Assembly (NCBI GenBank): GCA_025201805.1 | Contig: MU619297.1 | Coordinates: 1-55,298 of the forward strand | Origin: Parasitella parasitica NRRL 2501 | Taxonomy: Eukaryota > Fungi > Mucoromycota | Reading direction: 5' to 3' | Length of the DNA: 55,298 bases | Shown: positions 1-55,298 of the stretch, in pieces | Numbering within the stretch: the stretch's first letter is position 1 | Layout: each line of letters begins with the position of its first letter | Notes under the pieces: generated by a model | Database searches by the model: none | The model's input: the letters and a program-made list of their open reading frames with translations, nothing else | Told to the model about the DNA's origin: nothing | Translations under genes and position numbers: made by a program

Positions 1-1126
1 CCTTTATATACTTAAACTGTGGATAAATGTTCTACTCTCGCAATTTAACATGAACGACAATACTGCGTAACTAGCATCTTAACTTTGTGCTAACCTACAT
101 ATCAGCAGACTCAAGATAACTTAAATCTATTTGAGTGAGGAGATAGACTTTACCCGAGGTAGTAACCTGATCAATCTTCTATGCGAAGATTATTAATATC
201 GATCCATAAGCGTATATCATTCCTTGAATAGTCTTATCCAGTCTACATTAATAGTACATGTCTGAGTGTATATCACTTGGTATTCATCTTATTAGCATAT
301 ATCGGTATATGTAGCATGTCTATAATAGCATGTCATAAGCATATCTATAGCATTGCACATATTGTACAAGTCTATAGTACATGATGTATCTGTAGCTAGT
401 ATCATGGATATAAGTATATGTCTTGTAGTGCGTATCTAGAAACTGGGAATACGCATCTGAAGCATAAATCTTATATAGCATAAGCTCGTAGCATACACTA
501 GATTTAGTAAATGTCTAAGGCTCGTGTCGAGATATAAGTATAAGTCTATAGCGTCATCCATCCTAATGATGTCATCTCTAGCTTACATCTTATATAGTAT
601 AAATCTGTATTGCACATCTTATTATCTGTGCGCATATGTAGTCTATATCAGTTTAAGGTAACTGGATGAATCTAGAAGTGGAATGCGGATCGTCATAGTG
701 AATGTATTTCACACACTAGATCTGTTAAAATTTTTTATTCATACATGTTGTCAACCACCAAAATTTCATTAATAAAAGCATATATCTCTTTCTTTTTTTC
801 AATATTTATTGATATTACCAATCTCATTAATGGTGAATTTTAGTTGGCGGACTTCCCACGACGATTCAGCAGCTATACTAAACGTTGAAAGGATTTCAAA
901 ATCGAGGTCTTTCCTGAAATACATTCTTCTATGAAAGAAATCTTAAAGTACTATGTTTATTATGCGTTTCCTTACTTGCAACATTACTGCTCATATAGAT
1001 TTGTGTGAAGTATGAAGGGAAACAAAAGTAGTTGTGATCTAACTTCTTCATTTTTATCGCAATTCAGTGTTATTTGATACGTTCATTAGTTCTAACTTAT
1101 TTTTTATCATAACAAAGCAATTATTC

Positions 1127-2708
1127 TCAGATATGTAAATCCCTGATCAAATTTCTGGTGTCGATATTATACGCAAAATCCATAATTAATATTTTTTGAT
1201 CTTGACTTGTACTGTATAAAAGTAAAGAGATTGGTAAGTCTTAGTTATAACTAGCTTGTCATTATATGTTGTACTTGCCTAATAATTTTGGTTTCATCAA
1301 ACATGACATCAAATACCCAACTAGTATGGCAGCGGGCAAATGTGTGTAGACATTCTCCAGTTTGAATATCCCACACGCGGATGCTTTGGTCGTAACTGCC
1401 ACTCACTATTTTATCCTTGTCAAAATGCAGCGATCTCACCAAACCAGTGTGTCCCTCGCAGGTTAAAATGCATTCTCCAGTGTCTGCATATAGAACGTTT
1501 TTAGTCGCAATGTTGCTAAAAGTGATACAATAATATTGAATTACCCGCATTCCACACTTTGATTCTATTGTCGTTGCTCCCACTCACTATACGCTTTCCA
1601 TCGAACCGAATGCATGCTAAACCATGGGCATGACCCACAAAATCACGCAAGCATTGTCCAGTCTCCATGTCCCATAATTTGATTACAGTATCTCCTGAGG
1701 CCGACACTAACCGATTGTTTTTAAATTGAATTGCATTGACTGGACCACGATGACCAATTAGTGTCTGTAGCGGTTGCCCATCCCGAGTCCATGTCCGAAT
1801 AGTAGCGTCTTTGGAGCAGCTAGCAATCGTACTTTCATCAAAGCAGACATCTAAAACACCCGAAGTGTGTCCCCTTAAACAGCGGATGGGCTGATACGTC
1901 TTCATAGACCACACCAATAGGGTGTGGTCAGAAGACCCTGATACCAAAATAGTATCATCATATTGTAAACAGAGCACAGAGGCGTGATGTCCTTTTAGTG
2001 TCTTGTAGCAATGCTGACTAGCAATATTCCAGAATTTTATGGTACGATCTCTGCTTCCTGTAACGATTTTACTGGTGTCGAATTGAACACAGTAAATGCT
2101 ATCAGAATGGCCCATAATAGTCTGCATCTGCTGCTGACCATGCTTCCATCTACCAAGCAATTGCGTTTTTCGTTCGTATAAGTACTTATAGTCGATTATG
2201 TCGCTGGTGGTAGTGGAAGAGGTGGTGGTGGTGGAGGAGGCATAGACCATGCCATGATGCTGCCGGTATAATTGAAACCACAGGTAATTATCTCTGCACA
2301 ATGCATTCCAGCGTTTAGATACTAACGTCGATTCGAAAACGGTCTTTTCGTCGCAATAAGACAAAATCAAATAAGCCAATTCTACAGGTAGCGCATCAAG
2401 GAAATCTGCTGGGTTGTGATTAATATTTATGCAAAATAAAAATGTGTTGAAAACCCTTGTCCCACAGTAATTAACACACCTATTTTCTTTGATTGATCTG
2501 ATGATACTGCCGAGAGATACGTTGTTGTTGTTACCAGTGATGGACAGGAAGCATTGTTGCTTTTTTGCTGATGAAATCCTTCATCGATTCTTGAGTCTTG
2601 TGTTATATTGTATGATTGCCGAATGGTGCGACTATGATGACTGGTCTTTTTAAAGTATCGTAACAATTTGGATTTAAGTGTATTATCTGTATCTAATGAA
2701 AACTTCAT
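1127..2708 (-). CDS. F-box/WD40-repeat SCF substrate receptor, beta-TrCP/FWD-1/Pof11-like (4 exons)
   Basis: Spliced model gives F-box 'DFLDALPVELAYLILSYCD...VSKRWNALCRDNYLW' followed by WD40 repeats (GHSDSIYCVQFD..KIVTGSRDRTIKFW, GHHASVLCLQYD, GHRGPVNAIQF, GHTGLVRSLHFD) and last exon STSQDQKILIMDF...LHI*. Last intron (1212-1278) has a GC donor. Confidence 0.9.
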
Positions 2709-3335
2709 TATGTCAATATATATTGTAAAGGGAAAAGAGAAAAGAGAAAGAGAGCAATAATTATATCGAGAAATAAAGAAATAATAAAAGAAAAAGTGCG
2801 TTTAAGGGGAACAGACAGGTGGAGGAAAACTTTTTTTTTTTTGTAGATATGCCCATATTTCAGCAATATTCTAATATCATACAATGAAATATAAATATAC
2901 AAAGGGAGCACCTAGAAATAAAATGTCTTTATCCAAGTATCCCCTTGATCAAAAAGTTCTTCTCCTTAAGCAATAAAATCTGATTTGATTGTATTGTGCG
3001 ATCATCGTCAACATGAATACCAAATATGTCCTAATCTTTAGTCAATTTAATAAAAAGGCAATCAGTGTATTGCGGCTGTATTTTTTTTTAAGGAAAAGGG
3101 TGAGTTATGATTATAGTTAAATAAAAAAAATAATATTATATATATTTGATGTGTCAATAAAGTGAATTATACTATTCTTGAAGGAAGGGTTTGAAATGAT
3201 ATAATATACAAGGCATTTTGTGTGTATTTTTTTTTTCAGTGGAAAAAAAAGGGGGGAGGGAGTGAGGGCGCCGAAAGGAGGATAGGGGAAGCAGATCCAA
3301 CAAAATAGTGTATGCTTTGAAATGCATTTATGGTT

Positions 3336-5357
3336 TTAGTCGGAATCAGAGCTTGAAGAGTCAGATGAGCTACCTCCATCATCATCGCCAGAATCACTGT
3401 CACTAGAAGACGAATCTATATGTAATTATAGAGTATGTCAATATCACATATTCTCACTCTCTAGTAAAAGACAAATTACCATGTGCACTTTTGTTCTCTG
3501 CTTGCCTGAACTTTTGTAGTGTTTCTTCTAGCTGCTCAATGCGTCTCTCCTTGGCAGAATAATTGGATCGACGTCTCTTGTTTTTGACGGAAGCTTCTGG
3601 TATCACAAAATCACTTAATTTACGTAATGTATCCTTGTTCAAAGCATCGATATCAAGCACAATTTCTCCTTGGCCATCCTAAAAATGCCATGTTAAGAAA
3701 AATTGTAAATAATACAGTCTACAAAATGTATCAACTGGACTCACTTCGCTGAGATGAGGCATTGAAGACTGGATGATATCAACTACTATATTCAAGTCAT
3801 CCCCAGTTAAATTATTGATTGCTTCACTCAGTGTTTTCTTGTGCTCAAACGTAAACTCTTCTTCGTAACTGAAATCGTCCTTGTGCTTTACTGCTGCTTT
3901 CCTCTTTTTTGTAGGATTTTTGTTTGGTCCACGGCCACGACGCTTTGGTGTCAGTGATGCTGTGGCTGTTGGGGCTGTTGGGGCTGTTGAGGCTGTTGAT
4001 TTCTTTGAAGATTTGATGTGTTTGATTTGCTTTGCAATGCTTTGGATCGAACGCTCTAATTCAGCAATTTTATCGTCGCTATTGTCATCTGAATCAGCCT
4101 TGTCATCGTCGAAATCATCTAGATCGTCATCAATATCGACAGAACGTCTCTTTAATGAGCCAGCTGATTGTGTTTGTGAAGGCTTCTTTTGAGCTACTCT
4201 TCGATGCTCTGCTGGTTTCTGTGCCCATTTATCTCTAAATACCTTTTCGAGGTCCTTGGCCATAGTATAAATAGGCAATGTGGGGGGATTGTAGAGATAA
4301 CAATTGTTGAACATGAGAGTTATGTCGCTTTCAAATGCTTCTGGATCATCGTATTCATCGTTTAATAACTTTTTTTCAATAGTTGACAAGTCCATGGGAT
4401 GATGGACAATCGCTGCGTAGTCTGGTAAGTTCATCGCAACTGGATCTACAGGCTCAAGGAATGGGTAAGCTAGTTGACGGTACTTGGCTTTTTTAAGTTC
4501 TTTTAATGCTTGAAGACAGAATTTCATGGGTGAGTTGTTACTAAGCTTTTTCTGTGTTGTAAATGTTTCTGGGTAATCTTTTGATGGGCAATGAATTTCT
4601 CGTTTAGGTCTGGTAAACTCTTCGAATGGTTTAGCTGGAGGCGGCGGGGAGTTGTGTTGGCTGAGAGGCGGAGATGGCTCTTTCTTTACAGGCGATGATG
4701 ACATGACTTTGGGTGTAGTTGCTTTAGGTGTGGCTGGGGAGCTTGAAGGAGGCATCTGTCGCAATCCTTTCTCAAAAGCAGATTCTACATTTTGACATAA
4801 AACAGAGACCATGGCTTCAGGACCATTGTACTTGAAGCAGTTGTGAAAGATTAATCTGACTTCTGCGATAAAATCATCGACTGTAGCGTACTCGGAGCCA
4901 GTTAGCTTTTTCTCGACCAACTGAAGGTCCATGGGCTGCGTAATAATTGTTGGATAATCTGGCAGATTGAGCTCTACATAGTTGACTGGTTTCAAAAAGG
5001 GAGCTGCATCCCTGTGTCTCTTAAGATTTCTAATAATGGCAATGCAGTATTTTTGTTGCTCTGCTGTCATTGTATGTTGATGAGTGGGTGGTGAAGGTAA
5101 AGTGTTTTGTTGTTGTTTACTAAAAAGATGTTAGAATACTGTTTGTGTCACTTTTGTCTTTATTTAGCAAGAACGCGTGTCCCTTCAACTCAGGAGGAAC
5201 ACATCCAACCCAGATGCCTCTCGCTAACAACATTGCTACGCGCCGTTCCCAGGGCTCAGAGCCATCCTTTTTTTTTTTTTTTTTTTTTGATCCCTTCCAT
5301 CTCCTTGCAAAAATGAAATGGAAAAAAATTAATATAATTACCTGGAGTAAACTTCAT
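3336..5357 (-). CDS. BDF1: BET-family double-bromodomain + ET-domain protein
   Basis: Two bromodomains (AAPFLKPVNYVELNLPDYPTII..PMDL; AYPFLEPVDPVAMNLPDYAAIVHHPMDL), ET domain (FTFEHKKTLSEAINNL...LDIDALNKDTLRKL) and Ser/Asp tail. First exon MKFTP at 5357 inferred from splice phase, so the start is less certain. Confidence 0.92.
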
Positions 5358-6081
5358 TCTTAGAGGCGAGCATATTGATGTCTGTTTTTTTCTATTGATT
5401 TAAGCTTTGAGGAGATGTAAATGTGTGAATTATCACATTCTTCTATCGTGAAAGAGAAAAAAAAAATTACCGTCAATTTTTCGGAAAATAGTTCAAGCAC
5501 ACAGTTAGAAGACACGAAGATTGGAGGATTGAAAAAAAAAAAAAAAATAGAGGAATGAAATGAAATGTGAAAAAAAAAGAATCATGCCGTTTATAAGCCA
5601 CGGAGGTGACTAGTTCAAACATAGAACGTCAAGCGATTGATTGGTTGGGTTTAACACCTCCAGTGTGCCCACTTGCATATGCTGTCAGTCAGTCGAATTT
5701 GTAGCTGACCGCTGCGGTAATCTTGTATGATGAATTATATGGGACAGCATGCCGTTTAATCGAAAGATACAAAGACTTTTACTACATAACTCATGCACGT
5801 ATGCATTATGTTTTACCTCTACATTCTTTGTGAAGATGGCGTTTACCAGAACATTATTCGAAAGTTTGCGTTTTGTTTAATGCCAGTCCAGCATTAAGTA
5901 CTCCTGCTTGATTACCGGCTTAGGCACAATATTCAGGTACGCATTGGTAAGCTACTGTTTGAAATTTATTATCATCTAATACGTCATGGATTTGACCCAA
6001 AGTAATTCAAAATGCTTCAGGAGGAGTATACCTCAAATATGTAAAAAAAAAAATAATGAGGAGAGCCATTAATTCTGAACC

Positions 6082-8936
6082 TCAGGTATGGGAATAGAGT
6101 TCCAATGGTTCATTAATGCATGAGTCCTATCAAAGTTTTTGTATTTCATTTCATCAGGAGTATGTACTGCTCTATTTGTGTATTGCCACACTGGGTGTCA
6201 TACAAAAGACATGCTTATTGCTGCTTCAGAACTAACTGCTGATGGATATTAATAGATCGACTATCAAATACGGGAGAATCGATAGTACTATCTGTAATAG
6301 GCGTTCTAGTGAATGAAAATTCAAAGTTCACAGTTGATGAGTAATGCTGTGGTAAAATTCTAATAGTGAAAGGGCATCTGTCGTCCCTATAGTTGACATT
6401 GAAACCTAAATACGATGATAACAAGGCTGGCCATCTTGAGAATTACTTTGAGTGTGCAATTCTTTAAAAAGGATAGAATGAGCTTTGGCGTTGAGATTAT
6501 TTACAATAGGTGTTTACCAGCAGTAAGAAGAAAAACATCTTTAAAGATAAACGACATATGTATACCTTTATGATCCAAATGTTCAGCCCACCTTGATACA
6601 ACACTCTCAGAGTATCCTTGCAGCTTTTCAAATTTTGGGAATGAATATACATTGTATTCATACACATTGCCTTTCGCATAACGTTGCGTTCGAAATCTAA
6701 TTACATAGTTTGTGTCAGAAAGCTGTATATAGCATCCTTCGCCTAACATTTGTTCCTTTTCGACCGCCCATGTTCCTAAACTTTTGCATGACATCAATTC
6801 TTTTTCTCCAAGGAAAAGTACAGTCTTTTTTCGATGAATTTGTAAGCGTTTTTGCAATACTTCTTTTAAAATGCTGCTGCTTTCATCGTCATATCCATTG
6901 ATCACAACTAATACCGACACATTATATTGACCAAAAAAACTGTTTGATGCGAAAGTTGATGCTATGATTGTAGCGAGGCCACCAATCGCAGGTTTAATTC
7001 CTACTTCTATAAGCAGCCGATTCGATATATCCAGTCTACATTCACAGCCATTACTGACTGATATTTGCTGATAATTGTCCAAATTTTTGCTGGTAAATAT
7101 ATCGCTATTTTGCAACTAAAAAGAAAGTTGACATAATGTGTACTAAGACTGGTTGTCTAATAGAACCTACCCATTTCGATAACCATTCCCTAGCATTGGC
7201 CTGAAAGCATTGATAGTTTTCTATCAAAAACTCACCCGAACAGCACTCTCGCAAACAAGCATGACTACAGTCTTCAAAATCGATCATTTCCAAATGGCTC
7301 CACACGTTTTTGCATACGGAATCAACAATAGTTTCTGTGCTTACTTTCTTTTTTTGAGCGGTAAATATGGATTTTTGTGCAACACCATTAATAAGAGACA
7401 CTGCTACGGCCTTATTCAGTATAAACTCAATACAAGTTTCGTGAATATAGGCTTGCAAATAAAATGAATTAGGAGGGATCAAATCTATCTCGTTGTCTTG
7501 ATCAAGCAAATTGTTCTTCTCCACAAGATTCTCGTCCCAAATCAATGGCGGTAATTTAGTATTTGCTATCTGAATTATTTTGTACGGCTTTTGCATAGCC
7601 CCTTCACATAGATACTCTTCACATCCGTCATAAACATATAAAGCTGGGCTACTTGTAGATATACCACAAGATAAAGCATTCTTGAAAAGTCCCATAAACT
7701 CTTCCTGAAGAACATTGCTGTTTATGGTATACAAAAATATACCTTGGATACCTCCAGGGGAGCCTCTTGATGAGTTGTATTTATCTTGTATTCTTTTGCA
7801 TGCATCCGTGAATCGTTGCAAAAGTCGATTGAGGTCTGCGCTTTTGAAGATTTCCTTTGTCAAATCATTCCAAGTCCATCCCTTGAACAGTTTTTTCACA
7901 GCCACAATATCCCAATCAACAGTTCCTGACTTGATAGTTTCCACCAAAAGGTCATTTGGGTACTATGGGGCAGCATAAATACATTTCATTTTGTTGGAAA
8001 TCTGTGAATCTATTATTATGGCCATAATAAACTTACAAGATAACCAGCACGAGATAGTTGAAAGACAAATGTTTCAATTATATTTTGCACGCCTAATTTC
8101 TTGTAGTGTTTTGTATTTCTCCTTGATCGAGAACAACTAGTGTTTTTTCTGTGGTATATTTTGCTTTTCAGTGCATAGATAATGCGTTTAATGACAATAT
8201 TTTTTGCCTCTGTGCGCAGAAAACTATCGAAGGTCGATTGGCACATCAATTCCTCATCCAACGTGGTGGGCACAAGAAGAAAATCACTCGCTGCCAAGCT
8301 CTGGGACGCTGTAATTAACTCGTTGGCGCTTTGCATCTGAAAGCATGTCACTTTGAGGGTATTTTCCCTTATGTAGGCAAGTACGTATCGCCTTTCTCTT
8401 TCAAAAATGACAGGCTCTTGCTGCCGATGTTGTAGATAGCCTACAAGACTTTCGGTATAAGTTGAGAATAGCAAACGGTTTTTGTCATCTTCTTTAGTTA
8501 TCCATCCAGCTTTCAGGTAAAATGCTCGTAGCGCAGTTTCATAATCTTTTCCAGTCCATTCGGGTGGTAAACAGAAGATAAATTGTGATCCGTCAAAATC
8601 AATTCTTCTGTCCTGTATCAGTTCTTGTTTCACTTTAATTGCAAACTTGATTGTTGAGAGCAGCGTTTGATTTTCGCATTTTGTACGTCGATTTGCATCT
8701 TTTAAATATATCTCGACACATTTGGTGAAAGGACTTTTTGCAAGAGAGTCTACATGTGTGCCCTTGGGCATCTGATAGCACATAGCACTATCACTCAGTG
8801 TGTGTGGCTCTTTAAATTAATGAAAATCTACACAAACCGTTACGTATTCCATTGCAATCAGCCTGTTGGAGGTTCGATAAATATGAAACCACCCATAATC
8901 ATCAAATTCTATTGACACAACAATTAGCCAGTTCAT
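6082..8936 (-). CDS. Degenerate HSPA12/Hsp70-like (actin-like ATPase fold) multi-exon protein; may be partly pseudogenic
   Basis: Collinear minus-strand ORFs 8016-8783, 7105-7947, 6501-7115, 6215-6424. 'MNWLIVVSIEFDDYG' resembles the HSPA12 VVxIDFG start; 'FIFCLPPEW...LRAFYLKAGWI..EDDKNRLLFSTYTESLV' resembles the TVPAIW...AGL...RL..EPEAA segment. Ends approximate. Confidence 0.45.
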
Positions 8937-10379
8937 TTCTACGTGATATCTTCATCTTACCTATGCAGAGCACTTGGCTATATTTGTTGCAATCAAGTAA
9001 TTCTTTCATAATGATTAAAAAGCAAAAGAAAAGCTGCAAAAAAGAAAGGGTTCTATAACCAAACGTCGCAAGATGAAGTCGCGAAGGTTGGGCTTAGTGA
9101 TTTATCTTTTGCATGAGCTGCAACGAATGAGCCACCATGATAGAGTGGCCCTACCAAAAAGGGGATTGTAGAAGCTGTGAATATACACTAAAACAAAAGG
9201 ATAAAATGAGATGGAGACAATAAGGCCCATTTCTAAAAGCAAACGTCCGTTGTTGCGATTTTGTTGGCTCAAAATATAAAAGTTGCTCCTCAATTGAAAT
9301 AAAGCTCGTTAATACTTGTCTCGCTGAAACAAGAATATCATTGTTACCAGTACATGACATTTTTGGTGTGGAAATTAAATAGAGAAGGGTCAATAGGGTT
9401 TAAATTTTAGACCTTTAATCAAAATAAAATAAAATGTAGCCATATTTCTGTGAAGCCTGCAACATGGTATAAGCTTCGATGCACATACGACGTGTTAGTA
9501 CAAATAAACTGAGGGTGCTGCGTATCTAAAACAGTTGGAATACATTTCCTATGATGCAGAATCCAACAATAAACAATTAGAAGATTGGTCAAATGATTTT
9601 TAGTTTTTCAGAAATATCGATGAAAAAGTGCTCGGAGATCGACAAACATTGAACATTAGGTCTTAGCTGTTGCGGGATAAAAATGCCTCAAAATGATGAG
9701 TTAGTCTAAGATGAAGGAATATATAATGATAGGAGGATGTTAAAATGTTGGAATGGGTTTTAAAGTTTTTAAAGAAGTAGCTCAAACTTTCGAAATTAAG
9801 TTGAATAAGCCAAAATTATAGCACTAGCTATTGTTCTGGCAAATAACGTAAGTATTATACAAAAACTAGCAGGACACACCTATCATCATTACTTGAAATG
9901 TTTAATTGTTCACATCGGTTACTGATTTCTTTGATGTTCACATGCTCCTCCTATCATTTAGAATCATTCTGGCATTTTCGATGTACAAATCCACATATTG
10001 GTCGAATCGCAAGGTTCACTGTTTGATTTTATTGTTTGGGTTCTGGTTTTAGTTTTGGTTTCTCTTGAGTGTTCCTAAGATTCAGGGACAATTGTGGTGT
10101 AGCAATGGGGATAAGGCCGATTATGATATCTCGAAATCGGCAAACAAAAATATGGTTCTACCGCATTACATATTTCCTCCACAAATCGCATGAAATTGCC
10201 AAAAAAAAAACATATAATACCAATACAGATAGTCTCTATTTATCTAAATTGTCGCACAGCAATGGACGTCATGTCCATTTATCAGGTATACGTTATATAT
10301 AGTCACTAGTAAGAAACCTGTCTGTATAAGCCTTGCCGACTCTATTTCTTCCGTTTCCTCTGTTGAAACAACCTTTACA

Positions 10380-11651
10380 ATGAAGCATACCACTCGTATT
10401 CCGCAAAAGAGAATACTTGAAAATCAGAAACCCGTTCGAATTGTGATACCGTTGGCACATAAAGATAAAAAATTAGCGTTAATTAGTCGAGATGAATCAA
10501 ACAATAACAACAAACAGTTCACAGGGCCGGAAATCATGCCAGGTAATATTCCTTTCTAATACATTCTTTGAAATCAATCTTATGCTAATACAAAGTGCTA
10601 TTATACTATGCTATTGTTACATGAAGGCGTCATCTTTCGCATCTTTCACTGCAGCGTATGTAATACAACGTTCAGAAGCAAATTAGATTATGATCATCAC
10701 ATTGATCGGCTTCATAAGAACAAACAGAAAGAGTTATCTTCGAAAAAAGATTCACGCCAAACTAAATCATCAATTATAACAAATGATCCTAGAAGCAACC
10801 ATGTTGCAAGAAAGAAATCAATGAATCCAGCAAAGATTTCATATCACGGCGGTTTGGCAGACATAGAAGACAGGCTCAATAAAAGCCGATTCAAACATAA
10901 TTTCACATCAAGCCGAAATATTAATAGCAGAAATTTGGGGAATCATTCATACAGTGGTATGAATTATCATACGACCACGACAATCATAATGTCATCAGCT
11001 AATAGGTTTAGCAAGGTGTGTCATAAGGAGAAGGGACATCGCCATAACACTCGCAAAAATACCTTTAAATCGGATACTATTCTTCCCCAACGCAATTGCA
11101 AAAAACGAAAAATCAACATGGCAACAGACACAGTAGAAATTGAATCTGATCAGCAGAAAATTAAATCACTCTTTGAAAGTTCGCAAGGGTCTTATCTTGA
11201 AACTAGGATTGAACCCATAAAAACAGCGACAGCGTCAAGTCCCCACCCTATTATCAATGATCCCGACTATTATTGCAGAGCTTGCCATGCCTCACATTCA
11301 AGCCAAGAAGCCTATCAACAACATTTGCAAATACAGCATCACATTCAGATCTTACCCTATCTAGTTGCATGTAACCACGTTTCTAAAAGAAACCCACAGA
11401 AAACTTCAACCGATACCCGTTTCAACAAACTATTTAAAATGACACCAATTCATATTAACCTTGGCACCACGCCTTCGCCGTTAGATCAGGAACGAATAAA
11501 AAATGTCAGTACACAACCTGATTTAGACAATCCCACTTATTACTGCAAATCTTGTCATATTACCAAACCAAATAGAAGATCCTATCTTACTCATCTAAGC
11601 ATGATACATAAAATGACCAAAAAGCGCAATAAAGCCTCAAATGCAAAATGA
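10380..11651 (+). CDS. C2H2 zinc-finger protein with three widely spaced fingers (2 exons)
   Basis: HCSVC...HIDRLH, DPDYYCRAC...HLQIQH, NPTYYCKSC...HLSMIH; exon 1 from ATG 10380 joins in frame across an intron ending at 10626. Confidence 0.8.
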
Positions 11652-11759
11652 AATTGTCATGCCTCTCTCCTCTCATTTAAGTGATTATGTAATGAAACAA
11701 TATAAATGAAACTAATATGCACAAACGGATAGCAAAAACTCCATTTGGAATCTTCTTGT

Positions 11760-12540
11760 ACAGCGACAGCGGTAAATTTTGTCCGTAACTTTCCAAAAAA
11801 AATTAATGTCACTAATCCAAAAATGATTGTTCCTTTACGTCCTTTTGAGTAACATTAAGTTAAATCAAATTGACTCAAAAATGATACCGTCTTTCACATA
11901 GGCAAAAGACGCAAAGGGCTTTATTTGCGTTTTTGAGATTCTCATATGAATCGAAGAGTTTCTTTCCATGTGGTTTTATAATGGAGCTTATGGATCTGTT
12001 GTTAAATCTTAATAGCATGTCACTTTCGATGATGTATCTATTCAAAATATAAGGTGCTTTTGCTGCGAAACAAAAACGTCGAAAATTGCAAGAGCAAGAA
12101 CATTTAGAATATGAACAGGATCATCAGAAAATTTAAAGACACTGTTACGTATGTCATTCTTTAGTTTTTCTTTTGTTTGTGATCTGGTCAGGCCATCACA
12201 AATGCTATAGTAGTTAAATTTGTTCGTTATTTTGCTAATGTAGTCAATCAAATTCAAGTAAGAAACACCTTCTATACGTGTCAAAAGAAGAGTTATGAAG
12301 TACAGTAGCAAGAAAATTAGAATACTCGATAATAATGATTTTAAAGCTTGCATATTAAAAATATTGGCTAGTAGTATAAGAATAGAAACTAAACTGCAGA
12401 TATGTATTGATAACGTCAATTCATTTAGCTATAAATTTATGCATTTTCCTTGAATTTAGTGATTGGATGTCTTCTTTTAGTAGCTACATATCCAATTTTT
12501 TCACAAGTATTAAATACCGTTCATGATACATAGAGACGAG
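11760..12540 (-). pseudogene. Decayed gene remnant of unknown family
   Basis: ORF 12042-12419 has coding-like text (YYSICDGLTRSQTKEKLKNDIRNSVFKFSDDP) but no clear start and is broken by stops; boundaries approximate. Confidence 0.3.
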
Positions 12541-13754
12541 CGAGAAACGCCCATCAAATGTCCTTCGAATATTTGCCAGAGTCACTTTAGTTGCAATTAA
12601 ATTTTATTTAATCGTAGTTGACAATCTTAAAGCACAATGCTATCCAATAAAAGTAGGTATTAAATTAAATATTGTATCTTGAAGCAACTTATTTTCGGAT
12701 GACTCTATAACTCGAATAACGTTGTAAATGTTAAGGGTAGTGCTAAATAAAAAAAAAAAAGGGACACTGCACATATGGTTAGCACCGGAAATAACGGACG
12801 CATTATACACATTTCAGCATATGACATTATTAACGTGATATCCTTACCCTTTCCTTCATGATGTATGTAGCTTCTCTTGGTGGGAACAGAACTTTTTTTT
12901 TTTAGGTTTAATGAAGGATCGTGATCAGCGGAAATGAAAAGCATTTGAGAAGCAAACATTAGATGCAAATAAAACGTGTATAGATTTCGTAATCTTTTTG
13001 TTACAAGCTTGGTTTGCAATTTGGTTGGAGGAAAAAATGTGGCGTGAGCTTTTTACATCAAATTTATTCATTAAATTCATTGTAGCACATGGCACAAAAA
13101 AGTAATTTTTTACATGAACAAATATATGATATCTCAATTATCTTGATTTTGTGATGTGCCAGTTATTTTAATTATATAATTTCAAAAATGAATTTAATGG
13201 GTAAAGTATTAACTGTAATCTACCAAGAATTTCACATATATGACAGAAATTTAATTACATCTATATATTTACAATAATAAAATAATATAGCGAAAAAAAG
13301 CTTATTTTCAATAATCTCTCTCTTTAAAATTACACGCAAAAAAAAAAAAAGTAAAAATATCAAAGTTTGAACCAATAACGCAACACTGTAAAACCTTTGT
13401 AATTTGCTTCTCAGTTCATACATGTATACAAGCGCCCCCCAAATATTTCTCCCACACAGAGCTCAAGTCAGATTATCGTTTAGCATTAAAATATTCAACT
13501 TTTTTTGCCCATCATTGGACTACAACAAAAAGACCCGTTTTTTGTACTTCCTTCTTAATCGGACAACTAATATTAAAAATAACCCAATTGACGCCTGAAA
13601 AGATCCCAAAAAGTTGGCTCGAGCGATACCAATCAGTATTTGGCATAGAATGAAATATACGACATTACATAAAATATAAATATCAACCTATTTTTCTTGA
13701 TCATTTATCTCTTTTTCTCTTTATTTCTTTTTTTAAATATCCCAATCCACAAAA

Positions 13755-14354
13755 ATGCTTTCCGTAAATAATATGTTGAATGAAAATCAATACAAGAGAC
13801 CGTCCGTACTGGACATCAGTAATTTACTAAACACATCAAATGACCATCAACAAAAGAGTCCATCTCTCTCCCCTTCACTTACATCCTCGCCTGCAAGTGT
13901 TTCATCTTACACTAGCTATCCATTTCCAGTTCAAACATCAGAACCTACTCTGTGGGATGATGTTAAAAAACACAGCAATAGATTAAAACCTCAGCAAAGA
14001 GAATCTTACACACCTATTTCAATGAATGAAGATGATATTGATATGTTGGATGAAGTTGATGAAGAAAATCCTGGTGAAGAAGCAGAGGAAGAAGAAGATT
14101 CAGATTCACCCATCAAAGCTAAACGCAGGAGGGCCAATGCCAAACAGTTGGAAGTCTTGAATAGAGTATTTGATCGCACTTTCTTCCCATCAACGCAAAT
14201 GAGAGCTGAATTAGGACGCCAGCTAGGAATGAGCCCACGTACAGTCCAAATTTGGTTTCAAAATCGTAGACAGGCTATGCGTACAAGAGAGCGTCAAAGA
14301 CTAGTTAGACTTCGCAATAGCGAAACAAAGTCAACTTCAACAAAATCAAATTAG
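13755..14354 (+). CDS. Homeodomain transcription factor
   Basis: KAKRRRANAKQLEVLNRVFDRTFFPSTQMRAELGRQLGMSPRTVQIWFQNRRQ is a canonical homeodomain; intronless. Confidence 0.93.
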   Translation: MLSVNNMLNENQYKRPSVLDISNLLNTSNDHQQKSPSLSPSLTSSPASVSSYTSYPFPVQTSEPTLWDDVKKHSNRLKPQQRESYTPISMNEDDIDMLDEVDEENPGEEAEEEEDSDSPIKAKRRRANAKQLEVLNRVFDRTFFPSTQMRAELGRQLGMSPRTVQIWFQNRRQAMRTRERQRLVRLRNSETKSTSTKSN

Positions 14355-15136
14355 AAAACATCAACATTTGCATCATACACACAAACCAATCCTTGCCCCT
14401 GAATTTATTTAATCGCCTCCCCTAATAATTAATCTCCGCAAATCAATCCTCATTTCAACTTTGCAAACAAAATCAAGAGAGATGCTGTACAAATCAGCAA
14501 CACTTATAATAACAAAATCTTACAACAACGCATTTGATTTATATTAAATTTCTTCCATTAGTTTATTATGTAACCATTGTACGCACTAAAAAACCAGAAA
14601 AATAGCCCCTTATTTATTCTTCGTATGAACCTTTTTCATTATTTTTCTTCCCAAGTAAAGCTGGCTTTCTTAATGCGAATAATAATAATAATAATAAAAA
14701 CTCACCTATTCCTAAAAGTTCTATTTTCTGTTCGCTTCAAATCTCGGTCATATGATTGGATTCATATTTTAGTTTAGCATGAAATGAGGAACCCGGCATA
14801 GGCGCTATTTTTTTTTTACAGTTTTAATTAACTTTATTATACAGTAGGAAATGGATTTTAATTAAAAAATCAAAATTCTCCCTTTTTATTAGTTGCATGT
14901 GTAACATGAATGATTTTTGTTACCTCATTATCCCCGCGCTTCGTTTAGGGTATACAGTGATATTTTATGATACTCGGGTATTCTTGAGAACAGACATACC
15001 GCAAAAGCATTGTCAAAATCTACATAGAATATACAATTTTTACGACTCTGATGAGACTGCAAATAATCAATTGTGTAAAATAAAATGTATCTCGGTGTCT
15101 CGATACGGCTAAATAATAGTTTGTGGGAAGGAAAGT

Positions 15137-15186
15137 GAATTTAATATGATACAAAGTGCGCGCACTTTAGGTATCATATTGAATTC
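15137..15186. repeat. 50-bp near-perfect palindrome
   Basis: GAATTTAATATGATAC-AAAGTGCGCGCACTTT-AG-GTATCATATTGAATTC: 16-bp arms with one mismatch around a perfect 16-bp palindrome. Confidence 0.9.
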
Positions 15187-15202
15187 TATCAANNNNNNNN
15201 NN

Positions 15203-15233
<31 letters not shown>

Positions 15234-15358
15234 TTCATTACACATTTTAACAAGTAAATGGGCGAAAATGTTGGAATTTGGAGTAAATTGAAATACTCTT
15301 CACATTCTCCATTCTTCAATATCAAAAAATTACTCTTCCCTCTCCTTTTTCAACAAAA

Positions 15359-16399
15359 ATGCCCAAGCCTATAAAACATTCGCCTGCCATCAAAGTTGCA
15401 CCCTTCTCCGTAAAACGAAAACAAATCAATTTTAATCTATTGGATACGTCAATTTCAAGAAACAGGTAAGATTGTACAACATGCAGTAAATAGTAACATA
15501 GCACCAAACTGGATTCTTTTTTCCAGTTCTCAAAGTTCCATCCACCCCACATCAATCCTGTCTTCTGAATGTAACGAGTTCTAATATACCAATGCTTACA
15601 AGCTAACTGTATAATATAGCTTTCACTTACAAGCAGCAATTACTGAAAGAAAAAGATGATCAAATCATTGATTTGAAAGTATGGCCGTCTGCTTTTTCCC
15701 CCCTGAAATTGTAAATCTTATTACTAATTGTTGTTCAGAAACAAATAGATGATTTAAACCAAGACCTACAAACAATCAGACACCAAAACAGATTAATGGA
15801 GAACGAGCGCACTAAATTTGAAACCAACATGATAGGTTAGCGCCATAAATCTTATAATTATCTCATATTATGTACTTAATGAAGCTACTAGAAATATGCT
15901 CCCAAGAAAAAAAGCAAGTTGAACTAGAACTAAATATATTAAAAAAGACGCATGTTGAAAAAATAGAAGATCTATCGACCACTCTGAATCATCTAGTCGG
16001 CACAATTGCATATTTGAAAGAGCAATTGATCAAGAATGATATAAAGTTCGAACAAGAAGTAGATGGTGTGGCATTAGACAGACTGATTGAATCACAATCA
16101 TGCTATAAGAGAGATGCCCAGTTTATTCAGGACGCTTACAACAAAGTAAAGCAAGAAACGCAGATGAATCACCCATTATGGGTCAGCATTCAGGTATAAA
16201 CATACATGCAGTTGAAAACCAGGATCTAAACATTGTCATCTAGCAAACAGCATTGTCAATCAAGCATGAGATTAACGATTTCCATGCCCGGAAATCAATC
16301 CCTGTGGCTGACCTTTGCAAATTACTGAGAGATGACCAAAAAAACCATAATTCAGTTCGGTCCCTACTCTTTGGTCGACTGAAAGAGCGCACAAAATAA
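15359..16399 (+). CDS. Hypothetical coiled-coil protein (multi-exon)
   Basis: ATG 15359 (MPKPIKHSPA...), several short GT-AG introns, heptad-rich exons (LLKEKDDQIIDLK; QIDDLNQDLQTIRHQNRLMENER; ELELNILKK...), stop TAA 16397-16399. Confidence 0.65.
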
Positions 16400-16799
16400 T
16401 ACTTTATTTGCTGTCATTTAGAATCTGTCTCACTCAACACACATACACACACACCCACCCCCCACTATCTTTGTCCTACGTTCCATAATGGAGTTTATTC
16501 TTTTTTACGTTTCTGCTCTTGCTCTCCATTTCTTTTATTTTTTTTAAAAAAAATTACTCTTTGATACCACACTTACATATAAATAAAGGAAAATATCTCT
16601 CGAAAAGACTCGAAATGGATTGGTCACACGTAAAACAATGCAATAGTAAATCTCTTAAAGACGTTGTCTGAAGCCAATATTTTACTAGGTAGACTCCTGG
16701 CTTTCAAGTATCTTCAAAGGAAATCCAATTCCTGAATTTGAGCGTACCAATAACAGCTATCAATTTATCAATACTCTCAAAAACCTTAATTTTAATTCA

Positions 16800-17787
16800 A
16801 TGGCCCTCGTCCAGCACATTCTAAACAACAAACGTAAGTAATTAGCATTGGTATAGTACATGACAAGTAACCGGAGCTATTTCAGTCCATTTCAACTTAT
16901 CTAATGACAGTGAAAAAGCAATCGACTCACTAGCAATGCTGGCCGAGTCATTAGGAATGGACACAGTTGAATTAAGCAAGTGAGTAATCTTACTGCGCGT
17001 GGCCAAGGAGCTTTGATTACTATTTCAAGTAAGGGACTAACCAAACAGTAAGCTATTACACAGCTTTATCAAAATTGACTATGGATCAAATGGAATTGCA
17101 TCATGAATCTTCAAAACTAGATGAGATGGAGTACATGTTGAAACAATCCCAGAAGGAAATTGACCATGAATTGAGTTCAATTAAAAGGTTTGTCATTCAG
17201 AACAGATTCATTAACAAACCGCATAACCTTAAAAAAAAAGCATGTTGCTAAATTTTCAACGAGAAACACGAGAAAGCACAGAACAACGACAGCGAGATAA
17301 TTCACTCAATGAAAAGGAAATGCTCATCTCAGAGTATAATCTGTTGCAGGTATATGTTTGTGCCAAATTGTATTATAAATTGCCAACACGGTCAGCAGAA
17401 AAAATATAACGATTTGGGTAATCAAGACTGTACATTGTCGAAAATACACGAATTGGAAGTAAAAACTGACGCTGCTGAATCGCAATGCAGCCAGCAAAAA
17501 AAGATCCTTGAATCATTGACGATACTGCCATCGGTAAAATGAATTAGGCAAGGTTTGAATATGAAATACTAAATACTGCATAAAATCGACTTTAATGATA
17601 TGTAGGACATGGAGCTCGCGTCTATAAAGATTCAGCGTACAGAAAATGAGTTGGTAAGTGTAGCACACTAGGACCCATAAAGTTGGCCAGCAAAGCAACT
17701 AATCTTATACTGCTCTTATCTGCCTTATAGCATCAATTGGAGCAAGAAAGAGAAATGCTTTTACAAGAAATTGTAAATATAGTATAA
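16800..17787 (+). CDS. HAUS1: HAUS augmin-like complex subunit 1-like protein (multi-exon)
   Basis: Spliced product: ...LSNDSEKAIDSLAMLAESLGMDTVELSNYYTALSKL...LESLTILPSDMELASIKIQRTENELHQLEQEREMLLQEIVNIV*. The C-terminal LPxDxxLAxxKI motif and the LAxLAxxLG segment match my recollection of HAUS1. Confidence 0.7.
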
Positions 17788-18370
17788 ACTGAAAAAAAAT
17801 AGCATTGAAGCATCCTTTTTTATTTGGTTGCTTCATATTTTTGATTTGCATTGCTTGTTTTGATATACTGTATGTCTAATGTGATTGAACCATGTTAGCG
17901 GTTTGTTCATGTGGTATTAAAAGATAATGGGCAATGAACTAGACTTTTTTTTGAAGATAGTCTGTTCATCCACATTCAATCTTTCGGTATCGTCAGCAAG
18001 CTTATCACTATAATATTTTGTATATAAAAGCTATGTTTAATTTGGATACTTTTTCAAGGAATGTTAACCATATCTTTGATGCCAAATTATTTGAGTCGAG
18101 GCGTGTTTTGATGTAATGTTTCGAGATTTACGTACATTACAATATTCCTGTTCTATATTCCACTTTAAGTAACCGTAAACAGAGAATTTGAAATCAAAAA
18201 TCAAAACTTTATATGTGGTTACTAGAAATAATCATTTGTGCAATGGTCTTTATTTAATGTTTTAATTTATACCTGCAAGCACTCGTTTTAATGTGGTATA
18301 AGCAGATCATTATTTTTAAAATTCATGTTTTTCAGTTAAGCAAATAAATTTGGATGTTGGTGATATTCAT

Positions 18371-20332
18371 TTAGTTATTATCGGTAAAGGCATTGTCTTC
18401 CCAGTTAGTAGACACATAATCGTTTTTGTATTGTTCATTCAAAGAGTTGATGGCTTCATCTACTTTTTCTTTGATTCTGGTTTCTCTTTCTCTTTCTTTC
18501 CAGTCTTCTTTCACATCTGACTCTGTACTTGATACGCTGCTGTCTGAATCGGAATCATAAATGTCAAAGTCATTTGGTGATAAAAAAATCAAATTATCTT
18601 CATGGTTGACTTGGATAATAGATTCGATGATATCAATGTTTCTCACTATAGTTCTCTATGGTTGTATTGAAATAAGAATATGTTCTTTAGAATAAGACTA
18701 TAAATATTATATTTACCATTAATGATATGATTATTGTGAGATAATCTGCAATGGCACCACCACTTCTCTCAGAAACCGGGATACTGGTTTCCTTTATCGT
18801 TGTGTGCACAGTAGTTTCATTAATAATTTTTGTCGATGTAATCAATAACTTGAGCTTGTTGAAACGACATGATGTGGATGATAAATGTTCCAATGCATGC
18901 GAATGGGGAAGGATTGCCTTCCAGTACATTAGAGATTTTTCACGGAGCTTTCTTGTTTTTGTGATATCTTTTACTGACTCGGCCTCAGTGGGCTTATCTT
19001 CACAAATAAAAACATCGTTGATTCCGGTAATGCTGGTGTTGCAGAAAATAAAGTCGAGCTTGACATTTGGCTCTTGTTCGTTCACTAAGCCTAGTTCTTT
19101 CAACGATTTTACGATCCTTGAGTGACATTCTGACCTAAAAGGATTATCAATATTAAAAACTAAATAATATTAATAATAAATTATACTCTATTATTTACCT
19201 TTTAGTCATATATCCTCCTCGAGAGGCGAATAGGTAGTCGAAGAGATCTCCATAAACCATGATGCGAAACCAATCTTCATTATGGTCAGCATTATCGAGA
19301 AGACCATCCTTATACAAGTAGCATCTAGAAAAAAGAGATTAAATAATAATAGGAGACATTAAATAATTTTATACCGGTATTTACAGTTTTAGAATAGCCT
19401 GCTTGATAAATGGGAGAGCTGTTTCTTTGGTGAATGGATCAATATCTTTTACTGTTGCATAAAGACTCTCTTTATCACGGCATTTGCTGATATTCTTTAA
19501 TAGTACATGCTCATCTTCTTTTAATAAATACGGAAGGTTTAAACCATATGTTTCCTTGAGTGTACGGATTTCATTGGCCAGTTTTTTTGGAATCGATGCT
19601 TTTTTTGTCAAGTCTAAGGTTCCTTCTGAGCCGCTAAAATAAATAAAAAAAAAGGAGTGTTTATTAGTTTTAATTCTTTTAAACAATTTTGTATCCATAC
19701 TTACTGGAATTCTGTTAACTTCTGTAACTGTTCTGGTTTGCTAAGTGCTCTGAACTCCTTTAAATGTAGAGCTTTTCTTTTTTTGCGTTTACGTGAAAAT
19801 AGCTCTTCAATTTCTCTGTGCGCCTTAGATGCGCCAGACGCTGCAGCTGCTTCAGTTTTGTCCACAGTGCTCGTATTTAGATGTTCGCTAGCTAAGCTGA
19901 TTTCTGCATCTCTATATCCTTGGTCCAATATATCATCTCTAACAGACACTCTTGATTGTTTTTGAATATATCTCTTTTGTTCCGAAATATTGTCATTGAT
20001 AATGCTTCGCACAGGTCTTGAATCAATGACTTCAGTTGTCTTCTCAACTAAATGGGTCGCTTTGGTTACAACCTTAGCTGAGCTTTTGCCATGATTGCGT
20101 TTGGAGTCCCAGAATTCTGTCAAGTTTATCAATAGATTTTCTTTTGCTGTTTTTTCATCATGAAAGCTAAAATTGTGACTTAAGCTTTCAATCATATTCA
20201 TGGAACTCCAGTCCTTAAATGGTTTTGAATTTAAAACTTCAGCGATGTCGGAATAAGAAGCTAAAAAAAGTTAAATATATGTAGTAAAGAGGTTAGGAAA
20301 CACTTACCTTCGTTTAATATAGGTTTGACCAT
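18371..20332 (-). CDS. Hypothetical protein with a PD-(D/E)xK (restriction endonuclease-like) C-terminal region, 6 exons, apparently intact
   Basis: Exons join in frame across GT-AG introns; motif NEDWFRIMVYGDLFD...KRSECHS...KLDFIF...DVFICEDK...KDITK has a D...ExK arrangement. Confidence 0.6.
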
Positions 20333-20589
20333 GATTTTTAGTTTTATAAATGTGTTGAACGCGTTTTTAGATTATTTTTTTCCAAATAAATGTAAAAAAA
20401 AAAAGCAAATTTCACATGATATTGGTGTGACCGTAGTTTAATGTACCGGATTTTGAATACAAATGAGCAAAAAAATACTGCAATTAGCTGAATTTGCCAA
20501 AAACTTTTGTTGAATTTGGCAAAAAAAATTGACTAAAGCATCACATATTCGTACTAACGGTATGATTTGACATGTATCTTTATTGGCAA

Positions 20590-21629
20590 ACTAATAAACC
20601 TCTTTTTTTTTTCTGCGCAATCTGCGAAGAACTGAATACTGTGATCAATCCATCCTTTGCAATTTTGCTCAGAAATCTCATGAGTACTCTGTTTGATGTA
20701 CTCAATCAATTCATTTGAGCCTCTCAAACCTGGTTTTCTTTTGAAAAGTTTTCAGCTTCGAGAAACACTCCTCAATGGGGTTGAGGAAAGGCGAATAAGG
20801 AGGCAAAAGGCACATGTGATGATTTGAGTTTTTGAATAGCTCTTTTACCGCAGGCGATTTGTGAATGGAAACAGCTTCTTCATAATCCCACTCACAAAAT
20901 CCTTAAATATCTCCCCTGTCGTGCCTCCTTTGACAACTTTAACTGAGACATCTTCAACGCCATGGTAGGAGATGCCTGCAAGAATTGACAAGTTTACAGT
21001 TCGCTTCGTGGCATTAAAAACTACGCTTGAAGAGCCTTTCTTTGGAGTAGCCTTTTCCACGCTCAAGGTTAGCATTGAATCCAGCCTCGTCCACAAAGAT
21101 ACAATTGGTCTTGTAGGCGATACCTCTTTCAGGTAATCTTTGGACAACATAATCGTATCTTTGCTGGATCGTTGCCTCGGTGTTTCTTCGCTCCTCCACT
21201 GGCTTTGTACGCTTCAGCGTAAATCCAAGGCCATTGACAAGGTAACGCCACACGCCACTTGTAGATATGCCTTTGCAAGCAAGATCTGGGAACTTCTGTT
21301 CCAATGCTTCCTTGAGCATATCAAGAGTCTGCGTGCGGTCCTTGTCCAAGAGCTCTTTCATATACTCTCCATGCTCATGCTCAAACTTTGTTGTCTCCTT
21401 TTTTCTTCCTCCCCTTGGCTTCTTCTCCACACGGCCCTCCGTGTACCAAACATCTAGGATATTTCTGACAGATGAGGTGGACGATTGGTATCGCCGCGCA
21501 GCCTCTGAAGCAGTAATTGTGCCCTTTTCTGCAACTTGCTTGATGACAAGTTGTCTAATGACGGTTGGAATATCCTTGTACGATTTTTTTTTCGGCTCTT
21601 CTGTCTTTGGTTGATGAAGTACGAGGCAT
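20590..21629 (-). mobile_element. Tc1/mariner-IS630 transposase pseudogene
   Basis: HTH region (ASEAARRY...), CIFVDEAGFN (first Asp) and LPPYSPFLNPIEE present; frameshifts, and the DNAxxH segment is missing. Confidence 0.85.
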
Positions 21630-22126
21630 TTTTTTAGATCAAGTGTGATTGAGAAATGTGAAATATGAAATACTACGGTATGTAAAAGAGAATAGAAAGG
21701 TTATAATTAAGCAGAATGTAAGCCATGTAATGTATACGGTACAAATGATGCAATGATTACCATCCTAATTAACGTTTCATGTTACGGCACCGGTACCGTA
21801 CCTTTCTACCGTACCATACCTTTCCTCCTAAGGATATTGTGCAATACCAGCTATTAAATCAGCCAAACGAATATTCTTTTCGATCACTCCCTACATCTTA
21901 TTTTATTAATGTTACAGTGTGTAATTTGAAGATACTTTAAATATTTGGCAAGCAATACAACATTTCTTGGCTCAAAATACAATCTAAATCTTTCATCAAT
22001 TCTGTGTATATCACATACGTATATTATTTTTAAATTTTTAATGATTGAATTTTCAAACCATTAACCCAACTACTTAACGGCTGTAGTGCTGGTATCTATT
22101 AGTCAAGTTGCCTCGAATTGTCACTT

Positions 22127-23299
22127 TCAGCGGTAGCTGTTATTTTCATAAGAGGATAGGCTGTTATTTTCATCGATCAAGGCAAGAGGTGTCGAAAAAA
22201 CAAGTGAATGATACGATGGCAAATCAGAACCGCTACAGACTTGACTGGGCGGTTGATAACCAAAATAATCATCCGTTCTGTCGCTATGGGTTTGGTGAGA
22301 TGGGGTGACCGGAAACGGATCATCCATTGGTGAGTGGGGAGAACTAGAATCCAGATATGGCAAGGGAGGGTATGGTGCCGATCTCCAGGCGTTTTCGTAT
22401 GTTGGTAGTTCGTCATCTTCTTGTAGTTGTTCAATTCTTTGAGCTACAATGTCAATTGGTATTGTTGCTCGCAATTCTGACAGATCCCCTCGTCCGTTGA
22501 TTAAGGACATTGTAAACTTGAGCTTGTGTTCTATTTTGAAGAATTGGTTATGTGTATCACATTGTATCGAATCGAATGAATGTGGAACTGTCATGACTAC
22601 TGATTTATTCCAGTGTAACCCTTCGGAAGGAAACGATTCATCCCTGAAGAAGCGAATAATTCGTGATTCTGTGTGAGTGTTGCTATCGGTGGCACCTTGC
22701 ACAAAAGTTGTGTATTCCTTGAGAAAGCAAGACAAGTAGCGCACATGGAGCCTATCAGAGTTTGGCTTTGGCACAAGCGAAAAGTCAATTGGGATTTGCT
22801 CTCCACGGCTGTAGATCTTTTTGGGCACTGTAATTCGATAATCAATCTTGTTGGCCCACTCATTTGAGATTTGCATGGGTAGATTTGACATGTGGTAAGT
22901 TGGGATGCTGTGGCGAGCAATTCGAAGAGCCTGGCGATCAATGAAGTTGGGAGAGAATGCTGGTCGGTCGACAATAGCCTTTAGCTTGTATAAAACAGAG
23001 CCGTACGAATATGAGTCAATGGATTCAGGCAGGCTGCCAGGAAGAATGAACTCAAATGGGTATTTGTATACATTGGGAGTCAATACATGTACTTTCTTCT
23101 GATGCGGCAAGAAGCTCCAGTTGTTTTCTAGCACAGTAAATTCTTTCTTGTGTTGGTGGTTGCGTTTGCTCCACTGTAATTTTATTTTGCCTGACAAATT
23201 CATCGTGATTGATCTGATCTTGATTGTTTCCTTGACATTGAGCAAAAGACAACCTCTTAATTCGCAGCCGACTGATTCTTCTGGATTTCCCTGCTCCAT
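22127..23299 (-). CDS. Alpha-arrestin (Rsp5/Nedd4 adaptor, CreD/Rod1-like)
   Basis: GNPEESVGCELRG, YKYPFEFILPGSLPES, VLYKLKAIVDRP, NEWANKIDYRI, IEHKLKFTMSL; PY motifs LPTY, PPLPY, LPSY. True start uncertain. Confidence 0.88.
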   Translation of the reverse strand: MEQGNPEESVGCELRGCLLLNVKETIKIRSITMNLSGKIKLQWSKRNHQHKKEFTVLENNWSFLPHQKKVHVLTPNVYKYPFEFILPGSLPESIDSYSYGSVLYKLKAIVDRPAFSPNFIDRQALRIARHSIPTYHMSNLPMQISNEWANKIDYRITVPKKIYSRGEQIPIDFSLVPKPNSDRLHVRYLSCFLKEYTTFVQGATDSNTHTESRIIRFFRDESFPSEGLHWNKSVVMTVPHSFDSIQCDTHNQFFKIEHKLKFTMSLINGRGDLSELRATIPIDIVAQRIEQLQEDDELPTYENAWRSAPYPPLPYLDSSSPHSPMDDPFPVTPSHQTHSDRTDDYFGYQPPSQVCSGSDLPSYHSLVFSTPLALIDENNSLSSYENNSYR

Positions 23300-23799
23300 A
23301 GTATATTCAGCTCAGTTTCAACATTTTGTATGCTCGCACAGACAGTTTTTACGTTGCGAGCTAGCAAAATACACTAACGATGAGTCTAATGCTGATCTTA
23401 TCGAGGACATTGTTATTTACTCAGTTCATGCTAGGAGAGACAGCGTCATTATGTAAAATCCTGCTCATAGGGCCTGAATTATGAAAGTGGAAAATACACA
23501 GGCCTGTAAGTACGCCATATCCCAGGATCCCGCATCTTATTAAGGTTCAAGAAAATTCTTTGATGATCTTTTAAACAATTGTTTTGTATGCGGTTATGCT
23601 TATATAATAAAAGATGGCACTTTCTTGAAAACGGGATTTTCCAATACGACAAAATTGTCTCCAGTGGCATGGATTAATGAACAGGTCAAATAATAGTTGG
23701 TTCTTACTGGCTTGATATTTGCATAAATAGGATTGGCCTCGTTTAATTTCATTCATCCTTTTACAAAAATATACAACTAGTCTTTAATTCATTTCAACA

Positions 23800-26700
23800 A
23801 TGGAGAAAGCTGCTCTAAGAAACAGAAAGCTCAAACCTTCAGTCAAGACTACAGCTACTTCAACAAGTAGAGCAAAATCAGCTGATATCAACACTGCCAA
23901 AGACAACAGCAATTCAAAAGGAAAAACTCCAGATGGCACAGGTTTTTATTTTTCACAGCTTGACTTGATGATGAATACAAAACTGATCTGACAAATGCAA
24001 CGTGTAGTGTTTCGCGTCCCCGTAACAAGAGAGATGGTGCAATCGCTGATGGATCCCAAGGAACCCAAGAGTTTATTTGATATTGCGACACTGGCTATTC
24101 TTATGTGTGAAATTACACTACTTTTCATCCTGCCTCGCAAAACGTCTCAGTATCTGTTTTTGGCACTATTCTTGTTTTGGAGGTTTGGATATAACGATGG
24201 ACTGGGCATCTTGTTAAAGTATCAGAGCGATAAACGAGGTCTAGTCAAATTGGTGAAAAAGCATCGTGTTTTTGAGAATCCAAAGTGGAGAAAATGGCTT
24301 AAAATGCAGCTATCAATGAAGATGCACAAAGATTACGACTTTGATTCGAGTCCTATCGAGTACAACACATGGCTGCTGTTTCGTCAATTGGTAGATTTGA
24401 TCTTGATGAATGATTTTGGCTCGTACGTTTGCTTTGCTATCGCTTGGTTCAACACAAGTCCGCAATCATCTTTCTTTATTGACGAACAATTGCGTTGGAT
24501 CGGTGGTATATTTTTGATCTTGTTCAACATTTGGGTAAAATTGGATGCACAGCGAGTTGTGAAGGATTTCGCTTGGTATTGGGGAGACTTTTTCTTCTTG
24601 ATCGAGCAATCTTTGACGTTTGACGGTGTATTTGAAATGGCCCCTCATCCCATGTGCTCTGTAGGCTATATTGGCTACTATGGTATTTCCTTGATTTGTG
24701 CGAGTTATACTGTCTTGTTTGTCAGCATTCTTGCGCATATCCTGCAGATGGCTTTTTTGGTCTTGGTGGAAACTCTACGTGGGTGTACATTGTGGATTAT
24801 TAGTAAGCAATACTAACGCTTTTGTATGTTGTCAACACAGACATTGAGAAAACATACTACCCTCCTGCAGCTCCAAAGCGCCAGCCTATTGTTAACGAAT
24901 CTCTAGACGATGATGCCACCACCTTGATCAAGTCTGTGTTATCGATAAACAGCTATAGCAATTACTTCCGCCGAGATTTGATTGTTTTCAAGAACTTTGA
25001 TTTATGTCAATCAAGTGATTTGGCATCAGCTCTGGTCATGGTTTATGCCGCACACCGTTTCTTGTGCAAGGCAAATGTGGTACAATCTATGCAGTGTTAC
25101 AAGCCATGTTCTGGCGTTTATTTCATTCTGCTGGATTAGGCTGGCTACTGTATGCTCAGTCTTAAAACAAGTTTTTCACTAGACATTTTGTGAAATGGGG
25201 CGGAGGAGTGAATGAAGCATTTCAGAATTGGAAAAGGTATGCGGTGTGTTTTTCGCTAAAAGAGTGACAGGAGTTAACTCTCCGTATTGTAGCATCTATA
25301 ATTTATCATCTTGTATGACCTATGTTTCTTTTATCACGCTCTGTTCCAAGCTATACTCACTGCCAACTGACTGGACGTATGGCATGACATTATTAAGACA
25401 TACGCTGGGCTTAGTGAGTGTAAAAAAGCATTGTTAATGGAGGATTACTAAGACTTTATACATTACAGGCATTTGTTTGTTTGCATATCTGGACATCCGT
25501 GTCTACCTACGAAGTACTAGGTGATTTTGGTTGGTTTTATGGAGATTTCTTTATGGATGATCATCCTACCCGACTTTTATACACTGGAATTTATCGATTT
25601 CTCAACAATCCCGAAAAGATTATGGGCCATGCTGCATTCTGGGGATTCAGCTTGATCACCTACAGCCATTATACATTTGGATTGGCCTTATTTTCTCAGA
25701 TTTCAAACGTGTTGTTCCTGCAGCTCGTTGAACGTCCTCACATGCAAAAATTGTATGGTGATGAAATTCGCAAGGAAGCCGGTTTAACCAAGACACTGCG
25801 ACATGCTGCTCAAACCATACCCAAAAATTTGCCAGTCAGTGTTCAGCAAGAAATCGCAAAGTTTGTCCACGAACAAGCACCCAATAATAGTTTCGTCATT
25901 GGTGAGCGCATCAAGGTAGATTGGATTGCTCCTGAATATCATGGGCCCAAGGATTAGGTTGGCATCTATCGCACCACGTCAAATCCTAGCAAACAAACCA
26001 CGTCGGTAAGCTCATACGGTAAATGGTATTGGACCAATGTAGACTTCACACAAGACGAGGGCGAAAGAGTGGCTGTATTTCCACCTGAAATACCAATCAA
26101 GACGCACAGCAGCGTTGTATTTAGTGGTCCCAAGTTACCCTGGCATGAAGGCACCTATGAGATTCGATACCATCATAACAACAAGAACAAGGTAATGGTA
26201 AGAAGTATACCATTTGAGATAACTGCACCGCCTATGCCGGATCCAGACGACGAGGACGCCATCCAGCTTTTGCTTTTGAGACTTGTACAAAAAATGTTTT
26301 AGATAACGATCCCGTCAAAATGCCAATGTCACCTATTGACGATTAAAGTTACCTGGACGAACATACTGCTAAAAAGGTTGCGCATGTTATCAAATTGGTA
26401 TTTGGCATCGAGTTTGCTTGGAAGGTGATTGTGGCTGATATTCGGGTTAGTCGATTAGCCAAAAGAGTAAGTCTTCTATAAAGCACCGTTATCCAGATAT
26501 ATGCTCAACTCGCAAAATCTATAGATCCAACATGCTTTGAATGCTTTATCACCCTTTTCAAACCAACAGCAGATAAGAAAGAGGCCTTCCGCTGTTTCAA
26601 TTTCTTTCATGAAATCTTTATCCACATTCCCTCCAAGTGCTGTTTTAGATAATAGTATGCATCCCATTGCTATTGCCATGCAGCAGAGCTCAAAGTCGGA

Positions 26701-26818
26701 CGACTCTTATGATATTTTTGAGAGTCATGCAACGCCTTGCAATGTTGCAGGAGCAACATTTACGATCCGGTTCCCTTTCATGTGCTGTGCATCTAGGCTA
26801 AGCTTCTTCCATCACTAG
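23800..26818 (+). pseudogene. CHO2: Phosphatidylethanolamine N-methyltransferase (Cho2/Pem1) pseudogene
   Basis: Two PEMT halves (VVKDFAWYWGDFFF...FDGVFEMAPHPM; LGDFGWFYGDFF...YTGIYRFLNNPE). Frameshift near 25051, TAA 25162-25164, TAG 25955-25957 in HGPKD*VGIY, frameshift near 26295, TAA 26344-26346. 3' end uncertain. Confidence 0.88.
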
Positions 26819-27662
26819 GCTTTTATTTCTGCAACCTGAACAACTTGGAAGTTTAACATATTACTCATGAGGTCTTGAACAAACAACTAATTGTAAAATT
26901 AAGTTTGAAAATGAAAATCCGAAAGTTGACAATGGTGTCTACATTATTCAATGTTGGGTTATTTTAGTAGCATGTTTCATCTCCCTTGATCACAATAAGG
27001 GTAGTTTTTTTTGGCGAGATTTACACTTGGCATCCACCACTGTTCAGGCTGAATTAATGATTTTGTCGTTCGTTTTTCACCTTTAAATACTGACCACATT
27101 TGTACTGTTTAAGAACTCCTATCATATTGGATTTTGTTCCAGGTAAAATCAAAAAACTAAAAAACCATGGATACATTATTCGCAATGCTAATTTGATCAC
27201 CAGCAAGCCTCTGATGAGATTAACGAGGGATCCAATACTCAGAGAATATACTTTGATCTATTCATTGCTTTAGTTGCTTTTTACATCCTTGACGGCATAA
27301 ATCTCCAATTTTAATAACTCAAATTTGGAAATCGAAAAATTGTTTGGAAAGTTTTCATTTTATCTGGTAAAACATAGCCAATTAGAGAGCGTTTAGCTAG
27401 GATGACATAGCAACAAATATTTTAGGGCGTTTTTTCAGTCCTTTTAATTTTGTGTTGTTTTGTTTTTTTGTTCATTCACGACTTTGGTTAAAATACATGG
27501 ATGATCGTTAAGGTATATTTCTTGCGTAATTTGTCAAATTGGTTGTATTTTTATTGATACTGTAAATAACAGGATTTACAACGTAGATATAATAGCTAGG
27601 ATTGGAACCAAAAAGTGCAAAGATAAGTATTTTACAAGATGAACCATGAAGAAAGATCCCTT

Positions 27663-27937
27663 GCCTTCGCAGGTTGTAAGCCTATGGCCGTGTTTCATTT
27701 GGGCCTCTCACTGTACGGGTTGTTTCTTTTTGCTGCCTACCTTCTTGGGGCATATTTTTTATGCCTGGGAGGAATGCACCGGCTTCTTGAACAAGAGATG
27801 TCCCCATTCGCCTTCGCAGGTTGTAAGCCTATGGCCGTGTTTCATTTGGGCCTCTCACTGTACGGGCTGTCTCTTTTTGCTGCCTACCTTCTTGGGGCAT
27901 ATTTTTTATGCCTGGGAGGAATGCAACGGCTTCTTGA
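27663..27937 (+). repeat. Tandem direct repeat, 2 x 128 bp (period 147, 3 differences); candidate structured RNA
   Basis: Copies at 27663-27790 and 27810-27937; differences at 27720/27867, 27724/27871, 27779/27926. Confidence 0.95.
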
Positions 27938-28290
27938 GCGAATGGCTTAACTTCATGATTTCATACTTTTTTTTTTTTTTTTTTGAATCTTACATATTTT
28001 TTTTTAAAAAAAAAAAGAAACTATAGGCCGTCAGTAATTGATGTAAATGTCTGTTAGCCATGAACCAAAAATTGCCCGTTTGCTACATGTGGTAACCGCT
28101 TAGGTGTACCAAGACACTTACCAAATTGAGATCCATGGCCTTGCCTTAATAATTATTACCATTCAAGTATCAAGTCCTTTGCTAACTGCATTCAATATCT
28201 ATAACTGAACAACCATATTATATATCTATCACCGAATCGTAAAAGTATAAATACTCATCAATTTTATCAAATAAGAAATCATGTATACAT

Positions 28291-29658
28291 TACAACAGTT
28301 GCCGAAGCGAAGGTAGAAGAAGTGGTACAGGCTTTCCAGCCACGCTTTATTTTCAGTATATAACTAAGAATCTTGTCTCATAATCCCCTCTTTCTCCAGA
28401 TCTTTCAAGCTATGCTAATAATTCAATTTTTTTTTTTTGGGAGGGAATTGAGACGATAAAGTGAAATAAGATGAGAGAGAAATTAAGAGAGCCATCTCTT
28501 ATACCAGGGTTGGGATTGTACCACTTCTTCTACCTTCGCTTCGGCAACTGTTGTATTGTCTGTTGTGCCTAAGACAATCCTTGTTGCCTTCGCTTCGGTC
28601 TCCGAAGTGATACGATTGTCAGCTTGCGAAAAAATTGAATTCTGAATGATGGTACTAGAGGATTGTTGATACGCAGGTTTGTAGTAGTACTTCTCAAATG
28701 TATTCAAATGAGCGGCCCAGTTAGCATGATCCTTGACTTGGGCAATAGAAATACCCTTTTGAACTGCTTTTGTGCTAGCTGCAGCCCTGATGGAGTGCGG
28801 TTTGTATTCGTTGCTGATGCCTGCCTCGGCCATATGGTAGCTGACCCAGGCGGCCACTGTTGCTGGTTTTATGCTGGATGGTGGACCTTGCTGAGGGTCG
28901 TTGAGGTACGTCAACAATAGAGTATGGTCTTCTGGTAAGGTAGTACGGAAAGGCAGAGATATTTGTAGAAATAGAGACATGCAACGGACCAGACACAACT
29001 CCTCCCCCGGCGTACTAAGTAGACCCAACCTTATACTCTTGTGCTGTGCTTCTTTTGGCTGCCTGATTTGAAGTATGAGGCCAAGCAAAGAGCCATCCTC
29101 CGAGCGGCGCAAGACGGTGTCCCGGAACTGGAGAGTACCAATGTCACTTCGAGGACGCCACATCGTGTGGAGGCAGAGAAGCAATACAAGTTTTTGTTGA
29201 AGGTCGTATAGGGAGAGACGGGAGGAAGGGGGCAAGGCGGTAACAATATAGTTCGCCAGAATGTCTGTATCCCATGTTTCAAGAGTTGCTAAACTGGATA
29301 CTTTGGTGGTCTTTTGTCTCTTCGCCCTGAAGAATGCCATTATGTCCGGGTCTTCAGCCAAAGGAGGGTGATGGGGGTACAGGACGGAGAGTACTGAAGC
29401 AATTGCGGACCTATACCCATTAAGCGTCGACGGTGCCAAGTGAGAGTAACATGTTATAAATTCGAGAACTTGCTTCGTACCATATAAAAAAGGATCAAGC
29501 TTGCGTTCCTTGCACCATTCTTCATATTTGTCCCACCCAAGGTCATACATCTTGTTGGTGGAGTCGCGATTGTAGTGTGCATTAGCTGCAAGATCGACAG
29601 CATCACGTTGGTATTTTAACATTAGACATCCGTTCTTCTCTTTTTCTGTTGTTGTCAC
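28291..29658 (-). mobile_element. DIRS-type tyrosine-recombinase retrotransposon, 3' part (YR ORF, ICR, right terminus)
   Basis: YR ORF plus a perfect 39-bp inverted match between 28291-28329 and 28517-28555, the latter overlapping the end of the YR ORF as DIRS ICRs do. No gag/RT visible. Confidence 0.85.
28483..29658 (-). CDS. Tyrosine recombinase of a DIRS element
   Basis: SAM-like region (STLNGYRSAIASV) and catalytic residues R (MWRPRSD), HxxR (PHSIR), W (ANW), Y (TFEKYYYKP). The extreme N-terminus may not belong to the element. Confidence 0.9.
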   Translation of the reverse strand: MTTTEKEKNGCLMLKYQRDAVDLAANAHYNRDSTNKMYDLGWDKYEEWCKERKLDPFLYGTKQVLEFITCYSHLAPSTLNGYRSAIASVLSVLYPHHPPLAEDPDIMAFFRAKRQKTTKVSSLATLETWDTDILANYIVTALPPSSRLSLYDLQQKLVLLLCLHTMWRPRSDIGTLQFRDTVLRRSEDGSLLGLILQIRQPKEAQHKSIRLGLLSTPGEELCLVRCMSLFLQISLPFRTTLPEDHTLLLTYLNDPQQGPPSSIKPATVAAWVSYHMAEAGISNEYKPHSIRAAASTKAVQKGISIAQVKDHANWAAHLNTFEKYYYKPAYQQSSSTIIQNSIFSQADNRITSETEAKATRIVLGTTDNTTVAEAKVEEVVQSQPWYKRWLS

Positions 29659-29697
29659 TGGAATTAAACAGCGTATTTTTAAGAATTATCGAATAGG

Positions 29698-31184
29698 CAC
29701 ACTTTTAAAAATAATATTTGCACACTTGTAAGAATAGTTTTTGCACACTTTCTTAATTAATTCCACACAGTTTTTAAAAAGACATTACTTGAATGAACTT
29801 TCAGTTNNNNNNNNNNNNNNNNNNNNNNNNNNNNNNNNNNNNNNNNNNNNNNNNNNNNNNNNNNNNNNNNNNNNNNNNNNNNNNNNNNNNNNNNNNNNNN
29901 NNNNNNNNNNNNNNNNNNNNNNNNNNNNNNNNNNNNNNNNNNNNNNNNNNNNNNNNNNNNNNNNNNNNNNNNNNNNNNNNNNNNNNNNNNNNNNNNNNNN
30001 NNNNNNNNNNNNNNNNNNNNNNNNNNNNNNNNNNNNNNNNNNNNNNNNNNNNNNNNNNNNNNNNNNNNNNNNNNNNNNNNNNNNNNNNNNNCATATGACT
30101 GGCTGAAGAAGGATCAGAAAGATATTATGGAAAGAATCAATCCTGATAATCACATTGAAACCGAAAACTTACCACCTAAAAAGAAAGCCGGTCGACCAGT
30201 ATTGTTGGGTGAAGAACATAAGAAGCATTTAGAAGATAACTTTATCGACCATCCTTCGGCAACATTAGATCAAGCAATGGAAAGCCTTACTACCCAATTT
30301 TCTGACTTGAAGGTGTCAAAAACCACTGTTTACAATTTCATGACACAAAACTGCGCCTTGTCATTCAAAAAGGCTCATTTTCATTCACAAGAAAGAAATT
30401 CGCCTGCAAGCATTCAAAGAAAATTTGAATGGGTAGTTCGATGGGCTGAGACCGATATGGATTTTAACAGCAACTGTGTGTTTATCGACGAATCTGCGTT
30501 TCATATCAATTTGAAAAGGGCAATGGCTTGGTCAAAAAAGGGAGCTCGAGCTGAAGTAGTCCAACCTTTAACCAGAGCCAAGACGACAACTATATTGGGA
30601 GCCATTTCCCCCTTCGGTGTCATCAATGTCAAAGTTAGTACCATATGCTGAAGTTTCTAAGAAACGAAAAGTGACAGGAGGTAGTAAGGCTCAGAAGACT
30701 GCTGGAACTTTACTGGGCATTATATGAATTTTATTTCGAGCACCTTAGATGTCATGGATCGTCACGAAGAATTCAAAGGGAATTATCTTATCATGGATAA
30801 TGCCCCTATCCATACATCAGATAGCATCAGAAGATTCATTGAGAGCCGTGGGTACGGATGTGTTTATCTTCCCCCTTATTCGCCTGAGCTCAATCCAATT
30901 GAGCAATTCTGGTTAGTTGTAAAGAGTAAATTAAAAAAGGAAAAGCTCTTGCAGAGCGAAACTCTTAATATGAGAATCGCTGAAGCTTGTCATAATGTTC
31001 TCTTTAGCGACTTGGAAAGATTCTGTCGTTATTCTGCTTTAAAATTTGAAACCTGCTTCAATAAAGAACCTCTATAATATAATTTGCACACAGTGTGCAA
31101 AAAATAAAATAAAAAGCGTGGAGAAAGTAATAAAATATGAGCAATTTTTTCCTCAGCTTGTGCGAATAATTTCTGAAAATAGTG
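29698..31184 (+). mobile_element. Tc1/IS630 DD34E DNA transposon with frameshifted transposase (visible 30092-31077), spanning an assembly gap
   Basis: CVFIDESAF, LIMDNAPIH, LPPYSPELNPIE with 34 residues between D and E. Right end ...TGTGCGAATAATTTCTGAAAATAGTG followed by TA loosely inverts 29698-29730. Boundaries tentative. Confidence 0.85.
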
Positions 31185-31389
31185 TATCAGTCTTTTTAAG
31201 GTTTAGAGAAAAAAAAGTTCAAGTAAATCCAACTATTTCATTCTGTTCTCTCATTTAATTATACGTCTTTTCAAAAATCATAGCATATTCAGTCAAATGA
31301 CCATCTCTATTTTTATAACCTCACATTATCATTTTATGTAACATCTGTTGAGTCAAGAAAGCATATCCAGTATCAAGGAAAGAATATAA

Positions 31390-31412
31390 CAGTTGGACTC
31401 GTTATAACGGAC
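31390..31412 (+). mobile_element. Possible solo pogo/Tigger-like TIR remnant
   Basis: CAGTTGGACTCGTTATAACGGAC resembles CAGT..AC(C)TCG.TATAACG-type termini; no partner TIR seen. Confidence 0.3.
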
Positions 31413-33575
31413 AGGTTGATGAACAAAAATGTGTTCGGTGTAGCGAGCTATCCACCATTCAGAATTTGATATTTTACAGCACAAATGCCTGGAACCTGGA
31501 ATCTACCAGAAGCTTATTATTAAGCTTGACTTTAATTAGTAAAATTGCCCTCAACCTCAATCCTAACCTCTACTTTACTTTCTATTTTACATGCGTAGCA
31601 TTAGAATCGCAAAAAAAAAGGAACTCTTGAGTTGACATTAAACATTATTATAGGCATGATAATAGAGCTTCTCTGTCACTAGCAATTAGCAACTTATGAA
31701 TTTTTTACAATAAATAGGGCTTTGCCATGTACTAGAATTGAAATTGACGTGATATCATCTCCAGATAGATATTTTTTACAGCTTAAAAGCAAGAACTTTA
31801 GCTTCGCGAGCCATTTTTTGATTAATTTTCATTACCAAAAGTGCCCTGAAAACACGAAAAATAGTATCCATTGGTAAAAAACTATATTATATATGATTTT
31901 GGTGCAATTTGGGTATGATTTTTTTTTCGGTGCAAAATCACGGATTTTTTCAATTTTTTCCTTGTATCCACGCATCCAAAATCATTGATTATGCATTATT
32001 CTCGATTTTGACCTCAAAAATGCAACTTTTTACTATGACATATATTGGAGGAAAATGATCGTAAAAGACCATTCCTTGATCTGAAAGACTGGAAATGCGC
32101 TTTGATTAAACAAAATATTGAATTTTCCCTCTTGATTTGTTTTGAGGTTTTTTCAACATAATTCCTTCCATAAGCATACGAGAGTTATGAAATAATACCA
32201 TCGTGTAGAGCGTCCAAAAATACAGCTATTATCATAGACTGACAGCCGTGGTATGCATAATATCAGAAGATGATATCTTGCCTTAAAAAAGTAATTTTGT
32301 TTTCTAATTGTACAAATGGAGTTTCTGAAAGAATGTTTACTTCCTGATTTTGGACGCGTTTAATCTCCGCTATCAAAGAAAAATGGTGTTTTTTTGACGA
32401 AAGCATTAGCTTTAGGAAGCCATAGCTTACCCAATTCAAGAGAAGAACAATAGAAATTTATATTATTTAAATAGTGTACTTCTTGGCTTCCTAATGGTAG
32501 TACTTGCATGTCTCCACCTGGCCTGAAGATCTCACGCTTCGATTTTGAAAATACTTTTTCGAAAAAAAGTCAAAAAAGTCGTTACCTCCATCTGATGTCA
32601 GCTTAAAAAGTACAAAAAATTGGTCTAAGCTATGCAAATATGTAACCAAAAGGCGCCTTATAGCCTATTGCATTACTTTGCATTACTCTTTTTTGTGTTT
32701 GAGGCTGCTAAACATTGCTTTCTTACAGTTTTTGTCTTTTTTCTGACATTAACACACTGAGGTTCGCATAGACCAAAAAAAAAAAAAAAATCAAGCGCCT
32801 AAAACCTGCGATGGCTTTGCAAAGACACACACTTTTAACCCATTCCAATATGATAGAAAAGATGGCACAGGTTTGACTAGCTGCTCTACTGTGCAACTGG
32901 ATATAGAGAACCCAGCTTGGCATATGTCTGGCAAGACCTTCTACACTAGAATACGCCAAATCAGCTGAAGGTATAAGGAAATGCCAAAGAAAATGAAACA
33001 ATCTGCCACCAGGATAACACACTCATTCATAAAAAATGATCTGTATAATTCCAAGGACATAAATGTATTTATCTTCAACCTTGCTCTCCGTTCCTGAATC
33101 CAATTGACGGTTTTTGACCCAAAGTCAACAGACACATTTACACCCAGAATCACAGATGTTTGTCAATAGACATTCATAACCTTTTCTAAAGACTACCTTG
33201 GACTTAAAGAAACGACACAATCTCTTTGTATTTTAACTATGAATGAAACAAAGCAATAAATCTTTTTCTCTAAATATTGAAATCCCCACTTGAAATTTTT
33301 TCAGGGAGACATTTCTCTACTCTCAGAAACTTGTTAACTTTTATCAGAGATAAAAGGGTTTTTTTTACCAGAAACCCTAATATATATTATCACAATCACC
33401 ATGGCCTTTATCATTTGCTTGAACTTTTTTTTCCAGAAACTGCTAAATAACAGTAGCATGCAGGAAACAACATGCATAGGGCAGAAAACGACTGCCTATC
33501 GTGACTATATGTTTCATGGACGCGCAACAAAAGCAAAGCATAATACAAACTCGCTGTACTTTACTGCTTCGTATC

Positions 33576-34498
33576 ATGTCATTTGTACCTGTTAAGGGCT
33601 TTAATAGCAACTCGTTCAAAAATTCTACTCTCATATTGGTAAGATAATGAAACAGTTTTGATTCAATTCCTCTAATCACTAGCCATAAAGCCTACTGTCT
33701 CGATCGGCAATGTGGCTCAGTTGGCATCTGATTTAATAATCCATACATTTAAGCTTGAGCGCGTTGGCTTTCTTGACGATGATTCAGTCTTGCCAGTGTC
33801 TGGTGTACGTGAGGACATCAATTTACCGGGCTCCACTGTTCCTATTGAAGGTAAATATTTGCAAAAGGTTGCGACGGCGCAACGTATTCTCATAATACTT
33901 TGATGCTACAGTGTACCAATCAAAAGATCAGCTTTGGACATGTATACAACAGCGTTCACCTACAATCAAAGGAAAAAGACAGGAGTTTTTGGATAATATG
34001 ACTAGATTTGGAGCACAGTTCCAAAAGGTTGTTATTCTGACCTCAATGGATGCGTCTCGTCGTTTAGATTCGCAGATTCAAGGTGAGCCGTTTAGGGTGT
34101 ATGGTGAGCATGGTTTGGTCATCCGTGCTGTTACTATGGGCATCCCAGTGCTGGAGAATTTTGAGCTCGACACAAGCCAGACTGATGATGAACATCATGT
34201 ACATTTACCTGGCTCTGGTTTAGCAAGGCATCTGTACCAGCAACTTGACCAGAAAGATATTGATACCACATTGCTTCTAATGTTTGCGCTGGAAGGAGGT
34301 ACATTTTCTCAACATAAAAGTATAAAACTCAACGCTCATCCATGTACATCTTTAGACAACGTCCAAGACGGCATTGAATTTGCTAGATGTGTCAACACAT
34401 TACTCAAAATTCAAACGACAGGACTCTCGCAATGGTCACCGCCAAAGAGCTGGAAGTTTTTATTTGGCACACCTTACAATGCAGAATTGTATCAATAA
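33576..34498 (+). CDS. PSMG2: Proteasome assembly chaperone 2 (PAC2)
   Basis: Spliced: NSTLIL|PTVSIGNVAQLASDLII...ERVG...IQQRSP...LTSMDA...EG|DNVQDG...WSPPKSWKFLFG...LYQ*. Confidence 0.9.
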
Positions 34499-34500
34499 AT

Positions 34501-35633
34501 TTAAAATGTTTCGTCATCGTATTGTTCTTCTTCTTCGCCTTCAGGTGGTACCTCAAATCCTTCTTCCGTTCTATAAAGAATAGCCTGAATTTCTTTGATA
34601 CAATCAACCTCTGCCGTCTCTTCTTGCGATGCTTCTAATTGCTCCTGAACCAAAATCTCTATTTCCCTCAACTTTCCAAAATAAAAATCCCTTTCTTTTT
34701 CCAATCCATCTACCGTTACTTTGAGTTCAGTAACTTGAGCTTTCAAATCATCGATTTTAGCGGCATCTGCTGACCCGCTCCCTCCTCCAACTTTAGCTGA
34801 TGGTTGTCTACCTGTTGGTGTGCGATTGGGGGGAGTTCGGGCTATAAAGATTGTAAATACACGGGTATATGAATTTAGTTTTTTTTTTTTTACCTGCAGA
34901 GCTGTTATTATTTATCGCTTTTCGTGCCATACTTGCAGCCCCGCCGGCAGCAGCATTAGAACGTCCACCGCCTTTTCTGCGTTGGGCTGCATTATACTCT
35001 CCTCCTGGAAAATTTTGCTCCCAGTATCGCTTCACCCATTGCATGAATTCAAGATTATCTTGAAATTTGCATTTCATCAGCTTGTCAACTGGAATAATCT
35101 ACGAGTTAAAAGGCATTTGCTTTAGAGAAGGCCAAAGAGTTGAAAAGCGTAGACTTTTTACCTTGTCGATTCTATTTTTAAGGGGTCAGGACACAAGGGA
35201 ATGATTGATGAAAACCCCCCCCCCAACAACAACAACAACACAAACGCGCGTTATTTTTCATGTCGACTTACTTGTGTTTATCAAAAGTGTGTTGAAGTAC
35301 CTTGAAGTTAGCTACATACTCATATTCAAGTTTAGTGTCAAACTTGACTTTTGACATGCTAACATCGTCTATCGAAAACATTTTTTTTTTTTTAATAATC
35401 TTGATTTCTTTGTGGGGATTACACGGCAAACAACTTACTAAACACAGAATCCATTATTTGACAATAGGCGGCACCTGTATTATTATATCGCGGTAAGCCA
35501 TTGTTTGCACTGTACATTCTCTTGATGAAATTCTCCCAAAGTTCTTACCTGTGCCTGCTTGCTCTACCTTGGTATAATTAAGATCTAAAAAACTGTTGAG
35601 CCAAGCCAGTAATTCGGTTCTAGATTCTCCCAT
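34501..35633 (-). CDS. BIM1: EB1-family microtubule plus-end tracking protein (Bim1/Mal3)
   Basis: MGESRTELLAWLN...GAAYCQIMDS...KLMKCKFQDNLEFMQW (CH domain), LEKERDFYFGKLREIE (EBH), acidic DETF tail; includes a 10-nt micro-exon. Confidence 0.95.
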
Positions 35634-35907
35634 AATGTATCGGCTTCTGTGTTGATAAGTGTTTAAAAACAAAGAGAAGGGTGAATAACCAGATCTCTTC
35701 TAGAGAAGTTAATAAATAGAGGGCGATCAAGGAATAGCAATGTTACAGAACAATGTGATGTCATTCGCCCGATTTTCAATAGCAGTTGCGACAATATGGA
35801 GTGTAGTGCAACCTCTCAATAGGCGCATCATTGACCTGGATCAAGTATGGTACTACTTCTCCAATAAGCCACCTGGTGACCATCTTGAGGTAAACTTGGC
35901 CATCAAA

Positions 35908-35938
<31 letters not shown>

Positions 35939-35973
35939 NNNNNNNNNNNNNNNTAATAAATCAAACATTTAAC

Positions 35974-36815
35974 ATGAAGGTTATACAAAAAGGCAACAAG
36001 GGAAGTAGTCATTCCAACCCCAAGACTGCCAAAAATCAAGGACCAACGCAAAGTACTCCCCTCAGTGCTGGCAAGATCAAAAAGAAAATCAGAGACACTC
36101 AACGCACAATTAGTAAGGTAACGCAAAAAATATATGTGCAGTGGCGAAATAGATGGACTGATTTGCCGGGAAAACAGAAAGATTTGCCTGCAGATGTCAT
36201 TACAGAAGCCAAAAGACGCTTGCGTGTTTTGGAGTTTGATTTGGGAGAGAAGATAGTCGATGAACATGAGCGAGAAAACTCTACAAAATATCACAAGGTG
36301 AAGCATTTCGGTAAGACCAAGGGTTTGATTGTGAAGGATTGCACACGACTCATTGCAGACTAGAGCGTAAAAAGGTCCAGAGAAAATTAAAGCAATCCAA
36401 AAAAGCCGTGGAGGAGGGAAAGCCAGAGGATGAACTCAAGATGGCTCAACTTGAAGAAAAAGCAAAAGAGTGGCAGATTAAATTGACGTATGTTCTAAAT
36501 TATCCTAAAACATTGCCATATATATCGCTTTTCCCCAAAGAGAATGAAAACGATAGCAAGAGTCTAGCTAGAAAAACAAGATTACTCGGGGAAATTGAGC
36601 AAGCTTTGGCTGATGGAGACCAAGATTTGACATTATTAAAGAAGCGTTACCGTGATTCATACAAAGAAAAGCTGATTCAAAGAAAACTCATTCAGCCTGT
36701 CGCACCTGTGGATATTGAGGCAATGGATATAGAAAAGAAAAACCAAGATGCCAATGACAGTAGCAGTGACAGTGACAGCGACAACAACCAAGACGATTTC
36801 TTTGAAAAAGCATAA
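35974..36815 (+). CDS. EFG1: rRNA-processing protein Efg1 (3 exons)
   Basis: KIKKKIRDTQR...LPADV..EAKRRLRVLE...KYHKVKHF|ERKKVQRKLKQ...YVLNYPKTLPYISLF...DDFFE. Confidence 0.88.
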
Positions 36816-36968
36816 TTGAGGCAATAAAAATGAATATTGTTTGTAAATAGTATCAATCGGATTATTTTAATGTTTATTATATGTATCTACAAATGAATAG
36901 GGGGGGGGGAGGCGAAGATATTCACAGTTGTGCGTTTGCTGAATCATTAATCTGGCGATAGTTCTCTA

Positions 36969-38098
36969 CTAGATCAATGAGGTATTGTTGGTATTGGGCG
37001 TATTGTAATCATGGTGATAGGGAGGAGGATGCTGACCGTATGAGGGAGGCTGATGCTGAGCGGGTTGAGGAAGACCGTTCATATCAATCAAGGTGGTTTC
37101 TGGGTCTCCTGAGGTACCCATTCCTAACAAAATCGTATCTCTTTCTGTTCCGTAAGCTGGTGGAGGCGACAATGTGCCCTGCGAAGGAGCCAATCCCCAC
37201 TTCTTGACATTTGCCTCAACGAAAACAAAACCTGCTTGACCCAAATTCACATGTATCTGACAAGGGCCGTTTGCGCCGATTGTGGGAAATATGTTCCAAC
37301 TTAACCCTGCGCACGCTTCTTCCATTTTTCTTCCATTTCGAGTAAAGAAGATGGAACCAGTGCGATGTCTATACCCAACTCCAATCACATCACCATGTTT
37401 GTAAGGCAGTCCATACGGTTTATAATTGAACGGTGAGCTAAAGCACTTGCTCCCATTATTTGAAAAGTAGCCGATTGAGAAACGATTCCAACCTAAGCTA
37501 TAGTGTGAGGATTGCACACGAAATCGCACGTAATTCAACAAACCTGGTAATCTCCAGCTCGGAAATGGTTTCGTAGCAATACCAACTGATACTAACGTAG
37601 TCTCAGGTTTATCAAACATCTTTGCTTCCCAATAATATACTTCCTGGTTTCTTGGGAGCGGCAAATTGGTCTGTACGCAATTTTCTCCCTCCATAAATTG
37701 TATTTCTGTCCTGCCAGCCACAAAGCAATTTGCTTCGGGTTCCCATCCAAACTCAAATGCAGATACGCCTTTTTCTTGAATGGAGACCAACTGCGGAGGT
37801 GTGATGTCTGTTGGGACACTATTTGGGGGATAATGCTCCTGCCAGGCTGCTTCCGATTGTTAGTGCATGACAAGAGGGACGATTGCAGTAACTTACTTTT
37901 AGCTCTCTCGTAGCTCAGCCGAGCATCCTCTGATAAATTCGAAATATCCTGTTCAGAGTCTGATGGAATGTCCTCCAAGTCTCCGTTAAACGACAGTGGC
38001 AATTCAATTGGAGTTCTGGTAAAGAACAACAAGACAATAATCACCACAAAGAATACGACGATTCCAGTAGTGAATATCCAAGTATATGCGGATTGCAT
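36969..38098 (-). CDS. SSH4: Single-pass SPRY-domain Rsp5 adaptor (Ssh4/Ear1-like)
   Basis: N-terminal TM helix; IQEKGVSAFEF, CVQTNLPLP..QEVYYWEAKM, GDVIGVGYR, FFTRNG, HVNLGQAGFVFVEANVKKWGLAP; PPAY/PPSY/PPPY motifs. Confidence 0.88.
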
Positions 38099-38626
38099 GT
38101 TTGTGTAAATAAAGAGAAAGAAAGAGAGAGAGATAAAAATAAAAATGTCGGTGCGACCAATTAAATATAATTTGAAATCCAATAAAATTCTATTTTCCCA
38201 TATCGGTTAACCTGTTTTTTGATTGCTATAATGTCTTTACCCAAGTGTGCCTGTTGTGGGCAATTCAGTCTAAACTCTGGGCCATTTTATACCGGTATCA
38301 CGCAAAAAAAACCCTCCAAAACCGTACCCTGCCATTTATAGGTCTGCATACTTTGACGTCCAGCATTGGACGCAAAATAGAGCATTTTTCTCGGATTGCA
38401 TATAGCACTATAATAATTTGATCGGCCTCAAAGAAGAATCTATATTCATACACAATATTCATACCCAAAGCAATTCTTCCATCTATTCGAGAGCTTGATA
38501 AAATGAGAGATCCGCCCCTGGAGGCCATATATATTCGATAATGAGCCCAATTTTCCCAACTGCATGCAAGTAGAACAAAGGCTGCTACATTTGGCCATCC
38601 AAAAACAAAAAGTTTATTTAAATAGA

Positions 38627-41600
38627 TTATGACAGTGTAATAAACTCACTCAATGCGTGAGCCTCAAGCGGCTTCAGATACCTTCTTTTGAGCAGCTTGT
38701 ACAATTCGCCGTACAAAATGGTAAACCCAGCTATGGCTACAACAATAGCCCATTCCCATGTAATCCAGAGCATATAAAATCCTTTAATGGCTACATTGGG
38801 CGCATAGTAAAAGATGATTAAACAACCAATATCAAACAGCAGAGTGTATAGAATAGTCTTGCTTTTCATGGTTTCTTTCAGTTTACGTATGCTCCATTCT
38901 GGATCACGGTAGGACCGACAATGAATCATCAAAACCAGCGATGAGCATGTAATTACCGCCAAAAACAGGCCTCGTCCACGGAAGAAAGACTCGCAGGTAT
39001 TGAAATCAAAGTTGGCTTCGCACTCAACGCCCTCTATGCCATGGTGACCGCCTGTGTATAAAGGAATCACAAAGCCAGTTAAAGAAACAGCCGCAAGACC
39101 CAGCGAATAGACGACAAGGTCCATTATGATCTCTCTATTAAACAAACTTTCTTTAGGTGGTCTTGGTGGCTCCAGCATGACAGTTTTAGATGCAGGCTGA
39201 ATGGATAACTCGCCAGCAGGAGGAGTAATTGCCAAATACAAAAACAGCATTTGAATGGTAGATATGGGAGATACGCTTCTATTATTAGGGTCGCGGATAG
39301 CCAAGCAAAAGATCAGCACCAACCAGAGACCCAACAAAGCAATCCAGAAATAAAGTAAAAAACGTTGCATGTTTTGGTAGATGCGACGGCCTTCAGCAAT
39401 GGCGCGAATAATGGTGGCAAAATTGTCATCAGTTAGGATAATGTCTGACGCTTGTTTTGCAACATCACTGCCGTTTTTACCCATAGCAATACCCACATCA
39501 GCTATCCGCAAAGAAGGCGAATCATTGACGCCGTCGCCTGTCATGGTAGAAATGTTATTGCGACGTTTAGAGGCGAGGATCATTTTGACTTTTGTTTCCG
39601 GGCTACATCTTGCCACAACAAACGGCAAATCAGGAAGAGCATCAATCTCCTCTTCGGTCAGGGCATCAAATTGCGGGCCTGTCATGACAAGCTGCTCGAG
39701 TATCTTGGGTGTCATTGTCTTTTCATTCAAAATATTCAGCTCTTTGGCGATAGCAGTAGCAGTGATAACGTGGTCGCCAGTTAGCATATGAACAGATATG
39801 CCCGCACGATGAGCTTCTTTGACAGCTTGGCGTGATTCTGCACGAGGAGGATCATAAATACCAGTGATACCGGCAAAGGTCAAGTCGTATTCGATCAACT
39901 GTCGTCCATTACTTGTGTGCACAAGACTGGAATCGACATTCTCACGATAAGCCATAGCTATAACTCTCAGGCCCTTGGAAGCTAATGCTTCGACGTGCTT
40001 CATAATCTCGTCCTGAGATGCTTGATCAGGCACATTTTTGCATAGTGGAAGAACACGCTCAGCAGCACCTTTAGTAAAGACACATGTATGATTCAGTGGA
40101 CGATTGTACCATACCGTAGACATGTATTTGATAGTAGAATCAAACTGATACTCTTCGAGCATCTCCCATCCATCTTGTTCTGTCAACGTTGGCTTGCCTT
40201 TACCGAATTTATGTGCAAAAACTTGTAATGCTACTTCAGTTGGAGCACCACTGGCAATCCAATCGTCAGACTCGGTGTCATCGTCATCGTCATCGTCACC
40301 GTCAGTAGTCTCCAGAACAACAGAAGTGTTTGATTTCTTCTTCCCGAGCACGTTTTCGCTATGATGAACCACCACGGGCTGCTCTTCCTTTTTACGAATA
40401 AAAGACATGTTACATAGGGCAGCACATTCCACTAAGCGGTTTGTCTCATGGGATAGTTTCACCTTTTCGACCAAGGTAGATTTTTCAAAGTCGACTTGTT
40501 CGTCGTCGACAGAACCAAACGTCTGGTAAATGTCGCCCTGAGGAGCAAGACCATTAGGAGTTACGAAAAAATAGCCTTCTTTAGGTGTCCAAAAGCGAAC
40601 GACCACCATCTTTGCCATGGTCAATGTACCAGTTTTGTCAGAGAAAATGTGCGTAACAGAGCCCAAGGTTTCCAAGACTTTGAGTTTTCTGACAATGGCT
40701 CGCTGCTTGGTCATTTCTTTACCACCCAGGACAAGAGTAACTGTCATGACAGTCGTGAGCCCTGCAGGCAACACGCTCAAAGCACACGTGAGAGCATACA
40801 TACCCACATCTCGATCTATCTGAAACTTGACAGACCCCAGCACAATAATAACAGAAACTACAGCAGTACAGAGAAGAGCAATATACATTTGATTCATGCT
40901 CTTTTGAATGCGAGTACGATCACCATCATTACCCGCGTCGGACAATTGAGATGCCACCTTGCCAATTTCAGTGTTCATACCAGTGCCTGTGACAATGGCT
41001 TGACCACGGCCTTTGCTGATGATAGTGGAGCTGTAGACCATGTTGATGCGGTCGCTTAGTGGCTCATCTAAAATATTAAAAAGTTAGTAGCTGAATACAC
41101 TCCATGTATATTCACGGGCAAGTTGATTAACCTTTTTTGTCCAATACACCCAATTGCTTTTGCACAGGAAGGGATTCACCTGTCAAAAGGGCTTCGTCTG
41201 TTTCTAGATTAGACAGCTGCACCAAGCGGGCATCTGCAGCTGCTGAATCACCTTCTTTGATCAGCAAAATATCGCCAGGCACGAGCTGCTTACTATCGAT
41301 TGTTTGCTCCATTCCGTTTCGGATGACATCGGCCCGAGGGCTACTCAGATCTCTCAATGCAGCCAATGTTTGCTCCGCTGCATATTCTTGCTGAAACGAT
41401 AAAAATGTGTTGACAATGGCTACAACGATCAACAAACTACCCGTAATGAAATCGCCTAGTACGTACGAAACTACGCCCAAAATGATGAAAATCCAATTCA
41501 TGATATCAACCAGCTGTCTGATGAGAATTTTGACCCATGTCACCCCTCCATCAACTGACAATTCATTCAGGCCGTATTTTTGCTGTCGGGCAGTAACTTC

Positions 41601-41717
41601 TTCATGAGATAAGCCATGGCTAAGTGATGTGTCCAATTGATCTGCCACCTCTTCAGCGGTCTTGGTATGCCAGCAAATTTCTGTTCCTTGATCTGCTATT
41701 TCTATCGCTTTTGGCAT
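38627..41717 (-). CDS. P-type IID (ENA-like) cation-transporting ATPase with atypical membrane motifs (2 exons)
   Basis: TDEALLTGES, FSDKTGTLT, KGAAE, DPPR, MLTGDH, TGDGVNDSPSL, IAEGRRI; ENA-like overall, but M4 reads LPAGL. Confidence 0.88.
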
Positions 41718-42541
41718 TCTCAATCAGATGAAACAAAACAAAAAGGAGAGAAAAAAAAAGAGAAGATTTTATATCGATTTTCTTCAAGTTCTAACACGAA
41801 ATGGTGCAACACAAGACTGTGGTTCAATCATCAGGTTGTGGGCCATCATGACTGTACATGGCTCCGTTTTCTGTGCGTCATATGTATATCCTACTGTAAT
41901 GTTTTGTAAAGTATAATCATCATGCTTTTCGAACGCAACACAGTATAAGGCACAAACAAAATCTGATGGATATGCGCCGCATTACACTGTTTTTCCTGGC
42001 TTGAAAAGATTGATCCACGACATTTCAATTGATCGGGATCAAATGAATTGTGATTATTTGTCGCGGACATCTCAAATTTGAAAAACTAAATGGTACGTAT
42101 GCTTCACAATTAGCATTTAAGGTATCAATAAGCCTAATTACAGACGTTTAGTCGCAACCCAACATTTTCTTCTAGCCGCAAGTTACTTGAAAGTTTTGAT
42201 CCACAATTTGTCCTCAATACATACGTACCATGAGATGAAAAATCAATAATCTACAGACGTATATCGCATCATGAATTGTCAGCTTTTTTAGACATCTTTT
42301 TCTTATTTTCGATATGAAGTGGAGACCAAGGATGAATTGTCATGTAAAAGGATGTTTTACAAGAAATGATACTTGCAGAATAATTAAAGATCTTGATCAA
42401 GTTTAAAATCATCCTAGCAATTTTTAAGGATTCATTAAATGAATGGATAATTTCTATCACATATTTTTGTATGCATATCTCTATCTTTTTTTCTTTTTCA
42501 TTTCCTTTTTTTTTTGTCATTTCAAGAGATATCTAAATACT

Positions 42542-44648
42542 ATGACTTCCGTAGCAGCGAGTAGTCCATTGACACCATCTGCAAGTACTTCGTTGTTATC
42601 CCGGAGACGTTGGCTACGAGGCCCTAGAATTGTACCTCTGAAAATCACCACTGCTGCTGCTCTATGCCAACAAGATACAACCTCGGTTACCAGCTCAACA
42701 ACTGCTATCGGATCACCGTCATCTGTAAAACTGCTATTTCCCTCACTCTCCATGTTCAACTTACCATCAGCAGCTATCACCCTACCCTCAGCAGTAGCCA
42801 AAGAATCAATGCCACCGCCACAGTTTGCAGTGAATCACACTAAACGACATCGTATCATAAAAAGGCTCAAGACTCGAAAACGCTTACAGAAGGCATACCC
42901 GTCCGCTTTCGAGACATATTTGTTTGACGATGCCTTGCCTGGCTTACCTAATCATGGTATACGGCCTGTGCGTTTACTCCTGGAGCGACTGCAAGCGTGG
43001 CACATGCTTGCTAAACGTTTATTACGACATTTTGAGTTGTTGGCTTCGGTCGAGCATCGAGTGTCCAAAACATACCGCGCACTGGACAGAGTGCCTATAT
43101 TTTCAGCCCCCAAGAAGCACCTGAGACGTATCGCTACCCACAAGAGTCGTCGCAAATTTTACAGAGATGAACGTTTACTCAAAATTCACTTTGCCTTTCA
43201 GGGCGGTATTCGAGGCGTGTGTGATGCATGGCAACATTACCACAACGATGCAGCTAAAGACCACGCTGAATTTGCTACTTTCCTGCGCAATGAAGCTATA
43301 CCGACCTTGTCCAACATCAAGCGAGAACTCAAATGGATGATCAAATCGATTAAAGACGATGATCGTTTATCACTGCGCGCACTAACATCGCTTAAAAGAG
43401 AAGCAGCGAAGCGACTGAAGCGACTAGACCGACAATTGGTGTTCTTTGATGAACATCCGTATCACGGCTATACCAAAAAAGATCCTTGGTTAATGAATGC
43501 GGGTAAGGTTAGCGATTTATATCGATATTTTCATCTAACATGTGCAGTGCGCCAATACCGTAGCTGTCGTCAAGCAAATGGTCAAAGTGTATCGGCAAGA
43601 AAACAAAATTCACGAAACCGTACTGAGGTTACAGCGAGAAACATTAATATCAGAGGAGCAGTTGGTAGAGGAGTTCAGACGTCTTTGTCAGCACATTTAC
43701 AATATGAGAGATCAGTCTACGTTGGGCATTGACAGCGGGCTGCAGAATATTATGACAGCATTCGACACTGTGCAAATGGACAGCGACTGGATCAACTTTA
43801 GTAAACTTAACGAGGCACATTTGATATCTGAGCAGGCAGCTTTCCGCCATCCTGACCACTTGCAGTATCCAAACCACTCCCACACGCTGCTACAGCCTAT
43901 ATTTGCTGCACGCATGGAGCGTAAATCAATTGTGCTTCATCACTGGCATGAGTACATCTACGTCTTGACACATGCGGGTTTCTTGCACGAGTATCGCAAT
44001 GCTTCAAACTACCCTGCCCGACCTGACGTTTCTATTTACGTGCCTCACTATAAGGTGTCGTCGCTCTCAACAAACTTGCATCATAATCTCGTCTTCCAGT
44101 TACAGCCTCACAAAGCTTCCAGAAATATGCTGAAAAACAATGGCTGCAGTACATTGCCGAAAGCGTTGAGAACATCGAAAACTAGGTGGGGTTGCAATGA
44201 TCGGTGGACTTGGACATTACGTGCAAAGTCAGCACAGGACATGGAGACTTGGATACAGCATTTGACTGAAAGTTCTGAAAGATACCGCCCTACTGCTGTC
44301 AATATATTGCCCCGCTCTCATCCTGAGATCGTCGTTAGTCCCGCTGCTGAAGAAACAGAAGCGGAGGAGCAAGAGGAAACAATATCAGCACCATCAGAAT
44401 CTGAATTGGTGGTGGACGATGAACTACAATCTCCTCCTGCAACTGAACAAGAGGACCTCACCGCCGATACAAACGTAGATGAACCACCTAAAGCCGAAAC
44501 AGCTTCAGAAGAGCTGCCCACTGAAGAAACGCCAAAAGAAGAGGTGGCTGCTCCTGCTGCAGAAGAGCAAACCATATGCGATGCTTTCGTTACTGGAAAC
44601 GAGGAAAAAATACAGGAGACACAGGCAGACAACGCTGTTATTGAATAA
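42542..44648 (+). CDS. Slm1/Slm2-like BAR-PH domain protein (2 exons)
   Basis: LLLERLQAW...DPWLMN helical region, PH domain (MERKSIVLHHWHEYIYVLTHAGFLHEY...WTLRAKSAQDMETW), acidic tail; intron 43503-43563. Confidence 0.75.
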
Positions 44649-44701
44649 AAATCTATATAGTTTATTACATCTATTTACAAAATTGCTTCAAGTAACAAGC
44701 G

Positions 44702-45198
44702 CTAACTACTGTTTTTGGCCAGACTGATTAAATGCGCTGATGAAGAGACAATATCAAGAGCACAGTATTTGTTTGCAATCAGAAATTGATGGTTCAGCAT
44801 GCTTGACCACACGGTAGTTAGTTCACTAAACAAAGTATTCAGTTATTTTGCTGCATACTGCATATGGCATTGAGTGAATACCTCTGCTTTACTTTGATAA
44901 TGCCTTCATTTCGGTACTGGTTCCAATCCAAAACGTCAACATAACAAGAAGCACCCACTTGTCCAAAAATAGACTGCAATGCTTGCTGAATACTCATTCG
45001 AAAAGACACCTCTGTGATCTCAACGTCTAGTTCCTCATCAGACCATCTATATCAAATGACTTTAGATGGATATTACTTTAACTCTGCTGCCTCTTTTGCT
45101 CTCTGTCTTTACATTTTAACTTTAAGATATTGCCATTCTTGAATAGGCTTCAAGTTTTTGAACCAAGGCTTGGCGTTGGACGTATTTGCAGCTGACAT
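44702..45198 (-). CDS. RNase P/MRP subunit of the Pop8/Rpp14 (Pop5-fold) family, 3 exons; absent from the ORF track
   Basis: Spliced: MSAANTSNAKPWFKNLKPIQEWQYLKVKIWSDEELDVEITEVSFRMSIQQALQSIFGQVGASCYVDVLDWNQYRNEGIIKVKQSELTTVWSSMLNHQFLIANKYCALDIVSSSAHLISLAKNSS*; I..AL..FG.VG...VDVL and SSSxxLxSL match the family. Confidence 0.82.
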
Positions 45199-45208
45199 GG
45201 ATAAAGCG

Positions 45209-45225
45209 ATATATATATATATATA

Positions 45226-45292
<67 letters not shown>
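45209..45292. repeat. (TA)n microsatellite followed by a poly(A) tract of about 64 nt
   Basis: Directly visible immediately upstream of the POP8-like ATG. Confidence 0.9.
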
Positions 45293-45295
<3 letters not shown>

Positions 45296-45955
45296 GCAGC
45301 ATCAACGCTTGATGCTTCTAGTCACATATGCTTGACTGTAAGGAAAAGTTACACCAACACTGTTTTGGAGGAGTGCAATGATGAGCCAAGGCTGCACTGC
45401 CACTTAATATACTTGCTTTATGTTTTGACAAGGAGCTTGTCTAAGCAAGATTGAAAAACAAAGAGCCTAGTAACTATCAATCTGACGCTTAGGGATCGTA
45501 ATTCAAATGTAAAATGGCCTTGACGAAACTGTCTTTAACATTTTGTTCTTTATATACAGCTGATTGAATGTATGGACTTGTTGGAGTTCTGTAGCTATGA
45601 TCTTTCAGGACTGAGGGCTGACATGACCAGATTAATCTGTCAAGGCTGTTGAGGGGTTACGCAGAGCAAGGCATCGCAATGTTTGTTTACCTCGTTTAAA
45701 TGAGATGTCGGGGAGTTCCAAATACTTTTTGATCCTTTCGAGGTGATGCATTGTGTAGGACTACAGATGTGTAGTTCCTCATCAAGTGATTTTCGCTTTT
45801 CGATGCATCGCAAATACACTTTTTGACGTTAGATGTTGGTGCTGAGCAAGTTTCAACTACCGAAGCCCTTCCTCCTGTTCGTCATCGAGATCGTTCTTCT
45901 TCTTTCCCCTTTACTTGCTCTTTTCATTTTATATATTTCTCCATATATACACTAG

Positions 45956-46756
45956 ATGGAGATAAACTTCATTTCGATTTACGACAATTCGGCAAAGGCA
46001 AAGTATCTATTTGTATCTGAAAGCGTAACCGATGTTTTGGGTTACCTGCCAGAAGAATTGGTGGGCGAATCTGGCTACAACGTAACACATCCTGATGAAA
46101 GGCAGGCTCTTGGAATGATCCACTCAGCTAATGTGCAAACCGAGCGCATGTCGAGCGTAATATCGTATAGAGCAAGACACAAGAACGGTCATTACGTATC
46201 GTGCGACGTTGTAATCCATTATTGCTACAATGTGTTTATTTGTACAAACTTTGCATTGGTATCAAGCGATTGCGTCAAGCACAACATGCGAGCAAACACA
46301 GCAGATGAGGTGTTTGTGATACAACTAGACGGCTCGATTCAACTCGCGGGCGTATGGAATGGCTCACAGAAAAGAATGAAAAAGACTCTCACCAAAAAAT
46401 ATCCTTGGGATGTCAATAATAACGTCTTGACTAAACATGAGCCTAGATTTTCCATATTCATCAATCGGTATACAAAAGAATCATTGATTGTATTCGCCAC
46501 GCAAATGTGCGAATCCATGGTTGGAATGAACCAAGAGCACTGTATTGGACAGTCATTATACGAATACATAGCGCCTCAAGATAAAGAAAACGTCTTCAAA
46601 TCGATAGAAATGTCAAAATCGACTGATATCATCAACCGACTACGATTCAATTGGCTTCGGCAAGATACGCAAGAATTGATACCCCTTGAGGCTGTAGTAA
46701 GCTGCACAAACGACGGCTTGGTTTTTGTAGCGCGCGCAAGATATCCAACCATTTAG
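45956..46756 (+). CDS. Stand-alone tandem PAS-domain protein
   Basis: PAS-A: YLFVSESVTDVLGYLPEELVGESGYNVTHPDE; PAS-B: IVFATQMCESMVGMNQEHCIGQSLYEYIAPQD...CTNDGLVFV. No output domain. Confidence 0.85.
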   Translation: MEINFISIYDNSAKAKYLFVSESVTDVLGYLPEELVGESGYNVTHPDERQALGMIHSANVQTERMSSVISYRARHKNGHYVSCDVVIHYCYNVFICTNFALVSSDCVKHNMRANTADEVFVIQLDGSIQLAGVWNGSQKRMKKTLTKKYPWDVNNNVLTKHEPRFSIFINRYTKESLIVFATQMCESMVGMNQEHCIGQSLYEYIAPQDKENVFKSIEMSKSTDIINRLRFNWLRQDTQELIPLEAVVSCTNDGLVFVARARYPTI

Positions 46757-47027
46757 TCTGCCTTATAATATTCCCCCCCCCCCAAATAAACATTTCTCTT
46801 CCATATTTTGGAAACTCTTTAATCGCACATGTAACAGTCTCACTGAAGCTTGATATATTAAGGAAGGGGGGGGGGGAAAGAACACCTAATGCCTTTTACG
46901 GGTTGAACGTCGCTTAAAAAAAAAATCATGCTAGAATTTGTATACATGTAACATAATTTTATTTGAACAATGAGGGAAGGAGGTGCGAGTTTGTGTATAT
47001 GTGTGATGATGAGGCGAATAGCTTAGC

Positions 47028-49340
47028 TTAGTCCAAATCATCGTATGATGCTGCTGCTCTTTTTCTTCGTTCTGAACTCTTTTTGCTTCTCTTGGCTTTC
47101 ACTTTCTTGTGGCCTGCCTCAAAAGCCATTGCTTCACGGTGATCTCTACCAAGAATATCGTAATCCTTTACTTTGTAAATTCTGACAATCCAGTTTTCCG
47201 AAGTGAAAGCTTCATCCAATACTGACAATTCAGGTCCTTTCATTGGAAGTGGTTGATTACGTACACGATCGTAGGGTTGACGTCCACCAAACACTTCGTT
47301 GAAACGATAATAACTCATCTTGTACATCAGTGAATCCTTCATCGCTTGAGACGCCTGGTCATCCACTCGATATTCACCTTGAGCAGTAAAGAAATCCGAT
47401 TCCTTGATTTTATCGGGCCAAATACCCTGAGCAATACGGATCATCCAAAGAAATTTGTTGATATCGTCGCCAGAATAGCCCAAAAGACCACCGAAAATGA
47501 CCAAAACGTAGTCGACATCATGCTTCTTCATGATTTCATATGAATCAGCTTCGTTGGTGGACATGGCACGGCCCACAGTAGCAATATGAGTGTTGTTCCA
47601 TGTATTGTTGTCGACAAGAGTAGTGCGGTTAGAGAAGCCAGCAATTTGATAACCATAATCCCACCATGACATGATTTTGGCATCTTCGTCCGTGTTCTTG
47701 CGCAGCCAGTAGTATGCTTCTCTGAAATCGTCGATAATACGTTGGGAACCATCTGGATTGCGGGAAGCGAGTACAACAGAGGGAGAAGAGTAAGCATTTG
47801 AAGTGACCCAAGTACAGTGCCAGACAAACATAAAGAGGAAAAAGACAAATGTGCTAACAATAATGATGCGATTATCATTACCAATGATTCCAGACATCTT
47901 GCTTTCTTTCTTTTCTTTCTTGGTGGGAGATTTCTTCTTCTTTTGCGCTTCAGCGTGGGTGACGGCAGAAGCCTCAGTGCTGGAGAAATCAAGGTAAGTA
48001 TCAAGCAGCGTAGAAATTGCCATACCGCCGCAAATGCAAACAATGGGAGTTAGGGTCAGCATTAAACGGACCATGACACCAGCAAAGTAGGAGGCAAAGA
48101 TGCTGTAGACAATGACAAAGACATGCTCATCGCGCAATGCTTGGAAGCACAAGTAAACACCAACAGGGAAGACAAAAATAAGCATCTGTAAATCGAAAAA
48201 GAACATGGGCCATGCAGTGGGCTGATGTTCAGAGACAGACGCAATGATGGGAATGTGGATTTTGGCATAGCCCGTATCCCAGAGAGAGTAGAAGCGGCCA
48301 GTCCAAGGAGCAATGTAGCCGCCCAGAGTCAGGGCTACTAGAGCAGCAAGGCCCAAGACAAATGTAACGCCTACAAATGCCTTGAGGAGGATTTGAAACT
48401 GCTTGGCTTGCAGATGGCTACGCATCAAATTAACAAAACCCATGATCTGACAGAGACCAAATACACCCAATGCAGCCATGTGCTCTGATGTGCGAGTGGG
48501 CTGGAAACCGACAAAAGGGATTTGCATTGACATCAATGTACCCAAAATGTAAAATGTGGAGTAGGATACATAAATGCGGTTCGAGAAACGACCCATTAGC
48601 ATCAAAACAAACACATGGAGCGGTATGATATTGATAATAAAGACATACCCGCCCCAAGCGGCAACCATGTAAAAGTAGAAGAAGGCTGCAGCTGATGCCC
48701 AAAGAGCAGAACCCAACTTGAGAGCCTTGATCCAAAGGTAGAATGTAAACATCAACAGGAAGATAGCAATAGCTTCATTGTCGTAGGAGCCGGCAACAGA
48801 GCGAGAGATGTAGCCTGGAGCAATTCCCATAAAGACAGCAGCCAGCAAGCCTGCAGAGCTATCTTTCAATTCCTTTGTCAACAAATAAGTCGCAAAAGCA
48901 GTTAAGCCAGAGAACATTGGCGCTAAAAGGACGCAAATGTTGCGGATGTCTACTGGAAAATGAAAGTAGTGAAGTATGTTGTGAATGACAGCTGCTGTAA
49001 CCATCAGCCCGGGATAAATAGTGCCTCCTACAACGCGTCCAAGTGGATACCATGAACGGTCATCAAACCAGTTCCAAAATTCATAAAAGCCATTTGTCAC
49101 CAACATGCGAGTAGCACGATAGTTGAACCTAACATAATGTACAAACCGAGTTTTCGTTAATTGCATGTCATTAACAAAGCCTGCTGCTGCCTCTATCCAT
49201 TACCAAGGGTCAAATTCGTGAATGATAGATTCATATCGAACAATACTGAAGAGACGTGACGAGAATGCTACAACGGCAATTAAGCCGAGAATGGCTCTTT
49301 TCAAAAGTATCTTTTGGCTGCTGACATCCAGCTTGGCCAT
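47028..49340 (-). CDS. STT3: Oligosaccharyltransferase catalytic subunit (2 exons)
   Basis: [10 protein letters not shown]|[44 protein letters not shown]. Confidence 0.97.
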
Positions 49341-49967
49341 ATTATTGTATTTAAGGTATGTAATGTGTTGAATAAAGGAGAGAAAAAGCCTACCACACCA
49401 CAAAAAAATTAAATATTTAAACGCTTGGCTTTATTGAAATAGGTACATTTGAAGTGGTTAATTACAACCTATGAAATCGCATTAAATCAATCAACGCCGC
49501 ATGACGTGTAAAGCCATTTTACGTTTGATACTTGACACTCTACACGGCAAGGCAACTGATGTATTCAACTGAAGGAGAGATAGAGGTAGGATGCCAAGAT
49601 GATTTGCTCTGATGCATGCAGATCTATTACGAAAGGAGGATTACACACTATTTTCTAGAGTTTTCGAATTCAAACTTCAGCCAAATCAAGCACGTTCAGA
49701 TAATCCATTGCTCAGACATCTACCAAACAAACTCTATTTGAGGGAAAACTATCAGTGATGCTAGAAAACTAGATGGGTACAGTTGGATTCATGCTGGCTT
49801 CTTTGGTTCGATAGTAACATATATCATCATGATTACAACATCATGGTGACCGTATATTGAATTACGCGCCAGCCTGGTTTAAATAAGGGATCCTTAAAGG
49901 CTATTGAGGAGCCTTTTCTTTAATTAATTCATACAAAATAAAGAAGAAAAAAAAAAAAGAGTATAGC

Positions 49968-51184
49968 ATGAAACTCTTTCTCAGAGGCATACTGTTTTTG
50001 GCAGCTTTATTTTATGTGGTATGTTTAGCTACATTGTAAAAGACATGTAAAGAATGTTAATGTATCTACAGGTTCACGCTCAAGACAGCGTAGTCAAGGT
50101 GCTTGAAAACGAGATTAGACAAGAATTAAAACTGGCTGCAGAGGATGCTGAATTAGTACAGGAAAATGCTAGCAGCTGTAAGGAGAAGGGGTCTGACTAT
50201 CTTCAGTATTTGAAGGACTTGGTATCCGATGCCCGCAAAGAAATAAAGAGCAACAACAATCGCAGACCTTCAACCCAATATTCTATCTATGATGTTGCCT
50301 TTTCCGTTGCCCACTACCTTCCATCCTGGGTATTTCCTCGGTCGATCTGGAAAGAGGATCCTGTTACTCGTCGCAGACATATTGCCAAAGTCTTGCGTAC
50401 CTCCCCTCTCGTCACTCGCCCTCGAGCTACTGTCATTCGCGACACTGCCGCACTCTGGACCAAGACATCCTCCCATCTTCTGGAGCAAAACTACACTCTT
50501 TCAACTGAAGAGAATCTCGTCTCTCTTCTTCAGTCTGCCGAAGATTTCGTCACTGCTGCAACTGATCTGGAATTAATGGACTCCTTATTCTTGGCTACTG
50601 GTTATGCAACCCTGGATGACGCCGTTACTCACTTTTTGACCAACAATTTGGAAGAGTTCAATAAGATTACCAATTCAATCAACCATGATTTCAACGAAAT
50701 TGTAAGTTTATCAGGAGATTTGCGTTGTTCGCTGGAGAGTGTTCGTGATGATGCCCTTGAGCAATCCATGATGATCCGCCAAACTTTGTTTTCGGAGCAC
50801 ATTGAAAAGCGTCTTCGTCATCTCAGCTGGCATATTCGTACAGAATTGCAAAATCTGTCTCAAGAACTTCGTGAAGTTCCTGAAGAAGACAAGGATCATT
50901 CAACCAAGTTGTTAAGAAAACACACTGCAGACTCGCTTCGCACAGAGATCGGAACATTGGATGATATAAAGTCGATATTGTGGAAATCCAAATCATTTTA
51001 CAACCATGTTTGGCAGAACGCCCACAATGAGTTGATACAAAGCCCTGTTTCTCTTGATTATTGGATTGATGTGGTTGCCGAGGTAAAGGAAGCTGCCATC
51101 AATCTGGGGAAAACCCTTACCAACAAGCATCAACAAAAGAACCAACATCGCTCGAAATGCACCTGCGGTTATAACAAGAATTAA
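49968..51184 (+). CDS. Hypothetical secreted alpha-helical protein (2 exons)
   Basis: Exon 1 MKLFLRGILFLAALFYV spliced to VHAQDS... gives a signal peptide with a VHA|Q cleavage site; long open exon 2. Confidence 0.7.
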
Positions 51185-51599
51185 TCCAATATTTTAACTT
51201 GTAAATAAAAAAAGTTGTATTAACAGCTTATGCATAATTTTTGATTGATGCGAAAAGACATTGGATCTGTATCCGCCATACACACCTTGATATATTTACA
51301 AATCTTTCTTTTTGGTAGGGCAGGAGATCACTAACTTATTCTGTTGATTAATCTCTGAGAAAACTTTGTTAAATTTCGATGATAGTTACTATATTACGTA
51401 CCTCTTTGATTGCTTGGATACAGTTATTGAAAAATGTAAGCTTATAACAGGTCTCCTTTTTCTTTTATTGTATTGAAACGTTTGAAATATACTTCAAGTA
51501 AACATATACTTGCATTCAAAACAACAGCTTTTTTTTGAACAGCATCTATAAAGTATAAATAGCAGAATCTTTAATAAAGTAATCTCAAGTTTTCGTATC

Positions 51600-52656
51600 T
51601 CGTTAATTCAACGTTTTATTTTATTTTTGATCTTGCAGATTTCAACATGCTTCTTGAAATTTTATAAGGCATATTGCACATTTGGAATAATATGCTATAA
51701 TGAACAATACTAAATTTTGAAGAAACAACTTTGCAATGACATGTTATCATCAAATAAACAAAACGATATAATCAACTAAAACAGGGCTCTCATATGTCAT
51801 GGTCTTTTTTTACGAGTACTCTCTTTAGTTTATGTTCTCGTATGCTTCGTAATAAGAAGTATGACATTACTTATATGCCCGGAGAAATTGAATTGACTTC
51901 TATGACTGAATAACTAAGCAAGCAAGGATTACTTGACAATCGTTTCAAATACTATGCAGATGGCAAAGTAAGAATTAATGCTGACAAGCAAGAACTTTTG
52001 CTTCTTGAGGTTTCTTCTGCCCTGGGTCAAGCAACTCAAGACAAGATTGCCTTTGATCATACCAAAGCCATGTTTGGGCTTCTTGTCATGTTGAAGACTC
52101 TCGCCTGCAAATATGGTCACGGATCATTTGAATCTTTTAAAAAAATTAAATTTCACTTCATTCACGTTCATGGTAATAATAGCAATATTTTTTCGTTGCA
52201 TAGGTCAATAGCAACAAACTTAATTTTGGTTTAATAGGCCACGCAGTTAAACACTGGACAATGATGACTCCGGAACCTGGAGTTTATATCATGACAAAGG
52301 AGCAAAAGGCCACCATTCCTGTGAACATCAACAACATGGCTGATGATTTGATCTCCTATATTCGATTCCATTTGAACTCGACAGTAAGATAAGAGTTTCT
52401 AATTCATTTCAACTGTAATGGTCACTGACCAAGTTTTTTTTAGGAGTTATTGAGGGAGACCTTGGATAGCATCGAAGGACTTCAAAAAGAACACAGAAGT
52501 CAGCTGCAAAAAGTAACGATTAACAACGAACAGATATCTGCTGAGACTTTGTTATCAAGTGTAGTTAAACCAGTCATCATAAGGTTAAATGAAGGCAAAC
52601 ATTCCAAAGAAGTTGTGGATAGCCCCCAAAGTAGTTCAAGCAGTCCTCAAAGATAA
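51600..52656 (+). pseudogene. Pseudogene of a PD-(D/E)xK-like repetitive family
   Basis: GEIELTSMTE*LSKQG...YYADGKVRINADKQELLLLEVSS...DHTKAMFGLLVMLKTLA...FIHVHG|..LKHW; in-frame TAA; 5' boundary uncertain. Confidence 0.55.
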
Positions 52657-53557
52657 ACAGCTCATCTCCTTCTCAATTCAAATATCTTACATGTATTACG
52701 TTATTGCAGTTTACTATGTGTATTTTTTCATCATTATAATTACTAAATAGCTTATTTTTGTATATTTCTTTGCACCTATCTTAAAGTGTTGCATTGACGA
52801 TGCTAAATAATATTTTTATCATGATGTACTGGTAATGGCATGTCAAAGGAGTTTGTGTTGCGTTTAAAGCTCGAATAGGTGCATCTTCATTATGCAATGT
52901 ATCTATTCTGAGATAGACAAACAGGGAAAGCTGCAATTCATTTGTGATTGAGCAAATACCATCAAAAGAATTTAAACAATAGCAACTCAAGAGCTTGACA
53001 AAGTCTTCACTTTTCACTCTGACCGAAGAATACTCTTTTTTTTTTTTTTTTTTNNNNNNNNNNTATGAAACGAAGAAAATTCGTCAGTATCACGAGCTTC
53101 TCCTAACAAATGTGTAATCACATTTGCCAGAAAATGCACATAGGATCACAGTAATAATTTAATACCTCATTTTAGCAACTTCTTTAAGATTAGGGTCGTT
53201 CTTAAAGGGTTTATTGAGCATGTTTTCCGCTATAGAAAAATGAGACTTTTGTAGAAGGAACTGATCATGTGAAAGAAAATAATAGTTTATATAATGGTTA
53301 CTTTATTTCATAATAATCCAAACTAGTTATAAAACAGGTTGAAACAGCTTTGGCTATATATATGTTTATAAAAGTATCAAATACCCATCAAACTTTCCGA
53401 AAATGTATATGTGTATACCATTATTGTAATGTATGCAGCATATTTTGAAAGCATCCAAACAAAGTATTTACCAAGTATTTCTCTAGAAAAAAAAATCGTG
53501 AAAAGTTAGAATAAGCCCTCCTTTTGTTATTCCTTGTATTTGAGGAAAAAGACAGCT

Positions 53558-53738
53558 TCCCACTCGTAGCTGGGTGCCTAGTTAAGGACAAACTGCAGCC
53601 ACAAATCTCTCCGGCGTAGGGCAGGGTTCATCTGTGTCATTTTCCCACAATGGCAAGGCACTGCTCCCACTCGTAGCTGGGCGCCTAGTTAAGGACAAGC
53701 TGCAGCCACAAATTTCTCCGGCGTAGGGCAGGGTACAT
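53558..53738 (-). repeat. Tandem direct repeat, 2 x 74 bp (period 107, 4 differences); candidate structured RNA
   Basis: Copies at 53558-53631 and 53665-53738; GC-rich within AT-rich intergenic DNA. Confidence 0.95.
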
Positions 53739-54137
53739 ACGTACTTTACCATTGCGTTTTTCAAATACAAAAAAGTATCAAATCATAAAGCTACATAAAA
53801 AATAGCTTTTCAAGTCATATTTTACAGCATCTTGGCTATTGATTCATACTTATAAAAACGTAAAATAAGGACTTATCTTAAATCATTTGTCTTGTTTTTG
53901 CTGTTAATCAATAAGAATTGCTAGGATTGCACAGCAATAAGATGTTTCTTTTAGAGTAGGAATCAGGACCTGCTGAACAGAGACATACCCTAACATAAAG
54001 ATATTTAGTTTGGTTTAAAGAAAATAGAAGACGAATAAGTCCTTCAGCCCTAGTTTAAGTAAAATTAATGATAACATGTGTGTGAAATATTTTGTCTACT
54101 AGACAATTTTATTTGACGTAGTTGTCTGGTGCACTAG

Positions 54138-55229
54138 TTAGCTTAAAACCGCACGCTCTGATTTTCTAGACCACGAATCCTTCCATTTCATAAACCACTC
54201 GTATCTCTCTTGTAGGTTTTCAGGACTATTGCGTTTCTCAGACTCGAAATGTGGTTTTTTGACTGATAGGTAACACGTTTCGTTCATGTGCTTATGAATA
54301 GCTGATTTTTTAAGCGAAAAATCCTCAAAGGATTTAGTCAAACTTTCAACTACATCACAAACAGTAACCTGTGGATCCTCATCAACGAGGTCCAAGACGT
54401 AGGCTTTGTGTTCCTCTGTAAAGTTGTTTGGGCGTCCTGGATTTTTGGTTGATTTTTTGATCGGCACTTGGCCAATCTCTTCGTAGCTTCTCCGCCATCG
54501 CTGAGCAGTTCGTTCTTCGACACCTAATTCTCTATCTCCCGGCCACAGCGGCATACCTCTGTCCCACAGGTAATTCGATCATACGATCGATGAACGTTGT
54601 CCTCTGATTAATGCTATAGTCTGCAATCATCCCCTTTGAGACAACTTTCACTGGCTTTGAAGTAGTTGACTTTTTGTTTTCAGTTGGTTGTTTTTCCAAT
54701 GGCTTATTCGTCATACAAGAAGAACGATCGACCAATGTTCCAAGAACAATATTGGGATCGTCGATAGTTGACATGACATCTTCCATAGAATCATACGTTA
54801 ATTGACCGTTTTCATTATAAATATTGTTTTGTCCATCTTCATAAAAAAAAGAGTTCTTCATCTCGTAAGGCTACAACAGACCTTATAAGAAAAAGATAAT
54901 CATAAGCTTCCTCAGAAAAACTAAGAAAGGACATTTTATTCCTATGGCAACGAAAACTTATTTCTGATTGGACGACATTTTGTTCCTGTGAGAGCGAAAT
55001 TTAATTCCTGATTGGCCGACACTTTACTTCTATTTATAGGGTACAGGAGACACCCTGAGGACACTTGTTAGAGTCCCACATTTAAAAGACAGCCTGCTTA
55101 AGCTGTTTAATAAATTCACTTATATTGATCATAACTTGAGTTATGAGACGCGCGGGACATTTATTTTGACTTTAAGTGAGGTTTACAACTGTAATTATGT
55201 ATTGGCGGGACACCATAAATGTGAGTGTG
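54138..55229 (-). mobile_element. Truncated Tc1/IS630 element (5' end plus N-terminal transposase)
   Basis: ELGVEERTAQRW...GRPNNFTEEHK...DEDPQVTV...ESLTKSF...KRNSPENLQERYEW resembles the 30127 ORF; frameshifted and stops before the DDE domain. Putative terminus TA|CACACTCACATTTATGGTGTCCCGC at 55229; repeated CTGATTGG.CGACA motifs near 54964 and 55008. Confidence 0.8.
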
Positions 55230-55298
55230 TATTAATATATTATCAGGAGTTAAGGTCGTTATAAAAGCTTCAAAACGATACTCTTGAATAGAATGTAT

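Follow-up and report, generated by a model that had tools for sequence, protein, structure and literature searches.

Two tandem-dimer loci of Parasitella parasitica suggest a family of structured RNA-type elements

Introduction

Several described systems resemble the elements reported here. An Alu-type dimeric SINE is made of two 7SL-derived folded monomers in tandem and is present in thousands of copies. The Parasitella parasitica family shares with such SINEs the near-identical folded modules set head to tail, each with its own stems, as well as dispersed and partly truncated copies. However, it has neither poly(A) nor target-site duplications, and its loci number roughly a dozen. Polycistronic snoRNA or miRNA precursors are similar in carrying multiple hairpin modules with basal stems and promoter-like sequence upstream, whereas the present family lacks conserved boxes and any model match and holds its fixed segment outside a duplex. 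In Y RNA and vault RNA, as here, the ends form a terminal stem, the interior is variable, a T run lies downstream, and multiple copies occur with pseudogene-like relics; in contrast to them, the family matches no Y or vault model, and type A contains internal runs of five to six T. Finally, the Fanzor omega-RNA, abundant in the same genome, is also a structured RNA associated with mariner-type transposons. To our knowledge, almost no lineage-specific structured RNAs have been catalogued in early-diverging fungi.

Two tandem dimers in one window

Both loci, A and B, lie in the window, i.e., the whole 55,298-nt stretch of contig MU619297.1 that was analysed. A sequence-only reading had described them as GC-rich islands, each consisting of two near-identical cores inside an outer stem. 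This description held: the GC content is 0.48 in A and 0.49 in B against 0.30–0.33 in the flanks, 125 of 128 core bases match between the two copies of A (97.5% identity), 70 of 74 match between the two 74-nt cores of B (95% identity, 107-nt spacing), and inverted repeats form an outer helix around each dimer. The parts of locus A are as follows.

27552..27558, + strand: the word TATTGAT, upstream of A, in a pattern with the 9-mer that is also found at the C46 paralogue and at B
27620..27628, + strand: GATA/TATA-like 9-mer AAGATAAGT, present at just one other place in the window
27642..27651, + strand: outer stem, 5′ arm, an inverted repeat with 27951-27960
27656..27663, + strand: closing stem of A1, 5′ arm, partner 27792-27799, 7/8 complementary
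27663-27937, + strand: tandem repeat, period 147 nt
27663..27790, + strand: A1 core, with hairpin I (~27669-27723), a U-rich hinge and hairpin II (~27733-27787)
27804..27811, + strand: closing stem of A2, 5′ arm, partner 27938-27945, 8/8 complementary
27810..27937, + strand: A2 core, with the two-hairpin fold of A1 at an offset of 147 nt
27951..27960, + strand: outer stem, 3′ arm, partner 27642-27651, used in the native-versus-swapped arm comparison
27967..27984, + strand: run of 18 T, 3′ of the outer stem, read from the sequence

The 9-mer ends 11 nt upstream of the dimer start at 27639 and 14 nt upstream of the outer-stem arm. Locus B reads on the opposite strand.

53907..53913, − strand: the word TATTGAT, upstream of B, in the pattern shared with A and C46
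53871..53879, − strand: 9-mer AAGATAAGT, the second of the two occurrences in the window
53761..53774, − strand: outer stem, 5′ arm, partner 53530-53543, with the inverted repeat at 53761-53770 and 53534-53543
53741..53756, − strand: closing stem of B1, 5′ arm, partner 53646-53661, p < 0.002 against shuffles, intact in the C8 dimer
53665..53738, − strand: B1 core, with an invariant 5′ block, helix P3 and an invariant 3′ block
53635..53645, − strand: closing stem of B2, 5′ arm, partner 53544-53554, p = 0.012, three double changes against C8 and none broken
53558..53631, − strand: B2 core, built as the B1 core
53530..53543, − strand: outer stem, 3′ arm, partner 53761-53774, used in the native-versus-swapped arm comparison
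53487..53495, − strand: run of nine T downstream, beyond the 3′ tail common to the C126 and C8 copies

T runs also lie downstream of the C8b, C46, C126 and C12 copies. The assembly gaps (29807-30091, 35939-35953 and 53054-53063) fall between A and B and none lies within either locus; they affect nothing here but the distance from A to B.

Relatives in the genome

Each type is dispersed in the P. parasitica genome.

A-type, five loci, three of them dimers: C61 (the window), C46, C42, C8 at 360 kb and C14
B-type, five full loci, two of them dimers: C61, C8 at 74.7 kb, C12, C2 and C126; in addition, two fragments, on C54 and C412

Within the dimers of A and C14, module identity is 97.5%, versus 58% between those two loci, and the B and C8 dimers are 41–48% identical, with linkers and closing stems homologous between dimers. 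Judged from these alignments, the modules of a dimer stay alike despite 41–58% identity between loci, a pattern of concerted evolution, presumably via gene conversion. A search for relatives of the A open reading frame in other species returned the C46 paralogue only, and an exact-product look-up gave no record. Metagenome and viral scans with an invariant B-type 18-mer yielded chance matches in GC-rich bacterial contigs, none of which was accompanied by the 3′ block.

The period of A, 147 nt, corresponds to 49 codons, and the dimer can be read through in two frames, raising the question of whether an open reading frame at 27639-27950 (103 aa) encodes a small repeat protein; NCBI holds a 99-aa hypothetical-protein model for the C46 copy. 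However, that model uses another start, and the frame changes after a 2-nt insertion. The C42 copy carries indels and stops in both frames, the C14 dimer has a period of 146 nt and no sense open reading frame, the period of B is 107 nt, and neither a Pfam match nor a homologue outside the species was found. Thus, a reading frame is not kept among the relatives, where loss of a start codon was also noted, and the protein reading of A is close to refuted.

Fold and covariation

The A-type sequences fit a fold with two hairpins per module, in which 91.8% of the alignment cells are paired across eight sequences, compared with 38–49% in slid controls, in an alignment that was itself fitted to the model; in the same eight sequences, both sides have changed at eight pairs. 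This co-varying fold displaces the small hairpin and three-way junction originally drawn for A. For B, a proposed GNRA loop is not kept in the C8 relatives. Helix P3 (7–10 bp) co-varies, and its arms fit their own partners best (rank 1 of 24). The tip of P3 is variable, being the same in both arms of one locus and different between loci.

The sequence-only reading had also claimed closing stems specific to each copy. Compared with shuffled flanks, this stands for B (p < 0.002 and 0.012), whereas A on its own gives no such support (p = 0.43 and 0.12). The closing stems of B can be aligned with those of the C8 dimer at 23 pairs, nine of which have changed without a single one being broken. The outer stems of six loci sum to −97 kcal/mol in their native pairing versus a mean of −48 kcal/mol with swapped arms (rank 1 of 720). 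In general, the paralogues show stems that co-vary and unpaired segments that are fixed, i.e., helices are kept by compensatory change, as in structured non-coding RNAs; because only one species is represented, all of this covariation derives from paralogues, some of which are recent duplicates. Fold energies lie modestly below those of shuffled sequences (z from −0.5 to −4.2).

Complementarity alone does not separate DNA from RNA, and recombinase-bearing transposons lie nearby, so a DNA-level element forming cruciforms or single-strand hairpins in recombination or replication has to be considered. However, the predicted preference for one strand is borne out at seven of the eight family loci, where G–U pairs give the stated strand the better fold, many wobble pairs in the helices would be mismatches on the opposite strand, and neighbouring transposons do not lie in a consistent orientation to the loci. 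A DNA-level role is therefore very improbable.

Relation between A and B

A core motif common to A and B had been proposed, with the absence of cross-detection between models named as grounds for abandoning it. Covariance models R1 and R2 each detected only their own type, nhmmer found no A–B match above shuffles, and pairwise A-type versus B-type alignments reached a best p of 0.02 among 35 comparisons. The motif is thus at chance level by covariance models, profile HMM and pairwise alignment, and the claim of a shared core and junction fails on its own terms. What the two types do share is layout, with dimers inside an outer stem in both, and flanking signals: the 9-mer AAGATAAGT is common to four of nine independent family loci (two A-type and two B-type; p ~0.001), and in the window it occurs at A and B only. 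The upstream element of the family differs from that of the genome's SRP RNA genes.

Comparison with known RNA classes

No Rfam 15 family matched at the gathering threshold anywhere in the window, and at E values up to 10 only scattered weak matches appeared, none recurring between loci. ARAGORN reported no tRNA in the window or at eight family loci, while tRNA-Ser(AGA) was found in controls. The suggestion of an undescribed repeated RNA-type family is supported in that no Rfam, tRNA or coding explanation applies and the stems co-vary among paralogues.

Over 23 nt, the A core agrees with the variable-arm/T-arm region of tRNA-Ser(AGA) at 19 positions, and this stretch includes a box-B-like word. 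The likeness was noticed post hoc and is weaker in the relatives at C14 and C8b; unlike tRNAs and tRNA-derived SINE heads, the A core has no cloverleaf and lacks a suitably spaced box A. A permuted or tandem tRNA origin of B was suggested by its block order (T-arm-like, 7-bp helix, D-loop-like) and its 84-nt unit, and was rejected, as B-type sequences compare with tRNA-Ser at chance, with no bulge-helix-bulge in the closing stems and no tRNA model match. Because B resembles the human Alu domain over 9 nt, the SRP RNA genes of this genome (C166 and C150) were located and compared, and they are unlike either core; SRP models score nowhere on the loci. Words in B resembling a U12 branch site and an Sm site are lost in relatives. 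For Y RNA, a TROVE/Ro60 gene was not detected in the genome. For the Fanzor omega-RNA, none of 49 Fanzor nuclease-domain matches adjoins a family locus except one by C46, which is an independent insertion with a tail unrelated in sequence to the modules.

In the B type, a 5′-side block of ~25 nt is invariant while the remaining hairpin varies, and the tandem hairpin modules, each with a basal stem of 8–16 bp, would lie on one putative transcript. These features could indicate a small-RNA precursor in which closing and outer stems serve as putative sites for RNase III-type enzymes (Dicer, Rnt1 or Mucorales R3B2), whose cuts would release modules or short RNAs, comparable to the processing of polycistronic clusters of snoRNAs or miRNAs. 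However, most of the invariant block lies outside helices, whereas a miRNA would sit in a duplex, and neither snoRNA nor miRNA models score here. An H/ACA RNA is defined by the order hairpin, H box, hairpin, ACA, the last of these 3 nt short of the end; in the hinge of A, ANANNA is not conserved, nor is ACA after hairpin 2 in either family. In most copies, the word beside the 5′ stems does not match a C box (RUGAUGA), and a D box (CUGA) is unconserved. Boxes of either class are thus missing at conserved places, and such a precursor appears decidedly unlikely.

Newly discovered ribozyme classes have likewise shown variable helices around fixed nucleotides of junctions and loops, tandem copies, and mobile elements nearby, and A and B might accordingly be read as pairs of putative self-cleaving ribozymes of an undescribed class, the first idea of the sequence-only reading. 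In agreement with the sequence-only reading, the hammerhead, HDV-like, twister, twister-sister, pistol, hatchet and hairpin models gave no match at E values up to 10. Hammerhead core words are absent at conserved positions, and no cleavage site is marked. Moreover, the fixed segments differ between the A and B types, so two new ribozyme classes would be needed. We regard ribozymes as highly unlikely. Of the functions named in the sequence-only reading (self-cleaving ribozyme, exonuclease-resistant element, retroelement module), none is favoured by any of the observations.

Mobile-element context

Transposon remnants had been noted close to both loci, and they are indeed there, ~520 bp from A and ~360 bp from B.

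28483-29658: tyrosine-recombinase open reading frame near A, ~520 bp away
54138-54554: Tc1-type HTH open reading frame near B, ~360 bp away

Tc1/mariner, Crypton or Helitron-like debris lies 0.4–2 kb from most loci, the copies are dispersed and of low identity, C126 is 5′-truncated, and C54 and C412 are partial. Together with the downstream T runs and the tRNA-Ser match, these observations are consistent with a non-autonomous, SINE-like retroposon, possibly derived from a tRNA-Ser gene, whose copies are old insertions and whose folded RNA would serve its own copying only. However, such a retroposon should differ in several respects from what is found. At nine of nine loci, the longest direct repeats in the flanks only reach the length expected from shuffling, giving no target-site duplications above chance; terminal inverted repeats and a poly(A) tail are absent, the tails ending in T runs; the promoter-like upstream word lies outside the folded body; and A and C46 are homologous through segmental duplication, not insertion. 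With so few loci, and a tRNA match found afterwards in a family where no copy is detected as tRNA by ARAGORN or Rfam, we consider a SINE-like origin, and with it a fold serving only its own copying, rather unlikely. A MITE or foldback transposon finds no counterpart in the family loci, as there are no conserved terminal inverted repeats and the paired flanks are the least conserved, copy-specific part.

Most loci lie amid transposon debris and several are decayed, which speaks against an RNA-gene reading and would also fit a mobile or dying repeat.

Proposed model and implications

A and B probably belong to a small superfamily of non-coding, strongly folded elements, seen to date in P. parasitica only, and the most plausible identity of its members, which we put at about even chances, is that of independent putative RNA genes. 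The family matches no described RNA family and is most likely undescribed and lineage-restricted.

The data show the family itself, its lack of coding capacity, the folds with their covariation, the concerted evolution and the common upstream word, whereas transcription, polymerase, processing and function are inferred. The unit consists of an AT-rich upstream region with the GATA/TATA-like 9-mer, a GC-rich body and a T-rich stretch downstream, the body being made of one or two hairpin modules within a terminal stem that joins both ends. The internal runs of five to six T in A speak against synthesis of the entire unit by RNA polymerase III. Selection probably favours the fold of a single strand, as suggested by matched substitutions in helices and fixed unpaired segments. 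These fixed, exposed segments may form the working surface, docking a protein or a complementary nucleic acid, in which case a single dimeric molecule would carry the same site twice. Terminal and closing stems may protect the ends or mark a precursor for cutting, and gene conversion would keep the two modules of a dimer alike. A more specific proposal, that the family represents small RNP RNAs, or catalytic RNAs, of a new class in which identical arms, kept alike by selection and not by gene conversion alone, act together and the P3 tip is a specificity element, seems unlikely to us; the same low expectation applies to the arms cooperating, e.g., in binding a homodimeric partner or a target in two copies.

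The family shows marks of selection on a fold, namely co-varying helices, fixed exposed segments, a promoter-like word and concerted tandem copies. If it is not transcribed, it would be an example of paralogue covariation alone mimicking an RNA gene. If it is transcribed, it would make a new Mucorales RNA or RNP accessible in a compact and testable form.

Tandem dimers and their relatives in the assembly

The sequence-only reading had described two GC-rich islands, each made of near-identical tandem cores, and this was confirmed by Tandem Repeats Finder and a repeat finder. Locus A carries two 128-nt cores on the plus strand at a spacing of 147 nt (identity 125/128), and locus B, which reads best on the minus strand, carries two 74-nt cores at a spacing of 107 nt (70/74); the GC contents are 0.48 and 0.49, respectively, vs. 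0.30–0.33 in the flanks. None of the three assembly gaps in the window (29.8, 35.9 and 53.05 kb) lies inside A or B, so only the quoted A-to-B distance is affected. A whole-assembly census by BLAST, pattern and covariance-model searches yielded two groups, A-type and B-type, and no relatives of either type were found in the metagenome or viral collections searched.

Members of the two groups (module, a core with its own closing stem; dimer, two modules inside an outer stem)
A-type, window (locus A): dimer
A-type, contig 46: dimer; segmental duplicate of the A region (94% over ~800 bp, dimer 99%)
A-type, contig 42: single module
A-type, contig 8 at 360 kb: single module
A-type, contig 14: dimer, 146-nt period
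B-type, window (locus B): dimer
B-type, contig 8 at 74.7 kb: dimer
B-type, contigs 12, 2 and 126: single module each
B-type, contigs 54 and 412: fragments

Identity between the modules of one dimer reaches 97.5% both at A and at the contig-14 locus, yet between these loci it is only 58%; for B and its contig-8 relative the figure is 41–48%. Linkers and closing stems are homologous among dimers of one type, so the dimer is old, and the cores of each dimer evolve in concert, homogenised within their own locus. Downstream of A, 28020–28268 (+) matches the contig-46 paralogue at 97% identity (upstream flank only ~89%) and holds brief echoes of the A module 5′ end, perhaps from a third module now decayed.

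Folds and covariation

The three-way junction drawn earlier for A was not borne out; the A-type consensus is instead a co-varying module in which a U-rich hinge links two hairpins. Over eight sequences, 91.8% of cells are paired and 8 pairs are changed on both sides, figures that lean toward the model because the alignment was fitted to it; sliding the partners lowers pairing to 38–49%. The seven B-type cores share invariant blocks of ~25 nt on the 5′ side and ~10 nt on the 3′ side, which are joined by a short helix, P1, and between which sits helix P3 (7–10 bp). The P3 arms vary by locus, yet each one's own partner fits best (rank 1 of 24 permutations). A small GNRA-capped hairpin proposed for the B core proved weak and is not retained in the contig-8 dimer. 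The closing stems of the B and contig-8 dimers are homologous, with 23 aligned pairs, 0 broken and 9 changed, 4 of those on both sides. The outer helix expected around each dimer is present in every dimer and in two single modules, the native arms summing to −97 kcal/mol vs. a swapped mean of −48 (best of 720 permutations). The anticipated strand preference also held, the sense strand out-folding its complement at 7/8 loci; fold energies are only modestly below those of shuffles. Besides a small structured RNA gene, a small-RNA precursor is among the main alternative readings of such loci.

Relationship between A and B

A and B do share the architecture first noticed, i.e., modules with their own closing stems enclosed by an outer stem. 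The proposed common core motif failed: the B-type covariance model does not detect A nor the A-type model B, the B profile scores A lower than shuffled decoys, and among 35 pairwise alignments the strongest reaches p = 0.02. Upstream of each dimer, and oriented as that dimer, lies the 9-mer AAGATAAGT, whose sole occurrences in the window are 27620 (+) and 53871 (−), with a second word, TATTGAT, upstream of it at both loci. Four independent loci, two of each type, carry the 9-mer upstream, a result reached by 1/1000 shuffles. The two types are probably related at the locus level, with cores diverged past detection.

Known RNA families, coding potential and candidate promoter signals

As the first reading had it, no known RNA family matches: Rfam gave nothing in the whole window at gathering scores and only scattered weak matches for A, B and three relatives at E up to 10, and ARAGORN found no tRNA. 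A new ribozyme is a further main alternative. Among stretches taken from assembly contigs, L168 (253–334) and L169 (206–287) carry tRNA-Ser(AGA) genes, and a 23-base piece of the A core agrees at 19 positions with their variable-arm/T-arm region; L167 holds a decayed look-alike uncalled by ARAGORN.

A 103-aa ORF spans A because 147 nt equals 49 codons. A protein gene was rejected, as this ORF lacks conservation among the contig-46, -42 and -14 relatives. The contig-46 paralogue has lost the start codon and gained a 2-nt insertion, so that its annotated 99-aa "hypothetical protein" starts elsewhere and switches frame; the contig-42 copy has stops and indels, and the more distant contig-14 dimer has no sense ORF.

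Internal T runs of five and six in A count against transcription of the complete unit by polymerase III. Two SRP RNA genes (L011, C166:53041–53335; L012, C150:47949–48243), scoring 127 and 123 bits with Metazoa_SRP, each carry a TATA-like box at about −30. They also have an upstream element in common at about −55, which together with the box makes a candidate promoter signature of small RNA genes in Parasitella parasitica; this upstream element differs from that of the family loci.

Genomic surroundings

Most family loci lie in transposon-rich intergenic DNA, with Tc1/mariner, Crypton and Helitron-like pieces 0.4–2 kb from most of them. Another main alternative is a decaying SINE-like repeat; the loci show neither target-site duplications nor terminal repeats, and their orientation relative to the transposon pieces is inconsistent. 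The many Fanzor elements of the genome show no link to the family loci.

Features of the window
23995–25957 (+): phospholipid methyltransferase (PEMT) domains in two ORFs, probably exons of one gene, upstream of A
28483–29658 (−): ORF of 391 aa, weakly matching phage integrase (tyrosine recombinase); probably what remains of a Crypton or DIRS-type element
30127–31077 (+): Tc1/mariner DDE_3 domain split across two ORFs, adjoining the 29807–30091 gap
31252–32800: ~1.4 kb repeat, 81–87% to contigs 2 and 46, close to family loci there as well
35913–35938: run of 26 T, abutting the gap at 35939
45229–45293: run of 65 A
54138–54861 (−): N-terminal HTH portion of a Tc1/mariner transposase, close to B

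The contig-126 B copy faces a full Crypton-type gene (NDC10_II and GCR1_C; L029:400–2383) in head-to-head orientation. Next to the A dimer of contig 46, a 2975-base N run (C46:129751–132725; L030 5552–8526) is followed by a Fanzor nuclease-domain match (C46:132749–132916), together a ~3.7 kb insertion missing at the window's paralogous site.

Interpretation

Helices that co-vary, exposed segments that stay fixed, an asymmetry between strands, a common upstream word and downstream T runs are the pattern expected of small structured RNA genes. The preferred reading, given about an even chance, is that the A- and B-type loci form a family of such genes; that they are transcribed and have a function is inferred.

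Follow-up and report, generated by a model that had tools for sequence, protein, structure and literature searches.

Within the 55,298 nucleotides of Parasitella parasitica NRRL 2501 analysed here (positions 1 to 55,298 of contig MU619297.1, assembly GCA_025201805.1; hereafter the window), two nearly identical short modules stand side by side, enclosed on the minus strand by stems of different sequence. The locus raises the question of whether a structured RNA has been duplicated there and kept by selection, and if so, what such an RNA might do. The DNA of the window is AT-rich and eukaryotic and carries fungal genes; of seven of its proteins looked up, three were present in the protein collection used, and two fall into 90% clusters with Parasitella parasitica proteins. 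From this background the element at 53531-53773 stands out by its G+C content of 49%, compared with 29% in both flanks. The first-pass annotation of this DNA had interpreted the element as a functional RNA fold that was duplicated and selected, and that interpretation is supported by homologues that exist and covary, by a bias towards G-U pairs on the minus strand, and by a minus-strand exon in a relative. None of the outcomes that the same annotation had named as refuting it (a fold no better than shuffled sequence, an absence of homologues, homologues that behave as a DNA transposon) appeared, but the case is weaker than was implied, with the strand undecided by folding z-scores and the window copy no more conserved than its flanks. 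That selection has kept a minus-strand RNA structure in this family is very probable; the chances that the window copy itself still functions are evenly balanced.

Architecture and predicted fold

The two modules, of 74 nt each, are 95% identical, spaced 107 nt apart, and nested in three stems (Table 1). Every stem that had been proposed from the sequence is present. The outer stem consists of 13 pairs, two of them G-U, and the closing stem of domain 1 has 16 positions, including three G-U pairs and one A-C mismatch, exactly as described; the closing stem of domain 2 is also there, but pairs at ten of its eleven positions, the eleventh being a U-U (53639/53550) that had gone unmentioned. Altogether, the 78 stem positions on the minus strand comprise 60 Watson-Crick pairs, 16 G-U pairs, one A-C and one U-U, a G-U count that is biased because the helices are those of a predicted fold, and such prediction favours G-U. 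The 5' strand of the outer stem is followed by an A-rich junction strand (53760-53757), which recurs in two paralogues, B and C, as read from the loose ends of contigs. The conserved core of each module has the same 3' partner, GAGUGGGA, located at 53672-53665 in module 1 and at 53565-53558 in module 2.

Table 1. Features of the two-module element and its immediate surroundings (window coordinates).
Feature	Position	Strand	Evidence or remark
Tc1/IS630-type transposase remnant	54084..54870	-	upstream of the element; HTH_32 and HTH_29 matches, both below curated cut-off
Whole Y-shaped element	53531..53773	-	243 bases; predicted fold
Outer stem, 5' strand	53761..53773	-	predicted fold, pair count
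Domain-1 closing stem, 5' strand	53741..53756	-	pair count
Module 1	53665..53738	-	CCC/GGG helix, conserved unpaired core, 11-bp stem, inner hairpin
Family-conserved core, module 1 (ACCCUGCCCUACGCYGGAGARAUU)	53711..53734	-	paralogues B and C each differ at 2 of 32-34 nt
Domain-1 closing stem, 3' strand	53646..53661	-	different, compensated version in paralogue C (loose ends)
Domain-2 closing stem, 5' strand	53635..53645	-	U-to-A at 53639 in relatives mends the U-U
Module 2	53558..53631	-	95% identical to module 1
Family-conserved core, module 2	53604..53627	-	reads of relatives and paralogues
Domain-2 closing stem, 3' strand	53544..53554	-	pair count
Outer stem, 3' strand	53531..53543	-	A-to-G at 53541 in X18, X19 and X20 gives U-G
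GT-AG intron downstream of the element	53201..53301	-	X11 contig skips 101 nt, CT..AC on the plus strand
Decayed 3' fragment of Hus1 (9-1-1 clamp) gene	52784..53200	-	downstream exons; stops in all frames after splicing

The minus strand is folded by RNAfold into a Y shape at -81.5 kcal/mol (z -2.53, with 4 of 200 shuffles as good). The plus strand folds equally well, though differently (z -3.17, none of 200 shuffles), so the proposed comparison of both strands with shuffled controls gave a positive result for each and a z-score that picks neither strand; of the 82 pairs on the minus strand, 14 could not form on the plus strand. Shuffling of the three non-repeated segments alone costs approximately 12 kcal/mol on the minus strand (z -3.65, 1 of 300 shuffles as good) and gives z -3.33 with 0 of 300 on the plus strand, and because these segments beat their own shuffles, the closing stems and the frame that they build did not simply follow from the duplication. 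Taken by themselves, the 70-nt cores do not outdo shuffled sequence (z -0.58 and 0.06).

Two details of the core that had been proposed earlier call for correction. A GNRA tetraloop, said to be conserved between the modules, is absent from the predicted structure, in which the AUUU after it pairs with CGAGU in the 11-bp stem at probabilities of 0.65-0.97. A GNRA hairpin, if formed, would be closed by just two G-U pairs and one A-U pair. The GAGA version of the loop is private to the window copy, GAAA being present in every other copy aligned over 53607, and the one variable position (U or C) pairs with G in either fold; on the folding model, the GNRA loop is uncertain. The helix GUGGCUG/CAGCUAC, described as invariant, is not so across the family: paralogue B has the compensatory version CUGGCUG/CAGCCGG, which differs by one two-sided and two one-sided changes.

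Two further complementarities were observed within the element. The 7-mer GARAUUY (minus strand, 53716-53710 and 53609-53603) is self-complementary at six of its seven positions in all variants seen, and that of one module could pair with that of the other. The sequence CCUAC (53723-53727) can pair with GUGGG (53670-53666) on the minus strand at a predicted probability of 0.26-0.29, a possible pseudoknot or switch linking two invariant stretches.

Orthologues, paralogues and transcripts

Part of the sequence searched is contained in 20 of 24 listed sequencing runs, of which eight were compared in detail; runs X9, X10 and X13-X17, which have small shares and include some animal gut metagenomes, were left out of the comparison. 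The same locus is found in organisms C, F, G and H and in two environmental RNA libraries at approximately 94-96% identity. These orthologues have at least 18 differences inside the element, eight of them at stem positions, and among the differences listed, seven of the eight still pair on the minus strand and four of the eight on the plus strand. They include a two-sided change from C-G to U-A at 53699/53684, and the U-to-A by which relatives restore pairing in domain 2. One change breaks a pair, at 53546, in a single contig of depth 2, and a difference at 53736 breaks a short helix that had been excluded from the structural model. The relative in run X11 has at least 14 differences in the 243-nt element and at least nine in 229 nt of flank (24 listed); by this sequence comparison, conservation of the window copy does not exceed that of its flanks.

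The paralogues are known only from their differences to the window and from 30-letter loose ends of contigs. A DNA run of the same species (X3), possibly the source of the window, yields seven records that represent the window locus and five other loci at an even depth of 20.7-29.2. Three of these five loci look truncated or deleted: record 13 lacks the first module and has a broken stem pair (53601/53567), record 14 has an internal deletion, and record 17 stops within the first module. Records 13 and 17 share flank that extends past the outer stem. In run X8, a second copy is similar to the window as far as the outer stem, where the similarity ends (records 21 and 24). In run X18, both the orthologue and paralogue B appear with a single module each, the result of either assembly collapse or true loss of the dimer.

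Paralogues B and C retain the core, but their flanks and peripheral stems do not align with those of the window copy, and the 5' ends of all three copies differ, as read from loose ends. Paralogue B has a new inner stem, GAUGAAC/GUUCGUC. Paralogue C, which consists of two X19 contigs that presumably belong to a single gene, has a 30-nt linker in register with that of the window copy (X19 loose ends) and a closing stem beginning with CAUGAUGACAAG/CUUAUCAUUAUG, of which 11 of 12 positions pair; relative to the window copy, the whole closing stem has three two-sided changes, one mismatch and one bulge.

Within each gene, the two modules appear to have been homogenised. In X3, a 94-nt linker contig of paralogue B overlaps the module by exactly 30 letters at either end; under a 31-letter assembly, this implies that the two modules of B are identical between branch points. 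In the window copy, two derived changes that are absent from relatives occur in each of the two modules (53577/53684 and 53586/53693).

Evidence of transcription comes from X11, in which one 725-nt contig spans the element and omits 53201-53301, most of which is covered by the DNA run X12. An X1 contig stops at 53296, five bases into the intron; the lack of cover at 53100-53263 in X1 is not counted as evidence, and X1 and X11 are RNA runs by guess only. The splicing seen in this relative's contig, which reads on the minus strand, places the element in a minus-strand exon; by this sequence evidence, the window copy is in a non-coding, spliced, minus-strand transcript. In X1, contigs of paralogue B have depths of 1,807 and approximately 1,260, against 31 for the window copy (approximately 40-60 fold), whereas their DNA depths are level (21-25 and 25). 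In X18 and X19, which are on record as RNA, there is no excess of B and all copies are level. Contig depth is a poor measure that cannot rank genes, so these values are only a hint that paralogue B is far more expressed than the window copy. A contig of paralogue B reaches at least 168 nt upstream of the core. Long U runs follow two copies on the RNA strand (11 in X3 record 13 and 19 in X18 record 2), and a long T run likewise follows a second, unrelated element of the window described below; the sequences are compatible with possible Pol III termination of some family members.

Candidate functions

Rfam 15 gave no match at gathering threshold in the window, and of seven matches at E values up to 10 in 52800-54500, none overlaps the element. 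A 19-nt core pattern matched nine sequences in JGI metagenomes and 14 in GTDB genomes, but all 23 are attributed to chance, being without the rest of the module and scoring at most 25 bits on a two-sequence model that gives true modules 106 bits. Searches of viral contigs returned zero, one and zero matches, the single match being due to chance, and no blastn match was found among plasmids and phages. The two-sequence model detected no third module in the window. No description of this RNA was found in the literature searched, which did not extend to subscription journals and bioRxiv supplements, and in which the sole motif match, to a kidney-organoid preprint, was unrelated. The sequences fit no known family, and the RNA family is apparently undescribed. 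Long non-coding RNAs of Mucorales have been reported as conserved among Mucor species and Parasitella, one of them as essential, in an article whose main text mentions no secondary structure, ribozyme or duplication (Tahiri et al., bioRxiv 10.1101/2025.10.01.679568); a member of the present family may be among the RNAs listed there.

The best explanation, tentatively preferred, is that this is a small family of two-module structured RNAs of Mucoraceae that act as bivalent binding scaffolds. The three stems would hold two identical modules side by side, and the conserved core of each would bind the same partner, most likely a protein. Two sites could provide avidity or join two subunits, either of a dimeric protein or of two copies of one protein. 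Gene conversion or re-duplication would keep the two modules of each gene alike. The RNA would form part of longer transcripts, at the window locus a spliced Pol II transcript, with paralogue B as the main expressed member and the window copy as a weakly expressed secondary one. What selection would keep is a core of about 17 unpaired bases together with the CCC/GGG helix and a GAGU strand beside a stem of free sequence, all present twice. The working analogy is with Alu dimers and CsrB-type RNAs, which consist of repeated modules that each bind the same protein; unlike these, the element has no sequence or model match, no A-tail, no target-site duplication and a low copy number. The structured RNAs of early-diverging fungi are barely charted, and the design of two matched modules on a three-way frame, with stems rebuilt from gene to gene, is unusual. 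One family member may be abundant, the element is short enough to be tested directly for cleavage, by probing and by pull-down, and the Mucorales are genetically tractable; a catalytic core would make it a new class of ribozyme, and a ligand-binding core a second class of riboswitch in eukaryotes.

Less probably, the modules are self-cleaving ribozymes, whether of a new class or derivatives of the HDV fold, and the pair would process the host transcript; in one version, GARAUUY of one module would be the substrate strand of the other, which would explain the dimer. Small ribozymes usually have a short unpaired core that does not vary, set in a junction beside a peripheral stem that varies freely, as is the case here; copies are dispersed among the debris of mobile elements, and the natural variants of the 7-mer (at R and Y) preserve its self-complementarity. 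The motif order CCC..GCC..CGCYGG, followed by seven bases, a variable P4-like stem and then CGAGUGGGA, bears a loose likeness to that of HDV-like ribozymes. The variable P4 expected before J4/2 corresponds to the peripheral stem, which varies among paralogues with compensation; the element has no E loop. The module end CGAGUGGGA resembles the 3' end of HDV, and a J4/2 spacing like C-R-R-A fits only loosely.

Other features of the HDV-like fold argue against self-cleavage of this kind. There is no 7/7 partner for P1 within 600 nt upstream, the best listed being a 6/7 partner at 53945 or beyond, in AT-rich flank. HDV-like ribozymes require an unpaired conserved catalytic C in J4/2, and the equivalent C-to-G change abolished cleavage, as given in PMC6326823; the would-be catalytic bases at 53673 and 53566 are predicted to be paired (0.88-1.0), and paralogue B has G instead (loose end at 53672). 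The descriptor in the same source has L3 beginning with U and P1.1 formed by CC/GG (PMC6326823), whereas the candidate loops here begin with C, followed by GU or GC rather than GG. No Rfam ribozyme model matched at E values up to 10. In two runs that are probably RNA, contigs cross the element without a break, which is weak evidence. Among fungal HDV-like variants, neither Mucor nor Rhizopus is named in the main text of Li and Breaker 2017 (PMC5640933). It is improbable that the RNA is an obligately dimeric ribozyme of a new class, possibly descended from the HDV fold, in which the Y-shaped frame would position two identical modules for their GARAUUY strands to dock crosswise as substrates and gene conversion would match the modules.

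Likenesses to twister, hairpin, pistol and glmS ribozymes and to the TPP riboswitch were dropped for an unfit order of parts and the lack of an Rfam match. The hammerhead core consists of CUGANGA, GAAA and NUH around three stems; in the element, CAGAUGA occurs only in module 2, with no stem II, G at the H position and no Rfam match. The element shares with retrozymes repeated structured units and dispersed copies, but it is without a hammerhead core, its selected stems close a linear Y, and a unit of 107 nt from module to module would hold two non-pairing strands.

It is unlikely that the locus is a feature of DNA rather than RNA, whether a mobile piece, MITE-like or with hairpin ends, or a tandem duplication that is neutral and situated in junk DNA. 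The dispersal of the copies, some of them broken, the X8 second copy that stops at the outer stem, mobile-element debris as neighbours, the lack of excess conservation over flanks and the equally good fold of the plus strand are all consistent with such an origin. Paralogues B and C, however, have ends that differ from each other and from those of the window copy, so that no terminal inverted repeats are common to all copies, although the one in X8 ends at the outer stem; other copies (records 13 and 17) share flank past that stem; no target-site duplication is visible in the window or in the X8 flanks, and no empty site was seen among the few loci readable. Against a DNA-level origin there are also the 16 G-U pairs against one A-C on the minus strand, the internal two-sided compensation, and the closing stems built from non-repeated sequence. 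In the ends that they do not share, the homologues are unlike a MITE, in agreement with the RNA interpretation of the first-pass annotation.

An origin as tandem aptamers for a small ligand, which by analogy with riboswitches would tune the splicing or stability of the host transcript, is similarly unlikely. The tandem identical modules, the conserved junction core and the position upstream of a splice donor would suit it, and the element has in common with tandem glycine riboswitches two copies of one module in one RNA, and with fungal TPP riboswitches a structured element within a spliced fungal transcript. No Rfam riboswitch model matched, and the modules differ from those systems in being set in nested stems and nearly identical within each gene. 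The donor is 230 nt away, the downstream gene is a pseudogene and the flanks of the paralogues are unrelated, so that no metabolic context common to the copies can be seen. Read on the plus strand, the core sequence CCRGCGUAGGGCAG (53718-53731 and 53611-53624) is close to the 3' end of TPP aptamers; the rest of the TPP fold is absent there, and Rfam gave no match.

Least likely is an antisense guide shown twice, as in a two-hairpin snoRNA, that would pair with one fixed cellular RNA: the unpaired stretch of about 17 nt kept in all paralogues, two hairpin arms within about 240 nt and an ACA near the 3' end (53537-35) speak for it, but both the ACA and the H-box-like ANANNA of an H/ACA snoRNA are inside stems, paralogue B has lost the H-like box (through changes at 53642, 53641 and 53637), and no snoRNA model matches over the element. 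Nor is the element a Fanzor omega-RNA (PpFz1, 75 nt), since the core motifs have no match in four supplementary files, including Table S3, of PMC11423790; the Fanzor family was not found in two upstream open reading frames scanned.

Neighbouring genes and a second two-module element

The window copy is flanked by two decayed genes, a Tc1 remnant and a Hus1 pseudogene. The former has an internal deletion at 54175, read from loose ends of contigs, and splicing of the latter persists in a relative. A 75-nt piece directly upstream of the element (53776-53850) is missing in three relatives (joint in X8, X11 and X12) and is also present on several other X1 contigs, which points to a small recent insertion. 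A tRNA scan of the window found none.

A second two-module element, locus A (27640-27970, the element itself at 27663-27937), consists of 128-nt repeats, 98% identical and spaced 147 apart; its closing stems differ, it has an outer stem, and the long T run follows it. At its start, UGCCUUCGCAGG is similar to the core of the element at 53531-53773, but the two-sequence module model does not match it, alignment of the two elements is not convincing, and nothing credible was found for it in Rfam. Its folding z-scores are only -1.3 and -1.8. The presence of this unrelated element in the same window suggests that the two-module design recurs.

One other open reading frame of the window that resembles tyrosine recombinases (28287-29685, weak Phage_integrase match) has at its 3' end a 43-nt sequence with an inverted copy, 98% identical, 187 nt away, and the two together are likely a Crypton- or DIRS-like element. 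A further Tc1/IS630-type transposase with a weak DDE_3 match is encoded on the plus strand at 29797-31077. The open reading frame at 50054-51184, also on the plus strand, matches Pfam LidA_Long_CC barely over the cut-off (31.3 bits) and probably encodes a generic coiled coil.
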